From Pedosphaera sp. (GTDB taxonomy: Bacteria > Verrucomicrobiota > Verrucomicrobiia > Limisphaerales > SIBH01), in NCBI GenBank assembly GCA_031414955.1, contig JANOQV010000184.1, forward strand, positions 96,001 to 160,000: DNA of 64,000 nucleotides, given 5' to 3'. Both the position numbers and the translations under genes were made by a program. Under the pieces are notes generated by a model. The model saw nothing but the letters and a program-made list of their open reading frames with translations, had not been told where the DNA came from and did not search any database. Positions within the stretch are counted from its first letter, which is position 1; each line of letters begins with the position of its first letter. Of this stretch, positions 1-64,000 are shown piece after piece.

Positions 1-2496
1 TGGGTGCCGCTGCCGCCGATTCCTTCCACGGCACCGGAGATGGCGGGCGCGCATCTCGATCTGGTGACGCCGCAGGATTACCCGGCGGGGCTGGACATCC
101 CCGTCATCGCGCGCGTGGAAGATGGCACGGGCAACGCACGGCGCGTGAACGGCTGGGTGAGCGCGCCGGGCTACGAGGCGAGTGCGTTCCGCATTTTGCG
201 CGGCGGGGGTTTCGGCCTGCTGCCGCCGGCCGTTGCGGGAACGAATGTTTCGTTCAATGGCGCGCTCCAGTCGCTCGCCGCGAGCAAGCAGATCAACATC
301 GAATCGAACACCACCTGGACGACCGTCTCCGGCGTGCTCGGCACGACGACCTGGGCCACGAACTCGCGCATTCACGTCACGGGCCACCTCACCATTCCCG
401 CCGGGGTCACGCTGACCATCGAGGCCGGCACCGTGGTGCGGTTGAACCCCGGCGTGAACATCACCAACACCGGACGCACCCTCATCCACGGCACCGTGAC
501 TCAGCCGGTTGTGTTCACGCCCACCAACCGCGTCGCGCCGGAGCAACGCACCTTTGCGTGGGGCGGTTGGTTCATGCGCGGGTCCGCGTCCGAGTTGACC
601 GCCAACCACGCCATCATGACCGGCTCCGGCGCGGCCGCGAGCATCAGCTACTCGCCCGGCTCGAGCCACAAGTCCGAGCAGCCGCTGTTCTTCGTCCACT
701 CAAACGCGCTGTTGCGATTGACGAACTGCGCCGCCATCAACCTGGCCGGGCAGGTCGGCAACGGCTATTTCTCGACCATCACCTGGGAGCGCTGCCTGGT
801 GCAGCGCGCCATCACCGTGGGCGAATGGGAAGGCTGCACGAACATCGTCAGCCGCTCCGCCATGATCGAGTTCCCGTCAGTGGACGGCATCTACAGCGCG
901 GCCATCTCGGACGCGGACTACGACGGCATTTACACCATTCGCGGGACCAATTTTTACGTGAACAGCCTCTTCGGTTTTTGCAAGGACGACGCCATCGACT
1001 TCGGCTCCGGCGGGGCCGGCTCCGCTGTGGTGAGGAACTGCTGGGTTGAATCCGCCTTGCACGAGGCGCTCGCGTGGTCCGGCGAAGGCCGGCGTACCTG
1101 GACCTACGACAGCGTGCTGATGAACTGCGGCCAAGGCATCGAATGCGGCTGGAGCACCGGCGCGAGCAGTCCGCTCGTGGACGGCAGCAATCTTCTCAGC
1201 ACCGCCAATTCCGTCGGCGCGCGCTTCGGCGACAATTACACCGGCACCACCGGGCTGGGATTGAAGAACGGTTTCCTGACGCTCACAAACTCCTTCGTCC
1301 TCCACAACTATCGCGACGTGTGGGGGCAGGTCTGGGACAACACCTGGAATTACCGCACCGGCCAGATGGACATCCGCAGCAACTTCCTCACGGCGCCGAA
1401 CACCAACCATCCGGCCAACGCGGTTTGGAATCCGGCGACCGACGCGCCGCGGCTCGCGCCCTTCATGACCACGCCGCCGAATGCGCCGGTGGGCGCAGGG
1501 CTGGCGTTGTGGAATCTCAATCTCACCGTTGCCGATCTGACCAACGGCATTCCCGTTCGGCTCAGTTCCTTCACCACCAACACGGTCAGCGTGGATTACG
1601 CCATCGAAACGCCGGCTGCCACCATAGCGAGCGGCACGCTGGTCTTCACGCCCGGCGAGACGGTGAAGAAAATCTTTGGCAACCCGGCGGCACTGGGCGG
1701 AGCAGGCACCTGGCGCGTGGTCTTAAGCCCGAACACCGGCGGCGAGATTACCGGAGCGCGCTACGCCTACGCGCTGCCGTCCGTGAGCGCACCGACGAAC
1801 ACCACGCTCATTCCGTACGGCGCGAGCTGGAAATACCTCGACGACGGCTCCGACCAGGGCACGGCGTGGCGTCCGCTCGGCTTCGCCGACAACACCTGGT
1901 CGAACGGGCTGGCGCAGCTTGGATTCGCCGATGGCGACGAGGCGACTCCGATCCGCCGCACCAACAGCGTGACCTTCCAGACCAACATCACCTTCTATTT
2001 CCGCCGCGCGTTCACCGTCGCCAATGCGCCACAGTTCTCCTCATTGAATATGCAACTCCTGCGCGATGACGCGGGCGTGGTTTACCTGAACAACACCGAG
2101 GTGTTCCGCAGTCCGAACCTGCCCGCCGGAACCATCACCTACACGACGCTCGCACTCGGAGCCGCGCCGACGGACAACACCGTGGACACCACCAACCTGC
2201 CGCCGACCCTCGTGACCAACGGGCTGAACATCGCGGCCGTGGAAATTCACCAGCAGGCGCTGTCCTCCTCGGATCTCAGCTTCGACTTTCAGTTGCAGGG
2301 CAGCGTCGCGGCCACTTCGGTGCGGGTGGAGATGATGCCGTTCGGCGCGCAATTCGTGCTCACCTGGAGCGCGCCCGGCTACCTGCTTGAACAAGCCGAC
2401 ACCGTGACCGGCCCGTGGAACTTCGTCGCGAGCGAAGGCCCGGTCACAGTAAGTCAGGGTCCGCCCCAACGTTTCTTCCGCCTGCGAAAACCTTGA
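1..2496 (+). CDS. Large putative secreted protein, 5'-truncated; beta-helix-like region, Calx-beta-like segment, C-terminal 'QRFFRLRKP' tail
   Basis: Frame open from the window edge for 830 aa; 'DDAIDFG' beta-helix-like motif, 'GTLVFTPGETVK' Calx-beta-like motif, 'WKYLDDGSDQG' module and RFFRL tail typical of verrucomicrobial exported proteins. Confidence 0.7.
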   Translation, partial: WVPLPPIPSTAPEMAGAHLDLVTPQDYPAGLDIPVIARVEDGTGNARRVNGWVSAPGYEASAFRILRGGGFGLLPPAVAGTNVSFNGALQSLAASKQINIESNTTWTTVSGVLGTTTWATNSRIHVTGHLTIPAGVTLTIEAGTVVRLNPGVNITNTGRTLIHGTVTQPVVFTPTNRVAPEQRTFAWGGWFMRGSASELTANHAIMTGSGAAASISYSPGSSHKSEQPLFFVHSNALLRLTNCAAINLAGQVGNGYFSTITWERCLVQRAITVGEWEGCTNIVSRSAMIEFPSVDGIYSAAISDADYDGIYTIRGTNFYVNSLFGFCKDDAIDFGSGGAGSAVVRNCWVESALHEALAWSGEGRRTWTYDSVLMNCGQGIECGWSTGASSPLVDGSNLLSTANSVGARFGDNYTGTTGLGLKNGFLTLTNSFVLHNYRDVWGQVWDNTWNYRTGQMDIRSNFLTAPNTNHPANAVWNPATDAPRLAPFMTTPPNAPVGAGLALWNLNLTVADLTNGIPVRLSSFTTNTVSVDYAIETPAATIASGTLVFTPGETVKKIFGNPAALGGAGTWRVVLSPNTGGEITGARYAYALPSVSAPTNTTLIPYGASWKYLDDGSDQGTAWRPLGFADNTWSNGLAQLGFADGDEATPIRRTNSVTFQTNITFYFRRAFTVANAPQFSSLNMQLLRDDAGVVYLNNTEVFRSPNLPAGTITYTTLALGAAPTDNTVDTTNLPPTLVTNGLNIAAVEIHQQALSSSDLSFDFQLQGSVAATSVRVEMMPFGAQFVLTWSAPGYLLEQADTVTGPWNFVASEGPVTVSQGPPQRFFRLRKP

Positions 2497-3431
2497 TGCT
2501 CACCCGCCGGAAATTCATTGAGCGCTCGGCCCTGGCCACCGCTGCCGTCGCCACGTCGGGATGCGGCACCGTTCTTTCGCAGCCGCCCGATCTAATCGAT
2601 TGCCACACGCACTTCTACGATCCGACCCGGCCGCAAGGCGTGCCGTGGCCGGGGAAGAATGAGGCGCAACTTTATCGCCGCGTGTTGCCGGCAGACTTCA
2701 AACGCCTCGCCACGCCGCTCGGCATCACCGGCACCGTGGTGGTCGAAGCCAGCGCGTGGCTGGAGGACAACCAGTGGATTCTCGACCTCGCGCAGGACGA
2801 GCCGTTCATCAAAGGCTTCGTCGGCCATCTGAATCCGGGCGAGGTGGAGTTTCCGCCGCAGGTGAAACGCTTCGCGCGCCACAAATTGTTTCGCGGCATT
2901 CGCGTAAGCGGCGGCGAGGTGAAGCGGTTGATCGAGCCGGATCGCTTGAACCACTTGGGCCTGCTCGCTGAACTCGATCTCTCCCTCGACGTGAACGGCG
3001 GCGTGGATTCGTTGTCGTCGGTGGCCGCCATCGCCCGCGCCGTGCCTTCACTGCGCATCGTCATCGACCATGTGGCGAACGTGCGCATCGACGGCGAAGC
3101 GCCGCCGTCAGCCTGGCAGGAGGGAATGAGGCAGGCCGCGGAGCAACGGAACGTCTTCTGCAAAGTCTCCGGCCTGGTCGAAGGCAGCGGTCGCCGCCCC
3201 GGCCAGGCACCGCGCGATCTGAGCTTCTACCGCCCCGTGCTCGACCACGTCTGGCGGCTGTTCGCGCCCGACCGCGTCATCTACGGCAGCAACTGGCCGG
3301 TGAGCGAACTGTTCGCCAACTTTGCCACCGTGCATGCGCTGGTGAGGAGCTACTGCGCGGAGCAGGAGCGCGACTGCGGTCGATTCTTCGCCGCCAACGC
3401 CCGCGCGGCTTACCAGTGGGTCCGGAGGTGA
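2496..3431 (+). CDS. Amidohydrolase family 2 protein (L-fuconolactonase-like) with Tat signal
   Basis: ATG overlaps upstream TGA (TGATG); 'TRRKFI' twin-arginine motif; 'IDCHTH', 'IVIDH', 'CKVSG', 'YGSNWPVS' motifs. Confidence 0.8.
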   Translation: MLTRRKFIERSALATAAVATSGCGTVLSQPPDLIDCHTHFYDPTRPQGVPWPGKNEAQLYRRVLPADFKRLATPLGITGTVVVEASAWLEDNQWILDLAQDEPFIKGFVGHLNPGEVEFPPQVKRFARHKLFRGIRVSGGEVKRLIEPDRLNHLGLLAELDLSLDVNGGVDSLSSVAAIARAVPSLRIVIDHVANVRIDGEAPPSAWQEGMRQAAEQRNVFCKVSGLVEGSGRRPGQAPRDLSFYRPVLDHVWRLFAPDRVIYGSNWPVSELFANFATVHALVRSYCAEQERDCGRFFAANARAAYQWVRR

Positions 3432-3545
3432 GCGCTGGAGCGCGGTAACGACGTCTTGTCATGGCCCACAACTTTCCTCGGCCGGCCTGAATCCCGCTGG
3501 GATTCAAAGCCGCCCCGTCGCATGGTGGGATTCGATCGCATCATT

Positions 3546-4307
3546 CTACGCCGCCGCCAGCACCGACTTGAGCCACTCCATCTCCCCGTTCACATCCTCC
3601 GGCGCGAGGACCGTGCGGGCCACTTCATCTCGCAGCAATTCACGGAATTTCGCCCGCGCCCGGAACACCAGCAGCCGCACCGCCGTCTCGCTGGCTTCGA
3701 GTTTCACCGCGACCTCGCGGTAGGAAGGCGGCGCATCATCGCCGAGCAGGAACGGCAGCAGCGCCTCGAAGACCCCCGCGCGCCCCGTCTCCGCGAAGGT
3801 CTCGCGCAATTGTTCGCGCACGCCGTCGAGAAGGAGATGCGCCCAGGCCTGCGTGAAGAGCCGCTCCGGGTCGCGCTGGTCCTGCGGCTCATGGGCATAG
3901 CGATCCTCGGCGCTCATCTCCTCGAAGGCGATGAGCTGTTGCCCGCCGCCCCGCTTTTGCGAGCTCTCTCGACGCACTTGATCGGCCAGGTGCCGGTCAA
4001 GCGAACCGAGGAGAAACGTCCGCAGCCGCCCCTTGTCCGCTTGCGCCGCGTCGAAGGACTCGTCGTGGAGCAGCTTGAGGAAAAAGCCTTGCGTCAAATC
4101 CTCCGCGTCGTGCTGCGCGTGGCCGCGCCGGCGGAGGAACGCATAAACGGGATACCAGTAGAGCGCGCAAAGTTCCTCCAGCGCCGCCTGCCGGACCGCG
4201 CCGCCTTGCCGCACGCGCGTGACCAGGGTCCAGTGGGTGGTGGGGAACTCCGGGCGTGGGCCGGGCAGGCCCGCCGGGCATTGGTTGTCGGCTCTTGAAG
4301 GTATCAT
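3546..4307 (-). CDS. ECF sigma-70 factor of the PVC type usually paired with a Ser/Thr kinase
   Basis: 'FPTTHWTLV', 'YWYPVYAFLRRRG', 'DAEDLTQGFF' motifs; start uncertain. Confidence 0.8.
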   Translation of the reverse strand: MIPSRADNQCPAGLPGPRPEFPTTHWTLVTRVRQGGAVRQAALEELCALYWYPVYAFLRRRGHAQHDAEDLTQGFFLKLLHDESFDAAQADKGRLRTFLLGSLDRHLADQVRRESSQKRGGGQQLIAFEEMSAEDRYAHEPQDQRDPERLFTQAWAHLLLDGVREQLRETFAETGRAGVFEALLPFLLGDDAPPSYREVAVKLEASETAVRLLVFRARAKFRELLRDEVARTVLAPEDVNGEMEWLKSVLAAA

Positions 4308-4423
4308 CGCGAACGTCCGGAGCGTGCGTGACTTTCTGTCGGGAAGAAAGCCTATTCAAACCGCAGTGAGGCCTTCATTTTCCCGCGTTGCCGAGGATCA
4401 GGGAATTGCGGCAATGTCCCGCG

Positions 4424-5440
4424 ATGCAACTCCGACTCCGCGACCTTCATCTGCCCATGCGCCACGCTTTCACCATCGCGCTCGGCACCACCACGGTGCA
4501 GCACAACCTGCTGGTCGAACTGGAACAGGACGGAGTGATCGGCTACGGCGAAGGTGCCTCTTCGCACGCCTACGAAGCGTTCACAGCCGAGTCGATGCGC
4601 GCCGCATTGGAGGCGGCGCGTCCACGGATCGAGGGCGAACGACTCAATGAACCAACGAAGCTCTGGGACAAGCTCGCGCCGGTGCTCGGCCACAATCGTT
4701 TCGCCCTCTGCGCCCTCGATGAGGCCGCGCACGATCTGTGGGGTAAGCTGCGCGGCGCGCCGGTGTGGAAATTGTGGGGATTGGAACTGAAAAACCTCCC
4801 GCCGAGCGATTACACCATCGGCATCGATCCCATCGAGAAGATGGTGGCCAAGATGAAGGAATTCGACGGCTGGCCCATTTACAAGATCAAGCTCGGCACT
4901 GCGGACGACCTCGCCATCGTGCGGGAGTTGCGCCGGCACACCGACGCCGTGTTTCGCATCGACGCCAATACCGCCTGGAGCGCGGACCAGACCATTGCCC
5001 TCGCGCCGGAGTTGAAGAAGCTGGGCGTGGAGTTTCTGGAACAGCCGCTACCGCGCGATGATTGGAACGGAATGCGCCGCGTCTTCCGCGAGTGTGCGCT
5101 GCCCGTGTTCGCCGATGAAAGCTGTCTGGTGGAGGAGGACGTGCCGCGTTGCGCGGGATTCTTTCACGGCATCAACATCAAGCTGACCAAGGCCGGTGGA
5201 CTGACCCCGGCGCGGCGGATGATTACGCGCGCGCGCGAACTCGGCCTGAAGGTCATGGTCGGCTGCATGAACGAAAGCTCCATCGGCATCAGCGCCATCG
5301 CGCAGTTGCTGCCGCTCCTGGATCATGTGGACATGGACGGCGCGCTGCTCATCGCGAAGGACATCGCCAGCGGCATGCGCATGGAAAAGGGCCGGGTGAT
5401 TTTTCCGGATGAGAACGGCAACGGAGTGAACCTCCTCTGA
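4424..5440 (+). CDS. Dipeptide epimerase (L-Ala-D/L-Glu epimerase, enolase superfamily)
   Basis: 'YKIKLG', 'RIDAN', 'LEQP', 'ADES', 'NIKLTKAGG', 'DMDG' motifs. Confidence 0.88.
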   Translation: MQLRLRDLHLPMRHAFTIALGTTTVQHNLLVELEQDGVIGYGEGASSHAYEAFTAESMRAALEAARPRIEGERLNEPTKLWDKLAPVLGHNRFALCALDEAAHDLWGKLRGAPVWKLWGLELKNLPPSDYTIGIDPIEKMVAKMKEFDGWPIYKIKLGTADDLAIVRELRRHTDAVFRIDANTAWSADQTIALAPELKKLGVEFLEQPLPRDDWNGMRRVFRECALPVFADESCLVEEDVPRCAGFFHGINIKLTKAGGLTPARRMITRARELGLKVMVGCMNESSIGISAIAQLLPLLDHVDMDGALLIAKDIASGMRMEKGRVIFPDENGNGVNLL

Positions 5441-5444
5441 CCCG

Positions 5445-6659
5445 ATGAAAACGCTCATCGACGCCGCGGACCACACGACTCTTTGGGCGCTGATCGCCAT
5501 CGGCACCGCGGTTGCCATCTGGCTGGAGCAAACTTATCGCTGGGCGGCCAAACTGAGCGCGCCGGTGCTGGCCTTGCTCATGGCCATGCTGCTGTCGAAT
5601 ACCCGCGTCGTGCCCACGGAAGCGCCTGCTTATGATTTCGTCGGCGACTGGCTGGTGCCGCTGGCCATTCCGCTGCTCTTGTTCCGCGCCAACCTGCGGG
5701 AAATTTTCCGCGCGGGATGGAAGTTGCTGGTGGCTTTTCACCTGGCGGCCCTCGGGACACTCATCGGAACGGTGCTGGCCGTCTGGCTGTTGCAGGATCG
5801 GCTCGGTTCGCCGGACACCGCGCACGCGGCGGGCCTGATGGCGGCGAGTTACATCGGCGGTGGGGTGAACATGCTGGCCGTGAAGGCGAGCTACAACGTG
5901 CCGGGCAATCTCTACAGCCCGCTGGTCGTGGCCGACAACTTCGTCATGGCGGGATTTTTCATCATCATCCTCAGCATCGGGACAAGCCGCTGGTTTCGCG
6001 CGCGCTATCCGCACCCGCACTCGCTGGAGACGAACCCGGCCAAAGCGGAAAATCTCGCCGCCAAGCACTGGCAGCGGAAAGGCATCTCGCTGCTCGACGT
6101 GGCCAAGTCTTTCGCCATCGCCTTCGCCGTGGTGGCCCTGGCGGGTGGCCTCAGTCGCCTGGCCAAAGGCGCGTTGGGCGACACCTCCCAGTCCGGCGTG
6201 GGCATGCAAATGCTCGTCGTGCTTTGCACCAACCGGTTTGTGCTGCTCACGGGAGTTTCATTGCTGTGCGCCACGCTCTTCGCCCGCTGGATCGCAAAGC
6301 TGAATGGTCCGGAGGAATTGGGCGCGTATCTGCTGATGCTGTTTCTTTTCACCCTCGGCCTGCCCGCCGATCTGCTCACCGTGCTAAAACAGGCACCCCA
6401 ACTGTTCCTCTTCTGCACCATTATCGCGGCCATGAACGTGGGCTTCACGCTGGCCGCGGGAAAACTCCTGCGTTTGAACTTGGAGGAACTGCTCTTGGCC
6501 ATGAACGCCACCCTCGGCGGCCCGCCCACTGCGGCGGCCATGGCCATCAGCGCCGGCTGGCCGCGACTCGTGCTGCCCGGCCTGCTCATCGGCCTGTGGG
6601 GCTACGTCATCGGCACGCCCGTCGGGGTGATGGTGGTGGAGTTTCTCCTGCGCCGCTGA
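5445..6659 (+). CDS. DUF819-like multi-pass membrane protein
   Basis: Hydrophobic 404 aa; 'LVPLAIPLLL', 'SYIGGGVN', 'NATLGGPPTAAAMA' motifs. Confidence 0.75.
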   Translation: MKTLIDAADHTTLWALIAIGTAVAIWLEQTYRWAAKLSAPVLALLMAMLLSNTRVVPTEAPAYDFVGDWLVPLAIPLLLFRANLREIFRAGWKLLVAFHLAALGTLIGTVLAVWLLQDRLGSPDTAHAAGLMAASYIGGGVNMLAVKASYNVPGNLYSPLVVADNFVMAGFFIIILSIGTSRWFRARYPHPHSLETNPAKAENLAAKHWQRKGISLLDVAKSFAIAFAVVALAGGLSRLAKGALGDTSQSGVGMQMLVVLCTNRFVLLTGVSLLCATLFARWIAKLNGPEELGAYLLMLFLFTLGLPADLLTVLKQAPQLFLFCTIIAAMNVGFTLAAGKLLRLNLEELLLAMNATLGGPPTAAAMAISAGWPRLVLPGLLIGLWGYVIGTPVGVMVVEFLLRR

Positions 6660-6660
6660 A

Positions 6661-8151
6661 TCAGGCCGGAGCGCCGAAGACTTCCTCCACGCTCTCGAAA
6701 AGCGCGGCCACCATCCGCCGCACTTGCGCGGGCGTGGTGCAATACGGCGGCATGAGCACGATGACATTGCCAATCGGCCGAGTGAGCACGCCGCGCTTCG
6801 CCATCGCGGCGCAGACGCGGAGACCGGCGCGTTCGCGCAGCGCGAAGGGCTGTTTTGTCCTCCAGTTCCTCACCAGTTCCACGCCCGCGATCAGGCCGAC
6901 TTGACGGATGTCGCCGACGTTGGGCAGTGCCCAGAGTGTGTTCAACGCCTCGGTCATGGCTTGTTGCAGGGCGGCGCGGGCGCGAACCGCTGCATTCGAT
7001 TGCAGCAACTTCATGCTGGCCAACCCCGCCGCCGCGCCCAACTGGTTGCCGGTGTAACTGTGACCGTGAAAAAAAGTTTTGAACTCCTCGTACTCACCGA
7101 GAAAAGCATCAAAAACTTCCTGCGTCGTCAACGTGGCCGCCATCGGCAGGTAGCCGCCGGTCAGCCCCTTGGCCAGGCAAAGATAATCAGGTCTGACACC
7201 AGCCTGCGCGGCGGCAAAAAGTCCGGCTGTCGCCGCGCGCGAAGTCTGGTGACTCATCAGGCCGGTCCGACCGAAGCCAGTCATCACTTCGTCGGCGATC
7301 AATTGCGCGCCGTGGGCGCGGGCCAGGTCGGTCGTCTTCTGCAGCCAGCCCGCGGGCTGCGGAATCATTCCCGCCGCCCCCTGCATCAACGGCTCGAACA
7401 CGAACGCGGCGTAAGGTTCACCACGTTGCTTCTTCGCGGCGAAGGCCTGCTCGACCAGCCCCACGCATTCCCAGTCACACTTGCGGGTGGTTCGCGCCTC
7501 GGCCCGTTCGGGCTGGGCGCGATTGAACGGGCACCGATAGCAGTACGGCGACATCACCTTGTCCGACTTGAAGAGCAGTTTGCCGTAGCTTTTGTGGAAG
7601 AGGTCGATGTGACCGAGGCTCACCGCGCCGATGGTGTCGCCGTGATACGCGCCTTCGAGCGAGAGGAAGCGCGGCTTCTTTAGCCCGCGCGCGCGCCGGG
7701 CGAATTCGTAAGCCAGCTTCAACGCGACCTCCAGGGCGGTGGAGCCGTCGTCCGAGAAGAACACCTTGTTCAAACGCGGAACGCGGCGTGCGGAGCGCGG
7801 AACATGCGAGCCGTGGGGATCCAATTCTGCGTTCCGCACTCCGCGTTGCGCGTTCACCTTGACCAACTCCGCCGCCAACAGACTGGCCGGCTCATTGGCG
7901 AAGCCGAGCGCCGAGGAATGCGCGATCTTTCCGAGCTGCCGGCGCAGGGCCGCGTTCAGCTTCGGATGATTGTGCCCGTGCAGATTGGTCCAGATGGAGG
8001 AATTGGCGTCGAGATACTCGCGGCCTTTCACATCGCGCAGCACGGTGCCGCGTCCGCTCGTGATGACGAGCGGCTCGCTCCCGAGCCAGTCCTTCATCTG
8101 GGTGAACGGATGCCAGACGTGGCGATGATCGAGCTGGGCCAGTTTATGCAC
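6661..8151 (-). CDS. bioA: Adenosylmethionine-8-amino-7-oxononanoate aminotransferase, with two in-frame repeat-like insertions
   Basis: 'VWHPFTQM', 'FSDDGSTALEVALK', 'YHGDT', 'IADEVMTGFGRTG', 'AKGLTGGYLP', 'FFHGHSYTGN' motifs. Confidence 0.92.
   Translation of the reverse strand: MHKLAQLDHRHVWHPFTQMKDWLGSEPLVITSGRGTVLRDVKGREYLDANSSIWTNLHGHNHPKLNAALRRQLGKIAHSSALGFANEPASLLAAELVKVNAQRGVRNAELDPHGSHVPRSARRVPRLNKVFFSDDGSTALEVALKLAYEFARRARGLKKPRFLSLEGAYHGDTIGAVSLGHIDLFHKSYGKLLFKSDKVMSPYCYRCPFNRAQPERAEARTTRKCDWECVGLVEQAFAAKKQRGEPYAAFVFEPLMQGAAGMIPQPAGWLQKTTDLARAHGAQLIADEVMTGFGRTGLMSHQTSRAATAGLFAAAQAGVRPDYLCLAKGLTGGYLPMAATLTTQEVFDAFLGEYEEFKTFFHGHSYTGNQLGAAAGLASMKLLQSNAAVRARAALQQAMTEALNTLWALPNVGDIRQVGLIAGVELVRNWRTKQPFALRERAGLRVCAAMAKRGVLTRPIGNVIVLMPPYCTTPAQVRRMVAALFESVEEVFGAPA
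7773..7854. repeat. Heptamer (GCGGAAC-type) inverted-repeat hairpin inserted in-frame in bioA
   Basis: Arms 7773-7802 and 7825-7854 are about 26/30 complementary; same family as 23153-23241. Confidence 0.8.
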
Positions 8152-8243
8152 GCGGGGATTTTAACGCACCAGGTCCGCTGCGCAGAGCGGAAAATGCGGC
8201 GGCGGCCGGGCCCTTCGCCCTCAGCCGGAACGATGCAGAAGCA

Positions 8244-8387
8244 GCCTCACGCCAGGTCCGCCCAGGACGCAAAGGATGGAACCAATGGCATGATCGCAGT
8301 GGCCTGGAAGGTCTCACCAAATGGTGCGGACCATTCGGGCCGGCGAAGATAAATTCCTTTGCGTCCTTCGCGGACTTGGCGTGAGGC
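8244..8387. repeat. Intergenic inverted repeat of the CGCAAAG 9-mer type, with no passenger gene
   Basis: 8244-8276 and 8355-8387 are about 30/33 complementary. Confidence 0.75.
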
Positions 8388-8422
8388 ACAACCGTTCTCG
8401 ACGGCATCGTCCCGGCACAAAA

Positions 8423-8519
8423 CCGGTCTGAAAATTCGGCCCCGGAGTGCGCCCGGGGACGGACGCATTCCGGGGCCAGCGACCTGCGCCGTCCAAACGA
8501 CTTTTCAGACAGGCTCTAA
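8423..8519. mobile_element. MITE-like element related to 60877-61054 (opposite orientation, internally shortened)
   Basis: CCGGTCTGAAAA ... TTTTCAGACAGG ends; internal GGAGTGCGCCC/GGACGCATTCC hairpin; one end overlaps the response regulator stop codon. Confidence 0.65.
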
Positions 8520-9199
8520 CTTCCGCCCTGCGCCTCGACCCAGCGCACGGCGTAATGGATCAGTTCCGGCGCCGTGGCGAGGTTCAGTTTTTGTTTCACG
8601 TTCACGCGGTGAACCTCGACCGTCTTGATGCTGATCTTCAGCTTCGTGGCGATTTGCCGAGTGCTCTGGCCCCGGCCGATGAGTTGGAAGACCTCAAACT
8701 CCCGGTCGGTTAGTTGTTCGATGGGCGAGCCCGGCCCGGAGCGCCGCCCGGAGAAGACCTCGAGAATCCGCGCCGCCACCGGCGGGCTGACGTAGGTGCC
8801 GCCACCCAGCACGGCCCGGATCGCCTCCATCAGTTTCTTGCCCCCCTCCTGCTTCATGATGTAGCCGCGCGCACCAGCCCGCAGCACGCGCTCGGCATAA
8901 AGCGACTCGTCGTGCATGGAGATGACCAGGACCGGGGTCTTCGGGGATCGAATCTGCAAATCCTTGATCAACTCCAGGCCGTTGCTTGATCGCAAAGTGA
9001 TGTCCACCAGGGCGAGGTCGGGCTGCGCCTTCTCAATGGCGGCGAGCGCGGAGGGAGCGTCGTCGGCCTCGCCGCACACCGCGAGATCCGGCTCGTTGGC
9101 GATCAGCCGGCTCAGCCCTTCGCGCATCATCGGGTGATCATCAACGATGAAGATGCGTCGGCGGGTTCGGGATGCTGCTGATTTGGACTTCGTGCTCAC
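8516..9199 (-). CDS. NarL/LuxR-family response regulator
   Basis: 'IFIVDDHP' receiver domain and 'LTDREFEVF...KTVEVHR' HTH; GTG start overlaps the kinase stop (GTGA). Confidence 0.92.
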   Translation of the reverse strand: MSTKSKSAASRTRRRIFIVDDHPMMREGLSRLIANEPDLAVCGEADDAPSALAAIEKAQPDLALVDITLRSSNGLELIKDLQIRSPKTPVLVISMHDESLYAERVLRAGARGYIMKQEGGKKLMEAIRAVLGGGTYVSPPVAARILEVFSGRRSGPGSPIEQLTDREFEVFQLIGRGQSTRQIATKLKISIKTVEVHRVNVKQKLNLATAPELIHYAVRWVEAQGGS

Positions 9200-10305
9200 G
9201 ATGCCAATTGCGGGGGTACCGTGCAGATCACGCACACCCCGCCCCCCGCGCGGGACTCCACCTGGAGCGTGCCGCCCATCATCGCCGCCCGATGGCGCAT
9301 GATGCGCAGACCCATGCCCGGTCCTGGTTTCCATGCGGCCAGCCCGCCGGTGCCATTGTCCCGGATGTGGAGAGTGATTGGCCCGTCGCCGCCCGCCAGT
9401 TCGATCTCAATGCGTCGCGCGGCTCCGTGCCGGACGGCATTGCTTACCGCCTCCTGAGCGATGCGAAAAAGGTGCGTGGCCACGGCGTTCTCGAAGACGA
9501 GCACCGGCGCGGACCGGCGAAACAGGCACTCGACGCGGAAGAGGCCGCTCACGTCCGTGGCCAGTTGCTGCAAGGCGGACATCAAACCGTGGGACTCCAT
9601 CTCCACCGGCGAAAGCCCGCGGGCCAGCAGGCGCGTCTGGCGGATGGCTTCGCGCACGTACGCGGCCAGCTTCACGGTCTCCACCCGCGCCCGAGCGGGG
9701 AGTTGGGGTTCCATCGCCTGGATCATCAATTCCAGGCCGACCAGGTGCTGCCCCAATCCATCATGCAAGTCCTCGCCGATGCGCCGCCGTTCCCGGTCAC
9801 TGATCTCCAGAATTTCCTGCTCCAGCTTCCGCCGCTCCTCCTCCTCGCGTTTGCGTACGGTCAGGTCCGTGCGGATGGCCATGAATTGGGTGGGCCGACC
9901 GTTCCCATCCACGAAAGGATAAATCGTCGTGTCCACCCAGTAGATGGTCCCGTCCTTGGCCCGGTTGCGAATCTCGCCCTGCCAGATCTGCCCGCAGCCG
10001 ATGCTCTCCCAGAGGTGGGCAAAGAACGCCTTGGAGTGATAACCGGAGTTGATGAGGCGATGATCCTGGCCGAGCAGATCAGCGCGGGAGAATTTTGAAA
10101 TCTCGCAAAACTTGTCGTTCGCGTAAGTGATGCGCCCGCGCGGATCGGTCACGGCCACGATGGAATGCGCGTCGAGCGCGGCCTTGTACTGCTCGAGCAA
10201 GCGGCTGTGCGAGGCATCCGCCGCAGCCAGCACGCGGCCGGCGGCATCCGCCTGGTGCAATCGCGCCATCAATTGTTCGCGGCTCATCAGCGCGTCCTCG
10301 CTCAT
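9196..10305 (-). CDS. PAS-domain sensor histidine kinase (HisKA_3 type)
   Basis: PAS/PAC ('ITYANDKFCEIS', 'AKDGTIYWVDTTI'), 'DLHDGLGQHL', 'QEAVSNAVRH', 'GMGLRIM'. Confidence 0.92.
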   Translation of the reverse strand: MSEDALMSREQLMARLHQADAAGRVLAAADASHSRLLEQYKAALDAHSIVAVTDPRGRITYANDKFCEISKFSRADLLGQDHRLINSGYHSKAFFAHLWESIGCGQIWQGEIRNRAKDGTIYWVDTTIYPFVDGNGRPTQFMAIRTDLTVRKREEEERRKLEQEILEISDRERRRIGEDLHDGLGQHLVGLELMIQAMEPQLPARARVETVKLAAYVREAIRQTRLLARGLSPVEMESHGLMSALQQLATDVSGLFRVECLFRRSAPVLVFENAVATHLFRIAQEAVSNAVRHGAARRIEIELAGGDGPITLHIRDNGTGGLAAWKPGPGMGLRIMRHRAAMMGGTLQVESRAGGGVCVICTVPPQLAS

Positions 10306-10355
10306 TACCGCCAGCCTAACCCTGGCGGCGGCGCGGCGGCGAGAAAGTCTTCCGG

Positions 10356-11237
10356 CTAGGCGTGGGCCAGCTTGCTGCGGTAGCCGGTGGGCGACTGGCC
10401 GGCGATGCGCTTGAACACACGGTTGAAGTGAGTCAACGACTGGAACCCGACCTCATAGGCGATCTCGCTGATGCGCAGGTTGGGGTTGAGCAGCAAGTTT
10501 TTCGCATTCTCGATCCGCAGTCGCGAAACGAAATCCGTGAAGTGCAGGCCGGTGTGCTTCTTGAACAGCTTGCAGAAGTAAAACGTGCTGGTGTTCACGG
10601 CCCGCGCCACCTGGCTCAGGGTGATGTCTTCGCGCTGGTTTTGCCGGATGAATTCCTTGGCGCGGGCGATGACGGGCGGCTCCGCATTCTGCTGTCGGAC
10701 CACTATCTGGTTGCTGAGCAAGGAAAGATGCTGGGCAAAAATGGAGAGCAGTTTCACCACCGCCTCGTGCTCCTTCGGGGCCAGGACACGGGTGCTGAAA
10801 TAATCCTCCTTGAGTTTCGCGGGGTCCGCCGCCACGCCCCACTCGCCGAGCAACTTCGTCACCCGCACAAACTGCGCCGCCGTGGGTTTCTTGCGGAAGA
10901 TTTGACCTGTGTGGAGGAAAGCCACCAGCTGATCGCCCAACCGCACGGGTACGGCCGTGTCGCTCAGCCCGACCTCGCACGTCACCGACTGGGCTTCGTG
11001 GCGCGCGCCCTGGGCGAGCTTTTCCTGCACTTGCAGGCAGGCGGCGCAAGCCCGGCTCTTCGTGGCCAGGGCCGCGCAGAAAGGATTCTCCCCCCGGTGC
11101 TGGTGGTGCGGCAACTGCCAGGACTCGACCGGGCGCAGTGCCACCGGCAGCCCGGTCGCATCGGTAAAGGCTCGCGCATAGTCCTGATAAAGCGTCGAGT
11201 GACCCAGCGCCTCAATGATTTGGTTTTCGTTTTGCAT
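10356..11237 (-). CDS. AraC-family regulator with N-terminal PocR-like sensor domain
   Basis: 'NPFCAAL...CAACL...TCEVGL' PocR-like cysteines; C-terminal 'ISEIAYEVGFQSLTHFNRVFK'. Confidence 0.85.
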   Translation of the reverse strand: MQNENQIIEALGHSTLYQDYARAFTDATGLPVALRPVESWQLPHHQHRGENPFCAALATKSRACAACLQVQEKLAQGARHEAQSVTCEVGLSDTAVPVRLGDQLVAFLHTGQIFRKKPTAAQFVRVTKLLGEWGVAADPAKLKEDYFSTRVLAPKEHEAVVKLLSIFAQHLSLLSNQIVVRQQNAEPPVIARAKEFIRQNQREDITLSQVARAVNTSTFYFCKLFKKHTGLHFTDFVSRLRIENAKNLLLNPNLRISEIAYEVGFQSLTHFNRVFKRIAGQSPTGYRSKLAHA

Positions 11238-11527
11238 GACGTTCCTTTTGTCCACCGTTCTTGTTTCGTGGAACGCAAAATACGGAGAGCACGGTTGGGC
11301 AACAATCAGGACGCCCCTAATTCGACACCGGGGTAAAAGAGGATGGCTCGTAAGGGGAAACCTTAGACCTGTGCTGCTCGGTCCTGACGGCCGTTCGGTT
11401 GAACGAACCACGCCCAGCCGACTAAACCCTTGGCCGTTGTCCGGCTCGCGCCCCGGCCGATCGAATCTAATCCGACAGAAGATTGAAGCTCGGGCCAAGG
11501 GGCCGACCTCGTCGCCGTGAGTCGGCT

Positions 11528-12817
11528 TCAGCCAAACTTGCGCTTGAGCCGGACCGCATCAAAAGCCTGTCGGTGCCCTGAGGTCATGCGTTCGAAATCA
11601 GGCGTGCCATCCGCGCGCCGGGGCCAATCGCCACTCGTAGCAGTCGAGGTCACGAGCCTCTGATCTTTTCGTTCCTCACGCGCGGCTGGCTTTGAACCGC
11701 CAATCGGATTGTTCCGCACTTCCCCCGTGGCGCGTTTGGTCGCGCTGCCGTCGTAGCTCATGGACTGGTCGGTGAGTTCAAGGTCTTTCTCCAACGGGCG
11801 ATGCGGCTGGATGCCTTTGCCTTGCAGCACGCCGTGGTAGGCGCGCACGGCTTCCTCGGGCGAGAGCTTGCCATCGGTGATCAGGCGGAGCATCTCGATG
11901 AACGCAAGCTGGTGCTCGGCATTGTTGATCTTGCGCCCGAAGAGCGCCACGCGCGCGCCATACTTCTGCGCGTCATGGATGAGCCGGAAAGCATCGTAAG
12001 TCGTGCCCGCGCCGCCGCCGAGAATGCCGACCACAAGGTTCGGATCGTACTGCGCCAGCTCCTCCATCGCCTTGGGACCGTGATAGACGATCTTCAAGAA
12101 CACAGGTCGTCCTGTGTCGGGCACGCCCGCGAGCGTGCGGAGGATGTTGTCGTTGATGAACTCGCCGAGCTTTTCCGGCGCGATGCCGGAGGCGACGTTG
12201 GGATCAAATATTTCCAGGAAGTGCCGGAATTGCTTCCGCTCCGCCTCTTCGCGAAATTCCTTGTACCAAAGCAGCGCCTCGCGGTCCTGTTCCAGCTCGT
12301 TGACGAACGTGATCGAGTAGAGGCCGAGATTCGCGCCCGGAAACTCACCACCGTCGCGCTCACACTCGATCTCGCCGCACTGGATGTGGTCAATGGCGGC
12401 ACTGCGGAAAGGCTGGCTCGGCTCGCGCGTGTAAGCACCGTGGCGTGCGGCCCACACATCGGTGGTGTCGTTCGCGCGAGCCGCCGGCGTGACGTGGGAG
12501 TTCTTGAACAGCCCCTCCTTGATGGCGAGCTGCTCGTTCACGTAGGCGGACATGAGCATGATGTCGATCAGCCCCTGGTGCGTGACCTCGCGAATGATGT
12601 CGAGGAACTCAGGCAGGTTGCGGTAGCCAAACTCGTCGCGGTTCCAGACCTCGGGCGAGAACTGCGCCGGTCTCTTTCCGCGCCCCGACAAATACTGTCG
12701 CGGCCCCGGCGAGCGCACGCCGAACGCCATGTCCGCGTCCTTCGCGTCGGCAATGATGAACGCCCGCGAGGCGCGGTTGGCTTTGATTTCGGCGAGCTTG
12801 GTGTCGAGAGATTTCAT
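11528..12817 (-). CDS. BMC-locus protein, probable class I aldolase-like TIM barrel
   Basis: Last gene of the BMC operon; 'FLKIVY', 'ILGGG', 'ALFGRKI' resemble DhnA-type aldolase motifs. Confidence 0.6.
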   Translation of the reverse strand: MKSLDTKLAEIKANRASRAFIIADAKDADMAFGVRSPGPRQYLSGRGKRPAQFSPEVWNRDEFGYRNLPEFLDIIREVTHQGLIDIMLMSAYVNEQLAIKEGLFKNSHVTPAARANDTTDVWAARHGAYTREPSQPFRSAAIDHIQCGEIECERDGGEFPGANLGLYSITFVNELEQDREALLWYKEFREEAERKQFRHFLEIFDPNVASGIAPEKLGEFINDNILRTLAGVPDTGRPVFLKIVYHGPKAMEELAQYDPNLVVGILGGGAGTTYDAFRLIHDAQKYGARVALFGRKINNAEHQLAFIEMLRLITDGKLSPEEAVRAYHGVLQGKGIQPHRPLEKDLELTDQSMSYDGSATKRATGEVRNNPIGGSKPAAREERKDQRLVTSTATSGDWPRRADGTPDFERMTSGHRQAFDAVRLKRKFG

Positions 12818-12820
12818 GGA

Positions 12821-13273
12821 TTAGCCGCGAAAGAACGCAAAGAGCGCAAAGAAGCCGAAAAGAAACGAAGCAATCCGGCTTTCCGGCGAACGTGATGCCT
12901 TGTCGCTCATCGCAAACTTCTTAATCTCGAATCGGTAGGAGCCAAAGTTGATGAGCAGTCCGTGCTCAATGCGCGCGGACTTCAAGTAACCAAGCAGTTG
13001 CGCCACATGGTCATCGGCGATGGTCTTGGCCGCTTTCAGTTCGATGATGATCCGTCCATCAATCAACAGGTCGGCAAAATACTCGCCGATGACCGTGCCG
13101 TCCTCATCGCGAACAGTCAGTGGACTTTGCTGCTTCACATCGAAGCCCAGCTTTCGCAACCGGTGGGCCAGCGCATTCTCGTACACCTTCTCCAAGTGAC
13201 CTTGGCCGTGATAGACGTGGATGTCGTACGAGGTCTGCCGCACCACATCGCACAGTTCCATGATGTCTTTCAT
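12821..13273 (-). CDS. GxxExxY protein (PD-(D/E)XK nuclease-like)
   Basis: 'GHLEKVYENAL', 'ADLLIDGRIIIELKA', 'AQLLGYLK', 'GLLINFG'; AGGAAAGG upstream of ATG 13273. Confidence 0.92.
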   Translation of the reverse strand: MKDIMELCDVVRQTSYDIHVYHGQGHLEKVYENALAHRLRKLGFDVKQQSPLTVRDEDGTVIGEYFADLLIDGRIIIELKAAKTIADDHVAQLLGYLKSARIEHGLLINFGSYRFEIKKFAMSDKASRSPESRIASFLFGFFALFAFFRG

Positions 13274-13379
13274 TTGAACCTTTCCTAGTTTGTCATTTTT
13301 AAGCTGCGAAAGAACGCAGAGAACGCAGAGACAATTTCTGTTCCCGTCTTTCTTTGCGCTCTTTGCGTTCTCTCGCGGC
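12824..13379. repeat. 30-bp terminal inverted repeats bracketing the GxxExxY gene, plus a third arm copy at 13303-13331
   Basis: GCCGCGAAAGAACGCAAAGAGCGCAAAGAA (12824-12853) versus TTCTTTGCGCTCTTTGCGTTCTCTCGCGGC (13350-13379), 29/30 complementary. Confidence 0.9.
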
Positions 13380-13384
13380 AAAAT

Positions 13385-14311
13385 TCATGTTCGCACCTTC
13401 GCCAATGTCTCCTTGAGCGCGCGCGCGGACGCCTGCAAGCCCATCAACTCCTTCGGCCACAATTTGATCTCCACATGCTTCAGCACGCCGCCGCGACCGA
13501 CGACGCTCGGCACGCTCAGGCAGATGTCGCGAATGTCGTAGGCGCCTTGGACAAGCGAGGAGATTGGGAGCAGCGCCTGTTTGTTCAGCAGCACGGCGTG
13601 AATCACATCACGGATGGCGACACCCACGGCCCAGCCCGCGCCGCCTTTGCGCTTGATGACTTCCGCGCCGCTGCCTTTGGTGCGCTCGAAGACGGCGTTC
13701 TGGAAACCGGGCGAACATTCTGGCAAGCCGGTGAGCGGCAAGCCGTTCACCGCCGCGCTCGACCAAATCGGGAGCATCGAATCGCCGTGCTCGCCGAGGA
13801 TGAGCGCCTTCACCTGCGTGGGCGCGAGCTTGAGTTCCTCGGCGATGAACGAACTGAAGCGCGAGGTATCGAGCATCGTGCCAAGTCCATAGACTTGCTG
13901 CCAAGGCAGGCCGAGCCGCTGCACGGCGAGTTGCGTGAGAATGTCCACCGGGTTCGAGACCACGAAAACCTGCGCGTCCTTCTTGAAGCCCGCCGCCTTG
14001 ATGCTGTCGAGGATGCCGACGAAGAGCGCCACGTTGCGGTTGATGAGGTCGAGGCGCGATTCATCTGGCTTGCGGCGCAGGCCGGCCGTGATGAGGAAAA
14101 TGTCGCTGTCTGCGGCACGAGTGTAGTCACCCGCGTAAATCTTCTGGTCGCCACAGAACGCGCTGCCATGCAACAAGTCGAGCGCCTCGCCCTCGGCCAG
14201 ATCCTTGTTCGCGTCGAGGATTTGCAGCTCGGCCACCAGCCCGCCGCATTGCAGCGCAAACGCCGCGCAAGAACCTACACGGCCACCGCCGCCGATGATT
14301 GTGACTTTCAT
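13385..14311 (-). CDS. Lactate/malate dehydrogenase family protein (BMC-associated)
   Basis: 'IIGGGGRVG', 'TAGLRRKPDESRLDL', 'VVSNPVD', 'GTMLDTSR', 'LGEHGDS'. Confidence 0.92.
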   Translation of the reverse strand: MKVTIIGGGGRVGSCAAFALQCGGLVAELQILDANKDLAEGEALDLLHGSAFCGDQKIYAGDYTRAADSDIFLITAGLRRKPDESRLDLINRNVALFVGILDSIKAAGFKKDAQVFVVSNPVDILTQLAVQRLGLPWQQVYGLGTMLDTSRFSSFIAEELKLAPTQVKALILGEHGDSMLPIWSSAAVNGLPLTGLPECSPGFQNAVFERTKGSGAEVIKRKGGAGWAVGVAIRDVIHAVLLNKQALLPISSLVQGAYDIRDICLSVPSVVGRGGVLKHVEIKLWPKELMGLQASARALKETLAKVRT

Positions 14312-14324
14312 AAATTGTTTGGTC

Positions 14325-14819
14325 TCACTCGCCAGCCTGTTGCAACACCTGCGCCACGAAGGACGGGGCCAGATGAAATCCATTCTGCGCCAACTGCGTG
14401 AGCCAGGGCCGTAGCGCGTCAATGCGTCCGGCTTGCTTCCCTTGCATCAGCAGGCCCACCACGCCTCGGGTGCGAAGGCCCAATTGACGCGCGGCTTCAC
14501 GTCCATCCGCTTCATCCATCAGCAGAAAATCCGGCCCGGTTTCTGCGGCGAGGGCAATGGCTTCAGCTTCTCCGTCGTGGAGATTCTGCCGCAGCGTGCG
14601 AACCAAGGGCGCGTTGCCCGGCGTCACGACTTTCAACCAGCCTTGTTTCGCGGCGTTCTGTACATCATTCACGACCTGATGCGACTTACCCTGCACAATC
14701 ACCTCGCGCCACACCGCGTCCGGCACGCGCACTTCCGAAAAGAACAGCGGGAGCAAGGCGAACTGCCCAATCGCACTGAGGTGAATCAGCACTGAGGAAT
14801 CACTGACGGCGGTTGGCAT
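14325..14819 (-). CDS. DUF3368-type PIN-domain protein (putative toxin)
   Basis: 'VSDSSVLIHL', 'VPDAVWREV', 'LHDGEAEAIALA', 'LLMDEADGR'. Confidence 0.85.
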   Translation of the reverse strand: MPTAVSDSSVLIHLSAIGQFALLPLFFSEVRVPDAVWREVIVQGKSHQVVNDVQNAAKQGWLKVVTPGNAPLVRTLRQNLHDGEAEAIALAAETGPDFLLMDEADGREAARQLGLRTRGVVGLLMQGKQAGRIDALRPWLTQLAQNGFHLAPSFVAQVLQQAGE

Positions 14820-15057
14820 CTTGGCAATCCTCCGCCAGATCAGCCCCGCCGTAGTGGCGGGGGATGGCGCGTTTGCCGAGCACTGCTTCCCATTCCAACC
14901 GCGTCAGACCGGCGAGGGTGCAGGCTTTGCCTGACGCGAGCAGATTCTGAGTGTAGAGCGCCACGGCCAGTTCCAGCCGCAGGCGCGCTTCGATTTCCTG
15001 CGGCGGGACACGCACGCTGGAGAGCACATCGGCGGGAATTTCTAGTGTGACACTCAT
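14800..15057 (-). CDS. UPF0175-family protein (putative antitoxin)
   Basis: 85 aa; 'LRLELAVALY...SGKACTLAGL'; overlaps the PIN gene start. Confidence 0.85.
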   Translation of the reverse strand: MSVTLEIPADVLSSVRVPPQEIEARLRLELAVALYTQNLLASGKACTLAGLTRLEWEAVLGKRAIPRHYGGADLAEDCQDANRRQ

Positions 15058-15107
15058 GGATGGAGATTAGTGCGGGGCATGGTTTGGGGCAAGGTTCGTC
15101 GAGTTAG

Positions 15108-16178
15108 TTATTTCATCTGCGCCATCAGTTGATCCGTGATCGCCTTCACCATCTCCTCCGCCTGCGGATCGAGTCCGACGGTCGGCGTCTCCTTCGCCGG
15201 CAGCGCGCAGGTCGCGCCCGGACGCCAGTCGCCGGTGTCGCAGAGTTCGCATTCCTTCATGCCGTAGCGCGGGTCCACAAAGCCGAGTGACTTCTTGATG
15301 TTCAGGATGTCGTTCATCTGCGGCCCGGTGAAGGTCTGGATCGGCTTGCCCAACTGGCCGGCGACCACAATCGTGCGACAATAGGCCTCGATGATTTCCA
15401 TCCGCCAATAGGCTTCCTCGATGTTGTTGTGCGACCACGTCACCACGCCGTGATTCGCCATCAGGATGGTGTTGTATTGGTCGGTGAGATCGGCCACGAG
15501 CTTGCCCATGTCCGCAGAACCGGGCGTGCGATACGGCGCGACACCAACGGAGCAGAACACCTCATACTCCGGCAACATGCACGTCGGCGGCGCTTCTCCC
15601 ACGACGGCGAACGCGGTCGCATAAGGCGGATGACAGTGACAGGTGGCCACCGCCTGCGGCTGGCGCTTCATGATCTGCAAGTGCATCAGGATTTCGCTGG
15701 TGCGCTTCTTCGTGCCGCAAAGCTGGTTGCCCTCGAAATCCACGAGGCACATGTCCGACGGCTGGAGCGAGCCTTTGCTCACCAGCGTGGGCGTGCAGAT
15801 GGCAATGTCGTCGCCGACGCGGATGGCCATGTTGCCGCCGTTGCCGTCCACGTAGGCGCGTTTCCACAAGCGATGTCCCATCGCGCAAATCTGTTCCTTG
15901 AAGGCGTGGCAGTAGGGCGAGTTGAAAAACGCTTCGAGGTCGGCCTTGGCTGATTTCGAATTAAGCGGGGTGGCCGGAGCCGTCGTGGTCGTGGCCAGGC
16001 TGCTGGCTGGGGATGCAGCGACCGTTCCGCTCGGCGTCGGGGTCCGCCGAGCATACGCGTAGTCAAGCAACACGTCCTTGGCGGAGGGCGTCAGGATGGC
16101 ATCGGCCGGGAGATTATTCGGATCGCCACCCTTGGCGATGATGGCTTCTATTTCTTTGGCAGTGATGACCGTGTTCAT
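15108..16178 (-). CDS. Class II aldolase (fuculose/rhamnulose-phosphate aldolase-like) with C-terminal encapsulation peptide
   Basis: 'GNGGN', 'TPTLVSKG', 'TSEILMH', 'HCHPPYATA', 'MANHG'; amphipathic tail 'AEEMVKAITDQLMAQMK'. Confidence 0.9.
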   Translation of the reverse strand: MNTVITAKEIEAIIAKGGDPNNLPADAILTPSAKDVLLDYAYARRTPTPSGTVAASPASSLATTTTAPATPLNSKSAKADLEAFFNSPYCHAFKEQICAMGHRLWKRAYVDGNGGNMAIRVGDDIAICTPTLVSKGSLQPSDMCLVDFEGNQLCGTKKRTSEILMHLQIMKRQPQAVATCHCHPPYATAFAVVGEAPPTCMLPEYEVFCSVGVAPYRTPGSADMGKLVADLTDQYNTILMANHGVVTWSHNNIEEAYWRMEIIEAYCRTIVVAGQLGKPIQTFTGPQMNDILNIKKSLGFVDPRYGMKECELCDTGDWRPGATCALPAKETPTVGLDPQAEEMVKAITDQLMAQMK

Positions 16179-16232
16179 ATTGGTGAAAGCGAATTGAGCA
16201 GTTGCACGCGGTTGCGAGGACGTGCGCGGCGC

Positions 16233-16424
16233 GTCCCCGGAGGGGACGAATGTGAATAGCCCCGGGTGCAACCCGGGGTGCGAACCGCAGAGATGCCGCA
16301 ACCCCGGAGGGGTTGAACCCGGCACGTCGCATCACGGTTCAACCCCTCCGGGGTTGAACTCACTCCAAGCACTGCCAACCCCGGGTTACACCCGGGGCTA
16401 TTCACGTCGAAGCCCTCCGGGCTT
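16233..16424. repeat. Composite palindromic element with nested hairpins
   Basis: Perfect 21-bp IR 16299-16319/16336-16356 inside IR 16252-16278/16379-16405. Confidence 0.88.
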
Positions 16425-16463
16425 CTTCGCGTGTGCGTTGGCGATTGTGATGGCAACTTCATC

Positions 16464-16766
16464 TCACTTCATTGGGTTGTAGAAAATCTCATCCACCAGA
16501 GCGGCATTGATGGCATCAATCGGCAGCGGGGTTTCAAAAGGCTGCGCGGCTTCGCGGCCCTCAATGTAGCCAATGGTCTGGCCCACGCCGCCACCGAGCG
16601 CGTCATAGACCACGAGGCTCGGATCTTTGCTCAGACCAGCGGGCGTCTCCGTGCCGCTCTGGTAATGCTCGCGCGTGAAGGGCGAAATGATGAGCCAGCG
16701 CGCGCCCGTCAGTTCCGGCAGAGCTTTGCTCAAGGTGACGCGACCGATGACGGCACCAAGTTTCAT
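16464..16766 (-). CDS. BMC-P pentamer vertex protein (EutN/CcmL family)
   Basis: 'MKLGAVIGRVTLSK', 'VVYDALGGGVG', 'PIDAINAALVD'. Confidence 0.85.
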   Translation of the reverse strand: MKLGAVIGRVTLSKALPELTGARWLIISPFTREHYQSGTETPAGLSKDPSLVVYDALGGGVGQTIGYIEGREAAQPFETPLPIDAINAALVDEIFYNPMK

Positions 16767-17563
16767 CGCGCAGCCTCCTTCTGCTGGGCGCTGTGCGCCT
16801 GCGGGCCATTCGTGTAAACGTGAAAATCCGTGCCCCAAAAACTCACGGCCTCGCGATGCGGGAACAGCCCCGATTCGCCCAGCACCGAGGCGTAAAGCGG
16901 CGCGCTGTAGATGAGCCAGATTTGCCGCGGATGCTCCGCCACGGAACGCCGCACGTTCTCCACGAACTGCGACAGGATCACGGCGTCGAACGGATTGTAG
17001 AGGAAGAAGACGTTCTCGTCGCCGCGCCACTGGTGTTGGGTCACGTCCGCATGGGTCACTTCAATCGGCGCGAGTGATTGAACTTTGGTGCGGAAGATTT
17101 CGATGTTCTGGCGCGCCCGCTCGCAGAACCTGGGCGAGAACTCGATGCCGACGACCCGCTTGAAATTCTGCCGGGCCGCGAGCATCAGCACCCGTCCTTT
17201 ACCCGAGCCGACATCGACAAAAGTGCTGCCCGCCGGCGGGCGCAGGTGCTTGAGCAGAGCCAGGAACGGGCGTGCCTTGGTGGCCTTGTAGCGCACGGAG
17301 TGCGCGAGGTTTTTCAGGTCGGACTCGAACTGATCGCAGTCCACCGCGCGATTGGTTTCCGTGCCGTGGCGCCAGTCGAAGAACGAATCTTCGATGGTGT
17401 TGAAAACGATCTTCAACGTCGTGCCCAGGCCGCGCTGTTGAATGCTTTCCCTCGCCCAAGACATGGCCTGCGAGAACTTGCCGAACACGCCGATGGCCGC
17501 CATGCCCAGTCCGGCGTCGCCCGGCTCGTTCGCCAACAACGTGATGAATTGCGGCTCGCTCAT
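16763..17563 (-). CDS. Class I SAM-dependent methyltransferase
   Basis: 'TFVDVGSGKGR', 'VVGIEFS', 'FFLYNPF'; ATGA overlaps at both ends. Confidence 0.85.
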   Translation of the reverse strand: MSEPQFITLLANEPGDAGLGMAAIGVFGKFSQAMSWARESIQQRGLGTTLKIVFNTIEDSFFDWRHGTETNRAVDCDQFESDLKNLAHSVRYKATKARPFLALLKHLRPPAGSTFVDVGSGKGRVLMLAARQNFKRVVGIEFSPRFCERARQNIEIFRTKVQSLAPIEVTHADVTQHQWRGDENVFFLYNPFDAVILSQFVENVRRSVAEHPRQIWLIYSAPLYASVLGESGLFPHREAVSFWGTDFHVYTNGPQAHSAQQKEAAR

Positions 17564-17838
17564 ACCGGCACCCCCGGTTCGAGTTCGTCCACGATGCCGA
17601 CCACGAGCCAACGGGCGGGACTTTTTAGATCGCCCACCGCTTTCCTTGCTTCGGAGCCATCGCTGGAAATCACCACACGCTGGTGCATCCCCGCACCGTG
17701 AGCGTCGATGGCGATTTGCGGCGCGCCTTCGGGTTCGCCCGCGTTGTTGATCGGCTGGCAGATAACGAGCCGCCAGCCCTCGAAGCTCGGATGCTTCCGG
17801 GTGGCGACCACATTGCCTTCGACGCGCGCGAGTAACAT
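17560..17838 (-). CDS. BMC-P pentamer vertex protein (EutN/CcmL family)
   Basis: 'MLLARVEGNVVATRKH', 'AIDAHGAG', 'VVGIVD'. Confidence 0.92.
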   Translation of the reverse strand: MLLARVEGNVVATRKHPSFEGWRLVICQPINNAGEPEGAPQIAIDAHGAGMHQRVVISSDGSEARKAVGDLKSPARWLVVGIVDELEPGVPV

Positions 17839-17841
17839 GGG

Positions 17842-18864
17842 TCAGGGATTTTCCGCCTTCAGGCGAAGCGCAACGCCTGGCGCTTCGATAATGTTCTTGG
17901 AAATCTCAGCCGTCCCAGTCCACAAAGTGACCCGGCCCTCATGACTCGACGTCAACAACCGGTTCCCGTCTCGATTCCAACGGACGCCCCACAGTAGATC
18001 AGGTGATTTGCCGACGTGCCGCAGTTGACCATCTTTCGACCAAATCCGCAGCGCGTCACTCGCTGATGCGAGCAATGAGCCGTCCCGATTCCAACTGATG
18101 CTTCTGAACGCCGCGCCGTCCTTGACTTCAAACGTCTTCAGCAACTTGCAATCAGCCGACCAAAACTGGAGCAGCGGGGCATCGCCCGCATCCGAATTGC
18201 CATAATCACCGACAACAAAAAACTCTCCCGACGGATGCCACTCCACGCACAACAAAAGCGCGAAACCTTTCGCTTGAGGCCGATGGCGCACTCGCTTGGT
18301 GATGTTTCCCTTGCCGTCATACAACGTGATAAACTCACTGACCGTGATGATTCTGTCCTCTGTCGGGTGCCAGGCCACGCCGGTTAAACTCTTGGCATTT
18401 TCGGGCCGGGTCGTGTGCAAAAGTTGTCCGCTCGCGCTCCAGATTTGCAACTCGCCGCGATTGCCAGCCGTAGCCAGAAGCTCGCCGCTCGCATTCCAAG
18501 CGATGCCGCGCGTGCCTTCTTTCGTTTTCAACGTGATCTTTTGCTCGGCCGCCGGATCGTAAATCGCCGTGACACCATCGGCCCCGCCCGAAAGCGCGAG
18601 CAAGTTGCGACGCGGATGCCAGCTCACTTTCGCAACCGCCTTCAATGAATCCAGCGCCGGAGCTGGCTGCTTGAGTTGCGTCTCCGCATCGAAAATCCCC
18701 ACCCACGCTCCTCCAACCGCGAAGCACTTGCCGTCGGCACTCCAATCCACCGACCAGAGAATGTTCTTGCTGCCAGAATCTTTCGCTTTGCACGGCTGAA
18801 CCCATCCGACAGCAAGCAGCAAGGCAACAACCGCAACCAAGTATCCGTGTTTAGCCGTGTTCAT
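17842..18864 (-). CDS. WD40-repeat protein with N-terminal signal peptide
   Basis: Repeats ending in W ('VDWSADG', 'IAWNASG', 'VAWHP', 'ISWNRDG'); hydrophobic N-terminus; AT-richer than neighbours. Confidence 0.85.
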   Translation of the reverse strand: MNTAKHGYLVAVVALLLAVGWVQPCKAKDSGSKNILWSVDWSADGKCFAVGGAWVGIFDAETQLKQPAPALDSLKAVAKVSWHPRRNLLALSGGADGVTAIYDPAAEQKITLKTKEGTRGIAWNASGELLATAGNRGELQIWSASGQLLHTTRPENAKSLTGVAWHPTEDRIITVSEFITLYDGKGNITKRVRHRPQAKGFALLLCVEWHPSGEFFVVGDYGNSDAGDAPLLQFWSADCKLLKTFEVKDGAAFRSISWNRDGSLLASASDALRIWSKDGQLRHVGKSPDLLWGVRWNRDGNRLLTSSHEGRVTLWTGTAEISKNIIEAPGVALRLKAENP

Positions 18865-18870
18865 CCGCGG

Positions 18871-20367
18871 TTAATAAATCCTCAGGTTGTCCACCATCAC
18901 GCAGCGTCGCACACGCGTGAAGGTCTTCGGGTTGGTCACGCCTTCGCCGGTCGGCGTCGCGATGCTGTAGCTGAGATAACCTTCACCACCGAGACCGAGA
19001 CCAGCCATGCACGGGCCGTTCTTGATGAAGAGCGTCGTGTCGAGCGCGCGACCCATCGCAGTGAGCGCCTCCAAGTCATGCGAGTGAATGATGCTGGTGT
19101 GCTTGTAGCCATGCTCGGCTTCGAGCGAGCGGGCGACGCCCTCTTCAAGATTCTTCACGCGCGTGATCGGGACGAACGGCATCATCTGCTCCTCGACGAC
19201 GAACGGATGATCCGCGCCAGTCTCCGCGAAAAGAAGCTGCGTGCCGGGCGGGATGTTCAGCCCCGCCGCCTTCGCGAGCACGATGGGGTCTTTGCCGATG
19301 AAATCCTTGTTCACGCTCGCATGACCGCAGCCGCCGCCCTGGCCGGGCGTGATGGTGAACGCCGCTTTGGTGAGCGCGTCGAGTTGAGCGTTGCTCAATC
19401 GCACCGCGCCGTTCTGTTCCATCTGCGCCATCAACTTGTCGGCTATCTTGTCGAGCGCGAATACTTCCTTCTCGCCGATGCAGAGCAGATTGTTGTCGAA
19501 GCTCGCGCCTTGAATGATGGCCTTGGCCGCGCGCGTCATGCACGCGGTGTCATCCACATAGACGGGCGGATTGCCCGGCCCGGCACAGATGGCGCGCTTG
19601 CCGGTTTGCATCGCGGCCTTCACCACGCCCGGCCCGCCCGTGACGAGCAGCAGTCGCACCGCTTCGTGTTTGCACATGGCCGCGAAGCTTTCCATCGAGG
19701 GCTTGGAGATGATGGTCGCGATGTTCTCGATGCCCGTCTCGCGATAGATGGCTTCGTTGTAAGCGCGAATGGCTACAGCAGCGCAACGCGCGGCGGCCGG
19801 ATGGGGATTGAACACAACGGCATTTCCCGCTGCACAAATGTTCACGATATTGCCGCTGAGCGTCGGGATGGAATGCGTGCTCGGCGTGACTGCGCCGACG
19901 ACACCGAACGGTGTGTATTCCTCCAGCGTGATGCCATGATCGCCGCTGCGCGCATCCGGCCGCAGCCACTCGACGCCCGGCACGAGCTTGATGATTTCCA
20001 ACTTCGCGATCTTGTGGTCGAGCCGCCCGATCTTCGTCTCGTCGAGTTCGAGCTTGCCCCACGTTTCCGCGTTGGCCTCCGCCATCGCTTTCACGATCTC
20101 GACGATCTTCACGCGCGCGGCGACGCCCTTCTGCTGAAGTTGCAGGAAAGCTTCGTGCGCGGCGGCGCAAGCATCGCTCGCGTCCTCGAACACACCGAGG
20201 TTACCACGCCGAGCGGGGCTACTGCTGGACACACTCTTGCCATTGCAGCCGCAATCATGCTTGGCGGCGGGTGCAGGAGCCGGCGCTGCCGTCGGTGCCG
20301 CGCCGCCCAAGCGGCCCAGCACCTCGGCCACCACATCACGAATCAAAGTTTCGTTCACTGAGCTCAT
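18871..20367 (-). CDS. CoA-acylating aldehyde dehydrogenase (EutE/PduP-like) with N-terminal encapsulation peptide
   Basis: 'NETLIRDVVAEVLGRL', 'PFGVVGAVTPST', 'TGGPGVV', 'GPGNPP', 'FDNNLLCIGEKE'. Confidence 0.93.
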   Translation of the reverse strand: MSSVNETLIRDVVAEVLGRLGGAAPTAAPAPAPAAKHDCGCNGKSVSSSSPARRGNLGVFEDASDACAAAHEAFLQLQQKGVAARVKIVEIVKAMAEANAETWGKLELDETKIGRLDHKIAKLEIIKLVPGVEWLRPDARSGDHGITLEEYTPFGVVGAVTPSTHSIPTLSGNIVNICAAGNAVVFNPHPAAARCAAVAIRAYNEAIYRETGIENIATIISKPSMESFAAMCKHEAVRLLLVTGGPGVVKAAMQTGKRAICAGPGNPPVYVDDTACMTRAAKAIIQGASFDNNLLCIGEKEVFALDKIADKLMAQMEQNGAVRLSNAQLDALTKAAFTITPGQGGGCGHASVNKDFIGKDPIVLAKAAGLNIPPGTQLLFAETGADHPFVVEEQMMPFVPITRVKNLEEGVARSLEAEHGYKHTSIIHSHDLEALTAMGRALDTTLFIKNGPCMAGLGLGGEGYLSYSIATPTGEGVTNPKTFTRVRRCVMVDNLRIY

Positions 20368-20372
20368 AATTT

Positions 20373-21233
20373 TTAGTTCTTCAGCCGCTTGGCTTTCTTC
20401 GCTGATTGCGTCAGCGCGAGGTAATTTTCGTTGGTGACAACTTTGCGCCCGCTGCGCTGTTCCAGTTCACGCCGCGCGTTGCCTGCGACCGTGCCACCCT
20501 CGTGCGCCGCCTGTTTGTTTGGATCAAATCCCTGCGTGTCTTTGTTGCGCGTGATCTCCGTCGTCGCCGCCTCGCCCAGCATCGAGAAGATGAGTTCGAG
20601 GTCGCTCATGTGGTCGCGCAAGTTCTCGCGCTTGAGTTTCTTGAACTCGGCGTATTCCGTCGGCGTGAGTCCGAACGTCGCCTTAGAAATCTCCGCCGTA
20701 AGGATCGAGTATTCGCGCTGTTCCTTCACGCCGCGCTTCTTCCACTCGTCGGTAAGTTCGTCGCGGATGGCGATGGAGCGCAGCCGCTTCTCAATCCAGT
20801 CGTCGGAGTAACCCTTGGCCTTGTAGATCGCGCGCGTGCGCTTGGTCGCCAGTTCCGGGTCTTCAATTTCCTGGATGCGCTCGTAGCCAACCTTGGCGAG
20901 CCAGCGTTTGAACGGCTCGGCTTTAGGGCTGGGGATGGATTGAATCAGGCGGAAGATGCCCTCAGTGTTCCAGCACTGAAGCGATTGCCGTCCGCCGGCT
21001 GTCTCGAACTCCAAGCCAAGGGGGGGGGCAATTTGCCCCCCCCCTTTGAGAGCTTCGGCCAATTGCAGGTCACGCTTGCGCATGTCCTTAAAATAGCCTT
21101 GTGGATTCGCCGAATCCGTCAGCACCGCCACGATGTCCGTGATGACAAACCACCACTCATTCCCATGAATGACGCGGCGGATTTCCTTCCGCTGAAACAG
21201 CGCGAGGCGTCGCTCTGGTGGTTGGTCGCTCAT
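20373..21233 (-). CDS. Bro-N domain (phage antirepressor-like) DNA-binding protein
   Basis: 'IRRV...WWFVITDIV', 'LIQSIPSPKAEPFKRWLAKVGYERI', 'ENLRDHM'. Confidence 0.88.
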   Translation of the reverse strand: MSDQPPERRLALFQRKEIRRVIHGNEWWFVITDIVAVLTDSANPQGYFKDMRKRDLQLAEALKGGGQIAPPLGLEFETAGGRQSLQCWNTEGIFRLIQSIPSPKAEPFKRWLAKVGYERIQEIEDPELATKRTRAIYKAKGYSDDWIEKRLRSIAIRDELTDEWKKRGVKEQREYSILTAEISKATFGLTPTEYAEFKKLKRENLRDHMSDLELIFSMLGEAATTEITRNKDTQGFDPNKQAAHEGGTVAGNARRELEQRSGRKVVTNENYLALTQSAKKAKRLKN

Positions 21234-21242
21234 CTTGGCTCG

Positions 21243-21554
21243 TCAGCTCCTCGCGCTGTAAATCTCTTTCCCCAGCACGTCCACGGAATCAACGATGCCG
21301 ATGATGACGGCATCCACCGGGGCGTCTTTCATGCCGCCGGCAAGGCGGGCGCTGCTGCCCTGGCAGAACAGCACGAGTTCATTGATGCCCGCGCCCAGGC
21401 TGTCCACGGCCACGATGGTGTTCGCGCCGGGACGGAACTTGGTGGGGTCTTTTTCATCCACCAATTGCGGGCGCAGCAGGAGCAGCTTGCGGCCGTTCAT
21501 GCTGGCCTCTTTCTTGGTGGAGACCACGGAGCCTTCGACGCGTGCGAGGAACAT
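21243..21554 (-). CDS. BMC-P pentamer vertex protein (EutN/CcmL family)
   Basis: 'MFLARVEGSVVSTKK', 'VAVDSLGAG', 'QGSSAR', 'PVDAVIIGIVD'. Confidence 0.95.
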   Translation of the reverse strand: MFLARVEGSVVSTKKEASMNGRKLLLLRPQLVDEKDPTKFRPGANTIVAVDSLGAGINELVLFCQGSSARLAGGMKDAPVDAVIIGIVDSVDVLGKEIYSARS

Positions 21555-21556
21555 AA

Positions 21557-21641
21557 AAGTAATCAGTTATCAGTGTTCAGTAATCAGTGGAAACAGCCGC
21601 ACGTCGCGACTGAATACTGATTACTGGGTCACTGATTACTT
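21557..21641. repeat. Heptamer (AATCAGT-type) inverted-repeat hairpin filling a gene junction
   Basis: AAGTAATCAGTTATCAGTGTTCAGTAATCAGT versus ACTGAATACTGATTACTGGGTCACTGATTACTT. Confidence 0.88.
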
Positions 21642-21920
21642 CTTCTTGGGCAACACGGCGTCCACGTCCGAGTGCGGGCGGGCGATGACATGCACGCTCA
21701 CGACTTCGCCCTTGATGGCCTTGATGGCCTGGGCACCGGCGTCGGTGGCGGCCTTCACGGCGGCGACATCGCCGACCACGACGGCGGTGACGAGCGCGTT
21801 GCCGACCTGGGTCATCGGGCCGGCGAGCTCGACGTTCGCGGCCTTGAGCATCGCGTCCGTGCCCTCGACGAGAGCCACGAGACCGCGGGTTTCAATCATT
21901 CCAATTGCTAGTTGTGCCAT
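21636..21920 (-). CDS. BMC-H hexamer shell protein
   Basis: 'AIGMIETRG...DAMLKAANV...GDVAAVKAA...VIARPH'. Confidence 0.96.
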
Positions 21921-21956
21921 ATGTTTTCTTTGTGTTGATGGTTAAGAGTTAGAAAT

Positions 21957-23150
21957 TCAGTTATTCGAGTTTTCCAAGAGTCGTTTGGTTTCGCGGGCCA
22001 CGACGAGTTCCTCATTCGTCGGAATCACCAGCACCTTCACGCGCGAGTTCGTGGCGCTGATGACAGCTTCGGTGGCGCGGGTGGAATTGTTTTTCTCCGA
22101 GTCGAGCACGATGCCGAGCTGGTCGAGGTTCGCGCAAATCGCGGCGCGCAGTTCGGCGCGGTTCTCGCCGATGCCGGCGGTGAACACGATGGCGTCGGCA
22201 CCGTTCATCTGGAGGAAGTAGCCACCGATCCAGCGGCGGGCTTCGCTGACGAATACGTCAATCGCAAGCTTGGCCTTGGCGTTGCCCTTCGAGGCGGCGT
22301 CCTGGATGTCGCGAATGTCGTTCGAGAGCCCGCCGGCAAGCCCCTTCAATCCGCCTTCCTTGGCAAACTGGCGTTGAGCCTCTTCGATCGAGAGGCCGAG
22401 TGTCTTGACGACATAGGGCAGGGCCTCGGCATCAAGATCGCCCACGCGATTGTTGTGCGGCAAACCGGACTGCGGACTCATACCGAGACTGTTGCCGATG
22501 GCCACGCCGTTCAGGATGCCCGTGATGCTCGAACTGCCGCCGAGGTGGCAGGAGATGACGCGCAGCGGCGTGTTATGTGCGACGGACTTGTTGCCATTCA
22601 CGTAGAGGCTTTGCGCACGGGCGGCGACGTCTGCCCGTTCAAGCATTTCCGCACTGCGCTCAGCGATGAACTTGTGGCTCGCGCCATGAAAGCCCCAGCG
22701 ACGCACGCCGATGTCGTGCCAGGAATCCGGCACGGCGTAGCGCATCATCGGCTCAGGCGCGAACTGATAGAAGGCGGTCTCGAACAGACCGACCAGCGGC
22801 ACCGCCGGCATCCGCTGAGCGAAGAGGCGAATGCCGGTGATGTAGGGCGGATTGTGCGCCGGCGCGAGGCCGTTGTAATCCTCCATCGCCTTCAGCACGC
22901 GCGCATCAAGCCGCACACAGCCAGTCACATCCTTCGCGATGACGGTCTTAAAGCCAACGGCTGCGAGTTCGCTTTCGTTGGCGATGGCCCCGGCTTCCTT
23001 GAGCTGCGCGAGGCAATCCTCAATCGCCTTGGGATAATCGGTCACGCGCTCGAAGCCGCCCTTGTGGAGCAGCTTCTCGGCGCTGTTCGAGAAGTCGAAC
23101 AGGCGCCACTTGAGCGAGGTCGAGCCGATGTTGGCGATCAGAATCTTCAT
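21957..23150 (-). CDS. ackA: Acetate/propionate kinase
   Basis: 'NIGSTSLK', 'APAHNP', 'RRWGFHGASH', 'CHLGG', 'FTAGIGEN', 'IPTNEE'. Confidence 0.92.
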   Translation of the reverse strand: MKILIANIGSTSLKWRLFDFSNSAEKLLHKGGFERVTDYPKAIEDCLAQLKEAGAIANESELAAVGFKTVIAKDVTGCVRLDARVLKAMEDYNGLAPAHNPPYITGIRLFAQRMPAVPLVGLFETAFYQFAPEPMMRYAVPDSWHDIGVRRWGFHGASHKFIAERSAEMLERADVAARAQSLYVNGNKSVAHNTPLRVISCHLGGSSSITGILNGVAIGNSLGMSPQSGLPHNNRVGDLDAEALPYVVKTLGLSIEEAQRQFAKEGGLKGLAGGLSNDIRDIQDAASKGNAKAKLAIDVFVSEARRWIGGYFLQMNGADAIVFTAGIGENRAELRAAICANLDQLGIVLDSEKNNSTRATEAVISATNSRVKVLVIPTNEELVVARETKRLLENSNN

Positions 23151-23152
23151 TA

Positions 23153-23241
23153 GCGCGGAGCGCGGAATGCGGAGTGCGGAACACTTAATCCGATGCGCGG
23201 CAGCTTGTGCTGTTCCGCGTTTCGAGTTCCGCGTTCCGCGT
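23153..23241. repeat. Heptamer (GCGGAAC-type) inverted-repeat hairpin at the BMC-H/ackA junction
   Basis: Arms 23153-23182 and 23212-23241. Confidence 0.85.
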
Positions 23242-23520
23242 TCATTGCAGCCACTTGCCGAGAACTGCCAGTCCGTCGTGCGGGCGCGGAATCACCTGCA
23301 CGCTGACGATGGAGCCGACTTGCGAAGCCGCAGCCGCGCCGGCGTCCACAGCCGCCTTCACGCTGGCGACGTCGCCACGGAAAAACGCCGTGACATAGCC
23401 GGAGCCAATTTTTTCCCAGCCGGTGAAGGTGACGTTCGCGGATTTGAGCGCGGCGTCCACGGCCTCGAAGAGGGCGCAGAGGCCTTTGCACTCGATCATG
23501 CCAATTGCTTGTTGAGCCAT
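23242..23520 (-). CDS. BMC-H hexamer shell protein
   Basis: 'AIGMIECKG...DAALKSANV...[10 protein letters not shown]...VIPRPH'. Confidence 0.96.
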
Positions 23521-23556
23521 AATGTTTCTTAAAAGTTGATGGTTGAGTGTTGAGAG

Positions 23557-23847
23557 CTATTTCTTCACCGCAGCGACGTCGCCGAAGAAAATCTTGCCAA
23601 GATCCTCGTGCGGACGGGCAATGACGTGGCTGGCCACGAGTTCGCCAACCTTGCCGGCGGCCTTGCTGCCCGCGTCCACGGCGGCTTTCACGCTCGCGAC
23701 ATCGCCCCGGCAGATGACGGTGATGAGACCGCCCCCGATGGAGATGGTCTTGGTGATGGTGATGTTTGCAGCCTTGGCCATGGCATCAGTAGCTTCGATG
23801 CTTCCGGTGTAGCCCTTCGTTTCGATCATGCCGATTGCTTCGCTCAT
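23557..23847 (-). CDS. BMC-H hexamer shell protein
   Basis: 'AIGMIETKG...DAMAKAANI...[10 protein letters not shown]...VIARPH'. Confidence 0.96.
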
Positions 23848-23887
23848 AGTTTGTTATTTGTTGGGTTGATAAAATGGTTGGGAAAAA

Positions 23888-23968
23888 GTGAAGAGTTGAA
23901 GGGTTGAAGAGGCAAAACAGCGGCGGCGGGTTGAACTCTTCAACCCTTCACCTTTCAACTCTTCAACT
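23888..23968. repeat. Octamer (GTTGAAGA-type) inverted-repeat hairpin at the PduL/BMC-H junction
   Basis: GTGAAGAGTTGAAGGGTTGAAGAG versus CTCTTCAACCCTTCACCTTTCAACTCTTCAACT. Confidence 0.82.
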
Positions 23969-23975
23969 CGGGATT

Positions 23976-24656
23976 TCATTTAATCAGTTCGCACGACGTG
24001 TCCGGCTGCAAGTTGCAGGCATTGCCCTCGTCGGTGTCGATGTGAACTTCCAGCTTGAAACTCTTGTCCACGCGGCAGAGCATCCGGTCGAGCGTGATGC
24101 CGCAGTCGCCGCCAATTTTCAGTTTCATCCAGTCGCCCTGCTTCACGCCGTAGTAATCCGCATCCGTCGGTCCCAAATGGGCATGGCGCAGGGCGCGAAT
24201 AATGCCGGACTCCATCTCGAAGAAACCCGCCGGCCCCATCAACATGCCGCCGAGCGTGCCTTTAATGTCGCCGGAACTGCGGAGCGGCAAGTCAAAGCCC
24301 AGCGCGATGCCGTCCGTGTAAGCCAGTTCGACCTGGTTCAACGTCCGGCACGGGCCGAGGATGCGGAGATTGGAAATGACGCGGCTGCGCGGCCCCACGA
24401 GCGTCACTGCCTCCTTCGCCGCGAACTGCCCATCCTGGTAAAGCCACTTGTGAACCTGAAGCTGATGCCCCTTGCCGAAGAGCGCCTCGACGGCTTCTTG
24501 AGTGAGATGGCAATGGCGGGCGCTGATGTTCACCACCAAGGGATTCGGTGAGGAAGCCGCGCTGGGCAATGATTTGCCGAGCCGGGCGTAAACCGATTGC
24601 CGAACCAAGTGCTCGACGACGGCACGGTGCGGAGGCGATTGGATTGCCTGTGACAT
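23976..24656 (-). CDS. pduL: PduL-type phosphate acyltransferase with N-terminal encapsulation peptide
   Basis: 'SARHCHLT', 'LRILGPCR', 'ALRHAH', 'HIDTDEGNA'; N-terminal 'VVEHLVRQSVYARL'. Confidence 0.93.
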   Translation of the reverse strand: MSQAIQSPPHRAVVEHLVRQSVYARLGKSLPSAASSPNPLVVNISARHCHLTQEAVEALFGKGHQLQVHKWLYQDGQFAAKEAVTLVGPRSRVISNLRILGPCRTLNQVELAYTDGIALGFDLPLRSSGDIKGTLGGMLMGPAGFFEMESGIIRALRHAHLGPTDADYYGVKQGDWMKLKIGGDCGITLDRMLCRVDKSFKLEVHIDTDEGNACNLQPDTSCELIK

Positions 24657-24699
24657 TGGGGTTGTTATCGGAATGTTTTGAAACTTAGTCAAATGAATT

Positions 24700-24747
24700 A
24701 TTGCAATATCTATCACAATCTTCCACGGTTCTGATAGATAATGCAAT
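24700..24747. promoter_or_regulatory. Candidate DeoR operator in the divergent BMC/deoR promoter region
   Basis: ATTGCAATATCTATCA-N16-TGATAGATAATGCAAT, 15/16 inverted repeat at the end of the AT-rich 84-bp gap, overlapping the deoR ATG. Confidence 0.6.
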
Positions 24748-25619
24748 CCGAAGAGCGCCAGAAGCGGTTTGAAGAGCACCTTTCCAAGGTGGAATTCTCC
24801 TCATTGGATGAGCTTTCTGAGCTTGTAGACGCTTCGATTTCGACGGTCCGGCGCGATTTGGATCTTTTGGAAAGCAAAGGTATCCTTCGCCGAACTCACG
24901 GTGGGGCCATGCTGGTCAACTCCAAATCGGACGAATTCACCTTTTCTGCCCGGGATACCCATCAGTTGGATGAGAAGGAAGCCATCGGGAAGGCTTGCGC
25001 GGAGTTTATTGCCCCCAATCAGACGGTAATTGTGGATGCGGGGACGACCTGTTTCCATGTCGCGAAGTATCTGGAGCCCAAGACCCCGCATATCATTACC
25101 AACTCCCTGCCGGTCGCGAACCTGTTCTCTTCGGTGGGCAAGATGGAGGTCGTGGTCAGCGGTGGTGTGATTTATCCGAAGCTGGGTGTGCTGGTCGGGC
25201 CGCTGGCAGTAGCGTCGTTCGGGCAGGTTCATGCGGACGCGGCCATCATGAGTTGCGGCGGCCTGACGCCGGAGGGCGTGACCAATTCCCATGGACTGCT
25301 CATCGAGATACAGCGCGCCATGATGCAGGCGGCGGCACGGGTCATTCTGTGCGTGGACCATACCAAGTTTGGCCGGCAATCCATCAGCCGGCTCTGCGGG
25401 TTGGATGCCGTCGACACAATCATCACGAATGTTCTGCCGCCGGCGGAAATGCAGGCCGCACTGGAGAAGGCCGGCGTGGAACTCATCGTCGCCGCGCCGG
25501 ATGGCCCGAAGGTCATTTTGCGCAACCAGCCCAAGACTCCGCGCCCGGCCTTGCGCAAGCTCTCCCCTGCTCCAGCCCCGATGGGCATCTCAACCGAGCA
25601 CGACGGCTTCATCGACTAG
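24741..25619 (+). CDS. DeoR/GlpR-family transcriptional regulator
   Basis: 'STVRRDL...LRRTHGGA', 'EKEAIG', 'VDAGTT', 'ITNSL', 'DHTKFG'. Confidence 0.94.
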   Translation: MQSEERQKRFEEHLSKVEFSSLDELSELVDASISTVRRDLDLLESKGILRRTHGGAMLVNSKSDEFTFSARDTHQLDEKEAIGKACAEFIAPNQTVIVDAGTTCFHVAKYLEPKTPHIITNSLPVANLFSSVGKMEVVVSGGVIYPKLGVLVGPLAVASFGQVHADAAIMSCGGLTPEGVTNSHGLLIEIQRAMMQAAARVILCVDHTKFGRQSISRLCGLDAVDTIITNVLPPAEMQAALEKAGVELIVAAPDGPKVILRNQPKTPRPALRKLSPAPAPMGISTEHDGFID

Positions 25620-25628
25620 CCGCTACTT

Positions 25629-26483
25629 GTGGACAGCAACGACTACGCACTCGTCCCGCTGGCCAACGGCACGTTCAGCATCCGCCTGATCGCGAACGGG
25701 GAGACGTTTCATCCGGTCATCGGGCCGATGGCGGAGGCAGAGGCGCTCTACATCCGGCAACTGAAACTGCGCGAACGCGCTCCGGTGGAAGACAAGTTCG
25801 TCATCTGGGACATCGGACTCGGCGCGGGCGGCAATGTGCTGACCACGCTGCACCAACTGAAGGACGTGCCGGCTCATCACCATGTCGTGAGCTTCGACCA
25901 CACGCTCGGCGCATTGTCCTTCGCGCTTGAACACGCCGTAGCCCTCCAGTTTCCCGTCGGACTGGAAAGCGTGCTGGAGGAATTGCTCCGGACGCATCGG
26001 GTGGAGTTTCGCCACGGCGCGCTGCAAGTGACTTGGGAAGTTCATGTCGACGATTTTCCGGCCGCAGTGACCGGCGCGACCTTGGCCTGGCCCGCGCCGC
26101 ACGCCATTTTCTTCGACGCCTTTTCGCCCGCGCGAAATCCGGCCATGTGGACTCTGTCGCTGTTTGAAAACCTGTTCCGCCGTCTCGACCCGCAGCGTCC
26201 CTGCTCACTCGCCACGTATTCCCGGAGCACCATCCCGCGTGTCACGCTCTTGCTGGCGGGATTTTTTGTAGGCGCGGGCGATCCCGTGGCGGCGAAGAAT
26301 GAGACCACGATCGCGTCGAACAGTCTGGGACTCATCGAACGCCCGTTGGGCGCGCGCTGGCTGGAACGGGCCCGCACTTCGCACAGCGCCGAGCCGCTCT
26401 ACGCCGCCGAATACCGGATCGCGCCGCTGGCCCCGGAGACGTGGACGCGGCTCTTTGCGCATCCGCAGTTTGCCCCGTCTTAG
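25629..26483 (+). CDS. MnmC/MnmD-like SAM methyltransferase
   Basis: 'GETFHP', 'DIGLGAGGN', 'FFDAFSPARNPAMW', 'LATYS'. Confidence 0.8.
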   Translation: MDSNDYALVPLANGTFSIRLIANGETFHPVIGPMAEAEALYIRQLKLRERAPVEDKFVIWDIGLGAGGNVLTTLHQLKDVPAHHHVVSFDHTLGALSFALEHAVALQFPVGLESVLEELLRTHRVEFRHGALQVTWEVHVDDFPAAVTGATLAWPAPHAIFFDAFSPARNPAMWTLSLFENLFRRLDPQRPCSLATYSRSTIPRVTLLLAGFFVGAGDPVAAKNETTIASNSLGLIERPLGARWLERARTSHSAEPLYAAEYRIAPLAPETWTRLFAHPQFAPS

Positions 26484-26800
26484 CTGGAGCGATGCTGTTC
26501 AACCACGAATGGACTCGAATCCACGCGAATAAGAACCGGCCTAGAGCCAGTCATGCACTTTGATTTGCCACCAGGCACTGTCAGCATTTTCTCAGACATG
26601 GGATGGATGGGCGCGACACGGTGGAAAAGCGGGAGCAGCGTCAAGGCAAGCCCTGAAGGGGATCGGGAGATTGACCGCCGTGGCCGAGTCGCCGCCGGTT
26701 CAAGCTGGGGATTATCATCAACAACAGAATCTCTCGGGCGATGGCCGGGTAGATTTCACGCCCGGCGAAGCTGGAAGGGTGGCCTCATTCCTGGTCGAGA

Positions 26801-27019
26801 ATGAGTGCGGAACAACCCGTCGAGTTGGAAGGAACCATCGCCACGGTGCCGCCGGGGACGATGTTTCGCGTGGTGCTGGACAACAAACACGAGGCGCTCG
26901 CGCACATCTCAGGCAAGCTGTGCAAACATTTCGTGCGCCCGACCGTCGGCGACCGGGTGCCCATCGAGATATCGCCCTACGATCTGAGCGAGGCCCGAAT
27001 CACCCACCGGCTGCGTTGA
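26801..27019 (+). CDS. infA: Translation initiation factor IF-1 (divergent copy)
   Basis: 72 aa; 'ELEG', 'MFRV', 'LAHISGK', 'GDRV', 'SPYDL'. Confidence 0.88.
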   Translation: MSAEQPVELEGTIATVPPGTMFRVVLDNKHEALAHISGKLCKHFVRPTVGDRVPIEISPYDLSEARITHRLR

Positions 27020-27031
27020 ACGGCTTGCTCC

Positions 27032-27646
27032 CTATCTTGCTTCTGGCGGGTTGAGGTGGAGTCCCTGCAATTCCCGCGCGTATTGGGCCAGCGTCGGCAG
27101 GCCGATTTTACGCCGTCGTGCTTCGACCTTCTTCAGATCGTCCATGGGCTGCGGGGCAAATCGCCCGCCCGCCTGCACGAACTGCGTTCCGTACTTCTGC
27201 TTCTTGCCGGATGCGAGCAGCACTCGATCGGTGAGGAAGGCCAGGTCGTGTCGCGACACCTCGCCAGCGCGCGCCGACTCCATGAGATCGAGGCACTGCT
27301 TCTGGAACGCCGGATCCTCATCGGCGTGCTGGGCCACCAGCCAGGCCGCGTGCGCGGCCAGTTCGCCCACCAGACTGCGACCGGGCCAGCCGAATTGCCG
27401 GATCATGGCCCGTAATTCCTCCCGGTTTTCCCGGTCGATGCGCTGGATCGTGCCCCGCAGGTTGGTGTTCATCGGTTGCGCGGAGGCGGCCTGCCTGGCT
27501 TCCTCATCCCGTTCCGCCAGGCGCAGCAGCACGCTGCCGAGTTGCGTGTTGATTTGCGGCGGCATGGAGGTAGCGCAGCCGAGAACCAGCAACCAACCCA
27601 GCAAACACCAGCCTTGCATCCAATTTCCGCCGCGAGATTTTCCCAT
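27032..27646 (-). CDS. DUF6624-like putative lipoprotein
   Basis: Lipobox-like 'LVLGC'; 'FGWPGRSLVG', 'AWLVAQHAD', 'LTDRV', 'QKYGTQ'; start uncertain. Confidence 0.75.
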   Translation of the reverse strand: MGKSRGGNWMQGWCLLGWLLVLGCATSMPPQINTQLGSVLLRLAERDEEARQAASAQPMNTNLRGTIQRIDRENREELRAMIRQFGWPGRSLVGELAAHAAWLVAQHADEDPAFQKQCLDLMESARAGEVSRHDLAFLTDRVLLASGKKQKYGTQFVQAGGRFAPQPMDDLKKVEARRRKIGLPTLAQYARELQGLHLNPPEAR

Positions 27647-27875
27647 GCACCCAGCTTGACTGAAGTCCGGCAGCGCACGAAAGCGATTCTTTGGCCCGGG
27701 CATTTCGGGGTCCGCGGCTGGGAGGGGCGGCTCCACCCGGCGGGGGGGCTGGATCTTGTGCTTGATGCTCTCCGGCCTCTCGCCCCGCGGGCGGAGTCAG
27801 AACAAGGCTTTTGGCTAACAGCCCCAACTGCGCCCCGCGCCGGGCCATCTCTGGCTCCAACTGTTCTTTGCCGGA

Positions 27876-28658
27876 TTACTTCCGGGCCGCTTCGTAGCCT
27901 GGCTTCGGCTTACCTTCGTCGTCCAGCTTGTCGCAGGCCCAGAGCAACCCGCGCGTCACGAGTCCGAGATACACCTCGTGCTTCATTGTGTCGTTGCTGT
28001 GCCCGAGGGTCGTGGCGAAGATGCGGGTCTGGCCGTAGCTGTTTACCCATACGACGACGTGGTCCTTCTGCGACTCCTCGCTGTAGGCCGTGGCCAGGGG
28101 CGTGAGCGTGGGCCAGATTTTTTCGTTGCGGTAGAGTTCGTCCTTGGGGTCGAGCCACTCGGCGGGAAAAGCTTTCATGATCGGATGCACTGGCTTCGCG
28201 TTCTTCACCTTGAGGTCGCGGCTTTTGTCATGGCTCATGGAGCGAAGGCCGAGCGTTTCCCGCCACGCATCCGTCTTGCCCATGCGGTAGCTGTGCGTCG
28301 AGCAATGCAGCATCACTCCCGGCACGCCCGAGGCGTGCGCAGCGGCGATGTTCTCGATCAGTTTGTCGTCGTCCATATAGCCGAAGCATTCGTTGTGCAG
28401 CACCACGTCATAACCTTTCCACCAGTCCCGCTTCTCGTAGATGGAGACGCGGTTGGTCCGGTCGCTGCCCTCGTGAACGAGGGTGAATTCGACGTTGGCG
28501 CGGGCGGCGATGCCTTCGGAAAGGATGCCCTTCTGGTTCTTGAAATCGTGGCAACATCCTCCGCAGACCATGAGGGCGCGCAGCGGCCGCGTTTCGGCAG
28601 CGTAAGTGGCGAGGGGTAAGAGCAGCGCAATGACCAGGGCGGCGATTGATTTGTTCAT
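27876..28658 (-). CDS. ThuA-like domain secreted protein
   Basis: Signal peptide; 'GGCCHD', 'LHCSTHS', 'HPIMK', 'DELY', 'FATTLGH'. Confidence 0.82.
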   Translation of the reverse strand: MNKSIAALVIALLLPLATYAAETRPLRALMVCGGCCHDFKNQKGILSEGIAARANVEFTLVHEGSDRTNRVSIYEKRDWWKGYDVVLHNECFGYMDDDKLIENIAAAHASGVPGVMLHCSTHSYRMGKTDAWRETLGLRSMSHDKSRDLKVKNAKPVHPIMKAFPAEWLDPKDELYRNEKIWPTLTPLATAYSEESQKDHVVVWVNSYGQTRIFATTLGHSNDTMKHEVYLGLVTRGLLWACDKLDDEGKPKPGYEAARK

Positions 28659-28893
28659 GGCGAGCAGTGTGCAAAAAGCTTCCGGCATCGGGAAGTGGAA
28701 TTGTGACGTGCCCGGCACCTTGGGCGTGTCTGGCTCATGACATCCTCGCGCGACGGAAAACATCTCGCGACCGGCCGGGTGGAAAGTCGACACCCGGGGC
28801 GGGGCAGTCCTCACCCTCACGCCCGCACCGACTTTTCCGGATGCAAGACGGCGTTCCGGTCAGACCCTTGAACTCAGCAAAGATGTCTTGTGG

Positions 28894-29361
28894 ATGGATA
28901 AAAATCTTCTCGCTGCGCCTGAACCTGCTCCCTCGGTTGGTGGCACCGCGCTTCTGGAGCAGTTGCGGGCCGGAGCCACTCAGTCCCCGACCTCCACGAA
29001 AAAATTGTCGCGCTTAAAGTTAAACTCAGCAGAGCCATCGACTGCCCGTGTGGTGAGCAGCCGGCTCGGCTCGCGGGTGCGGGTGGCATCCAGCCTGCGC
29101 GCGACCCGCGATGCGCGGTTGGAAAAGGCGGGCCAGCGGACAGGAATGATCGGTCGTTCTGTTGCCGATTCGCGGGTGCTGCAACTTCGGATCGATCCGC
29201 TGCGGGCCGCGCAAATCGTCTCACTGGCTGCGGTCCTGAACGAATCGTGCGCGACGGCGGGGGACGGAAAGCGGCGAGTGCGGCTGTTGGGCGGCGAGTC
29301 GCAACTGAATGAGGAGGAGCCGTCCGTCCGGATCAGGCTGCCGCGGCCAGAGCTGAGATAA
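28894..29361 (+). CDS. Hypothetical protein
   Basis: Only sizeable ORF filling the gap; no recognisable motif. Confidence 0.3.
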   Translation: MDKNLLAAPEPAPSVGGTALLEQLRAGATQSPTSTKKLSRLKLNSAEPSTARVVSSRLGSRVRVASSLRATRDARLEKAGQRTGMIGRSVADSRVLQLRIDPLRAAQIVSLAAVLNESCATAGDGKRRVRLLGGESQLNEEEPSVRIRLPRPELR

Positions 29362-29376
29362 TCGCGCTCCGCCGCC

Positions 29377-30069
29377 TCACCAGAACTGCCAGGCTCCCTT
29401 CCACACGACCCACAGGCCGAGCAGGAAGTTTGTGATGCTGTGCGCCGTCACCGCGTCGCCCAGCCGGCCTTTCCAAATGACGAGCCCCTGATAGATGAAG
29501 CCGCAGAGAATACCCGCCAGCCATTGCTGATGCTCGAAGCCAAACAAGAGCGCTGTGACGAGGAAGGGCACGGGCAGAAACTTCCCCAGCGGCACGGCCA
29601 GGAACTCCTTGCCCGCAACATAGCGATAAACGAACGAGCGGAAGAAAACTTCCTCCAGGAACGGCACCACCAGCGAGGAGCCGAGGATGCGCACGACAAT
29701 GAAGAAAATCGCCAGCGTCGAGCCGGGACCGAACTCCGCCTGCGGATTCCAAGCCGGCGGGCTGGCCGGTTTCGCGAGGTGCAGTTTTTCCATGAGCGCC
29801 TGGGTCGTCGGATAATGCCCATCCAGCCCCACCCACAAGACGAACACGGCCACGCCCGCGCCGAGAGCCTCCCAGCTCAGATGCCATTCCAGTTCCGCGA
29901 TATGCCGCCAGACCACGGCGAGCATTCCGGCCCCGGCCAGCGTTTTGCCGAGATAGAACCAATAGCGAGCCGGTTCGCCGAATCGATCCTGGAGGGCGGT
30001 GAGAATGATGAAAACGGCAAAAGGCGCAATGCGCGCCAGCGCGGGCGACTGGGTGAGTTTGGAAAACAT
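29377..30069 (-). CDS. CAAX prenyl protease-related (CPBP/Abi) membrane protein
   Basis: 'VPFLEEVFFRSF', 'FGFEH', 'AHSITN' motifs. Confidence 0.88.
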   Translation of the reverse strand: MFSKLTQSPALARIAPFAVFIILTALQDRFGEPARYWFYLGKTLAGAGMLAVVWRHIAELEWHLSWEALGAGVAVFVLWVGLDGHYPTTQALMEKLHLAKPASPPAWNPQAEFGPGSTLAIFFIVVRILGSSLVVPFLEEVFFRSFVYRYVAGKEFLAVPLGKFLPVPFLVTALLFGFEHQQWLAGILCGFIYQGLVIWKGRLGDAVTAHSITNFLLGLWVVWKGAWQFW

Positions 30070-30077
30070 GCTGCGTT

Positions 30078-30719
30078 TCAGCGCAGCGTAAGGACGTTCG
30101 TCTGCCCGCTCAACACCAGTGTTACACTCGAGGCTTGGATGTCCGCGACCAGTACGCCCTGGATTTGATCATCCACGTAGAGCGTCTTGTTGTTGATCAT
30201 CACACTGGGGCTGGAGGGGCGGAAGAATATGCTTTGCAATCGCAGGGGTGGAAACTTCACCGGCTCCACGGGACGAGTCGGTGGAGGCGGCACGGCCACC
30301 ACCACCGGGGCGGTGGCGGTCGGGATGGGGACGTTCGTCGGGGCCGGGCGAGATGCCTGGCGCTCAGCCAAAGATTTCTTCACCGCTTCCGTCGGTAAGG
30401 TTTTCTTCGCCCCTGAGGGCTCGGTGGGATCAAGGTTGGCGGCCAGACGATTGCGTTTTTCCAGGAAAGTGAAGACGGCTGCGATGCTCACACACAGCAC
30501 GAGCACGACGGCGAGAACAATCTGGACGCCCGAGGATTTGCGCGGCGCATCCTCGCCCGCCTCGGTGCCGGCAAAACCCAAGGGTGGGGGGGGAGGCAAA
30601 ATCGACGGCGGCAACGCAGGCGGCGGCGGTGGCGGTGGCGCGCTGACTGGCATGGGCGGAGGCAGTGAGCCCTTGCCCAGATGGCCCGCGCGGCGCAAGG
30701 CGTCATTGATCTGGCTCAT
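30078..30719 (-). CDS. ExeB/GspB-like membrane-anchored protein
   Basis: 'MSQINDALRRA', Pro-rich linker, one TM, C-terminal 'LRLQSIFF...VMINN'; coupled to the ExeA-like gene. Confidence 0.7.
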   Translation of the reverse strand: MSQINDALRRAGHLGKGSLPPPMPVSAPPPPPPPALPPSILPPPPPLGFAGTEAGEDAPRKSSGVQIVLAVVLVLCVSIAAVFTFLEKRNRLAANLDPTEPSGAKKTLPTEAVKKSLAERQASRPAPTNVPIPTATAPVVVAVPPPPTRPVEPVKFPPLRLQSIFFRPSSPSVMINNKTLYVDDQIQGVLVADIQASSVTLVLSGQTNVLTLR

Positions 30720-31540
30720 GTGGCGAAGTTCCCCTCCAGCTCGCGGATGGCCCGGTTGGCCAGCCCGAAATCAATGCCCATGCTCTGGTGGATAAAACCC
30801 GCGAGCAGGCACTTGTCGCACACCGCGTTGACCAGCCTTGGAATGCCCTTGGTGTAATTAAAAATCCGCCAGATGGCCGCCATGCTGAAGCTTGGCGTGC
30901 CGTTGGCCCCCGACACCTGGAGCCGGTGCCGGATGTAATCCTTCACCTCGCTCAATTGCAGAGGGCGCAGATGATAGCGAATGGTCACCCGCTGGCGCAG
31001 TTGCCGCAGCGAATGATCGTTCAGCCGGTCCCGCAGCTCGGGCTGCCCCATGAGCACGATCTGGATCAGCTTCCGGTCATCCGTCTCCAGGTTCGAGATC
31101 AGTCGGACCTGCTCCAGCAATTCATTCGTCAAGTTCTGGGCCTCGTCGATGATCAGCACCACTTCACGTTGCTTGGCCATTTCCTCCAGCAGGAAAAAAT
31201 TGAGGATTTGCAGCGTCTGAAACCGGTCTTTGTTCCGCACATCCAGACCAAACTCCGTGGCGATGGCCGACATGAGCTGGTCGGGATCCAGCAGCGGATT
31301 GAGGATGAGCGCGGTCGAATATTGCTCGGGCGGCAATTGTTCCAGCAGGGCGCGACACAGCGTCGTCTTGCCCGCGCCGACTTCGCCCGTCAACTGCACG
31401 AAGCCCTTGCGCTCGCGGATGCCGTAAACCAGATGGTTCAACGCCTCCCGGTGCTTCGGACTCAAATAGAGGAAGCGCGGATTGGGCGTGATCATGAAGG
31501 GTGCCTCCTTCAGACCGTAAAACTGCAAATAGCCGTTCAT
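30716..31540 (-). CDS. ExeA/GspA-family AAA ATPase
   Basis: 'PFMITPNPRFLY', Walker A 'GEVGAGKT', 'IIDEAQNL', 'GQPEL', 'GIPRLVN'. Confidence 0.92.
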   Translation of the reverse strand: MNGYLQFYGLKEAPFMITPNPRFLYLSPKHREALNHLVYGIRERKGFVQLTGEVGAGKTTLCRALLEQLPPEQYSTALILNPLLDPDQLMSAIATEFGLDVRNKDRFQTLQILNFFLLEEMAKQREVVLIIDEAQNLTNELLEQVRLISNLETDDRKLIQIVLMGQPELRDRLNDHSLRQLRQRVTIRYHLRPLQLSEVKDYIRHRLQVSGANGTPSFSMAAIWRIFNYTKGIPRLVNAVCDKCLLAGFIHQSMGIDFGLANRAIRELEGNFAT

Positions 31541-31728
31541 TGCTCAAAAGGTTCATCGGCTGTCTCTCACAAAAACTTCACTCGACTTCCTACAACCGCC
31601 CCTCATGCGTTCCGCGACGGTCGGAAAACTTGCTTGGGTCGCAGGCCGTTCCGTTCCGCAATGAGGCCGAGACGGGCCGGGGACACCGGCGAGTTTTCCG
31701 GCCGGCCCGCCGCCGTGATCGGCGGGAA

Positions 31729-33381
31729 GTGATTAGTGATTGGTGCCGTCCCGGCCTTTGGGCAAGCTGCGCCGCGTTGCAATTGGGCTGGAGCAAATCA
31801 CCGTGGTTTCGCCGGGGGCTGGCCGTCGTGGCTGGCGCGGCGCTGGCCCTGGCCTTTCCCAAAGCAGGCGTGGGCGGTTTGGCGTGGGTGGCACCGGCCC
31901 TCATGCTCGGGGCGGCCCGGGGTGGAAATGCTTTTCGCCTCGGCCTGCTCGCCGGGTTCACGCAGCACCTCATTTCGCTTTCCTGGCTGCTGCACATCCC
32001 GGTGAAGTTTTATCCCATTCTCGGCTGGCTCGTGCTGGCGGGTTATCTCGCGCTCTATCCGGCGGCGTGGGTGTGGGCCTGCGGGAAGGTGGGAGGCCGG
32101 CGAACGGAGGCAGGCTCTGAAAACTGGCTGGCCCGCAAGGGTTTCGCGCTGTTCTGCGCGGCGGCCTGGGTGGCGCTGGAAATGATCGGCGCGCGGATCT
32201 TCACCGGCTTTCCGTGGAACATGCTCGGTGTTTCACAGCGGCAGAATCTGCTGCCGTTGGTTCAGATCGCGGCCTGGACCGGCGTTTCTGGCGTGTCATT
32301 TCTCATCGTCTGGTTCTCGGTCTCGTTGCTCCACGCGCTCGAAGCGTTGGTCCGTCAACCGGCCGAGCGTCACGTTTGGCTCAAGGAGATCGCGCTGCCC
32401 ATGCTGGTCCTGACCGTGGTTTATGCCGGTGGCCTCCATCGCATCCGTTCGGCCTCGCCGCCGGATCGCTCCCTCCGCATCGCCCTGGTGCAGCCCAGCA
32501 TTCCGCAGACGATGATTTGGAACCCGGCCGACGCCGGCGCGCGTTTCGAGGAGTTGCTGAGGCTCACCGCCGCCGCGCTGACCAACCAGCCCGATCTGAT
32601 CATCTGGCCTGAGGCCGCCGTGCCCAAAATGTTGCGCGACGATCCGGACCTGCAACAGGCCGTGACCCAACTGGTGCGCTCCAACCGGGTCTGGATGATT
32701 CTAGGCTCAGACGACTTTGGTTTTCGCGGCACCAACGTGCTTTTCTACAACAGTGCTTTTCTCGTGAATCCGCGCGGCGAACTGGCGGCCAGTTACGCCA
32801 AGCGCCGCCTCGTCCTCTTCGGAGAGTACGTGCCGTTCCTCGACTGGCTGCCGTTCATCAAGTATTTCACGCCCATCACCGGCGGTTTCACGGCGGGCGA
32901 ACATCCGGTTCCGTTTGACCTCCATGAACTGGGCGTGAAGACCTCCGTACTCATCTGCTTCGAGGATATTTTCCCGCCTTCCGCCCGCGAGCACGCCGCC
33001 GGGGAGATCGACTTTTTGATGAACATCACCAACGACGGCTGGTTCGGCGACAGCGGCATGCAATGGCAGCACGCCGCCAACGCCGCCTTCCGCGCCGTGG
33101 AGAACGACCGGCCGCTCGTCCGCTGCGCCAACAATGGACTGAGCTGCTGGATCGATCGGTTTGGGGCGATGCATAACGTGGAGTTTCCTGACGGGCCGGA
33201 CCTGCACCGCGCCGGATTTAAGATCGTGACCGTGCCGCTGCCGGCGCGCGCCGCCTCCCCGGCCCGGACTTTTTACCATCGGCACGGCGACTGGTTCGGA
33301 TGGGCCTGCGTGGCTCTCAGCGGGCTGGTGCTGGGACTTCGATTCCGCCGGCGCGGGCGCGAGGCCGACCCGGTCCATTAG
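31729..33381 (+). CDS. lnt: Apolipoprotein N-acyltransferase
   Basis: 'TGFPW', 'WPEAA', 'YAKRRLVLFGEYVP', 'ICFED', 'TNDGWF', 'RAVEN'; start uncertain. Confidence 0.93.
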   Translation: MISDWCRPGLWASCAALQLGWSKSPWFRRGLAVVAGAALALAFPKAGVGGLAWVAPALMLGAARGGNAFRLGLLAGFTQHLISLSWLLHIPVKFYPILGWLVLAGYLALYPAAWVWACGKVGGRRTEAGSENWLARKGFALFCAAAWVALEMIGARIFTGFPWNMLGVSQRQNLLPLVQIAAWTGVSGVSFLIVWFSVSLLHALEALVRQPAERHVWLKEIALPMLVLTVVYAGGLHRIRSASPPDRSLRIALVQPSIPQTMIWNPADAGARFEELLRLTAAALTNQPDLIIWPEAAVPKMLRDDPDLQQAVTQLVRSNRVWMILGSDDFGFRGTNVLFYNSAFLVNPRGELAASYAKRRLVLFGEYVPFLDWLPFIKYFTPITGGFTAGEHPVPFDLHELGVKTSVLICFEDIFPPSAREHAAGEIDFLMNITNDGWFGDSGMQWQHAANAAFRAVENDRPLVRCANNGLSCWIDRFGAMHNVEFPDGPDLHRAGFKIVTVPLPARAASPARTFYHRHGDWFGWACVALSGLVLGLRFRRRGREADPVH

Positions 33382-33561
33382 CCTGCCTCCTGCGCCCGGC
33401 TTGGGAAGAACGGAGCCGCCGCCGGGCGTAATCTCACCCATCCGGGCCTCGGTTCCCATCTTCGCCCGTGGGCCGCTCGCTTTCTCCGACCGCTGGTGGC
33501 TCAAGCCGTGCGTCGATAAATCCGATTGTTGCTCAGGAATGCGTACCCAGGAGAAGTCCTC

Positions 33562-36500
33562 GTGAACGCCGCACCCGGCCCGGTTTCGCCGGTGCGGCGT
33601 GCGGCTCCGCTCTGGATGGTCCTCCTGGGCGGAGTGGCGCTGGCTTTCATGGCCTTCCTCATCGCCCGGCAGCAGGAGTCGTTACGGGGGAAGTCTGAAT
33701 TTGTCCGGCGGGCGGAGGTTTATTCGGCGGCCATGCAAGCCAGTCTCGCCCAGCACCTGGAAAGCCTTCGCGGCTTGCAGCGTCTGCTGCAACTTTCCTC
33801 GCGCGCGGATTCCGGCGAGTTTCAGACTTGGGCCAGGGAAATTCTTGCCGAGCGTCCGGAGTTGCAAGTGCTGGAATGGTGCCCGCGTGTGTCCGGTGCG
33901 GATCGCGCCCGATTCGAGGCCGAGGCCGGCCGCAATCGTCCGGTTCCCTTCACCATCGTCGAGCGGGATGCCCGCCGACAGCTCCGCCCGGCGGCGCCGC
34001 GTTCCGAGTATTTCCCCGTGCTCCACTTCGCGCCGGTCGAGGGCAACGAACCGGTGAATGGCTTCGATGTGGCCACGGGCCTGGCCTCCCATGAGTTGTG
34101 GCAGGCCCGCGACACCGGGCAGGCCGCGACCTCGGAGCGGTTGCGACTGGTCCAGGATGTGCGCGGTCGGTTCGGGCTGATTGTTACCCTGCCCGTGTAT
34201 CAGGCGGGACCGGTTCCAGATTCGGTGGCTCAACGGCGCGAGGCTTTCGCAGGCTGCGTGCGCGGAGTGTTCCGCATGAACGAACTGTTCCAATCCGCCT
34301 GGCGCGAGGTGCCGTTCACCGGGGTGGAGACGCTGGTGGTGGACGGAGCGGCTTTGCAGCCCACGAATCGTTTCATCCTCTTCAATCACTCGACGGACGA
34401 CCTCAGCGCCAACCCCGCCACCGAGCAGAACTTTCGTGAGGGCCATCATCACGAGGCCCGGCTGCTCGTGGGCGGACGCATCTGGACGATCCTCTTTCGC
34501 CCCACGGTCGGCTGGTGGCAATCCCAGTTCAGTTGGTTGCCGCACTTTATCCTGGCCGGCGGGCTGAGCATCACGCTGCTGATTGCCGGATACCTGCGCG
34601 GCTCCCTGCGCCGCACCGAACTCATCGAGTGTACGGTGGTCGAACGCACGGCGGAATTGCAGCGGGCCAATGACTGGTTGAAACTCGAGGTCGCCGAACG
34701 GCGCCGCACCGAGGCCGAATTGTCCAAGGCCCAGGCCACCCTCATGCGGGCGCAGCGGATCGGGCGCGTCGGCAGTTGGGAGGTGGACCTGGACACGGGT
34801 GCTCTTTCCTGGTCGGAGGAGACTTGCCGCATCTTCGGGCACGATCCGGAAACCTTCCAGCCCACCCACGCCGCGTTCTATGCTGCCATTCACCCGGACG
34901 ACCGGGCGCGCGTGGAAGCGGCCGGGCGCGCGGCTCGGGAGCATCAGGCCCGCTACGACACCGAGCACCGGGTTCGCCGACCGGATGGCTCCGAACACAT
35001 CGTCCATGAGATGGCCGAGGTGGTGCGCGACGAACAGGGTCAGGCCCGGCGCCTGATCGGCACCGTGCAAGACATCACCGAGCGCCACTGCGCCGAGGAG
35101 CGCCTGGAAATGGAGCGCAATCTCCTGCGCACGGTCATCGACCACTTGCCTGATTACATTTCCTTCAAGGACCGCGAGGGGCGCTTCGTCATGTTGAACC
35201 AGGCCTGCCAGCAATTGCTGGGCGTGCCGCAAATGGAGGAGGCCATTGGCCGCACCGACGCCGACTTCCTGCCCGCGGAAGTGGCCATGACTTGCCTGGC
35301 CACCGACGCCCGCATCACAAATTCCGGCCAGCCGGTCATCAATCATGAAGAGCCGCTGCTCACCCGTGACGGCCAGAAGCGCGTCCTGCTCACGACCAAA
35401 ATTCCGCTCCGGGATGCGCGCGGCCTTGTCACCGGCATCGTGGGCGTGTCCCGCGACATCACCGAATTGAAACACGCCGAGGAGGCCCGGCACCAGTTGG
35501 CGCGCAAGTTTCAGGAGACGCAAAAGTTGGAGAGCCTCGGCGTGCTGGCCGGCGGCATCGCGCACGATTTCAACAACCTGCTCACCGGTATTCTCGGCCA
35601 TGCCGGCCTGGCCCGGCTGCGCCTGGCCCCGGATTCCGAACTCCAGCCTCACCTGGAGCAGATCGAGAACTCTTCCCTGCGCGCCGCCGACCTGTGCAAG
35701 CAGATGCTGGCCTACTCGGGCAAGGGCCGGTTCGTCATTCAGCGCCTGCAACTCAGCCAGTTGGTTCAGGACACGGTCCAACTGCTCCAGATCTCGATCA
35801 ATAAGAAGGCCGTGCTCGATCTGCAATTGGAAGGGCCTTTGCCGGTGGTCATGGGCGATGCCACTCAATTCCGACAGGTCATCATGAATCTCGTCCTGAA
35901 CGCCTCGGACGCACTGGGCGACAAGCGCGGCACCATCTCCCTCTCGACCTGCGCCGTGCTGTTGAACCGCGCCACGCTGGCCGAGTACACGGGCGGCGAA
36001 GAATTGATGCCGGGGCCCTACGTCGTGCTGGAAGTCACCGACAGCGGGTGCGGCATGAACGCAGCCACCCTGGCGCGCATCTTCGAGCCTTTCTTCACCA
36101 CTAAATTCACCGGGCGCGGCCTGGGTCTGGCGGCGGTGCTCGGCATCGTGCGCGGCCATAAAGGCGCTCTCCAAGTGCGGAGCCAGCCCGGCCTGGGTAC
36201 GACCTTTCGGCTGGTGCTGCCCGCCGCCGGCCCCGCCAGCCGCGAATCCAATCTCACGGCTCGCCCCACTCCGCCCGTCGGGCGTGGTCACGGCCCGGTG
36301 CTGGTGATCGATGACGAGGAAGGCGTGCGCCTGGTCGCCAGCCAGATGCTGAAGTCCCTGGGCTTCGACGTGCTCACCGCCGCGGACGGTGAGCAGGGGG
36401 TCCAGCTCTTTCGTGCTCATCAGGACAAACTGCGCGCCGTGTTGTGCGACCTGACCATGCCGAAGAAGGACGGCGAGGAAACTATCCGCGAGATTCGTGC

Positions 36501-36705
36501 CCTGGACCCGAAGACGTGTGTGGTCCTGATGAGCGGATTCAACGAACAAGAAACGGCCGCGCGCTTCGTCAGTGCCGGGTTGGCGGGTTTTCTGCAAAAG
36601 CCCTTCACCACGGATCAATTGCGGGAACGGCTGGCCCGTCTGCTGGGGCCGGGCCGCAAACTTAAACCCGTGGTTCCCACAGTCCTGTCCAGGGTAGAGG
36701 CGTGA
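33562..36705 (+). CDS. Hybrid sensor kinase: CHASE-PAS-PAS-HisKA-HATPase-receiver
   Basis: Periplasmic CHASE-like domain between TMs; 'GGIAHDFNNLL', 'FEPFFTTK', 'GLGLA', 'VLVIDDE', 'LQKPF'. Confidence 0.92.
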   Translation: MNAAPGPVSPVRRAAPLWMVLLGGVALAFMAFLIARQQESLRGKSEFVRRAEVYSAAMQASLAQHLESLRGLQRLLQLSSRADSGEFQTWAREILAERPELQVLEWCPRVSGADRARFEAEAGRNRPVPFTIVERDARRQLRPAAPRSEYFPVLHFAPVEGNEPVNGFDVATGLASHELWQARDTGQAATSERLRLVQDVRGRFGLIVTLPVYQAGPVPDSVAQRREAFAGCVRGVFRMNELFQSAWREVPFTGVETLVVDGAALQPTNRFILFNHSTDDLSANPATEQNFREGHHHEARLLVGGRIWTILFRPTVGWWQSQFSWLPHFILAGGLSITLLIAGYLRGSLRRTELIECTVVERTAELQRANDWLKLEVAERRRTEAELSKAQATLMRAQRIGRVGSWEVDLDTGALSWSEETCRIFGHDPETFQPTHAAFYAAIHPDDRARVEAAGRAAREHQARYDTEHRVRRPDGSEHIVHEMAEVVRDEQGQARRLIGTVQDITERHCAEERLEMERNLLRTVIDHLPDYISFKDREGRFVMLNQACQQLLGVPQMEEAIGRTDADFLPAEVAMTCLATDARITNSGQPVINHEEPLLTRDGQKRVLLTTKIPLRDARGLVTGIVGVSRDITELKHAEEARHQLARKFQETQKLESLGVLAGGIAHDFNNLLTGILGHAGLARLRLAPDSELQPHLEQIENSSLRAADLCKQMLAYSGKGRFVIQRLQLSQLVQDTVQLLQISINKKAVLDLQLEGPLPVVMGDATQFRQVIMNLVLNASDALGDKRGTISLSTCAVLLNRATLAEYTGGEELMPGPYVVLEVTDSGCGMNAATLARIFEPFFTTKFTGRGLGLAAVLGIVRGHKGALQVRSQPGLGTTFRLVLPAAGPASRESNLTARPTPPVGRGHGPVLVIDDEEGVRLVASQMLKSLGFDVLTAADGEQGVQLFRAHQDKLRAVLCDLTMPKKDGEETIREIRALDPKTCVVLMSGFNEQETAARFVSAGLAGFLQKPFTTDQLRERLARLLGPGRKLKPVVPTVLSRVEA

Positions 36706-36928
36706 TCGGGTGGGGCGGGTCAGCCAGCCACCGCCGACACGATTCTCGAGCTGACACCACTCGCGTGGCGCGCGGTGGCGCATCGTCCTGGCCTTCCCCG
36801 GGCGAGGCATTCTAGCCTCCAACAAGCCCAGTCTTCGGATGCGCCCCTGCTTTCCCTTGGGCCGGAACTTGATTGCCGCGCCCGTCCGCCCTGTGTTCTG
36901 CTTCGCCCGTTCCCAAAACTTGAATCGC

Positions 36929-37900
36929 ATGTCAGCACCCAAAGCTAATTTCACCCAAGCCGTGCGCGAACGCGTCGCGGAAGTCGTCGTCGGCCAGGAT
37001 GTCGTCGTGGAGCGCATGATGATTGCGCTGCTCACGGGCGGGCATCTACTCCTGCTCGGCGTGCCGGGCACGGCCAAGACGCTGCTCGTGAACGCGGTCG
37101 CCAAGGCCGTCGATCTCAAGTTCAGTCGCGTGCAGTTCACCATTGATATGCTGCCGAGCGACATTCTCGGCTCGGAAATTTTGGACCAGACGGCGGGCAC
37201 CTTCCGCGTCCACAAGGGGCCGGTGTTCACGAATCTCCTGCTCGCGGATGAAATCAACCGCGCCGCGCCCAAGGTGCAGAGCGCGCTGCTCGAAGCCATG
37301 CAGGAGCGCAAGGTCAGCATCGGCAACAACAGCCATCCGCTGCCCGTGCCGTTCCTCGTCATCGCCACGCAGAATCCCATCGAGCAGGCCGGCACGTTCG
37401 AGTTGCCCGAGGCGCAGCTCGACCGCTTCATGCTTTGCCATCGCCTGAACTACCCGACCTCCGAGCAGGAGGAGGAAGTGCTGCGCCGCCAGCTCAAGAT
37501 GGGCCTCAAGCGCACCGAAGGCGGCGCGATGCCGAAGACGGCCTTTGACATGATTTCGCAGGAAGCGGTCTGTCACCTGAGCGAACTCGTCGGCGCGATG
37601 GAGTCGGTGCAGAAGGTTCACGTCAGCGATGTGTTCATGAAACACTGCGTCGAGTTCGTGCGGCTGACGCGCGCGCATCCGGCCATTGAACTCGGCTGCT
37701 CGCCGCGCGCCGGACTGGCCATCGTGCAAGCCGCGCGCGCCCGCGCCTTTATCCACGACCGCGACTACGTGGTGCCGGAAGATTTGTTCCAGCTCGCCGA
37801 AGACGTGGTGCTCCACCGCATCCGCCTGAGCTACGAAGCGCTGGCCGAAGGCAAGAAGCCCGCGGCGGTGCTGGAGGAGATGTTGAAGAAGTTGGGGTGA
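36929..37900 (+). CDS. moxR: MoxR-family AAA+ ATPase
   Basis: 'GVPGTAKT', 'LADEINRAAPKVQSALLEAMQE', 'ATQNPIEQ', 'LPEAQLDRF'. Confidence 0.94.
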   Translation: MSAPKANFTQAVRERVAEVVVGQDVVVERMMIALLTGGHLLLLGVPGTAKTLLVNAVAKAVDLKFSRVQFTIDMLPSDILGSEILDQTAGTFRVHKGPVFTNLLLADEINRAAPKVQSALLEAMQERKVSIGNNSHPLPVPFLVIATQNPIEQAGTFELPEAQLDRFMLCHRLNYPTSEQEEEVLRRQLKMGLKRTEGGAMPKTAFDMISQEAVCHLSELVGAMESVQKVHVSDVFMKHCVEFVRLTRAHPAIELGCSPRAGLAIVQAARARAFIHDRDYVVPEDLFQLAEDVVLHRIRLSYEALAEGKKPAAVLEEMLKKLG

Positions 37901-37929
37901 AGAACCGCGAATGGACACGAATTCAGAAC

Positions 37930-38163
37930 GGAGCGCCGCCGTCCCCGGCGGCTTGGGACGGGTGAAAACATTGACGGCTGAATCAAACCAGAGATGAACG
38001 CGAGCAGTAACTTGAGCATCGTAAGCCAGCGAAGACGCTGGCGCTCCGGAGCGCCGCCGTCCCGGCGGCTTTCGGCAAACGAATAGCTTAAAGGCTGAAT
38101 CAAACCAGTGATGAGCACAGGCAGGAAATCCAACGCGCAAAGCCGGCGGGCCGCCGGCGCTCC
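37930..38163. repeat. Two tandem REPIN-like units (37930-38047, 38048-38163)
   Basis: Each unit is GGAGCGCCGCCGTCCC... + core GGCTGAATCAAACCAG(A/T)GATGA + ...GGCGCTCC. Confidence 0.9.
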
Positions 38164-38917
38164 TGCCCGTCGTTCCACACCGCCTTACAATCCCGGCCTG
38201 CAAAAACTTGTTGAAGGCAAACAGGCATGGACCGTACCGCTGGACGATGACGCCAAGGCCAAGGGCTTTCTCGGCTGGCATCAGCGCGGTTATGTGCCGC
38301 ACTACGATGCGCCTGGGCTGACGCAAATCGTCACGATTCGACTGGCCGACTCGCTGCCTGCCAGTCGCCGGGGCGAATGGGAGCATTTGTTGAGCATCGA
38401 AGACGACCGCCAGCGTCGTCGCCGTTTGGAGGAATATCTGGATCGCGGCCTGGGCGAATGCTGGCTCGGACGGCCCGAAATCGCGACGCTGGCCGAGTCC
38501 GCGCTGCGCCACTTTGATGGCGAACGCTACGGCTTGGGCGCATGGGTGGTGATGCCGAATCACCTGCACCTGCTCGTGGATGTCTGGGATGTGCCCCTGT
38601 CCAAGTTGATTGCAGGTTGGAAGAGCTTCATCGCGCACGAAGCCAATCAGGTTTTGCATCGAACCGGAGAATTTTGGCAGCGCGAATATCTCGACACGGT
38701 AATCCGGGATGAGACGCACCGGCGGACGGCGGTGAAATATATCGAGAACAATCCGGTGAAAGCGGGTTTTGTCCGCGAGGCGAAGGAATGGAATTGGAGC
38801 AGCGCGCGCCATCGGGATGATTACGGGAACTTGCCGCCTGTGCCCGCAAAAGGAGCGTCCGCAGAACGGAGCGCCGCCGTCCCGTCGGCTTTGGACGAAC
38901 GAAAAGTCGAGGGCTGA
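38111..38917 (+). mobile_element. REP-associated tyrosine transposase-like protein (RAYT, Y1 HUH family)
   Basis: 'WHQRGYVPH', HUH 'VVMPNHLHLL', 'FWQREYLD', catalytic 'YIENNPVKAG'; flanked by REP-like palindromes. Confidence 0.9.
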
Positions 38918-38983
38918 ATCAAACCAGAGATGAACGCGCGCAGTGATTTGAACATCGTAAGCCGGCGAGGACGCCGGCGCTCC
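38868..38983. repeat. Third REPIN-like unit; supplies the RAYT stop codon
   Basis: Same arms and core as 37930-38047. Confidence 0.9.
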
Positions 38984-38994
38984 GGCGCGGAGAC

Positions 38995-39090
38995 GCAACC
39001 CTTTCAGGGTTGGGAAAATCCGGGAACGAACACCCAGGGTAGTCGCTGCGCGCCAACCCTGGGCTGGAGGACGGAACGCCGTTGGCGTTC
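38995..39090. repeat. Triple-hairpin palindromic element; a similar architecture occurs at about 45764-45835
   Basis: CAACCCTTTCAGGGTTG, CCCAGGGT...ACCCTGGG, GAACGCCGTTGGCGTTC. Confidence 0.7.
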
Positions 39091-39114
39091 AACTGGAATG
39101 AATCAACAAGAACC

Positions 39115-40539
39115 ATGAAAACAGACAAGGGCCAAACGATTCCGCAGTGTTTCATGTGCCAAACGTCGGTCACAAATCCCAAAGCGATTTTCGAATTGAA
39201 CGTTTTTGCTGTGGTTGGAAATAAATTTGTTCGATATGGCTATGGGATAGGCGGCACCAGACCGCGTGAAGGAGAGCATTCAATTTTTACGCCGGTCGGC
39301 AGGTCTAGCATCGTCGGAGGGTGTTGCAAAACTTGCACGATCAAGTGTCAGGAAGAGTGGTTGGCCAAATGCGGGAAATCAAAGAAGGAGACTGGCAGAT
39401 TCTTTATTGTGTTTCTCTGTGTAGCCTTGATCGGCGTCGTCTGCTTTCCACTGGTCAGCAGACTTCATTTAGCGAGCGCATGGCACATCTTACCGATTGC
39501 CGTTGCCGGCCTTGGCGCATTAGGTGCGCTTGGCGTTTTGATGCAAGCGCACGAGCACCGCGCAAAGGCCAGGAAAGGATTCTCGATCGAGACGTGCTTC
39601 ACAAACTCAGAATCTTTCAAAAAAGAGGCCACAGCCATAGCAACTTCCATCGATGTTTCGAGAGTGCGATTCAAGTTTGGAAACCCATCAGCTCTCGGCC
39701 CCTTGCTCCTAGAAGTGAAACAGATGGAGGCCTTCGCTGCGAAGGAGAATAATCTGTTGTTACTAACCGATGTTGACATTCTTTCCAATCTCACAGCCTG
39801 TGATTTCTATGAAGATCGGTATTGGTATCTAACATCTGCCGTGTCAGGGGAATCACTTTTAGGATTCGATACGGAGGGGAATCCCAGCGGCTTCAAGCGG
39901 ATTTACCCGAACATCCCCCCAAAGATGGTAGAAGTGAAAAACATCCGATTCGCAGCTGATAAAAATGCGAGCGTCGCCTGTTTTTTTGCCGAAATCTCAG
40001 GCTTATCAGACGTTGAAGAGCAAGAACTCGAACCAAAGCCTCCAAAAGAATTTGAATGTGTGGGCCAAGGCGTTGTGGTTTGTAGCGAAAAGACAGTTGT
40101 CTTAAAATCCCCGGGTAGTTTAGCCCACCTGCGACTTCCGGATATTGTTCGACTCGAACTTTCACTTGCCAAAAAGAGCGGTGGACGGGTGATCGCATCT
40201 TTCGTAGGCGGAGTGATTGGCTTCTTTATTGGGTTTTGCGCTGCTATTGTTGCGTTTCTTAATTCGCGACAGGTCATTGCGGCGGAGAAACTTTTGCTGA
40301 TCACTTTCGTTTTGGGGCCAGGACTCGGTGCAATTACAGCGCAGGCTTTCGTTTCAAAGAAGAAACCTGATTCCGGCTTGCTCGTTCTCGCTTTCATCCT
40401 GTCGGACGGCACTCGTCACGCGGTGTGCCTGGAACCTAAAATGGTAACCAAGGCTCGCGACGTTCTAACGTCAGCAGGACTTTCAGTTATCGACGAAACA
40501 GCAACGGCAGTTGCTTCAACCAACCTTCCTCGAAGCTGA
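39115..40539 (+). CDS. Unknown AT-richer membrane protein with two CxxC pairs
   Basis: 474 aa uninterrupted in AT-richer DNA; 'CFMC', 'CKTC'; two pairs of hydrophobic helices. Confidence 0.75.
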   Translation: MKTDKGQTIPQCFMCQTSVTNPKAIFELNVFAVVGNKFVRYGYGIGGTRPREGEHSIFTPVGRSSIVGGCCKTCTIKCQEEWLAKCGKSKKETGRFFIVFLCVALIGVVCFPLVSRLHLASAWHILPIAVAGLGALGALGVLMQAHEHRAKARKGFSIETCFTNSESFKKEATAIATSIDVSRVRFKFGNPSALGPLLLEVKQMEAFAAKENNLLLLTDVDILSNLTACDFYEDRYWYLTSAVSGESLLGFDTEGNPSGFKRIYPNIPPKMVEVKNIRFAADKNASVACFFAEISGLSDVEEQELEPKPPKEFECVGQGVVVCSEKTVVLKSPGSLAHLRLPDIVRLELSLAKKSGGRVIASFVGGVIGFFIGFCAAIVAFLNSRQVIAAEKLLLITFVLGPGLGAITAQAFVSKKKPDSGLLVLAFILSDGTRHAVCLEPKMVTKARDVLTSAGLSVIDETATAVASTNLPRS

Positions 40540-40600
40540 TGTCGGGATCCTTAAACATTTTGGGGCTTTGTTGGCGCTTGGATTTTGATTTTGGGAATTC

Positions 40601-40720
40601 ATGAACCGCACCGCCCATCTCGACCACGACCCGCTCGACGCGCGGCAGTTCGAGCTGGCCGTGCGCCGGCTGGCCAATGCGTTGAGCTACGGGCAGGAAA
40701 GCTCGCCGTTCCTCGGCGCG
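40601..40720 (+). pseudogene. Duplicate of the first 40 codons of the DUF58 gene
   Basis: 117/120 identical to 40915-41034; the three differences are synonymous. Confidence 0.92.
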
Positions 40721-40731
40721 ATCGTTTTGGA

Positions 40732-40848
40732 GGAGCGCCGCCGTCCCGGCGGCTTTGGACGAGCGAATAAATTAACGGCTGAATCAAACCAGAGATGAAC
40801 GTGAGCAGCAATTCGCGCATCGTAAGCCGGCGAGGACGCCGGCGCTCC
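40732..40848. repeat. Fourth REPIN-like unit
   Basis: Same arms and GGCTGAATCAAACCAGAGATGAAC core. Confidence 0.9.
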
Positions 40849-40914
40849 GGCACGTTGCATGCGTTCCCCAGTGTGTCGTCCGTTGAAGTTTGGATGTTTC
40901 CCTGAATTCCGATC

Positions 40915-41772
40915 ATGAACCGCACCGCCCATCTCGACCACGATCCGCTCGACGCGCGGCAGTTCGAGCTGGCGGTGCGCCGGCTGGCCAACGCGTTGAG
41001 CTACGGGCAGGAAAGCTCGCCGTTCCTCGGCGCGGGCATCGAGTATGTGCAGTCGCGCCCCTACCAGTCCGGCGACCCGGTGAAGTTCATCGACTGGCGC
41101 GTGACGGCGCGCACGGGAAAATTTCACGTCAAGGAATACGAGGCGCCCAAGCAGATGCCGGTCTATCTGCTCGTGGACACGTCGGCGTCGATGTGCGTCA
41201 GCTCGCAGCCGTTGAGCAAATACGCCTGGGCGGTGCAAATCGCCGGCGGCCTCGCGCTGGCGGCGATTGACCACATGAATCCCGTGGGCGTGCTGACCGT
41301 GGGCGAGCGCGACCTGCATCACAAGCCGACGCTGGCGCGCAGTTCGGTGATGCAATGGATGCACGCGCTGCGCCGCTATCATTTCGCCGAGGGCACGACG
41401 TTGGGCCGGCGCGTGCGCGAATTGGTGCCGCGCGTCGAGCAGCGCTGCCTGTTCGTGGTGCTGAGCGACCTGCACGACCCGGACGCGATTCCCGCCATCA
41501 AGCTTATGGCGCAGGATCACGATTGCGTGGTGCTGCATCTCGAAGACCCGGCGGAGCGCGGGCGTCTCGGCGGCGGCATCTACCGCGCGGTCGAAGCGGA
41601 GACGGGGCGCGAGTTCGTGGCGCACGGGCGCAGCCGGTGGTTCGATCAGGAAGAGACGCACAAGCTCTCGCGCGCTGGTGTTGATTATCTGCGCCTGCCG
41701 ACGAATGAACCGATGCTGCCACGCCTGCGGCATCTCTTCAAAAATCGCGGCGGCACGAGGAGGGGGGCGTGA
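40915..41772 (+). CDS. DUF58 protein (MoxR-associated)
   Basis: 'GIEYVQSRPYQSGD', 'IDWRVTAR', 'VKEYE', 'VDTSASM', 'LSDL'. Confidence 0.92.
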   Translation: MNRTAHLDHDPLDARQFELAVRRLANALSYGQESSPFLGAGIEYVQSRPYQSGDPVKFIDWRVTARTGKFHVKEYEAPKQMPVYLLVDTSASMCVSSQPLSKYAWAVQIAGGLALAAIDHMNPVGVLTVGERDLHHKPTLARSSVMQWMHALRRYHFAEGTTLGRRVRELVPRVEQRCLFVVLSDLHDPDAIPAIKLMAQDHDCVVLHLEDPAERGRLGGGIYRAVEAETGREFVAHGRSRWFDQEETHKLSRAGVDYLRLPTNEPMLPRLRHLFKNRGGTRRGA

Positions 41773-42794
41773 AAAAAAAGCCCCAAGCTCCAAGCTCCAA
41801 CCTCCAGGGAAGATCCAAGCTTCAAGCACCCAGGGGATGGCGCGTCGCTTGGGCAGGGAGCGCCGAGCATCGCTCGGCTTTGGGCATAGCCACGCACGTT
41901 CGTGCCGAGCGATGCTCGGCGCTCCGTTCTTCAGTGTGGTGCCGATTGGATCTTGGAACTTGGTGTTTCTCTGGTGCTTGGAGCTTGGTGCTTGGTGCTT
42001 TTCTCCTGTCCGCTTCAGCGATCTGGGCGGCGACCAACCCAACCAACACCGCTTCACGCAACATCGGCATCGAGGGCAAGGTCACCGTGGCCCTGCCCAA
42101 GCCGGACTACAAACCGCGTCCGCTCGACGACCGCACGGAATTAATTCTGCGCATCGAGAGCGTGAAGCCGTTGTCCAACGGCCAGCACAACTACGAGTTC
42201 TTCTACATGGGCCTCGAACAGGGCGCGTACAAGCTCGCGGACTTTCTCATTCGCCCGGACGGCACGCGGCCTGATGAACTGGGCGATCTGCGCATCCAGG
42301 TGCGCGCGATGCTGCCCGAGGATCACGACGGCAAGCTCAACACCTACGTGCCACGACTGTTTCCGTTCGTCGGCGGCTATCGCGCGGCGCTGGTCATCCT
42401 CTGCGTGCTCTGGGTGGGCGGCATCGCGGCTTACATTATCCTCACACGGAAAAAGCGCGTGGTGGCCGCGCCGGTGGCGGTGGTGCCCGAGCCATCGTTC
42501 GCCGAGCGGCTGCGTCCGCTGGTGGAAGCGGCAGCGGAAGGAAAACTCTCCGTTCAAGACCAGGCCAGCCTGGAGCGGCTGCTCATGGGCTACTGGCGGG
42601 AGAAGCTGAACTTCTCCGGTCTAGGCGTGGCCGAGGCGCTGGCGCGGCTCAAAGCCCACGCTGAAGCGGGCGACTTGCTGCGCGCGCTGGAGCGCTGGCT
42701 GCACCAGCCGGGCGGAGCGACGAAGGAAGAGGTGGCGGTGCTGTTACAGCCGTATCGGCAGGTGTCGGCGGCGGTCCAAGGAGGGGCAGAGTGA
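41769..42794 (+). CDS. Bat-operon-type membrane-anchored protein whose N-terminus is encoded by a palindromic element
   Basis: GTGA overlap with DUF58; signal-like 'LVLGAFLLSASAIWA'; internal TM; start uncertain. Confidence 0.7.
   Translation: MKKKPQAPSSNLQGRSKLQAPRGWRVAWAGSAEHRSALGIATHVRAERCSALRSSVWCRLDLGTWCFSGAWSLVLGAFLLSASAIWAATNPTNTASRNIGIEGKVTVALPKPDYKPRPLDDRTELILRIESVKPLSNGQHNYEFFYMGLEQGAYKLADFLIRPDGTRPDELGDLRIQVRAMLPEDHDGKLNTYVPRLFPFVGGYRAALVILCVLWVGGIAAYIILTRKKRVVAAPVAVVPEPSFAERLRPLVEAAAEGKLSVQDQASLERLLMGYWREKLNFSGLGVAEALARLKAHAEAGDLLRALERWLHQPGGATKEEVAVLLQPYRQVSAAVQGGAE
41776..42002. repeat. Heptamer (CCAAGCT-type) hairpin with a nested perfect 22-bp REP-like inverted repeat (41857-41878/41904-41925)
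   Basis: Outer arms about 41776-41830 and 41946-42002; inner GGAGCGCCGAGCATCGCTCGGC and its exact reverse complement. Confidence 0.9.
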
Positions 42795-42938
42795 AGATCC
42801 AAGATCCAAGATCCAAGATCCAGAGAAGCGCCAAGCTCCAAACACCAACCGACGGCGGGCAGCACCGCGACACGAAAGCACGTTGGATCTTGGTGTTTGG
42901 ACCTTATCTGGATCTTGGATCTTGGATCTTGGATCTTT
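42794..42938. repeat. Heptamer (GATCCAA)n / (TTGGATC)n hairpin at a gene junction
   Basis: AAGATCCAAGATCCAAGATCCAAGATCC versus GGATCTTGGATCTTGGATCTTGGATCTT. Confidence 0.92.
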
Positions 42939-42948
42939 TCCCCCGCGC

Positions 42949-43884
42949 ATGAGCTTCCACCATCCAGTCTTCCTCTGGCTGCTCGCCCTGCCCTTCGCCT
43001 GGGCTTTCTGGCAGTGGACGCGGCGTGGACATCTGGTGGTCGTGCCATTCGACCACGGGCCGCAACGCGAAGGCCGCCGGCTGCGCGTGCTGGTGAATTG
43101 CGCGCAGACGCTGCCCGCGCTGTTGCTCGCCATCGCAGTTCTTATTCTCGCCGGCCCGCGCCGGCCCGCGCCGCCGGAGAACGAGCGCATCCTGAACAAC
43201 ATCATCATCTGCCTCGATGTGTCCGGCTCGATGACGGCGCCCTTCGGCAGCTATCGCGGCCGCGCGGCCAAGACGCGCTTCGACGGTGCCATGGAAGCGG
43301 CCAAGGACTTCTGTGAATACCGCAAGGGTGACGCGTTCGGCCTGACCATCTTCGGCTCGGAGTATTTGCACTGGTTCCCGCCGACCAAAGAGTTGTCCGC
43401 GATTCGCAATGCGCTGCCGTTCGTACGTCCGCAGAACATGCCGCCGTGGTTTGGCGGCACGCTCATCGCGCGGGCACTGCGTGGTTGCAAGGACCGCCTC
43501 GCGCGCACCAAGGAAGGCGACCGTGCCATTATCCTGATCACGGACGGCGGCAGCGCGGACTTCGGGAATGGCGGCGACCGGCAGATCGCGCAGGAACTGG
43601 CCGAGCACAAGATCCGCGTCTTCACGATTTTGATCGGCAATGACCTGTTCGGCACGGGCGGTATTTACACCATCGGCGCGCTCACGAGCGGCAAGGTCTT
43701 TCAGGCGGGAGACCCCGGCGCTTTGGAAACGATCTTCCGCGAGATCGATCAGATGCAGAAAGCGCAGTTCAAGCAGACCACCTCCGACTGGGTGGATTAT
43801 TACAGGCCGCTGGCTTGGGCGGGACTGGGCATCGCTGCAATCTGGGGATTGTCGCTGTTGGGACTGAGATACACACCGTGGTGA
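42949..43884 (+). CDS. VWA-domain protein (BatA-like)
   Basis: N-terminal 'FHHPVFLWLL'; MIDAS 'DVSGSM'; 'GGT'; 'LITDG'; C-terminal TM. Confidence 0.88.
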   Translation: MSFHHPVFLWLLALPFAWAFWQWTRRGHLVVVPFDHGPQREGRRLRVLVNCAQTLPALLLAIAVLILAGPRRPAPPENERILNNIIICLDVSGSMTAPFGSYRGRAAKTRFDGAMEAAKDFCEYRKGDAFGLTIFGSEYLHWFPPTKELSAIRNALPFVRPQNMPPWFGGTLIARALRGCKDRLARTKEGDRAIILITDGGSADFGNGGDRQIAQELAEHKIRVFTILIGNDLFGTGGIYTIGALTSGKVFQAGDPGALETIFREIDQMQKAQFKQTTSDWVDYYRPLAWAGLGIAAIWGLSLLGLRYTPW

Positions 43885-43888
43885 AAAC

Positions 43889-44893
43889 ATGAGCCGGGAA
43901 GAAATCATCGCCATCGCCTCGTGGGCCGCTTGCGGCGCCGTAGCGCTGGGAATTTTCGCGGAATGGCTGCACGCGCGGCGCCTTCGCCGGCTGGCGCGGC
44001 TGGCCTTCGGTCCGGAACAGGAACCGCGGCTCTGGACGAAGCTCGTGCCGCCGTTGCGCGTACTTGGCCTGGCCGGCGTAGTGTGGGCGCTCGTCGTGTT
44101 GATGGGTTTCGAGGGTTCGAGCCGCAGCCGCGAACGCACCGCCAAGGCCACGCGTCATCTCATGGTGATGCTCGATGTCTCACCCAGCATGTTGTTGAAG
44201 GACGGCGGCGAGCACGCTTCGCAGACGCGCGCGGCCCGCGCCGCGGAATTGCTCCGCTCCGTGATGGAGCGCGCGCCGAGCGCCGAGGTGAAGATCACGA
44301 TGGCGTGCTTCTACACGGATTCCATGCTGCTGGTGAAGGAGTGCTCCGACCGCGAGGTGATCTGGAATTTTGCTGACAATTTACCGCTCTACATCGCCTA
44401 TCGTCCGGGTAAAACTGACATGGTGAAATCCCTGAACACCGCCGGCGAGTTCGTGAAGGACTTCCCGCGCAAGAGCACCACGCTGCTCGTGCTCTCGGAC
44501 GGCGACACGGTGCCGGACTCAGGACTGAAGCCGATGCCCTCATCGGTCACGGACATCATCTTCGCCGGCGTGGGAGATCCGATGCGCGGGACGTTCATCG
44601 ACGGCCATCTTTCGCGGCAGGACAACGGATCGCTCTCGCAGCTCGCGCGGCGGTTGGGCGGGAATTACCACAACGGCAACGTGAAACATGTGCCGAGCGA
44701 AATGCTGCGCCACCTGCTCGCGCCGGATGAGACGAGCGAGAAATTCAAAGTGAACCTGCGTGTGCTCGCCATCATCATTCTGGGTGCGAGCGCATCGCTG
44801 CTGTGCCTGCTGCCGTTGTTGCTGGAATACTTCGGCAGCGCGTGGAAGCCGGTGGTGCGTGCGGTGAAGCAGGAAGAAGAGGTGGCCGCGTGA
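43889..44893 (+). CDS. VWA-domain protein (BatB-like)
   Basis: Two N-terminal TMs; MIDAS 'DVSPSM'; 'VLSDGD'. Confidence 0.88.
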   Translation: MSREEIIAIASWAACGAVALGIFAEWLHARRLRRLARLAFGPEQEPRLWTKLVPPLRVLGLAGVVWALVVLMGFEGSSRSRERTAKATRHLMVMLDVSPSMLLKDGGEHASQTRAARAAELLRSVMERAPSAEVKITMACFYTDSMLLVKECSDREVIWNFADNLPLYIAYRPGKTDMVKSLNTAGEFVKDFPRKSTTLLVLSDGDTVPDSGLKPMPSSVTDIIFAGVGDPMRGTFIDGHLSRQDNGSLSQLARRLGGNYHNGNVKHVPSEMLRHLLAPDETSEKFKVNLRVLAIIILGASASLLCLLPLLLEYFGSAWKPVVRAVKQEEEVAA

Positions 44894-45017
44894 ACTGGCG
44901 AAACATCAAATACCAAACTTCAAACATCAAAGAAACAGCAAGCACCGAGCAGCAATCAGCTGGCGGCGGTGGACGTTCGGTTGGTGTTTGGAGTTTGTCC
45001 TCGAAAGGAGTTCTCCA

Positions 45018-45758
45018 ATGAAAAAACTGTTCTTGTTCTTCTGGCTCCTGCTGCCGCTGCCCGTGATCGTCTGGCACTACGGGCCGGGGCAAAAATGGTT
45101 CGCGCGCGATCAGGCGCACACGCTCATCCAGCGCGCGCAGCAATTTGAGTCAGAACGGAAATGGAGCGAAGCCGAGTCGCTCTATCGCGAGGCCGCCGGC
45201 AAGGTGCGCAACGAGGACCCCAAGCTTAAGACCCAGCTCGACATTGCCCTCGTACGGCAGCGTTACCGGCAAGGGGGTGCGGTCGAATCCATCGACATGA
45301 TCGACAGCGTGATCAGCGACGCGAAATTTCACCAGCAACCGGCGGAGATTCAACGCGAAGCACGCGAACTGGCCGGACGAATCCATTATCACGCCGCCTG
45401 GGTCATGCGGCTCGAAGGCGCGCAAAAGGATCTCTGGATGGAAGAGGCGGAGTTGTCGCGGCAGAACTTTCGTTTGCTCTCCGAGGAAACGTTATCCGCC
45501 GGCAAGGCCAGCTACTCGCAGCTTCAGCAGACGAACCTGGAAAGCTCGGTGCGGTTGCAACGCATGGGCCTGGTGGATTTGATGGCGAAGCCCCTCCCCG
45601 AAGAGGGCCGCACGATGGTGGGCCAGGGCCTGACCGAACAGATGGGGCGCCGCCGCGGGCAGCGCGGCAACCGCCCGGGCATCGGTCCAAACGAAGACGC
45701 GCGCGAGCCGGGCAAGGGCGCAGGCACCTCGCGCTTCGAGCCGGGGAAGGGATCGTGA
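45018..45758 (+). CDS. Helical/TPR-like membrane-anchored protein (BatC-like position)
   Basis: GGAG RBS; hydrophobic N-terminus; helical repeats; Gly/Arg-rich tail. Confidence 0.7.
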   Translation: MKKLFLFFWLLLPLPVIVWHYGPGQKWFARDQAHTLIQRAQQFESERKWSEAESLYREAAGKVRNEDPKLKTQLDIALVRQRYRQGGAVESIDMIDSVISDAKFHQQPAEIQREARELAGRIHYHAAWVMRLEGAQKDLWMEEAELSRQNFRLLSEETLSAGKASYSQLQQTNLESSVRLQRMGLVDLMAKPLPEEGRTMVGQGLTEQMGRRRGQRGNRPGIGPNEDAREPGKGAGTSRFEPGKGS

Positions 45759-45869
45759 GCACGAGCGTTGAAAGCGCGGGATTCGACGGCCCAGGGGCTT
45801 GCCCTGGGCTGACAAATTCCGCCCCGTTGGGGCTGGGATGGATGGCTTAAAAGATTTTTTAGAGAACAC

Positions 45870-48800
45870 ATGAACACAAAACTCTTCATCACCGTCGGTG
45901 CGGTTTTGCTCTACCTGCCGGTCACGCGCGTTGCGGCCCAGACCACCGCCGCTCCGGCGACGGTGCAGATTGCCGTGCCAGTGACGGCGTTGCGAGCGGT
46001 CACGACTGCCGCGCCGATCGCCGCCGCCAAGAAAGCCACGAACTCCTCCGAGGCCATGCCTCCGGAACTGACCAACGCCATCCACGTCATGAGCTTCGAT
46101 CGCTCCTCAGAGTCGCTCTTCGAGGCGGTGAAGTCGCAGCAATCCGGCGGCAAGCTCTCCGAGTCCGAAAAGTTCCGCCTCGCGCTCCTGCTCGGTGACT
46201 GGAAGTCGATCGGCGTGGCCTTGAAGACCCTGCCCGAGGAAGACGCGAACACGGCCTATGCCCGGCTGCTCGAATCGTTGACCACCAACTCTCAGTCGGC
46301 CTCGCAATTTTTCCAGCAGCAGGCCGCGCGTTCGGCTTCCTCGATCACATACGACGAGAATGGCAACCCGATGGCGGCAGCCGCGCCCGGGCCGAGCACG
46401 CGGCGAGGGCTGTTCCTGAGCGATGACTTTTACGCGGTACTCGATGCGGCTCCGGCCGATCTCACGGCGTCGCACATCCCCAGCGTGACCTCGCTGGTGC
46501 GGACGGCGATCGGCAACGGCGGCAAGCAGGATTTCCTGGTGCGCTTACAGAAGGGACTCAAGGGCATCGGCGGCACCAACGCGCCCGGCAAGAAGCTCGC
46601 CTCGCAACTGCTCTCCAGCGTCGGCTGGATGAGCGACGCCGGGCCGTATCTGCCGCTCGATCGTTCCGAATGGGACAGCGCGGACACGCTCACGCTCGTT
46701 CTGACCATGGAGTTTTTCACCCAGACCGGCGTGGAGAAACGCGACGAACGCCAGCTCAAGAAAGCCGCCGAGATGTGCGCCTTCATGATGCAGACGAGCC
46801 GCTTCGGATCGAGCGACCGCGGCGTCTTCAAGCAGGCCACGGATCGCTTCGTGAAGCTGCTGCCCGCGCTGGAGCCGGCGGATGCCGAGCAGCTCATCCG
46901 GGAAAATTTCCTGACCCAGACGCCGCTGATGATCGATCTGATCCTCGCGCTCGGCGACGCCGGTCATCAGACGCTGAGGAGCAGCGACCTGCGCGCGCGT
47001 GAGCAAAGCCTGGCCACGCAGAACATCTTGATGCGCGTGCTGGAGGGCAAGAAGGCCGCGCTGCCCGAGGCGGTGAACGTGCTGGTGATGAACTGGCTGG
47101 GCGAGGCCGAGCAAACCTATCGCTCTGGTGGGCGCAACCAGGAGCAGAACATGATCGACTCGGACTATTACATCTACCGCTCCGTGGCGACCACTGCGCG
47201 CCCGAAGACTCTCGCCCCGGACGTGATCCTCTCGCGCGCGCCGTCCGCGACGCTCACCAAACGGTTGAACCAGGGGCTGGCGCAGCGCGTGAACCTGACC
47301 ACGCTGAAAGTCACGCTGTTGAACCCCACCGAGATGACGCTCGAGACGCTCAAGAGCTATCTCAAGGAACATCCCGGCCAGGAGAAGGAACTCTGCCAGG
47401 ACTATCTCGCGGCCTGGGTGAAGAAGCGCATGGTGCAGCCGGAAGACCCGAACATCCTGCGCATGAGGCTGCTCGGCTACAACGTGGCCAAGCCGCCGAC
47501 GAGCGGCATTCCGCTCACCCGCCTGCGCCAGAACCAGAACGTGGCCGAGTTCAAAACGATGCTCGCGGCGTTGCGCGCGATGTCGCCGGAGCCGATCGAG
47601 CCGGGCACGGTCATTCAAAGCTTCATGACCATCCACAGCGGCGCGGAGGTTTACCGGCTCGAAGACATCGAGGCCATCTTCGGCCCGCCGGAAAAGATGA
47701 GCCGCGCCGAGCTGATGAATCTCGTCACCGGCATGAGGACCAAGCTGCGCGAGCAATGGCGCGACCAGCAGGCCCAGCAGGATGCCGGCTCGAACCGCAC
47801 CGAGACGGAGACGAAGGATGAAGTTTCACGCGGCTACCGCACCGCGCTCGAACTGGTGAAGCGCGGTCTCAAGCCGGAAGACGCCGAGTGGAAGGAGTTC
47901 ATCGTGCGCGGCCAGCTTTTCTTCGACGCTTCGGAGTATGAGTTTTCCCGCCAGATCAAGCTGGGCGATTACGTGAACCTGCGCGACGAGGCGTTCGGCA
48001 GCTACAAGAAGGCCTCGGAGATTTACGCCGGCAAGGTGCCCGAGATGCCCAAGGGCCAGTGGACGATGGAGCCTTACCAGATGTGGTTCTTCGTCATGCT
48101 GGGCGCGAGCGACCTCTCGCAGCTCACCCGAGCGGCGGCGCGATCCGACCCGGGGCTGAAATTGATTGGCGATGCCATGCGCGCCTTGCCCGGCGAAGCG
48201 GCTGAAGGTCACCTGACCAAGTTCGGCGAGATGCTCGGCAGCGTGCTCGGCCAGGTGCCGGCGAACATGAAGCAGAAATTCCTCGGCGCCGGCTTGCAGG
48301 TGGTCGGCGAGAGTCATCCCAGCGCCAAGGTCGCGAGCGCCGCGCTCGGCAATTACAAGGAGCTGGTCGATGAAGTGCAGTTGCGCCTGGCCGTGGATGG
48401 GCCGACGCGCGTCGGCCACACCCAGCCGTTCGGCGCGTTCGTGAGCATCGAGCACACGCGGCAGCTCGCGCGCGAGAGCGGCGGCTTCGGCAAGTATCTC
48501 CAGAACCTCCAGTCGCAGCAGCGCAACATCATCTACTACGGCAACGCCGGGCAGAAGGCGATCAACTACCGCGACGAGTTCACCAAGAACATCCACGCCG
48601 CGCTGGACGAAACCTTCGAGGTCGCGAGCATCACGTTCCAGGATGCCGGCGTGAAGGAGATCGATCTGCCGCGCGAAGGCTGGCAGGAGACGCCCATGGC
48701 CTACCTCGTGTTGCGCGCCAAGGATGCCGCCGTGGATCGTGTGCCGTCCTTCCAGTTGGACATGGATTTCTCGGACACGGCCGGGCAGGTCGTGCTGCCC

Positions 48801-49583
48801 ATCCGCTCGCAGGTGCAGCCCATCGACGCCAAGGACAACGAGCCGGCGTTGCGTCCGTGCGAGGATCTCGCGCTGAACTTGACCATGGACGAGCGCGAGT
48901 GGCGCAAGGAAGGCAAGGTCGTGGTGGAGATCACCGCCAAGGGCCGGGGCGTGATTCCCTCCCAGCCGCAGATGTTCGACGTGGCGCGCGAAGGCTTCGA
49001 CGTGGAGGTCACGGACAACGGCCTGTCGGTCACGCAGTTCATCAGCGACGGGAAAAAGAAAACCGCGCAGGCGGATCGCGGCTGGCAGATCACTTACAAG
49101 CGGAAGAAGGATTTGCGCGGCGACGTGACGCTGAAGTTTCCCGCCCTCAAGTCCGGCATCACGACGACCAACGTGGAGTACAAGCATTACCAGGACGCTG
49201 ATCTCGTGGCGGTGGACGCGAAGCAGGCGCTGGCCGGCGTGACGCTGCGCAGCGGCGGCAGTTCGGCGGCGCGAACCGTGGCCATTACAGTGGGCCTGGC
49301 CGTGCTGGCCGTGGGCGCGTTTGTGTTCCTGCGCAAACGTCCGCAGCAAACCAAAGCCATCGGCGGTCTTACCGTGCCGGAACAAATCACGCCCTTCTCC
49401 GTGGTCGCGTTCCTGCGCCGCATCCAGCGTGAATACGCCGCCCGGTTGGACGAAGGTTCGCGCGCCGCCCTCGGCACGCAGATTCGGGAGATCGAGTCCG
49501 CCTTCTTCAGCGGCGCGACTCCGGCGGGGAATTCTCCGGACCTTGAAGCTGTGGCGCGCAAGTGGATGCAATCGGTGGGGTGA
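45870..49583 (+). CDS. Large exported protein with C-terminal TM (BatD-like position)
   Basis: 1237 aa; signal peptide; helical N-terminal part, beta-rich C-terminal part, TM near the end. Confidence 0.75.
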   Translation: MNTKLFITVGAVLLYLPVTRVAAQTTAAPATVQIAVPVTALRAVTTAAPIAAAKKATNSSEAMPPELTNAIHVMSFDRSSESLFEAVKSQQSGGKLSESEKFRLALLLGDWKSIGVALKTLPEEDANTAYARLLESLTTNSQSASQFFQQQAARSASSITYDENGNPMAAAAPGPSTRRGLFLSDDFYAVLDAAPADLTASHIPSVTSLVRTAIGNGGKQDFLVRLQKGLKGIGGTNAPGKKLASQLLSSVGWMSDAGPYLPLDRSEWDSADTLTLVLTMEFFTQTGVEKRDERQLKKAAEMCAFMMQTSRFGSSDRGVFKQATDRFVKLLPALEPADAEQLIRENFLTQTPLMIDLILALGDAGHQTLRSSDLRAREQSLATQNILMRVLEGKKAALPEAVNVLVMNWLGEAEQTYRSGGRNQEQNMIDSDYYIYRSVATTARPKTLAPDVILSRAPSATLTKRLNQGLAQRVNLTTLKVTLLNPTEMTLETLKSYLKEHPGQEKELCQDYLAAWVKKRMVQPEDPNILRMRLLGYNVAKPPTSGIPLTRLRQNQNVAEFKTMLAALRAMSPEPIEPGTVIQSFMTIHSGAEVYRLEDIEAIFGPPEKMSRAELMNLVTGMRTKLREQWRDQQAQQDAGSNRTETETKDEVSRGYRTALELVKRGLKPEDAEWKEFIVRGQLFFDASEYEFSRQIKLGDYVNLRDEAFGSYKKASEIYAGKVPEMPKGQWTMEPYQMWFFVMLGASDLSQLTRAAARSDPGLKLIGDAMRALPGEAAEGHLTKFGEMLGSVLGQVPANMKQKFLGAGLQVVGESHPSAKVASAALGNYKELVDEVQLRLAVDGPTRVGHTQPFGAFVSIEHTRQLARESGGFGKYLQNLQSQQRNIIYYGNAGQKAINYRDEFTKNIHAALDETFEVASITFQDAGVKEIDLPREGWQETPMAYLVLRAKDAAVDRVPSFQLDMDFSDTAGQVVLPIRSQVQPIDAKDNEPALRPCEDLALNLTMDEREWRKEGKVVVEITAKGRGVIPSQPQMFDVAREGFDVEVTDNGLSVTQFISDGKKKTAQADRGWQITYKRKKDLRGDVTLKFPALKSGITTTNVEYKHYQDADLVAVDAKQALAGVTLRSGGSSAARTVAITVGLAVLAVGAFVFLRKRPQQTKAIGGLTVPEQITPFSVVAFLRRIQREYAARLDEGSRAALGTQIREIESAFFSGATPAGNSPDLEAVARKWMQSVG

Positions 49584-49590
49584 ATCCGTC

Positions 49591-49699
49591 GGCGCGCGGA
49601 CTTTCCAGTCCGCAGCAACGCGGGGCGACCGGAGACCTCGGCGTGGACGGGCACGGCCTGACTTTTGAGGGTTGCTGCGGGCTGGAAAGCCCGCGCGCC
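49591..49699. repeat. REP-like inverted pair
   Basis: GGCGCGCGGACTTTCCAGTCCGCAGCAAC versus GTTGCTGCGGGCTGGAAAGCCCGCGCGCC. Confidence 0.85.
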
Positions 49700-49751
49700 G
49701 TTGCATGTTGCGCTCGCATCTCACCCTGGTTTCTCCCACTCTCCCTCCACC

Positions 49752-50531
49752 ATGCGGCTCAAGGATAAATCACTCGTCATCATCGGCGGCACGACCGGGC
49801 TGGGACTCTCGGCGGCCCGGGCCTTCGTCGCGGAGGGCGCACGCGTCGTGGTGATTGGGCGAAACCCGGCCACCGTCGAGGCCGCGGGAAAGGAACTCGG
49901 ATCCCAATCGCTCGCCTTGCAGGGCGACGCCAGCGACCCCCAATGCGCGCCCGTGGCGATTCAGAAGGCGCTGGCCGAGTTCGGCGCTTTTCACGGCCTC
50001 TACCATGTCGCCGGTGGCAGCGGGCGAAAGTTCGGCGACGGACCTTTGCACGAAATCTCCGATGAGGGTTGGAGCCACACCCTGAACGAAAACCTCACCT
50101 CCCTCTTCAACTCCAACCGCGCGGCGGTGCAGCAATTCCTCAAGCAGGGCACGGGCGGCACGGTTTTGAACATGGGTTCAGTGCTGGGTTTCTCGCCCTC
50201 GCCGAAGTTCTTCGCCACCCACGCCTACGCCACGGCCAAGGCCGCCATCATCGGGTTGACCACGGCGGCGGCGGCGCACTACGCCCCGCAGAACATCCGC
50301 TTCAATGTCCTCGCCCCGGCCCTTGTGGCCACGCCGATGTCCCAGCTCGCGCAGGGCGACGAGGCCATCATGCAATTCATCCGCGCCAAGCAACCGCTTG
50401 ACGGCGGGCGCATCGGACAGCCGGAGGACCTCGACTCGGCGGCGGTGTTCTTCATGAGCGATGAATCCAAGTTCGCCACCGGCCAGGTGCTGGCCATCGA
50501 CGGCGGCTGGTCGGTGAGCGAGGGACATTGA
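49752..50531 (+). CDS. SDR-family oxidoreductase
   Basis: 'IGGTTGLG', 'YATAK', 'TGQVLAIDGG'. Confidence 0.92.
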   Translation: MRLKDKSLVIIGGTTGLGLSAARAFVAEGARVVVIGRNPATVEAAGKELGSQSLALQGDASDPQCAPVAIQKALAEFGAFHGLYHVAGGSGRKFGDGPLHEISDEGWSHTLNENLTSLFNSNRAAVQQFLKQGTGGTVLNMGSVLGFSPSPKFFATHAYATAKAAIIGLTTAAAAHYAPQNIRFNVLAPALVATPMSQLAQGDEAIMQFIRAKQPLDGGRIGQPEDLDSAAVFFMSDESKFATGQVLAIDGGWSVSEGH

Positions 50532-50927
50532 CCGGGTCGCGCCGGTGGAACGGCGGAACGACGGAGGAAAGGGAAGGACACGAGGCGGGTTCCGAACGTC
50601 GCTTCCGTTTCCGCGTGGATCACCGGCCTCGCCCGGGTAGCGGTACCTCCTGTTTTTCCAATGTTCGTCTCACTTGTCCGAGGGGCGCGGTGGCGGCGGC
50701 CTGGGTGCGCAGGGTTGCGAGGAGTTGGAGGAATCGCGCCGGGCTGGCGACTTGCGTGGCACCGACAACCAGCGTGGGGCGGCTACCAGCCCGAAAGAAT
50801 GGGAGGGTCCTCAAAACATTCCACGCGCGTTGAATCTTCCGTTGTCGTTCCTGTTGCGTCCGGTTGGTAGCCGGACGGGACCGGGCTGGTCGTCCCTGCT
50901 ATCCGTCCCTCTTTGCGTTCTCGACCG

Positions 50928-51485
50928 TCAATCCTTCCGCAGTTCCTCGAGCAGCCACGCCCGGGCGTAGGCCCAGGTGCGCTTGGCGGTGCGCTCGGAA
51001 AGGCCGAGCATCTGGGCGGCTTCCACATTCGGCAGGCCGGCGAAGAAGCGAAGCTTGATCAAGTCGGCGCTGACCTTGTCGCGGGCGGCGAGTTTGTCGA
51101 GCGCCTCGCTGACGGCGAGCACGGTGGCGTCGTCGCTGGTGGCGGCCAGGTCGAGGTCGGTCCAATCGACGCGCAGCAATTCTCCGCCGTGCTTCACCGC
51201 CTTCTTGCGCCGGGCGTTGTCCACGAGGATACGGCGCATGGCTTCCGCCGCCGCGCCGAAGAAGTGGGCGCGGTTCTCGAAGCGCGCCTCACCGTGGTCA
51301 TCCACGAGGCGAAGCCAGGCTTCATGCACAAGCGCGGTGGCTTGCAACGTCTGGCCAGGTTGCTCGTGCGCCATCTTCGCGGCGGCGATACGGCGGAGTT
51401 CGTCATAGACCAGCGGCAACAATTCAGCGGCAGCCACGCTGTTTCCCTGGGCAGCGGCGGTGAGGAGAAGGGTAACGTGGGTCAT
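50928..51485 (-). CDS. ECF sigma factor (TIGR02999-like type, usually kinase-associated)
   Basis: 'LLPLVYDELRRIA', 'TLQATALVHEAWLRL', 'AMRRILVD', 'WAYARAWL'. Confidence 0.9.
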   Translation of the reverse strand: MTHVTLLLTAAAQGNSVAAAELLPLVYDELRRIAAAKMAHEQPGQTLQATALVHEAWLRLVDDHGEARFENRAHFFGAAAEAMRRILVDNARRKKAVKHGGELLRVDWTDLDLAATSDDATVLAVSEALDKLAARDKVSADLIKLRFFAGLPNVEAAQMLGLSERTAKRTWAYARAWLLEELRKD

Positions 51486-51530
51486 GGGGCGGAAGTGGCG
51501 GGACGAAAGAGGCAAAGGGGAGGGCAAAGC

Positions 51531-51599
51531 GGAGCGCCGAGCCTCGTTCGGCTGGGGCGGAGTTCATCGGGTCTCCGGCCGGGCGATATTCGGCGCTCC
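51531..51599. repeat. REP-like inverted pair of the same family as 41857-41925
   Basis: GGAGCGCCGAGCCTCGTTCGGC versus GCCGGGCGATATTCGGCGCTCC. Confidence 0.78.
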
Positions 51600-51635
51600 A
51601 AACTCTGCTCCCATTCAGCTCCGCTTGCTGGGACG

Positions 51636-54215
51636 TCAAGGTTTGGGAGTTTCCTTGAACGTGGCGTCATGGGGCTTGGATTTCACCGCTACTGGCTCGC
51701 GGGTTTTGGCGAAGGGCACCTTGGTCAACTGGTGCTGCACGGCCAGTTCATCGAGGAAGGCCACGAGGAGTCGTTGCAGGATGCGCTTCTCGCTCTCGAA
51801 GTAGAGGCCGAGCAGGGGCAGGGTGAGCAGGAGCATCCAAAGCCACGGCAGCGTCGAGACCATCACGCCGATGAGCAGGAGTTCGAGTCCGCAGGCCGAC
51901 CAGAAGAGCAGCTTGGCCGGCAAGGACCAGCCCGCGGCCAGCCGGCAGTGAAAGAGCTGGTGTCCTTTTTCGACGGCCTCGGCCACGGTGGCGATTTGCA
52001 GCCGGCTCCAGCGCGTGCCCTGGATTTCGACGTCGAATTCGTCCCAGCCCGTGTCGGGTTTGTGCTGCCACTTCTCTTCCTCCAGTTTCGCGATGAGGGC
52101 ATACACCCAGGTGAGGCGATCCATGCCGGTGTGGCACCAGTACTGGACTTCGTCGAGGGGTTCGCCGCGATCCATCTCGGTGAAAGTGTTGATGCGGCGG
52201 AAGGCGTGGCCGGGCGTGGTGTTGATGCGGAGCCGGCCTTCGTAGCGCGCCCAGCCGCGCGCGATGGGCTGGAGAAAGCAGAGCAGGGCCACGAGCGGCC
52301 GGGACCAGAGTCGTTGCTGGTTCCGGTCGAGCTGGACCTGGGAAGCGGCGGCGACGCACACACCTGTTGACACGCCGAACATGGTCGCGGCCAGCGGCCA
52401 CAGGAAGGTGAACGGCACCGAGAGCACCAAGAGCGGAAGCGTGATCAGGACGTGAAATTCCAGGGATGTCGCCAGCATCAGTCCGAAGGCGGGCGGCGGC
52501 GAGTAGAGTGTCTGGAAAAGCGCGCCGCCGAATGGCCCGTGGTAAATGACCGAGCGCCGCACCACCACGCCCATGTTGGAGGGGCTGTAGATGCGGCCGC
52601 GCCAGATGCTCGCGCCGGAGGAGTTGAAATACTCCGGATGCTTGGTCAGGAGCAGCGCCTCGGCCTCGCCGTAGCCAGCCTGCTGTTTCAAATACGCTTT
52701 CACCGTCGAGCGCCGGTAATGCCAGACGAAGCCCGCCGGGCTGAACCCGATGCGATGGCCGCATTGCTGGAGCCGCCAGCACACGTCCACGTCATCGCCG
52801 GCCTTGCGGTAGATGGGATCGAAGCCGGCGATTTCGTCCAGAGCCCATTTGTAGAAGGCCATGTTGCAACCAGGGATGTGCTCGGCCTCGCGGTCGTTCA
52901 ACATCACATGGGCCGGGCCGCCCGGCGAAACCATCACCGCCGCCGCCACGAGCGAATCTTCCGGCGGCAGGAAATTATGGCCGCCGATGCCGGCGAAGTC
53001 GCTGCTCAACAAATCGCCGATGAGGTAGTGCAGCCAGTCCTCATCGGCGCGGCAGTCTGAGTCGGTGAAAGCCACCACTTCACCCAGCGCGGCCTTGATG
53101 CCGGTGTTGCGCGCGACGGAAAGACCTTTGTTCTCCTGAAAAATGTACCGGACGCGCGGATGATCGGACGCGATGCGGCAGGAGGAATCCGTCGAGCCGT
53201 CATCCACGAGGATGACCTCGTAGTCGGGATAATTGAGCCGCTCCAGCGACGCGAGGCAGATCTCCAGCGTGCGCGCGCCATTGTAGCTCGCGACCACGAC
53301 CGAGACTTTTGGATAGGACGGCAGCGGAAAGTGTGGTGCCCTGCGGAAGGCGTTCTGCACGACGATGAAGGAATCCTTCGGCGACCGGTCACGCGCGGTC
53401 AGCCCCATCGTCCAGTCTTCGACCTGCGACCCATTGCGGAACCAGTCGTCGGTGAAGCTGAAGATGATCAGCCCGGCCAGGCCGCGCCGGAATCCCACCT
53501 CGATTTGCCAGGCGAGAATCTCGCACTTGTGCGCCTCGCCTTCCCGGCCCGAATCGATGCCGGTCTCGCCGATGATGAGCGGCTTGGTGTCCGCAATCAT
53601 CTGGAGGCGGGCCAGGTAGTTTTCGTAGGCGCGGCGCTGGTGCAGATAAATGTTGAAGCAGTGGAAATCGACGTTCTGCGGGCGGAGAAATTCCGTGGGC
53701 GGAAAGTTGCCGAAGGTGCAGAGGCAGTCCGGATCGATCCCCTTCGCCTCGTGGATCAGCTCTTCGATGAACTCGGCCACGCGCCGGGCCCCGCTCCAGC
53801 GCACGATGTCGCTGGCGATTTCATTGACCACGCTGAGGGCGAACACCGCCGGGTGGCGGGCGCAGAGCGCGGCGGCGTGGCGCACGGCGGTTCGGGCCTC
53901 CTCCCGCAAATTCTCCGAGTCGAGAAAGCAGCGGTCCTTCCGCCAGGGCACGTCCACCAGCACCTTCAGCCCGTGTTCCTGCGCGAGGTCGAGAAACCAG
54001 GCTGGCGGGACGTAGTAAATCCGCACCAGGTTGGCCCCCAACTCGCGGATCTGGGCCAGGTCCAGCTTGGTCTGGTCGTGCGAGGCGAAGTGTTCGCCGG
54101 CGGAATTTGGGGCAAACGGGCCATAAGTCACGCCCTTGGGCAGAAACTTATTCTCCCCCAGGCGAAAAAACTTTCCGTCCACGCGGACGCGCGCAGGAGT
54201 GGTGCTGGTGGTCAT
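51636..54215 (-). CDS. GT2 glycosyltransferase fused to an N-terminal GH-A (GH2-like) TIM barrel
   Basis: 'GANLVRIY', 'VVNE', 'IIGETG'; then 'VSVVVASYN', 'VDDGSTD', 'FTDSD', 'GDDVD'. Confidence 0.88.
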   Translation of the reverse strand: MTTSTTPARVRVDGKFFRLGENKFLPKGVTYGPFAPNSAGEHFASHDQTKLDLAQIRELGANLVRIYYVPPAWFLDLAQEHGLKVLVDVPWRKDRCFLDSENLREEARTAVRHAAALCARHPAVFALSVVNEIASDIVRWSGARRVAEFIEELIHEAKGIDPDCLCTFGNFPPTEFLRPQNVDFHCFNIYLHQRRAYENYLARLQMIADTKPLIIGETGIDSGREGEAHKCEILAWQIEVGFRRGLAGLIIFSFTDDWFRNGSQVEDWTMGLTARDRSPKDSFIVVQNAFRRAPHFPLPSYPKVSVVVASYNGARTLEICLASLERLNYPDYEVILVDDGSTDSSCRIASDHPRVRYIFQENKGLSVARNTGIKAALGEVVAFTDSDCRADEDWLHYLIGDLLSSDFAGIGGHNFLPPEDSLVAAAVMVSPGGPAHVMLNDREAEHIPGCNMAFYKWALDEIAGFDPIYRKAGDDVDVCWRLQQCGHRIGFSPAGFVWHYRRSTVKAYLKQQAGYGEAEALLLTKHPEYFNSSGASIWRGRIYSPSNMGVVVRRSVIYHGPFGGALFQTLYSPPPAFGLMLATSLEFHVLITLPLLVLSVPFTFLWPLAATMFGVSTGVCVAAASQVQLDRNQQRLWSRPLVALLCFLQPIARGWARYEGRLRINTTPGHAFRRINTFTEMDRGEPLDEVQYWCHTGMDRLTWVYALIAKLEEEKWQHKPDTGWDEFDVEIQGTRWSRLQIATVAEAVEKGHQLFHCRLAAGWSLPAKLLFWSACGLELLLIGVMVSTLPWLWMLLLTLPLLGLYFESEKRILQRLLVAFLDELAVQHQLTKVPFAKTREPVAVKSKPHDATFKETPKP

Positions 54216-54311
54216 CAACCTAATGGATCGCGAGACGCGAGTCGTTCATCACGCGGCTGATACCAAAGGAGCAAGTAGTTGGCAAGAGAGCCGCAGGTGG
54301 CCCGGACAGGC

Positions 54312-56021
54312 TCACTTGCCCTGGAGTCGTGTGGCCTCGGCGAAAGCCGTCCGGGCCGCGTCGTCCTGGCCGAGTTTGGCCAGGGTGAGCCCGAGGTTGT
54401 GGTGGGCGGTGGCGTTGCTGGCGTTCAATTGAATGGCCCCGCGGAAATGTTCCACCGCGCTCTCGAACTGCCCGAGTCCCCCCAACGTCACCGCATAGTT
54501 CTCGCGGATCGCGGCCAGCTTGGGATTCAGCCGCAGAGCTTCGCGATAGTGCGGCAGGGACTCAGTCAACATCCGATGCTCCGACAGCACATCGGCCAGG
54601 GCAGCATGGGCATCGGCGGAAGCTGGATCGGCTTGCAAGGCGGCGCGGAAGCACTCCGCCGCCCGTTCATCCTGGCCACGCTTGCGGTACTCGAATCCGA
54701 GCAGGACATCCTGCGGGGCGCGCAGCGGATGCGCCTTCAGGGTTGTCGTCACATGGGTCAACAAGGTCTGGCGATTTCGCCAATGCGAGGCCTGCTGGAA
54801 ACTCAGGACGCCACAGATCGCCAGGACCGCGCCGCACAGGGCAAGGCTCGCCCTCCGTTCCCGGCGCGGCCAGATGCGCACCAGCAACGCCGCCACCACC
54901 AGCGACCACAGCACACCCGGGATGTAGCTGTAGCGATCGTTGGGATGATGTGGGTGCTGGCTCAAGCCCAGCATGGGCACGAGCAGGATGAGGTAGGCCG
55001 CCCAAATGGCGGCGGCTCCGGACCAGTGCTGCCGCCGCACGAACAATGCGGCGCTCAACAAAATGATGGTCAGGGCGCTCAGGAGAAAAGGCCAGCTCCA
55101 CGGATCAAAGGTCATCAAGTCGGTGTACATCGGGGCGAGATGGAAAGGCCACCAGGTCTTCCACAGATACGCGGCCCACACGAAAAACGCCTGCATGGCC
55201 CTGGGAACAAGGCCGAACTCATCCAGCGACACCAGGGGAACAAAGGTTCTGGAGTGTGTTTTTGCCCACATGGTTGCCGCGACGATGAGGAATGCGGAAA
55301 GAACGAAGGGCACTTTTTCCCACCAGACCCGCCGCGCGTCCACGCCCCACAAGCCGGCCTTGCTGAACTCCAGTCGCCGCAGCGGATAAAAATCCAACAA
55401 GACAAAAACGACGACCAATCCCAGCGCGATGGGATAGGTGAACAGGGAGGCGAGAAAACAGCCGGCCGACAGCCCCAACCAGAGCTTTCGTCCCGGCCCG
55501 GCGGCATGACGCAAGTAGCACCAGGCCGCGCTGAAGGCCAGGCACGAGGCGACGCAGTAGATGCGGGCCGAGGCCCACGCGACCGGTTCGGCGCGCAACG
55601 GATGGATCGCCCAGAACAGCGTGCCCACGGTCGCCGCGACCAGCCAGGCGCGGGAATCCAGCGGGCGGTGGCGGGCGGTGGCATCCAATTGCAGGAGCCG
55701 TTTCAACAAGGCAAAGACCAGCAGGGCATTCAGACAGTGGAGCAACAAGTTCCCGACGTGGTAGGTGGTCGGATTGAATTCCCCGGCCAGGGCATAATCC
55801 ACGGCCAGCGAAAGCCAGCCCAGCGGCATGTAGCGCGGGATGTAGCTCGTGTCGGTGAACATCCAGCGCAGGGACTCGGCCGTGAGACCGCGGATGTGCG
55901 GGTTCTCGTAGATGTTCATGCCATCGTCCCAATGCACGAAGTCCGCCTGGCGCACCGTCGAAAAGACCGTGAGCGTGAGGGTGAGGATCAGGGCAATTAA
56001 ATATCGATTGAGCCGGCGCAC
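54312..56021 (-). CDS. TMTC-like membrane glycosyltransferase (GT-C) with C-terminal TPRs
   Basis: 'FVHWDD', 'HVGNLLLH', 'HPLRAEPVAW', 'DRYSY', TPR 'AHHNLG'; GGAGG upstream of GTG 56021. Confidence 0.82.
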   Translation of the reverse strand: MRRLNRYLIALILTLTLTVFSTVRQADFVHWDDGMNIYENPHIRGLTAESLRWMFTDTSYIPRYMPLGWLSLAVDYALAGEFNPTTYHVGNLLLHCLNALLVFALLKRLLQLDATARHRPLDSRAWLVAATVGTLFWAIHPLRAEPVAWASARIYCVASCLAFSAAWCYLRHAAGPGRKLWLGLSAGCFLASLFTYPIALGLVVVFVLLDFYPLRRLEFSKAGLWGVDARRVWWEKVPFVLSAFLIVAATMWAKTHSRTFVPLVSLDEFGLVPRAMQAFFVWAAYLWKTWWPFHLAPMYTDLMTFDPWSWPFLLSALTIILLSAALFVRRQHWSGAAAIWAAYLILLVPMLGLSQHPHHPNDRYSYIPGVLWSLVVAALLVRIWPRRERRASLALCGAVLAICGVLSFQQASHWRNRQTLLTHVTTTLKAHPLRAPQDVLLGFEYRKRGQDERAAECFRAALQADPASADAHAALADVLSEHRMLTESLPHYREALRLNPKLAAIRENYAVTLGGLGQFESAVEHFRGAIQLNASNATAHHNLGLTLAKLGQDDAARTAFAEATRLQGK

Positions 56022-56039
56022 CGCCGCATCCTCCGCCGC

Positions 56040-56405
56040 GTGCTGGCCCGAGCCATCAAGTTTAGCGCCGTGGGTTTGGGGGTTTGCGCCCTCGATTTCG
56101 CGGTCCTCGCGCTCTTGCAGCACGCCGTGCCGCGCCTCGTGGCTGTCTCGCTCGCCTACTTCCTCGCCGTGAGTGCTCATTTCTGTTTGAACAAATGGTG
56201 GGTGTTTGCCGCGCAGACAAATGTGCGCGCCACGGAACTGGGCCGGTACGTGCTGGTCGTGATGCTCTGCTGGCTCTGCACCGTGGCGGTGGTCGGGCTG
56301 GCGCTGGCGCTCGTGACCGGTTCGGTTTTTGTGGCCAAGCTGCTGGCCATTCCTCCCACGACGATTTTGGGGTTTGTCCTCATGCGACGGTTTGTTTTTC
56401 GGTGA
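56040..56405 (+). CDS. GtrA-family flippase-like protein
   Basis: 121 aa with 4 TMs; 'IKFSAVG', 'FCLNKWWVF', 'RRFVF'. Confidence 0.8.
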   Translation: MLARAIKFSAVGLGVCALDFAVLALLQHAVPRLVAVSLAYFLAVSAHFCLNKWWVFAAQTNVRATELGRYVLVVMLCWLCTVAVVGLALALVTGSVFVAKLLAIPPTTILGFVLMRRFVFR

Positions 56406-57144
56406 GTTTCCCGGCCGGGCGCGCTTTGGGCCTGAGGGTCAGGCCGATGCAGAGGTTCAAGGCGATCGAGCGCAGCCCGAGCGGGAAATGACTGCAATGG
56501 GTCACCTCAAAGTGTTCGCCCAGTTCGCGCAGAATCTCGTGCGGCCGGTTGATGTGCTCGCGCTCGATGAACCAGCGATAGGATTGTTGGTAGCGCTTCT
56601 CAAAAATCCGTTGTGCGGAAATGCGCCGGGCCAGCCCATAGGCGAAACCGCCTTCGCAGGGAATCACCACCGACAGCACGCCGCGCTCCCGGTCGCACAG
56701 CCGGTGCATTTCGCGAATCGACGCCGGGAGATTCGGCAGGTGCTCCAGCACATGCACCGCAATGATGCGGTCGAAGTGGCCGTCCGCGAAATCCAGCCGC
56801 GCCTGGCAGTCGCCCACGCAAGCCTGGACCTGGGGAAAACGTGCGCGGATTTTCTCCGCCATGTTCTCGCGCAGTTCCAGCGCGTGGTAGTTCGACTCCT
56901 GCTCAGGAGAAAGCTTCTCGTAGGGGATGTGTCCGCCGATACCCGCGCCAATCTCCAGCGTGCGGAGGAAATTCTTCGGGGCGTGCTTCACGACATAGCC
57001 GTGATTGAAGTCATCCACGATGCCGTAGCGATTGGGCAGCACCTCGTGCCAGTGGCGCATAAAGTCGTCACTGATCCGCTGCTGCTCGGGCGAGAGCGAC
57101 GGGATGAGCTTCGGCCAGATCGCGGGGCCAGCGAGCGCGCTCAT
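56380..57144 (-). CDS. Class I SAM methyltransferase (type 11)
   Basis: 'LEIGAGIG', 'FDRIIAVHVLEH'; ATGA overlap with the GT2 gene. Confidence 0.88.
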   Translation of the reverse strand: MSALAGPAIWPKLIPSLSPEQQRISDDFMRHWHEVLPNRYGIVDDFNHGYVVKHAPKNFLRTLEIGAGIGGHIPYEKLSPEQESNYHALELRENMAEKIRARFPQVQACVGDCQARLDFADGHFDRIIAVHVLEHLPNLPASIREMHRLCDRERGVLSVVIPCEGGFAYGLARRISAQRIFEKRYQQSYRWFIEREHINRPHEILRELGEHFEVTHCSHFPLGLRSIALNLCIGLTLRPKARPAGKLTEKQTVA

Positions 57145-58133
57145 GCGGCGAAGCGATGGGCGGACAGCGGAGTGACGCGCGAATCGTCGTGCTCGTCGAA
57201 GCCCACCGCCTCGTCGAGGATGAACTTGGGCCGGCACTTCACTTCTTCGTAGATGCGCGCGATGTATTCGCCCAGGATGCCCACGCTGATCAACTGCACG
57301 CCGCCCATGAGCAGGATCAGGATCACGACGGTCGGATTGCCGATGGGGAACGGGAAGCCAAACACCTTCATGACCGCGTAGATGAGGCCCACCAGAAAAC
57401 TGCTGCCGGCGAACACGAAGCCCATTTTGGAACTGAGCGTGAGCAGGTAGCTTGAGAAGCACACGATGCCGTTGAAGCCGATGCGGAAGGAACCGAAGAA
57501 GCGGTTGTAGTTGCCCGCGCCCGAGTGACGCGGCTGCCGGTCAAACTGGATGAGCGTCTGTTTGAAGCCGACCAGCGCGACCAGTCCGCGCAGGAAGCCG
57601 TGACATTCCTTGAGCTTGTTGACCTCGTTGATCACGCGCCGGCTCATGAGCCGGAAGTCCCCGGTGTTCGCGGGAATCTCCGCCTCGGCGATCTTGTTGA
57701 TGAGTTTGTAGCCAAGATACGCCGTGAGCTTCTTCAGCCAATTTTCGCCGGTGCGGGTGCGGCGCTGGGCCATCACCACGTCGAAACCCTCGCGCCACTT
57801 CGCGACCATCTGGAGAATCAGCTCGGGCGGGTCCTGCAAATCCACGTCGATGGCCACCACGGCGTCGCCGCGCGAATACTGGAGTCCGGCCAGCGTGGCC
57901 ATGGGCTGGCCGATGCGGCGGGAAAACTTGAGCAGCTTGATGCGCGGATCGCGGTCGCGGTGCTCCAGGATGACGCGCTCCGTGGCATCGGGCGACGGGT
58001 CCATGGAGAAGATGATTTCAAAGTCCAGACCCGTGCGTTCGAGGATGGGCGTGATGCGCTCGAGAAACAGGGGGATGTTCCCCTCTTCCTTGAAGACCGG
58101 CACGACGACCGAGAGTAATTCTGCGCGTTTCAT
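57141..58133 (-). CDS. GT2 polyprenol-phosphate glycosyltransferase (GtrB-like)
   Basis: 'SVVVPVFKEE', 'DVDLQDPPE', 'TGDFRLMSR', two C-terminal TMs, 'GEYIARIY'. Confidence 0.92.
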   Translation of the reverse strand: MKRAELLSVVVPVFKEEGNIPLFLERITPILERTGLDFEIIFSMDPSPDATERVILEHRDRDPRIKLLKFSRRIGQPMATLAGLQYSRGDAVVAIDVDLQDPPELILQMVAKWREGFDVVMAQRRTRTGENWLKKLTAYLGYKLINKIAEAEIPANTGDFRLMSRRVINEVNKLKECHGFLRGLVALVGFKQTLIQFDRQPRHSGAGNYNRFFGSFRIGFNGIVCFSSYLLTLSSKMGFVFAGSSFLVGLIYAVMKVFGFPFPIGNPTVVILILLMGGVQLISVGILGEYIARIYEEVKCRPKFILDEAVGFDEHDDSRVTPLSAHRFAA

Positions 58134-58396
58134 ATTGATGTGGGGTTCGTCGGAGCGGGCGGCTGCTACGAACGCACAGAAGGATCATCGGAACCCGGCT
58201 CGGGAAACTTGAAGGTGCGCCGGGCCTCCCGGCGGCTGTGCGTGGAACCTGCCCACCTTTCATCTTGCCGCCCGCTCGTGCCACCGCCTACGGTCGCCCC
58301 AACCCAGAGCTAAACTCAGTAGTGCCCATGACAACATTGCTGTACCAAAGTGGTTTCGTGACGATGCCGTTACGCTGATTTTCCCCGCGCCTTCCC

Positions 58397-60352
58397 ATGT
58401 CGCTGGAATGGTCAGTCGCAGCCTTGCTGCTGGCGGTCGCCTTGTGGCCGCTGGCCCGGAGCACGCGTTCCCTCGGAACGCGGGTCGCCCTGTTGTTGCT
58501 GGTTCTGGGCCTGGTGCTGGGCGGCTTCGTCTGGAAATCGCGCGCTCAGGCCCGGCTTAATGCGCGCCAGCAGCTCCGGCAAAAACTTCCGGCGGAGCAA
58601 CGCCCCGGCGGCTTTGTCCGTTCGGATGCCTGTCGCTCCTGCCACCCGCAGCAATACGAGTCCTGGCATCAGAGCTATCACCGCACCATGACTCAGCGGG
58701 CCACGCCGGAATCGGTGCGCGGGCCGTTCACCAACGTCACCCTGACGCTGGCCGGCGAAGTCTTTCACCTCTCACGACGGGGCGACGAATTCTTCGTCGA
58801 GATGGTGGACCCGGATTGGACTTATGTGCGTGCGCTCGCACGGCAGGCCTTCCAGCGCGGCACCGGTCCCGAACCGCCGCCCGTCCCGAATCCGCCGCGG
58901 GTGGAGAAGCGCCTCACGCTCACCACGGGTTCGCACCACATGCAGGCCTACTGGGTGGCGGGCGAGCATGGCAACCATCAGTTCAGCTTCCCGTTCACTT
59001 TCCTCTTCGAGGAGAACCGCTGGGTGCCGCGCAACGACGTCTTCATGCTGCCGCCCGACAAACCCGTGCTCCAGCAGGTCTGGAATCACAACTGCATCGG
59101 CTGCCATGCCACGGCTGGACAACCGCAGACCGATCCCCGCGATCACGTTCCGCGCACGCGCGTGGCCGAATACGGCATTGCCTGCGAATCCTGCCACGGT
59201 CCCGGTGAGGAACACATCCGCGCCAACAGCGCACCGCTCCGCCGCTACGCCCTGCATCGCGGCACCAACGCCGATCCCACCATCGTCAACCCCGCCCGCG
59301 TCTCCTCGAAGAAGTCCGCCGAGATTTGCGGCCAGTGTCACGCGGCGCGCTACAACGTGAACCACGCGGAGTGGATGATGGAGGGCTTCGATTATTGGCA
59401 CCGCTCGGACCTCACCAACGCGCGCCCCTTGCTGCCGGGCAAGGATTTGCTTCGCCTCACTGACCGGTCGGATCCGGCCGAAGCCGCCGCCCGGCGCTCG
59501 CTCAGCGGTTACTTCTGGCCCGACGGAATGATCCGCGTCTCGGGCCGCGAATACAACGGCCTGGCCGACACTCCGTGCTTTCAACGCGGCAACATGTCCT
59601 GCCTCTCCTGCCACTCGATGCACCAGATGGCCTCCCCCGACGATCAGCTGGCCCGCGGCATGGAAGGCAACCGCGCCTGCTACCAGTGCCACGGCGACTT
59701 CGAGCGGAAGCTCACCCAGCACACCCGGCACGCCGCGAATTCTTCGGGCAGCCTTTGCTACAACTGCCACATGCCGCACACTACCTACGGCTTGTTGAAA
59801 GGCATCCGCTCGCACCAGATCACTTCGCCCAGCGTGCAAAGCTCCCTCGACACGGGCCGGCCCAACGCCTGCAACCTTTGCCATCTTGACCGCTCGCTCC
59901 CTTGGACCGCGAAGAGCCTGAACCAATGGTATCAACAACCCACCCCAACCATGGAGGCCGACTTCGCCGCCGGTCCCGCCTCGGCGGTGTGGCTCCTGCG
60001 AGGCGATGCCGGCCAGCGCGCGATCATCGCCTGGCACATGGGCTGGGAGCCGGCCCGCCAGGCCTCCGGCACGAACTGGCTCGTGCCCTACCTCGCCGAG
60101 ACACTCGACGATCCCTACAGCGTGGTGCGCTACATCGGGCACCGTTCGCTCCAGACCATTCCGGGCCGGAAGAAAATTCCCTACGACTACATCGCTCCGG
60201 CCGACCAGCGTGTCTGGATCAAGAGTGAATTGCTCCAGGACTGGGACGCGGCCAGGCTCCCGGCCGAGGAACGGGCCAAAGTGCTTTCACCCCAACAAAT
60301 CTCACGACTGCTGCAACGCCGCGATCATCGCCCCATGGAATTGCTTGAATGA
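58397..60352 (+). CDS. Membrane-anchored multiheme cytochrome c (8 CxxCH)
   Basis: CRSCH, CIGCH, CESCH, CGQCH, CLSCH, CYQCH, CYNCH, CNLCH; two N-terminal hydrophobic helices. Confidence 0.9.
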   Translation: MSLEWSVAALLLAVALWPLARSTRSLGTRVALLLLVLGLVLGGFVWKSRAQARLNARQQLRQKLPAEQRPGGFVRSDACRSCHPQQYESWHQSYHRTMTQRATPESVRGPFTNVTLTLAGEVFHLSRRGDEFFVEMVDPDWTYVRALARQAFQRGTGPEPPPVPNPPRVEKRLTLTTGSHHMQAYWVAGEHGNHQFSFPFTFLFEENRWVPRNDVFMLPPDKPVLQQVWNHNCIGCHATAGQPQTDPRDHVPRTRVAEYGIACESCHGPGEEHIRANSAPLRRYALHRGTNADPTIVNPARVSSKKSAEICGQCHAARYNVNHAEWMMEGFDYWHRSDLTNARPLLPGKDLLRLTDRSDPAEAAARRSLSGYFWPDGMIRVSGREYNGLADTPCFQRGNMSCLSCHSMHQMASPDDQLARGMEGNRACYQCHGDFERKLTQHTRHAANSSGSLCYNCHMPHTTYGLLKGIRSHQITSPSVQSSLDTGRPNACNLCHLDRSLPWTAKSLNQWYQQPTPTMEADFAAGPASAVWLLRGDAGQRAIIAWHMGWEPARQASGTNWLVPYLAETLDDPYSVVRYIGHRSLQTIPGRKKIPYDYIAPADQRVWIKSELLQDWDAARLPAEERAKVLSPQQISRLLQRRDHRPMELLE

Positions 60353-60861
60353 ATCCCACTCCCGAAAAAGCCGCCCGCCCCGACTCCACCGCCCTCGTGG
60401 TGCGCCGCCATTTGCGCTGGGGCTGGTTCACGCTGCTGGTGTTTCTCACCCTGGGCCTCGGGCTGGAGACGTTGCACGGCTTCAAGGTCCAGGCCTACCT
60501 CAACGTGGGGAACGAAACGCGCCGCCTGATGTGGACCCTGGCCCACGCGCACGGAGCTTTGCTCGGGCTTATGCACCTTGGCTTCGCCTTTAGTGTCCAA
60601 TGCACTCCGGCCTGGACCTCGCGTTCCCGCACGGTGGCCTCGTGCTCGCTCGCGGGCGCGAGCCTGCTCCTGCCGGGCGGTTTTTTCCTCGGCGGAATCT
60701 GGGTTTACGCGGGCGATCCGGGGCTGGGCATCCTGCTCGTGCCGGTCGGCGGCATCCTGCTCTTCGCCGCCGTGCTCTGCACCGCCCTGAGCTTGAAACA
60801 TTTTCAACCGGCGTCTCGCCCGGAGCGTAATCCCCAGCCGCCAGGGCCAAGGTCGAAATAG
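60349..60861 (+). CDS. 4-TM membrane protein coupled to the cytochrome gene
   Basis: ATGA overlap; 'LAHAHG' motif; four hydrophobic segments. Confidence 0.75.
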   Translation: MNPTPEKAARPDSTALVVRRHLRWGWFTLLVFLTLGLGLETLHGFKVQAYLNVGNETRRLMWTLAHAHGALLGLMHLGFAFSVQCTPAWTSRSRTVASCSLAGASLLLPGGFFLGGIWVYAGDPGLGILLVPVGGILLFAAVLCTALSLKHFQPASRPERNPQPPGPRSK

Positions 60862-60876
60862 GTCTGCTCAGGCCTG

Positions 60877-61054
60877 AGAGCCGGTCTGAAAAGTCGCCTG
60901 GAGGCAAAGGTCGCCGGTCCCGGAGTGCGCCCGTCCTCGGGCGCAGCAACGTGCGAAAGTCTGGGGAGGTGGGGTTTTCCAACGCGCCCGGCGTCAGCGC
61001 ACTGCTGCGGCCGAGGACGGGCGCACTCCGCCAGCGAGTTTTCAGACCGGCTCT
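60877..61054. mobile_element. MITE-like element with perfect 16-bp TIRs and a nested REP-like pair (60922-60948/61003-61029)
   Basis: AGAGCCGGTCTGAAAA / TTTTCAGACCGGCTCT. Confidence 0.8.
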
Positions 61055-61108
61055 GAGCCTGTCGGCCGAGACTTGGCGCGCGGGCCGGAGGCTGCTATTC
61101 CTCCGCCG

Positions 61109-62200
61109 ATGCGATTGCCAACGTCCTCGTGGCTCCGCCGGGCCGCCGCGCTTTTCTTCGGCAGCCTGGTGCTGGTCGCGCACGCCCACCAACCGGGGTT
61201 GAGCACCGTGCGCATCGATCTCTCATCCAACCAGCTCACCGCCCAGTTGATCCTGGCCTGGCTGGAGCTGGACGCACTGTCCCCGCTGGATACCAACCAG
61301 GATCGAGCCTTGAGCCTGGCGGAGTTCCAGGCGGCCCAGCCCAGGCTCGCGCGGATCGCCGAGTCCGCCCTGGAGTTGCTCGCGGACGGACGGATGCTCG
61401 CCTTGCGCAAACCGCCCGAGGCCCGACTCGACGACGTCACCGGCATCCGGCTGGATTTGGTGTATGAATTCCCCGCCACGCGCGTGCTCACGATCACCTC
61501 CGAGCTGGTCGCGGAATTACCGCCAGGGCACCGGCAGATCCTGACCGTCCGCGACGCCGGCCCGCGCGAACTGCACACCACCGTGCTCGAGCGCGCGCAG
61601 CCGACGGTGGACCTGCCGCTCTTCGCCCTCCAGGCTGGTCCGCCAGATCGGTGGGCCGCCGTCCGGCAATTCCTCTGGTTGGGGGTGGAGCACATCGTCA
61701 CGGGCTGGGATCATCTGGCCTTTCTGTTCGGACTGCTGCTGGTGGGGGGCAAGCTGCGGGACGCGGTGAAGATCATCACTTCGTTCACGCTCGCACATTC
61801 ACTGACGCTGGTGATGGCCACCTTGAACGTCATCAACATTCCTTCGCGCGTCGTCGAACCGATCATCGCGGCCTCGATCATTTACGTCGGCTTCGAGAAC
61901 ATGCTTCGCGACAACTTCAGCAAACGCTGGATGCTGACCTTCGCCTTCGGATTGATTCACGGCTGCGGCTTCGCCTCGATCCTGCGGGAGATGGGGATAG
62001 GCGCGGAGGGCACGAGCGTGGTGACGCCGCTGATCTGTTTCAACCTCGGGGTGGAACTGGGGCAACTTGCCTTCGCAGCCATCATGCTGCCGCTGATTTG
62101 GAAATTGAAACCCGCCTTTCCGAAGCGCTGGATTCCGGTGGCCTCGGTCGGGATCATCATGGTCGGAAGTTACTTCCTGGTGCAGCACGTCTGGATTTGA
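61109..62200 (+). CDS. HupE/UreJ-family protein with N-terminal extracytoplasmic domain
   Basis: 'AHAH', 'GVEHIVTGWDHLAFL', 'FTLAHSLTL', 'FGLIHG', 'FNLGVELGQ'. Confidence 0.88.
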   Translation: MRLPTSSWLRRAAALFFGSLVLVAHAHQPGLSTVRIDLSSNQLTAQLILAWLELDALSPLDTNQDRALSLAEFQAAQPRLARIAESALELLADGRMLALRKPPEARLDDVTGIRLDLVYEFPATRVLTITSELVAELPPGHRQILTVRDAGPRELHTTVLERAQPTVDLPLFALQAGPPDRWAAVRQFLWLGVEHIVTGWDHLAFLFGLLLVGGKLRDAVKIITSFTLAHSLTLVMATLNVINIPSRVVEPIIAASIIYVGFENMLRDNFSKRWMLTFAFGLIHGCGFASILREMGIGAEGTSVVTPLICFNLGVELGQLAFAAIMLPLIWKLKPAFPKRWIPVASVGIIMVGSYFLVQHVWI

Positions 62201-62236
62201 GGCTCACCCGGCGGCGTCCTGGCTGAACTCCGCCCA

Positions 62237-62662
62237 TCAAAGCCGCTTCTCGTCCGCGTCGATAAAATCGACGAAGTTTTTCAAATCATCGCGGTGGCCC
62301 AGGCCGGCCGCTTCCTTGCGTTGCTGCAAACGGTCGAGCGCGGGCTGATCGTCAGACTTGGGATAGTTGAGCATGCCCTCGGCATGGGCGCGCTTCTCGG
62401 CCTCGCTCCTCTTCACGTTCGCCCGCACCCAGTCGCATACTTCGCCGTCGGTAACGGAGTTTTTCACCACTTCCACCATCTGCTCGTGCGTGATTCCAGC
62501 CGTCTGGCACCAGCGTCCGTCGAAGCCTTGGCCGAGATTCGGTTGATAATCAGGGTGCAGCTTGCCGGCGAGGTGAAGTCGGATTTTGTCGAGGTAACGG
62601 GGCAGGTGCATCCAGCCGCACATGTTTTCGCGCGGGCTGCGGGGATAGATCAGAGTGCTCAC
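62237..62662 (-). CDS. DUF5069-like protein
   Basis: 'PRSPRE...LPRYLDKIR...GKL', C-terminal 'IDADE'. Confidence 0.78.
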   Translation of the reverse strand: MSTLIYPRSPRENMCGWMHLPRYLDKIRLHLAGKLHPDYQPNLGQGFDGRWCQTAGITHEQMVEVVKNSVTDGEVCDWVRANVKRSEAEKRAHAEGMLNYPKSDDQPALDRLQQRKEAAGLGHRDDLKNFVDFIDADEKRL

Positions 62663-62925
62663 GGGGCGAAGTGTTTAGGGCGGAGTCGGGGGTGTCAACC
62701 TCGTGGCCAGACGGCCGATGCCCGGTCCTACTGCTGTCGATGTTTGCGCACTCCGACCAGAATAGAACGTCGGCCGGTTCCGGAAACCCAGCCTTTCGAG
62801 GGCCGCAGTTTCCATTTCCAGCCCGCATTTTTCACATCCGCAGGCCGTGTTTGAAGCCCTCCCCTCCAGCCATGAATGGAATTGATGGGTCGCCAACAAA
62901 TGACTCAAACCCGCCCAGCGGACGC

Positions 62926-62941
62926 TGGCACCGGCACTGCT
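62926..62941 (+). promoter_or_regulatory. Candidate sigma-54 (-24/-12) promoter
   Basis: TGGCACCGGCACTGCT, GG-N10-GC spacing, ending 17 nt before ATG 62959. Confidence 0.55.
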
Positions 62942-62958
62942 AAGGCGTGGCGACGAAC

Positions 62959-64000
62959 ATGAGTTTAGGAACTGCCATTCCGTTTGTGCCGCCCTCGGCG
63001 CCGTTCAGCGCGCCCCAGCGCGCGTGGCTCAACGGCTACCTCGCCGGCCGCTGGTCGTTTGCTGAGACGCACGGCGAGACCACGGAAGCGGCCGCGCCCG
63101 TCCTGGCGATGAAGTCGTTGCTGATTCTTTTTGGCAGCCAGACGGGCACGGCGGAAGGACTGGCGAAGCAGCTTGCCAAAAATTCCTTCCAACACGGTTT
63201 CTCGCCGCGCACGGCCGAGGCGAATTCATGCACCATCGCCGAACTCGCCGCCGCCGAGCGGCTGCTCCTCATCACCAGCACCTGGGGGGAAGGCGATCCG
63301 CCGGACAATGCCACGCAGTTGTGGGCGACTTTGAACGCGCCGGATGCGCCCAAGCTGACCGGCCTGTCCTTCTCGGTGTTGGCGCTGGGCGATAAGAACT
63401 ACTCCGAATTCTGCGGTGCGGGCAAAAAGTTTGACGCGCGTCTGGAGCAACTCGGCGCCAGGCGGATTCATCCACGCGTCGATTGCGATCTGGATTACGA
63501 GGCGGCGGCAAAGGATTGGAGCGCAGCCGCGCTGGCGAAGTTTGAGGAAGTAAACAGTGAGACAGTCATCAGTAATCCGTCACGCCCCGCCCTCCCGACT
63601 GGAGCATCGGCCACGGACTCACTGATTACTGATTCACTGATCACACTTCCCTTCTCCCGAACGAACCCCTTCCCCGCCCGGCTGCTGACCAATCGCGTCC
63701 TCACGGGCGAAGGGTCGTCCAAGGAGACGCGCCACTTTGAGATTTCGCTCGAAGGTGCCGATTTGAACTACGAAGCCGGCGATGCCCTGGGCGTGTTCCC
63801 CACGAACTGCCCGGCCTTGGTCAGTGACTTGGTGGCGGCGCTGGGTTGCGATGGCGAGGAAGCGGTCAAGGCGCCGGATGGCCGCGAGACTTCGCTGCGC
63901 CACGCGCTGCTGCGGCATTACCAGGTCACGCAGCCGCCGACATCGCTGCTGGCCGCGGTTGGCGAACGCGCCCAGAGCGCCGACCTGAAACATTTGCTCG
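62959..64000 (+). CDS. Sulfite reductase flavoprotein alpha-subunit-like diflavin protein (CysJ-like), 3'-truncated; absent from the ORF track
   Basis: Hand translation: 'QRAWLNGYLAG', 'FGSQTGTAE', 'TSTWGEGDPPDNA', 'LALGDKNY', 'KETRHFEISL', 'YEAGDALGV'. Confidence 0.9.
   Translation, partial: MSLGTAIPFVPPSAPFSAPQRAWLNGYLAGRWSFAETHGETTEAAAPVLAMKSLLILFGSQTGTAEGLAKQLAKNSFQHGFSPRTAEANSCTIAELAAAERLLLITSTWGEGDPPDNATQLWATLNAPDAPKLTGLSFSVLALGDKNYSEFCGAGKKFDARLEQLGARRIHPRVDCDLDYEAAAKDWSAAALAKFEEVNSETVISNPSRPALPTGASATDSLITDSLITLPFSRTNPFPARLLTNRVLTGEGSSKETRHFEISLEGADLNYEAGDALGVFPTNCPALVSDLVAALGCDGEEAVKAPDGRETSLRHALLRHYQVTQPPTSLLAAVGERAQSADLKHLL
63548..63648. repeat. AATCAGT-type hairpin inserted in-frame in the flavodoxin-FAD linker
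   Basis: AAGTAAACAGTGAGACAGTCATCAGTAATCCGT versus ACGGACTCACTGATTACTGATTCACTGATCACACTT; resembles 21557-21641. Confidence 0.75.

Follow-up and report, generated by a model that had tools for sequence, protein, structure and literature searches.

A GxxExxY gene between tandem-unit inverted repeats in an operon junction of Pedosphaera sp.: a likely selfish DNA mini-element

Among the described systems closest to the locus examined here are the intervening sequences (IVS) of 23S rRNA. The one in Coxiella is 428 nt long, contains an ORF, is closed by a 28-bp terminal stem and is cut by RNase III (from the cited part of PMC4990558), and known IVS, including those of the CPR, are cut without ligation according to the cited part of PMC11270868. 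As far as those parts go, the present cassette resembles the IVS in its size of about 0.4-0.55 kb, in having one small ORF looped by a stem of 28-30 bp, and in its patchy distribution. Its arms also recall the heptamer repeats of Xanthomonas/Nostoc and Beggiatoaceae, likewise short tandem units near stop and start codons, lying between aligned genes; these have a unit of 7 rather than 9-10, and the cited sections of PMC4692102 and PMC4679880 describe neither a cargo gene nor an autonomous form. The gene itself belongs to the GxxExxY family (PF13366), for which the literature lists no known function but numerous transfers (PMC3424549). No description of GxxExxY genes with flanking repeats was found in the literature covered, main texts mostly outside subscription journals.

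The locus lies in a window of 64,000 nt (Pedosphaera sp., assembly GCA_031414955.1, contig JANOQV010000184.1, positions 96,001 to 160,000), and its parts, in window coordinates, are as follows.

13385..14311, minus strand: ldh, the upstream host gene, a lactate/malate dehydrogenase of a microcompartment operon
13299..13388, minus strand: putative ORF of 29 codons, its start overlapping the ldh stop as ATGA, spanning both upstream arms
13350..13379, minus strand: left (5') arm of three units of about 9 nt, purine-rich on the coding strand, the ldh stop 5 nt before it
13303..13332, minus strand: inner third arm, 24/30 matched to the left arm, with which it forms a local hairpin
13279..13286, minus strand: Shine-Dalgarno-like purine run 5 nt upstream of the GxxExxY ATG, part of neither alternative long stem
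12821..13273, minus strand: GxxExxY gene, 150 aa, with a C-terminal tail from the right arm and its stop 3 nt ahead of the next ATG
12824..12853, minus strand: right (3') arm, 29/30 matched to the left arm, ending 6 nt ahead of the next ATG
11528..12817, minus strand: downstream host gene, a conserved 429-aa ORF without Pfam or NCBIfam match
8244..8387, strand not assigned: gene-less hairpin of another 9-mer arm subtype, 30/33 matched

Gene and arms together form a 556-nt segment in the operon junction. The sequence-only reading of this DNA had described an inverted repeat of 29/30 bracketing the gene (12824-12853 with 13350-13379), tight outer ends (gaps of 5 nt to the ldh stop and 6 nt to the following ATG) and a C-terminus encoded by an arm; all three were confirmed, with the ldh stop at 13385-13387, the ATG at 12817 and the right arm reading in frame as ...FFALFAFFRG followed by the stop. 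A repeat search extends the arm pair to 33 nt at 94%. The last two ldh codons are unlike those in close relatives, and neither a promoter-like site nor a terminator was found at the arms. The frame shared by ldh, the GxxExxY gene and the 429-aa gene was dropped as a meaningful feature and is taken as chance, since the gaps between nuoJ and nuoK, another junction occupied by such cassettes, take all three phases.

Family membership of the protein is clear, with matches to TIGR04256 (111.4 bits, cut-off 35) and to PF13366/PDDEXK_3 (105 bits, cut-off 22), the only families matched. Searching solved structures by sequence gave no useful match. The structure model (pLDDT 92.5) has as its best fold matches BpuSI (Z 8.5, rmsd 2.5, 93 aligned), 3ijm (Z 8.3) and the Cas4 protein SSO0001 (Z 7.9), and both the core fold of the superfamily and its acidic/lysine catalytic motif are present, so that the protein is a predicted PD-(D/E)XK enzyme. 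Across 93 sequences E28, E78 and K80 are invariant and D68 is conserved in at least 90%. Where measurable, dN/dS is 0.02-0.08, indicating strong purifying selection.

The 631-nt region folds with z = -7.5, and the genome contains 107 three-unit 9-mer arrays compared with 10 after one shuffle; the repeats are therefore not a product of chance. The third copy (13303-13332) and the far arm share one partner, which the third copy matches at 24/30, so the local hairpin and the long-range stem exclude each other, as had been proposed and as folding bears out. Duplex energies are -40.9 kcal/mol for the third arm and -57.1 kcal/mol for the long stem; at equilibrium the left arm pairs with the far arm at 0.99, while in prefix folds the local hairpin is present until the far arm is made. 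From this arrangement the sequence-only reading had derived a possible RNA switch, in which local hairpin and long stem would toggle translation of the downstream gene. Besides the exclusive stems and the early local fold, the long stem's coverage of the stretch between -36 and -7 relative to the next start fits such a switch, as does the recurrence of an inner arm upstream of the gene in 19/77 close-homologue loci. However, 25/77 loci have just two arms, an extra arm downstream (the mirror arrangement) is equally common at 19/77, and the upstream inner arms of those 19 loci pair better than the alternative in 9 cases, less well in 8 and equally well in 2, ending anywhere from 13 to 180 nt from the gene. 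The long stem is moreover favoured by 16 kcal/mol. The Rfam search gave sub-threshold matches only, with no ligand-binding motif and no group I/II intron. Mismatches in the stems of GxxExxY cassettes, read on the sense strand, are 39 G-U and 80 A-C, and those in 56 gene-less hairpins 69 of each; no sense-strand excess of G-U was found in these stems, though the terminator control shows one (13 G-U vs 3 A-C). A conserved alternative structure with RNA-type covariation, as expected of a riboswitch or cis RNA switch, was thus not seen, the third arm varying in side, position and strength, and a switch is very improbable.

RNA excision with religation, an intron-like process restoring a short mRNA junction between ldh and the next gene, is barely credible. 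The stem would bring the ldh stop and the next ATG to within 11 nt, the genome encodes RtcB ligase as well as RNase III, and tRNA splicing endonucleases appear low in the list of fold matches (Z about 5); but the known IVS are cut without ligation in the part of PMC11270868 already cited, neither a group I/II nor another Rfam match was obtained, both genes would in any case be coupled by translation across the right arm, and the types of mismatch seen give no preference for a stem in the sense RNA.

Comparison with homologues shows that the cassette travels as a unit. An inverted repeat scoring at least 14 surrounds 57/77 close homologues, compared with 4/275 control positions, and 22/28 distant homologues, compared with 0/55 controls; arms of the motif bracket the gene on both sides in 64/77 close homologues. 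Arms match their own partner at 22.2/27 and those of other loci at 15.6/27, a difference reached in 0/5000 permutations (25 loci, among which kin are not independent). Arm type tracks the protein tree across the several phyla that the subfamily spans. The host genes vary: 61 loci represent 46 junction types (nuoJ|nuoK, gatA|gatB, pyruvate-dehydrogenase-type and restriction-modification pairs among them), and no fixed partner gene was found across them. The gene is thus not syntenic in relatives, and inverted repeats are far more frequent around it than at controls. On these two points the sequence-only reading had staked its mobile interpretation, which stands. Terminal inverted repeats and both filled and empty alleles are present, as in IS elements and MITEs, but target-site duplication is not: no direct repeat of k=3-6 rises above 4/25 at any end offset. 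A TA duplication was dropped, because the k=2 signal (10/25) comes from a TA that is itself palindromic, and the other flanks prolong the inverted repeats rather than forming direct ones. Carriage by phages or plasmids was discounted as an explanation, since relatives are absent from viral contigs and 50,697 phage records and occur in 7/72,556 plasmid records.

The slot upstream of the 429-aa gene is variably occupied. Of 145 alleles, 68 are empty, 26 are gene-less hairpins, 15 hold a toxin-antitoxin pair of the UPF0175-DUF3368 type, 8 hold GxxExxY genes of unrelated lineages or remnants, and 28 are other. The GxxExxY proteins at the ldh|429-aa junction do not form a single clade (AU p 1.6e-36); the same holds for those at gatA|gatB (AU p 7.7e-87). 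The 50 nuoJ|nuoK alleles (31 empty, 9 hairpin, 8 other, 2 GxxExxY) are mixed inside one genus; there the tree of the cassettes is largely congruent with that of their hosts, which fits an old insertion with many losses. These comparisons show that the cassette has entered many different junctions, some of them repeatedly. They also show its decay, in which internal deletion leaves gene-less hairpins, stacked arms and footprints: deletion derivatives were found at loci L305, L342, L341 and L163, and L257 retains an 11-nt footprint. Those at L305 and L342 are internally deleted cassettes and link the cassettes to the gene-less hairpins. The third arm at the present locus fits such arm stacking.

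A gene useful to the host or toxin-like, that is, a nuclease of defence, repair or addiction in variable operon slots, with the arms merely regulatory or separate repeats, is quite improbable. The toxin-antitoxin-type pair in 15/145 alleles of the same slot, the purifying selection, the several restriction-modification neighbours and the presence of the family in half of the 121 genomes sampled from the phylum would suit it. Yet variation in each arm is tied to that of the gene and of the partner arm, decay to remnants is frequent, there is no fixed partner gene, and PADLOC gave weak partial matches only (E about 1e-3).

The main alternative to a selfish DNA element, unlikely as it is, would be an mRNA counterpart of the 23S rRNA IVS, in which RNase III cuts the arm stem and releases the gene without religation, the cargo being a passenger that spreads passively by homologous recombination of the flanks. 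The cassette shares with the IVS the long terminal stem around an ORF, in the layout given for Coxiella in the cited part of PMC4990558, and the long stem dominates at equilibrium. RNase III, whose gene is present in this genome, cuts transcripts at the ends of Correia elements (cited part of PMC10969869). Such cleavage may, however, accompany any of the models as a by-product. Of 102 cassettes, 75 have the same orientation as both neighbours, compared with 2041/3947 background triples (neighbour genes came from a home-made caller, checked on window genes and 50 neighbours, 37 with a Pfam match), which suits an RNA element; against this, 9/102 are antisense to both. The four-helix-bundle PF05635 genes of this genome have the same architecture with tandem-unit arms, 3/4 with visible 7-mer arms, so mobility may not come from the cargo; PF05635 proteins are not known to have nuclease activity. 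The mismatches on the transcribed strand given above are not G-U-rich, and passive spread explains neither the strong purifying selection on residues of catalytic type nor entry into new junctions. Compared with the IVS of PMC4990558 and PMC11270868, as far as these are cited here, the cassette lies in mRNA operon junctions (between two protein genes, with no rRNA match), its cargo is a predicted nuclease and its stem is not G-U-rich on the sense strand.

The cassette is likely a selfish DNA mini-element rather than an RNA switch, because the junction in relatives is empty or holds bare hairpins or unrelated cassettes of the same kind. Of the earlier proposal, the small mobile element with gene-bearing and gene-less forms is thus supported, by the association of arms with gene and by junction turnover, and the RNA-switch part is not. 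The fuller statement has about an even chance of being right: the 556-nt cassette, filling a variably occupied junction, is likely a selfish mini-element, and its predicted PD-(D/E)XK nuclease probably makes the DNA cut from which host recombination begins to copy the unit. The lack of a promoter, the usual co-orientation and, within this subfamily, translation through the right arm to the next start codon would explain why the cassette is tolerated. In single-stranded DNA the arms would fold back, marking the element ends, and the putative nuclease would nick at or near them, or at the empty junction. Repair on short flanking homology could then fill the same junction in other genomes, rarer illegitimate events would open new ones, and gene-less hairpins might ride along in trans.

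The repeat at 8244-8387, earlier taken for the non-autonomous partner, is a real gene-less one (30/33), but its subtype differs (best ungapped match to the GxxExxY arm 15/27), so it is not the matching partner; it sits within a 418-nt gap rather than tight against genes. Gene-less pairs of the GxxExxY arm subtype occur 12 times elsewhere in the genome. At least 6 arms are found more frequently in genomes that carry a close gene than in the others (9/21 vs 13/129, Fisher p 6e-4); no exact arm pattern occurs in 8/21 gene-bearing genomes, and no close gene was found in 13/22 arm-rich genomes (the window's own excluded).

Several observations were counted against nuclease-driven mobility. Hydrolytic cutting alone does not join DNA, and a 130-aa nuclease without an evident recognition domain is weighed against the mini-element reading, given so many different junctions. 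To these are added the missing target-site duplication, the arm-rich genomes without a close gene, the PF05635 cargo and the 12 matches to Y1 (HUH) transposases in the genome, which could move hairpins. Counted likewise are the nuoJ|nuoK element tree, near the host tree, and the scarcity of identical tracts: among 462 pairs one was found, 166 nt amid about 88% identity at L004/L005 in one pair of genomes (a 107-nt gene-less hairpin insert plus 33 nt and 26 nt of flank). The tract itself speaks for the mini-element reading, but this lone case may be an assembly artefact of metagenome bins.

The data tie GxxExxY, an orphan family, to a defined DNA unit, from which gene-less tandem-repeat hairpins can descend, and present tight operon junctions as turnover slots refilled by unrelated elements. 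They also define substrates for a first assay, namely the arms and the empty junction, on both strands. If mobility depends on the nuclease, this would be a class of mobile element without a recognised transposase. A wider proposal is tentative and falls somewhat short of an even chance: a widespread selfish family of a 130-aa PD-(D/E)XK nuclease and tandem-unit inverted arms, inserting at operon stop-start junctions and homing on about 30 nt of flank homology, with gene-less hairpins as decay products and passengers. If true, it would mean that DNA can move in this way without a transposase, assign a role to the orphan family and explain where abundant bacterial tandem-repeat hairpins come from.

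Three known systems of mobile DNA invite comparison, each as given in the parts of the sources cited. Bacterial MITEs (Correia, ERIC, RUP; PMC2229807, PMC10969869) are also small intergenic inverted repeats with long transcript stems, whereas the cassette lacks a target-site duplication, its presumed autonomous partner has no DDE transposase, and its arms are built of tandem units. Free-standing homing endonucleases such as T4 mobE (PMC2790892) also consist of a nuclease gene that has no promoter and lies between conserved genes, with relatives carrying the empty allele, and possibly share the co-conversion of flanks, of which the single tract at a gene-less insert may be a trace here; unlike them, the cassette has a PD-(D/E)XK core without evident recognition domain, inverted arms, and sites in dozens of unrelated junctions of bacterial chromosomes rather than phages. 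In the REPIN-RAYT system (Bertels and Rainey, PMC3337134), a chromosomal enzyme gene in single or few copies is likewise flanked by inverted repeats and accompanied by many intergenic gene-less doublets of the same repeat and by stacked arrangements, to which the 12 same-subtype pairs of this genome correspond. The enzyme there is an HUH (Y1) tyrosine transposase and here a predicted PD-(D/E)XK protein. In contrast to the short self-palindromic REPs, the arms of the cassette are tandem units of 9-10 nt, its gene lies between two arms, its gene-less copies derive from it by internal deletion, and tight operon junctions are its favoured sites.

The GxxExxY cassette, the gene with its inverted arms, lies in a microcompartment operon that also encodes aldehyde dehydrogenase, EutN/CcmL and class II aldolase, and which we take to be of the Planctomycetes-Verrucomicrobia type. 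Judged by its closest homologues, the host probably belongs to Verrucomicrobiota. The gene downstream encodes a conserved 429-aa protein for which Pfam and NCBIfam gave no match; of 401 genomes from the order, 227 have it.

Features of the locus (window positions)
14325-15057, minus strand: UPF0175-DUF3368 toxin-antitoxin-type pair, between aldolase and ldh
13385-14311, minus strand: ldh, upstream of the insert
567 nt, minus strand: insert between ldh and the 429-aa ORF
13350-13379: left (5') arm
13303-13332: inner third arm
13299-13388, minus strand: 29-codon ORF, its start overlapping the ldh stop as ATGA
12821-13384, minus strand: GxxExxY reading frame, open as far back as the ldh stop
12824-12853: right (3') arm
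11528-12817, minus strand: 429-aa ORF, downstream of the insert

One frame is common to ldh, GxxExxY and the next gene. The arms pair at 29 of 30 positions, and gaps of 5 and 6 nt separate their outer ends from the neighbouring genes, as the sequence-only reading had stated; the third arm, said to compete for the same partner, can do so with a match of 24/30. The sole mismatch in the long stem of the two outer arms is G-U.

Gene and arms form one unit. Close homologues were taken as the best 80 of 459 genome matches, minus 3 with short flanks, and among these 77 loci inverted repeats are, as anticipated, commoner than elsewhere (score at least 14 in 57 of 77, versus 4 of 275 shifted controls). 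The arm motif brackets the gene in 64 of the 77. In a distant set of 28 (the 30 top family matches from a phylum sample, 2 left out), 22 have an inverted repeat of that score, versus 0 of 55 controls. Arms pair better with their own partner than with arms of other loci, related loci not being independent, and protein tree and arm type agree, on few columns and with many open forks. Two other near-full-length paralogues in the same genome each have their own arms. The subfamily occurs in Verrucomicrobiota, Planctomycetota, Nitrospirota, Chloroflexota, Acidobacteriota and others. A divergent paralogue (contig C117, 12808-13089) has an upstream repeat of a different kind.

The alternative stems had suggested an RNA switch. 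The long stem exceeds the local hairpin in stability by 16 kcal/mol and, in an equilibrium fold, holds the left arm with probability 0.99; in prefix folds the local hairpin persists until the far arm is transcribed. A three-arm switch is very unlikely: 25 of the 77 loci have just two arms, an extra arm lies upstream in 19 and, in mirror arrangement, downstream in an equal 19, and as a partner the inner arm surpasses the outer one in 9 cases, falls behind it in 8 and ties with it in 2. A stem selected as sense RNA should also have more G-U than A-C mismatches, an excess absent from 69 GxxExxY stems (39 vs 80), while terminator-like hairpins of the same genome, used as a control, have it (13 vs 3). 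Loci with a translated right arm (34 vs 67) and those with an untranslated one (9 vs 20) show a similar trend; mismatches are even in the distant set (9 vs 11) and in 56 gene-less hairpins (69 and 69). The roughly twofold A-C excess on the coding strand in the close homologues corresponds to G-T on the non-coding strand, and may reflect folding of that strand or selection weakening the RNA stem. RNA splicing of the insert is more improbable still.

The GxxExxY protein passes both TIGR04256 and PF13366, the latter a family of unknown function with multiple transfers according to PMC3424549. G25, E28, Y31, E78, K80, Y96, L107 and N109 are invariant in 93 aligned sequences, and D68 and Q92 are conserved in at least 90%. 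Its structure model (pLDDT 92.5) resembles PD-(D/E)XK nucleases (BpuSI, Z 8.5; 3ijm, 8.3; Cas4 SSO0001, 7.9; Hjc, 6.0), with SSO0001 the top Foldseek match (E 1.5e-4) and no single clear nearest relative. The gene is under purifying selection (dN/dS 0.02-0.08 in the 7 unsaturated pairs out of 14). In 45 of the 77 homologues the C-terminus of the protein is a hydrophobic tail read from the right arm (12821-12860, minus strand, in the window), and one might speculate that it is a degradation tag.

The junction upstream of the 429-aa gene is a turnover slot. Its alleles were drawn from genomes and metagenome contigs, with 9 known duplicates removed and some near-identical records remaining; ldh was expected upstream at 86 loci and aldolase at 79, and 24 loci had neither within the stretch. 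Those classed by script, 145 in all, comprise 66 after ldh (31 empty, 16 hairpin, 6 GxxExxY, 3 toxin-antitoxin pair, 10 other) and 79 after aldolase (37 empty, 10 hairpin, 2 GxxExxY, 12 toxin-antitoxin pair, 18 other), so that the empty orthologous sites sought do exist. The UPF0175-DUF3368 pair occupies 15 of the 145. Genomes of one genus whose Ldh proteins are 97-99% identical have unrelated inserts (7-mer, 10-mer or GxxExxY). That the GxxExxY gene is simply accessory or toxin-like is a rather improbable reading.

Many insertions have occurred, repeatedly into the same junctions. At the ldh junction a single clade is rejected for the four GxxExxY proteins (AU p 1.6e-36), as it is for the five at gatA/gatB (AU p 7.7e-87). 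At nuoJ/nuoK, 50 loci were sampled by nuoK: 31 are empty, 9 hold a hairpin, 2 hold GxxExxY and 8 something else. A single host clade of carriers is rejected (AU p 1e-5), but within the carriers the element tree mostly mirrors that of the hosts, and repeated loss may be at work there. At 61 loci of the subfamily both neighbours lie close by, and these loci represent 46 junction types. With neighbours called by a custom gene finder, both are co-oriented with the cassette at 75 of 102 loci (2041 of 3947 background triples), and it is antisense to both at 9. In simple cassettes a few bases usually separate the gene's stop from the start codon of the following gene. We infer that co-orientation and translation up to that start make the cassette tolerable. 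Target-site duplications were looked for at cassettes and not found. There is about an even chance that the predicted nuclease would cut at arms or empty junctions, host repair then copying the unit.

Cassettes decay, and gene-less hairpins can be the products. One locus retains the two arms while its gene has lost an internal stretch in frame (L305), another has the 5' part of the gene with both arms (L342), and a third has a truncated cassette (L341); elsewhere an intact gene is flanked on both sides by partial copies (L163), four hairpins are stacked (L219), a tail matches the window cassette's at 37/45 nt (L175), or an 11-nt footprint is left (L257). The hairpin at 8244-8387, proposed as the gene-less partner, is real but of another subtype (15/27 to the GxxExxY arm); 12 gene-less pairs of the cassette's own subtype occur elsewhere in the genome, often inside or around hairpins of other families (contigs C48, C95, C169, C174, C183). 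Arm-rich genomes make up 9 of 21 with a close gene versus 13 of 129 without (p 6e-4, kin not independent); in those 13 no close gene was found. In one of 462 pairs (L004/L005, genomes of different families), 166 identical bases stand amid ~88% identity, spanning -140 to +25 relative to the ATG of the downstream gene. This tract, a 107-nt hairpin with 33 and 26 nt of flank and no gene, agrees with a transfer that used short homology, though misassembly could also have produced it.

Other repeats accompany these. Gene-less hairpins with 7-mer tandem arms lie at 41776-42006 and 42794-42937, and period 7 occurs in 43 of 56 tandem hairpins between co-oriented genes of this genome. A further dispersed inverted-repeat family (8414-8467, 60921-61059) adjoins the 8244-8387 hairpin. 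Arms of another family (16236-16421) recur at an ldh junction (L168), nested in a 7-mer hairpin and enclosing a broken ORF, by its motif possibly an IS200/RAYT-type transposase.

The main rival to nuclease-driven copying, an mRNA version of the intervening sequences of rRNA, is unlikely, though less so than the other alternatives. PMC4990558 describes a Coxiella element with an ORF inside a 28-bp stem cut by RNase III; this enzyme is encoded in the window's genome. Its cutting could occur under either model. Three of the genome's four PF05635 genes have visible 7-mer arms, and at L299, L301 and L302 inverted 7-mer arrays enclose such four-helix-bundle genes, the repeat unit differing from one locus to the next. 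The cassette is real. The literature searched, which takes in few subscription journals, yielded no account of GxxExxY with flanking repeats, and an earlier published one may exist. 10.1101/2021.01.26.428298 names GxxExxY in an unrelated context, and the word also occurs in PMC12085832. Among known systems, the cassette differs from REPIN-RAYT in the enzyme, from DDE elements and MITEs in lacking target duplication, and from rRNA intervening sequences in lying outside rRNA; it otherwise resembles each of them in part.

What the first reader, a model, noticed from the sequence alone, without database searches (positions are those of the whole stretch)
13299..45021. Palindromic junction elements are spanned by 'relay' mini-ORFs that may preserve translational coupling through operons
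Seen: unrelated hairpin families at operon junctions are each crossed by a short ORF that starts on or next to the upstream stop and ends on or near the downstream start. Cases: 23245-23150(-), 31 aa, ATGA in and TAATG out; 23979-23854(-), 41 aa, ATGA in, stop 6 nt before next ATG; 16462-16175(-), 95 aa, 1 nt after the stop, ATGA out; 42791-42952(+), 53 aa, GTGA in, ATGA out; 44890-45021(+), 43 aa, GTGA in, ATGA out; 38930-39118(+), 62 aa, 12 nt after the RAYT stop, ATGA out; 40795-40905(+), ATGA in, stop 9 nt before the DUF58 ATG; 13388-13299(-), 29 aa, ATGA in, stop 25 nt before the GxxExxY ATG. At 41769 the element is fused in-frame instead. The peptides look like repeat translations with no shared sequence. 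Inference: these are translation-transparent insertions, tolerated or built so that ribosomes are handed across a strong mRNA hairpin without polarity, possibly tuning downstream stoichiometry. I do not know of a description of this pattern. Caveats: TGA stops often create A/GTGA starts by chance, and insertion just inside an ancestral ATGA overlap would give the entry overlap for free, so the exit overlaps are the informative part.
Basis: partly seen in the sequence, partly recalled or inferred. Interest (0 to 1): 0.9.

Follow-up and report, generated by a model that had tools for sequence, protein, structure and literature searches.

The report
Hairpin inserts bridged by relay ORFs
Small palindromic DNA inserts that land between tightly linked genes of this Verrucomicrobia-type bacterium usually carry a throw-away reading frame from one gene's stop to the next gene's start, far more often than chance, probably because only inserts that let ribosomes run through survive; the idea is known from mycobacterial repeats.

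Summary
All eight mini-ORFs exist as written. Five are clean cases; 13388, 38930 and 40795 are weak, and six hairpin junctions of the window without a relay were left out. Genome-wide the pattern beats chance: in 7-mer-arm hairpins with an ATG on the upstream stop, 22 of 35 frames end at the next start against 8.7 expected when the phase is randomised (P 1e-7); hairpin-free gaps are flat (19 of 104 vs 17). Other genomes repeat it (19 of 27 vs 8.3). The excess vanishes when the hairpin ends over 45 nt from the start (4 of 79 vs 4.3). Relatives show empty -4 overlaps or different inserts at the same junctions. Best reading: selfish hairpins, mostly solo forms of four-helix-bundle/GxxExxY cassettes plus REP-like repeats, filtered by selection for ribosome continuity; not built regulators. 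Translation itself is untested. The layout is in print for mycobacterial MIRUs, and this scan found it before on other DNA. New here: the multi-family statistic, the distance dependence, and in-frame fusions that seem to replace signal peptides.

The parts
42791..42952 (+). Relay mini-ORF, 53 aa, GTGA in / ATGA out, across a CCAAG-family 7-mer hairpin (arms 42794-42849 and 42882-42937) between the DUF58-downstream gene and vWA gene 1
   Evidence: junction is a bare -4 overlap in 8 of 12 relatives, three other inserts there relay or fuse
44890..45021 (+). Relay mini-ORF, 43 aa, GTGA in / ATGA out, across a decayed CCAA-type 7-mer hairpin between vWA gene 2 and the next gene
   Evidence: z -1.8; -4 overlap in 7 of 11 relatives, 3 of 3 inserts of 55-450 nt relay; identical in a contig of a second study (X3 record 11)
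41769..42794 (+). Gene whose N-terminus is an in-frame read-through of a CCAAG-family hairpin (arms 41776-41826, 41952-42002) with a nested REP-like repeat (about 41855-41930, 52 loci in genome); the hydrophobic 3' arm runs into the apparent signal peptide
   Evidence: signal peptide judged by eye
23150..23245 (-). Relay mini-ORF, 31 aa, ATGA in / TAATG out, across a GCGGAAC-type 7-mer hairpin between BMC shell gene and acetate kinase
   Evidence: relatives carry other families here, 11 of 23 relay, none of 29 has a bare overlap
23854..23979 (-). Relay mini-ORF, 41 aa, ATGA in, stop 6 nt before BMC ATG, across a TTGAAGA-type 7-mer hairpin after the PTAC gene
   Evidence: relatives without a hairpin have a 22-67 nt AC-rich leader
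16175..16462 (-). Relay mini-ORF, 95 aa, ATG 1 nt after EutN stop, ATGA out onto the aldolase gene, across a long REP-like palindrome (arms 16236-16279 and 16378-16421; 15 loci in genome)
   Evidence: junction is -4 in 13 of 30 and within -8..+10 in 20 of 30 relatives
13299..13388 (-). 29-aa ORF across the first hairpin of a GxxExxY cassette; stops 25 nt before the cargo ATG (weak case; a TTG 3 nt after the LDH stop is in frame with the cargo)
12821..13382 (-). Cargo cassette: arm - loop - inverse arm - GxxExxY (PD-(D/E)XK) gene - second inverse arm; the last arm is read as the cargo C-terminus and its stop lies 3 nt before the next ATG
   Evidence: (I7, D17)
38108..38917 (+). REP-associated tyrosine transposase (NF047646, above cut-off) flanked by D1 repeats
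38930..39118 (+). 62-aa ORF from an ATG inside a D1 repeat, through a second REP-like repeat (17 loci), ending ATGA on the 474-aa orphan ORF 39115-40539 (weak case)
   Evidence: orphan has no Pfam or NCBIfam hit
40599..40912 (+). Truncated duplicate of the DUF58 5' end (40599-40720) followed by a D1 repeat; holds the 36-aa ORF 40795-40905 (weak case, no real upstream gene, hairpin z -0.3)
21555..21635 (-). Counter-example: stop-rich 7-mer hairpin (z -6.7) between BMC and EutN genes with no relay; 0 of 22 orthologous inserts relay

Best explanation
The hairpins are selfish inserts of several families: mostly solo (cargo-less) forms of small cassettes with inverted arms of 7-base repeats that elsewhere in this genome carry four-helix-bundle (IVS-type) or GxxExxY nuclease genes, plus REP-like repeats. 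They land right behind the stop/start signals of operon junctions (shown by empty orthologues). The old start codon stays on the left and becomes the start of a mini-ORF; a start codon on the right serves the downstream gene. The arms of the main family have no stop in any frame, so one phase in three gives a frame ending on the downstream ATGA for free. Selection then removes or repairs the rest: copies persist where the frame ends at the start (relay), or where it is in frame with the downstream gene (fusion), or where the downstream gene has room to initiate on its own. Inferred mechanism: a ribosome finishing the upstream gene restarts at the overlap, melts the hairpin that would cover the next initiation region in a genome that mostly lacks Shine-Dalgarno motifs, and terminates on the next start. 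The peptide is a by-product. Shown: sequence anatomy, empty sites, phase bias, distance dependence. Inferred: translation, re-initiation, the mobilising enzyme, solo-from-cassette descent.
For: Phase test (0, 1 or 2 bases added at the loop centre; Poisson-binomial): 7-mer hairpins with ATG at -4/-1, 22 of 35 relay vs 8.7 (P 1e-7); strict -4 exit 12 vs 5.3 (P 8e-4); GTG 13 of 31 vs 6.3; other hairpins with ATG 5 of 9 vs 2.0; controls CTG/TTG 3 of 17 vs 3.3 and hairpin-free gaps 19 of 104 vs 17.0. Robust to four placements of the shift and to adding 14 short-gap hairpin junctions (42 of 87 vs 19.0). Replicate: 19 of 27 vs 8.3, P 4e-8. Distance from hairpin end to start: 1-10 nt 24 of 33 (exp 9.0), 11-20 nt 15 of 32 (7.3), 21-45 nt 17 of 41 (9.0), over 45 nt 4 of 79 (4.3). 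Where the downstream gene offers no NTGA, a stop lies in the last 11 nt in 21 of 39 vs 8 of 55 where it does (P 8e-5), in the entry frame in 16 of 21 vs 7.0. TGA-making arm variants are 3 of 77 in frame vs 25 of 166 out of frame (P 0.01). Inserts at junctions that are tight in relatives relay in 14 of 19 vs 6.7. SD-like motif in only 340 of 3715 genes. Cargo cassettes with the same kinds of arms, one of the CCAAG family (C241).
Against: No translation or RNA data. Half the hairpins do not relay: 56 of 121 by one ORF; with chains 42 relay, 10 fusion, 32 neither of 84 7-mer elements; 9 of 33 with the hairpin within 10 nt of the start do not relay. BMC-EutN inserts never relay (0 of 22) and BMC-ack only 11 of 23. 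The linker-stop result did not replicate in the small outside set (2 of 10 vs 5 of 22); in-frame stop depletion is weak for GTG entries (P 0.29) and the TGA-variant test is not significant in either set alone (P 0.10, 0.14). Fusion is not enriched (8 vs 9.3). No target duplication beyond NTGA was detectable. Gene starts come from my own caller; thresholds were set after looking at the data; 123 of 183 replicate rows were dropped as unassignable.
Confidence: 0.72

Rival explanations
1. Built-in relay: the elements carry their own start, open frame and terminal stop as an evolved part of their design (as proposed for MIRUs), so the bias is inherited from master copies rather than filtered site by site.
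For: Cargo cassettes translate their arms as cargo N- or C-termini (C241, C301, window GxxExxY); stop-free arms and a T/C-rich 3' linker are family traits; 22 of 84 have an ATG 0-15 nt after the stop and 16 relay.
Against: Loops are unique in 73 of 84 copies and relay ORFs range 17-104 codons; the entry codon matches the host's ancestral start and spacing; 18 near-identical G037 copies have no terminal ATG; unrelated families relay at the same site.
Confidence: 0.15
2. The selected property is ribosome cover of the hairpin (protection from Rho polarity or double-strand RNase cleavage, or simple unfolding for a new ribosome), not hand-over of the same ribosome.
For: Both models of coupling are open (passages of PMC12548453); stems of -40 to -77 kcal/mol are plausible RNase III substrates (own knowledge); the distance dependence fits unfolding.
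Against: Exits cluster at -4 to +5 rather than anywhere past the stem; run-on frames are depleted (3 observed vs 13 in shifted phases).
Confidence: 0.3
3. Host-domesticated regulators that tune the ratio of downstream to upstream protein.
For: Some junctions hold a hairpin of some family in nearly every close relative (BMC-ack, BMC-EutN), as expected if a hairpin there is useful.
Against: Those are the junctions where the relay is least kept (11 of 23, 0 of 22); at vWA junctions most relatives have no insert; no sequence or length conservation.
Confidence: 0.08
4. Chance or artefact: TGA stops and ATGA starts are common, stop-free repeats give open frames, and the reader picked the hits.
For: Entry overlap is indeed free; one phase in three relays for free; six non-relay junctions of the window were omitted; three of eight cases are weak.
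Against: The phase null keeps composition and both flanks and is exceeded about 2.5-fold in two data sets, with flat controls; mis-assembled repeat numbers would blur the phase, not create it.
Confidence: 0.04

Closest known systems
Mycobacterial interspersed repetitive units (MIRUs; Supply et al. 1997, seen only through passages of PMC12548453 and PMC3184786)
   Same: Short palindromic repeats inside operons, inserted at start codons, carrying an ORF whose ends overlap the adjacent genes with -4 spacing, proposed to leave expression intact.
   Different: MIRUs are one 40-100 bp family with tetranucleotide direct repeats; here several families, 60-290 nt, 7-mer arms with unique loops, no duplication beyond NTGA detected, and the bias is measured against a null with a distance dependence.
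Intergenic heptamer repeats of Beggiatoaceae, Cyanobacteria and Bacteroidetes (MacGregor 2015, PMC4679880; abstract, sections 9 and 16 read)
   Same: Period-7 repeats just upstream of start codons, inside operons; a translational role was suggested.
   Different: Mostly direct repeats of a stop-containing heptamer, read as protein-binding sites; no inverted arms with bridging ORFs in the parts read.
IVS-type four-helix-bundle (PF05635) and GxxExxY (TIGR04256/PF13366) small genes
   Same: 4 + 4 such genes in this genome, flanked by inverted arms of the kinds seen in the solo hairpins and placed in co-directional junctions.
   Different: The solo hairpins have no cargo; that the cargo mobilises them is not shown.
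REP/RAYT elements (Di Nocera et al. 2013, PMC3733652, passages)
   Same: RAYT at 38108-38917 with flanking palindromes; REP-like families with 15-112 loci; REPs are reported in Opitutus terrae, also in frame inside genes.
   Different: Only a minority of the relay cases (16462, 38930, 40795) are of this type; REP-like families here also occupy convergent and divergent gaps, the CCAAG family almost only co-directional ones (51 of 53 placed).

Membership tests
MIRU | Located inside operons between co-directional genes | tested here: met
   88 of 100 placed paired CCAA-type elements are co-directional vs 1229 of 1826 background gaps
MIRU | Internal ORF overlapping both adjacent genes | tested here: met
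   met in about half of elements, about 2.5-fold above null
MIRU | Empty orthologous sites | tested here: met
MIRU | Tetranucleotide direct repeats at both ends | tested here: inconclusive
   NTGA recurs on both sides in many cases but exit ATGA is no commoner than background (39 of 67 vs 348 of 592) and no longer duplication is seen
MIRU | Homology to the mycobacterial 40-100 bp unit | not tested
   no MIRU sequence was fetched; host is verrucomicrobial and the 7-mer architecture differs, so filed as working like a MIRU, not as a member
REP/RAYT | Adjacent REP-associated tyrosine transposase | tested here: met
   NF047646 at 38108-38917 between D1 repeats; applies to 38930/40795 only
REP/RAYT | GTAG- or CGTC-tagged 20-40 bp palindrome matching a described family | not tested
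   consensus figures of PMC3733652 not available as text; 7-mer hairpins do not fit the size or structure
MITE | Terminal inverted repeats | tested here: met
   arms of 33-56 nt
MITE | Target-site duplication and a cognate transposase with the same ends | tested here: inconclusive
   no duplication beyond NTGA; same arms flank IVS-type and GxxExxY genes, not a known transposase
MITE | Near-identical dispersed copies | tested here: inconclusive
   not in G000 (73 of 84 loops unique); yes in G037 (18 copies with 104-106 nt core)
Translationally coupled uORF | Ribosome occupancy and dependence of the downstream gene on it | not testable with these tools
   no RNA holder listed
Known structured RNA (Rfam) | Match at gathering score | tested here: not met
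   0 matches in the window

The most novel reading that the evidence does not exclude
A widespread class of 7-mer-arm selfish hairpins is pre-adapted to be read by ribosomes: period 7 gives the same stop-free peptide in every frame, basic/polar from the 5' arm and hydrophobic from the 3' arm. Depending on phase, an insert at a coupled junction either becomes a relay ORF or fuses to the downstream protein and takes over the job of its signal peptide (about 10 cases in this genome by eye; six lineages with different inserts at the 41769 junction). Operon junctions thus act as revolving doors for many element families, with ribosome continuity as the rule of admission.
Probability: 0.4. Interest if true: 0.75.

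Novelty: new variant of a known kind. Interest (0 to 1): 0.55.

Why it matters
It gives a natural, genome-wide read-out of translational coupling: dozens of independent insertions show which stop-to-start spacings (-4 to +5) and which hairpin distances (up to about 45 nt) selection accepts, in a phylum that largely lacks Shine-Dalgarno motifs. It turns the MIRU proposal from an anecdote into a measurable rule across element families, explains a class of unannotated 30-60 codon ORFs and odd repeat-rich N-termini in verrucomicrobial annotations, and points to ready-made reporter pairs (empty, relay, broken) for separating the unfolding and re-initiation models.

Tried and rejected
Rfam: no match. 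RNA evidence: no RNA holder listed. Contigs of four DNA runs showed no clean join that skips a whole element among the joints listed (24 more not shown; contigs drop rare variants); they confirm the flanks and the 44890 element but no listed piece bridges the middle of the 41769 and 42791 hairpins. Target-site duplication longer than NTGA: not above background. Enrichment of in-frame fusion: none. Linker-stop test in the outside set: not replicated, small n. First binomial P values were discarded as too liberal and replaced by the conditional three-phase test. G084/G042/G114 loci gave no assignable junction. The vWA operon was found in only 2 of 13 family genomes with that query. Literature: ten searches found MIRU, heptamer-repeat and REP papers but no description of 7-mer-arm cassettes or of a multi-family relay test; I recall, without a retrievable source, a description of 'tandem inverse repeats' around such small genes, so the cassette class may be in print outside this library. 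PMC4853749 (passages) added nothing. No supplements were read. Peptide function was rejected: orthologous junctions carry unrelated peptides.
Full report
Setting. The window is G000:C184:96001-160000 of a 6.55 Mb, 62% GC draft genome; the best relatives of its vWA gene are mostly titled Verrucomicrobia. The cited stretch holds a bacterial microcompartment locus on the minus strand (PTAC, BMC, acetate kinase, EutN, aldehyde dehydrogenase, aldolase, LDH) and a MoxR-DUF58-vWA operon on the plus strand.

Observation. All 8 of 8 mini-ORFs translate as stated and the 41769 element is in frame with the next gene. Five cases are clean (16462, 23245, 23979, 42791, 44890). 13388 stops 25 nt short. 38930 and 40795 start at an ATG inside the D1 repeat that flanks the RAYT, and the frame upstream of 40795 is a truncated duplicate of the DUF58 start; its fold is no better than shuffles. 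Of 13 co-directional window gaps with a stem score of 12 or more, 5 relay, 1 fuses and 7 do not; six of the seven were not mentioned.

Genome-wide test. With no gene finder on the machine I trained a hexamer caller (4989 genes; it recovers the Pfam-confirmed window genes). Of 1628 co-directional gaps of 40-450 nt, 298 hold a stem of score 14 or more (99th percentile of 400 intragenic windows 13.5). I kept 121 hairpins that fill the junction (score 13 or more, start within 35 nt of the stop, end within 45 nt of the start): 84 with 7-mer arms, 37 others. These thresholds were set after seeing the data. An ATG lies at -4/-1 in 35 of 84 vs 108 of 820 hairpin-free gaps, but this entry is free if the insert fell into an old overlap. 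The exit was tested by adding 0, 1 or 2 bases at the loop centre and asking how often the native phase is the one that ends at the next start. 7-mer hairpins, ATG entry: 22 of 35 vs 8.7 (P 1e-7; exit -8..+10), 20 vs 8.0 for -4..+3, 12 vs 5.3 for -4 alone; GTG entry 13 of 31 vs 6.3; other hairpins 5 of 9 vs 2.0 (ATG) and 2 of 7 vs 1.3 (GTG); CTG/TTG control 3 of 17 vs 3.3; hairpin-free gaps 19 of 104 vs 17.0. The result holds for four placements of the shift and after adding 14 hairpin junctions that my caller had closed as fusions (42 of 87 vs 19.0). Fusion itself is not enriched (8 vs 9.3). Against: about half of the elements have no relay (56 of 121 by one ORF; 32 of 84 with neither chain nor fusion).

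Three finer signs of selection. The excess depends on how close the hairpin comes to the start: 24 of 33 (expected 9.0) at 1-10 nt, 15 of 32 (7.3) at 11-20, 17 of 41 (9.0) at 21-45, 4 of 79 (4.3) beyond. Where the downstream gene has no NTGA to offer, a stop stands in the last 11 nt in 21 of 39 cases vs 8 of 55 where it has, and in the entry frame in 16 of 21 (expected 7.0); hairpin-free gaps show nothing; the outside set is too small and does not repeat it (2 of 10 vs 5 of 22). Arm variants that spell TGA are 3 of 77 in frame vs 25 of 166 out of frame over both sets (P 0.01; neither set alone significant). Only 340 of 3715 genes have an SD-like motif, so initiation should depend on open RNA (inference).

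Replication. The CCAA-type pattern occurs in 29 of 121 genomes of the order searched. With ATG at -4/-1, 19 of 27 relay vs 8.3 (P 4e-8); at least one orthologous pair remains in the count.

Relatives. At 42791 the junction is a bare -4 overlap in 8 of 12 distinct loci and holds four different inserts in the rest (3 relay, 1 fusion); at 44890 it is -4 in 7 of 11 and 3 of 3 inserts relay; at 16462 it is -4 in 13 of 30 and 3 of 7 inserts relay. Pooled, inserts at junctions that are tight in some relatives relay in 14 of 19 (expected 6.7); at junctions that are rarely or never tight in 18 of 64 (11.0), with BMC-EutN at 0 of 22 and BMC-ack at 11 of 23. Kin are not independent, so these P values are overstated. 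Nearly every close relative has a different family at BMC-ack. So sites are reused, sequences are not conserved, and the relay is dispensable at some junctions.

What the elements are. Period-7 runs are enriched (206 vs 10-56 for periods 4-12). The main family has three CCAAG-type units, a short core, more units, a unique loop (73 of 84 unique) and the inverse; 88 of 100 placed pairs are co-directional vs 1229 of 1826 background gaps. Four IVS-type four-helix-bundle genes and four GxxExxY genes in the genome sit in junctions between inverted arms; C241 is arm-cargo-arm-loop-inverse arm of the CCAAG family with the first arm in frame with the cargo, and the window's GxxExxY cassette is arm-loop-inverse arm-cargo-inverse arm. 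Recombination between the two direct arms would leave a solo hairpin (inference). In G037, 18 near-identical copies show that a solo form can spread, and these lack a terminal ATG. No duplication beyond NTGA is detectable. The mobilising enzyme is unknown. The 16462, 38930 and 40795 elements are REP-like (15-17 loci), the latter two beside a RAYT.

Fusion class. At 41769 relatives show a normal signal-peptide-like N-terminus from the -4 start, or different inserts read in frame in six lineages (G000, L032, L033, L036, L040, L045). In G000, 10 of 26 junctions whose called start fell within the hairpin read from a start at the upstream stop through the element into a segment ending like a signal-peptidase site (judged by eye, no predictor available).

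Known work. PMC12548453 (passages) says MIRUs insert at start codons so that an internal ORF couples to the gene with -4 spacing; PMC3184786 (passages) adds tetranucleotide repeats and overlap of both adjacent genes. Supply et al. 1997 was not seen. PMC4679880 (abstract, sections 9 and 16) describes heptamer repeats before start codons; PMC3733652 (passages) REPs in Opitutus. Ten searches gave no paper on 7-mer-arm cassettes or a multi-family test; the library is incomplete. Earlier notes of this scan report the same layout in at least eight other genomes; they supplied the MIRU lead and are not counted as support.

Verdict. A real, statistically solid feature, MIRU-like in working but not a MIRU; best explained as a survival filter on selfish hairpins rather than a built regulator. 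Translation is inferred, not shown. New variant of a known kind; interest 0.55.

Noticed in passing
window 41769-42060; G000 C56, C65, C84, C184:45155, C211, C231, C261; L032, L033, L036, L040, L045: Hairpin inserts read in frame at N-termini give a basic 5' part and a hydrophobic 3' part that seem to replace the signal peptide (10 of 26 candidates in G000 by eye).
   Followed up: partly
window 37901-40912: MoxR-DUF58 junction (6-11 nt in 6 of 10 relatives) holds a RAYT with D1 repeats, a low-GC 474-aa orphan ORF with no Pfam/NCBIfam hit, and a duplicated DUF58 5' end; three relatives carry other 408-1039 nt inserts here.
   Followed up: partly
window 21555-21635 and orthologues L001-L030: BMC-EutN junction carries a hairpin of changing family in most relatives and never a relay (0 of 22); may set the shell-to-vertex protein ratio by RNA stability or processing.
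   Followed up: partly
G000:C184:537-1724: Second acetate kinase/BMC locus (91% identical protein) on the same contig, with a different 61-nt hairpin at the BMC-ack junction whose entry frame stops early.
   Followed up: no
window 14325-15057 and 20373-21233 (-): A DUF3368 gene with a small upstream partner and a Bro-N gene are inserted inside the microcompartment operon with near-zero spacings; aldolase-LDH and EutN-aldehyde dehydrogenase junctions look like cargo insertion sites.
   Followed up: no
G000, many contigs: 46 single 7-mer arrays (e.g. GTCCAAG, CTCAACT types) lie inside called genes, apparently translated in frame.
   Followed up: no
G037 loci L092-L106, L239-L255: Burst of 18 near-identical 104-106 nt CCAAG-family copies with shared flanks, mostly not filling coupled junctions.
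   Followed up: partly
window 8151-8516 and 60861-61100: Abundant REP-like family (112 loci, 51 at contig ends) without relay.
   Followed up: no
L024 ack-BMC junction: A 505-nt insert with inverted arms and an apparent small cargo gene sits in a junction that is a plain 20-60 nt leader in most relatives.
   Followed up: no
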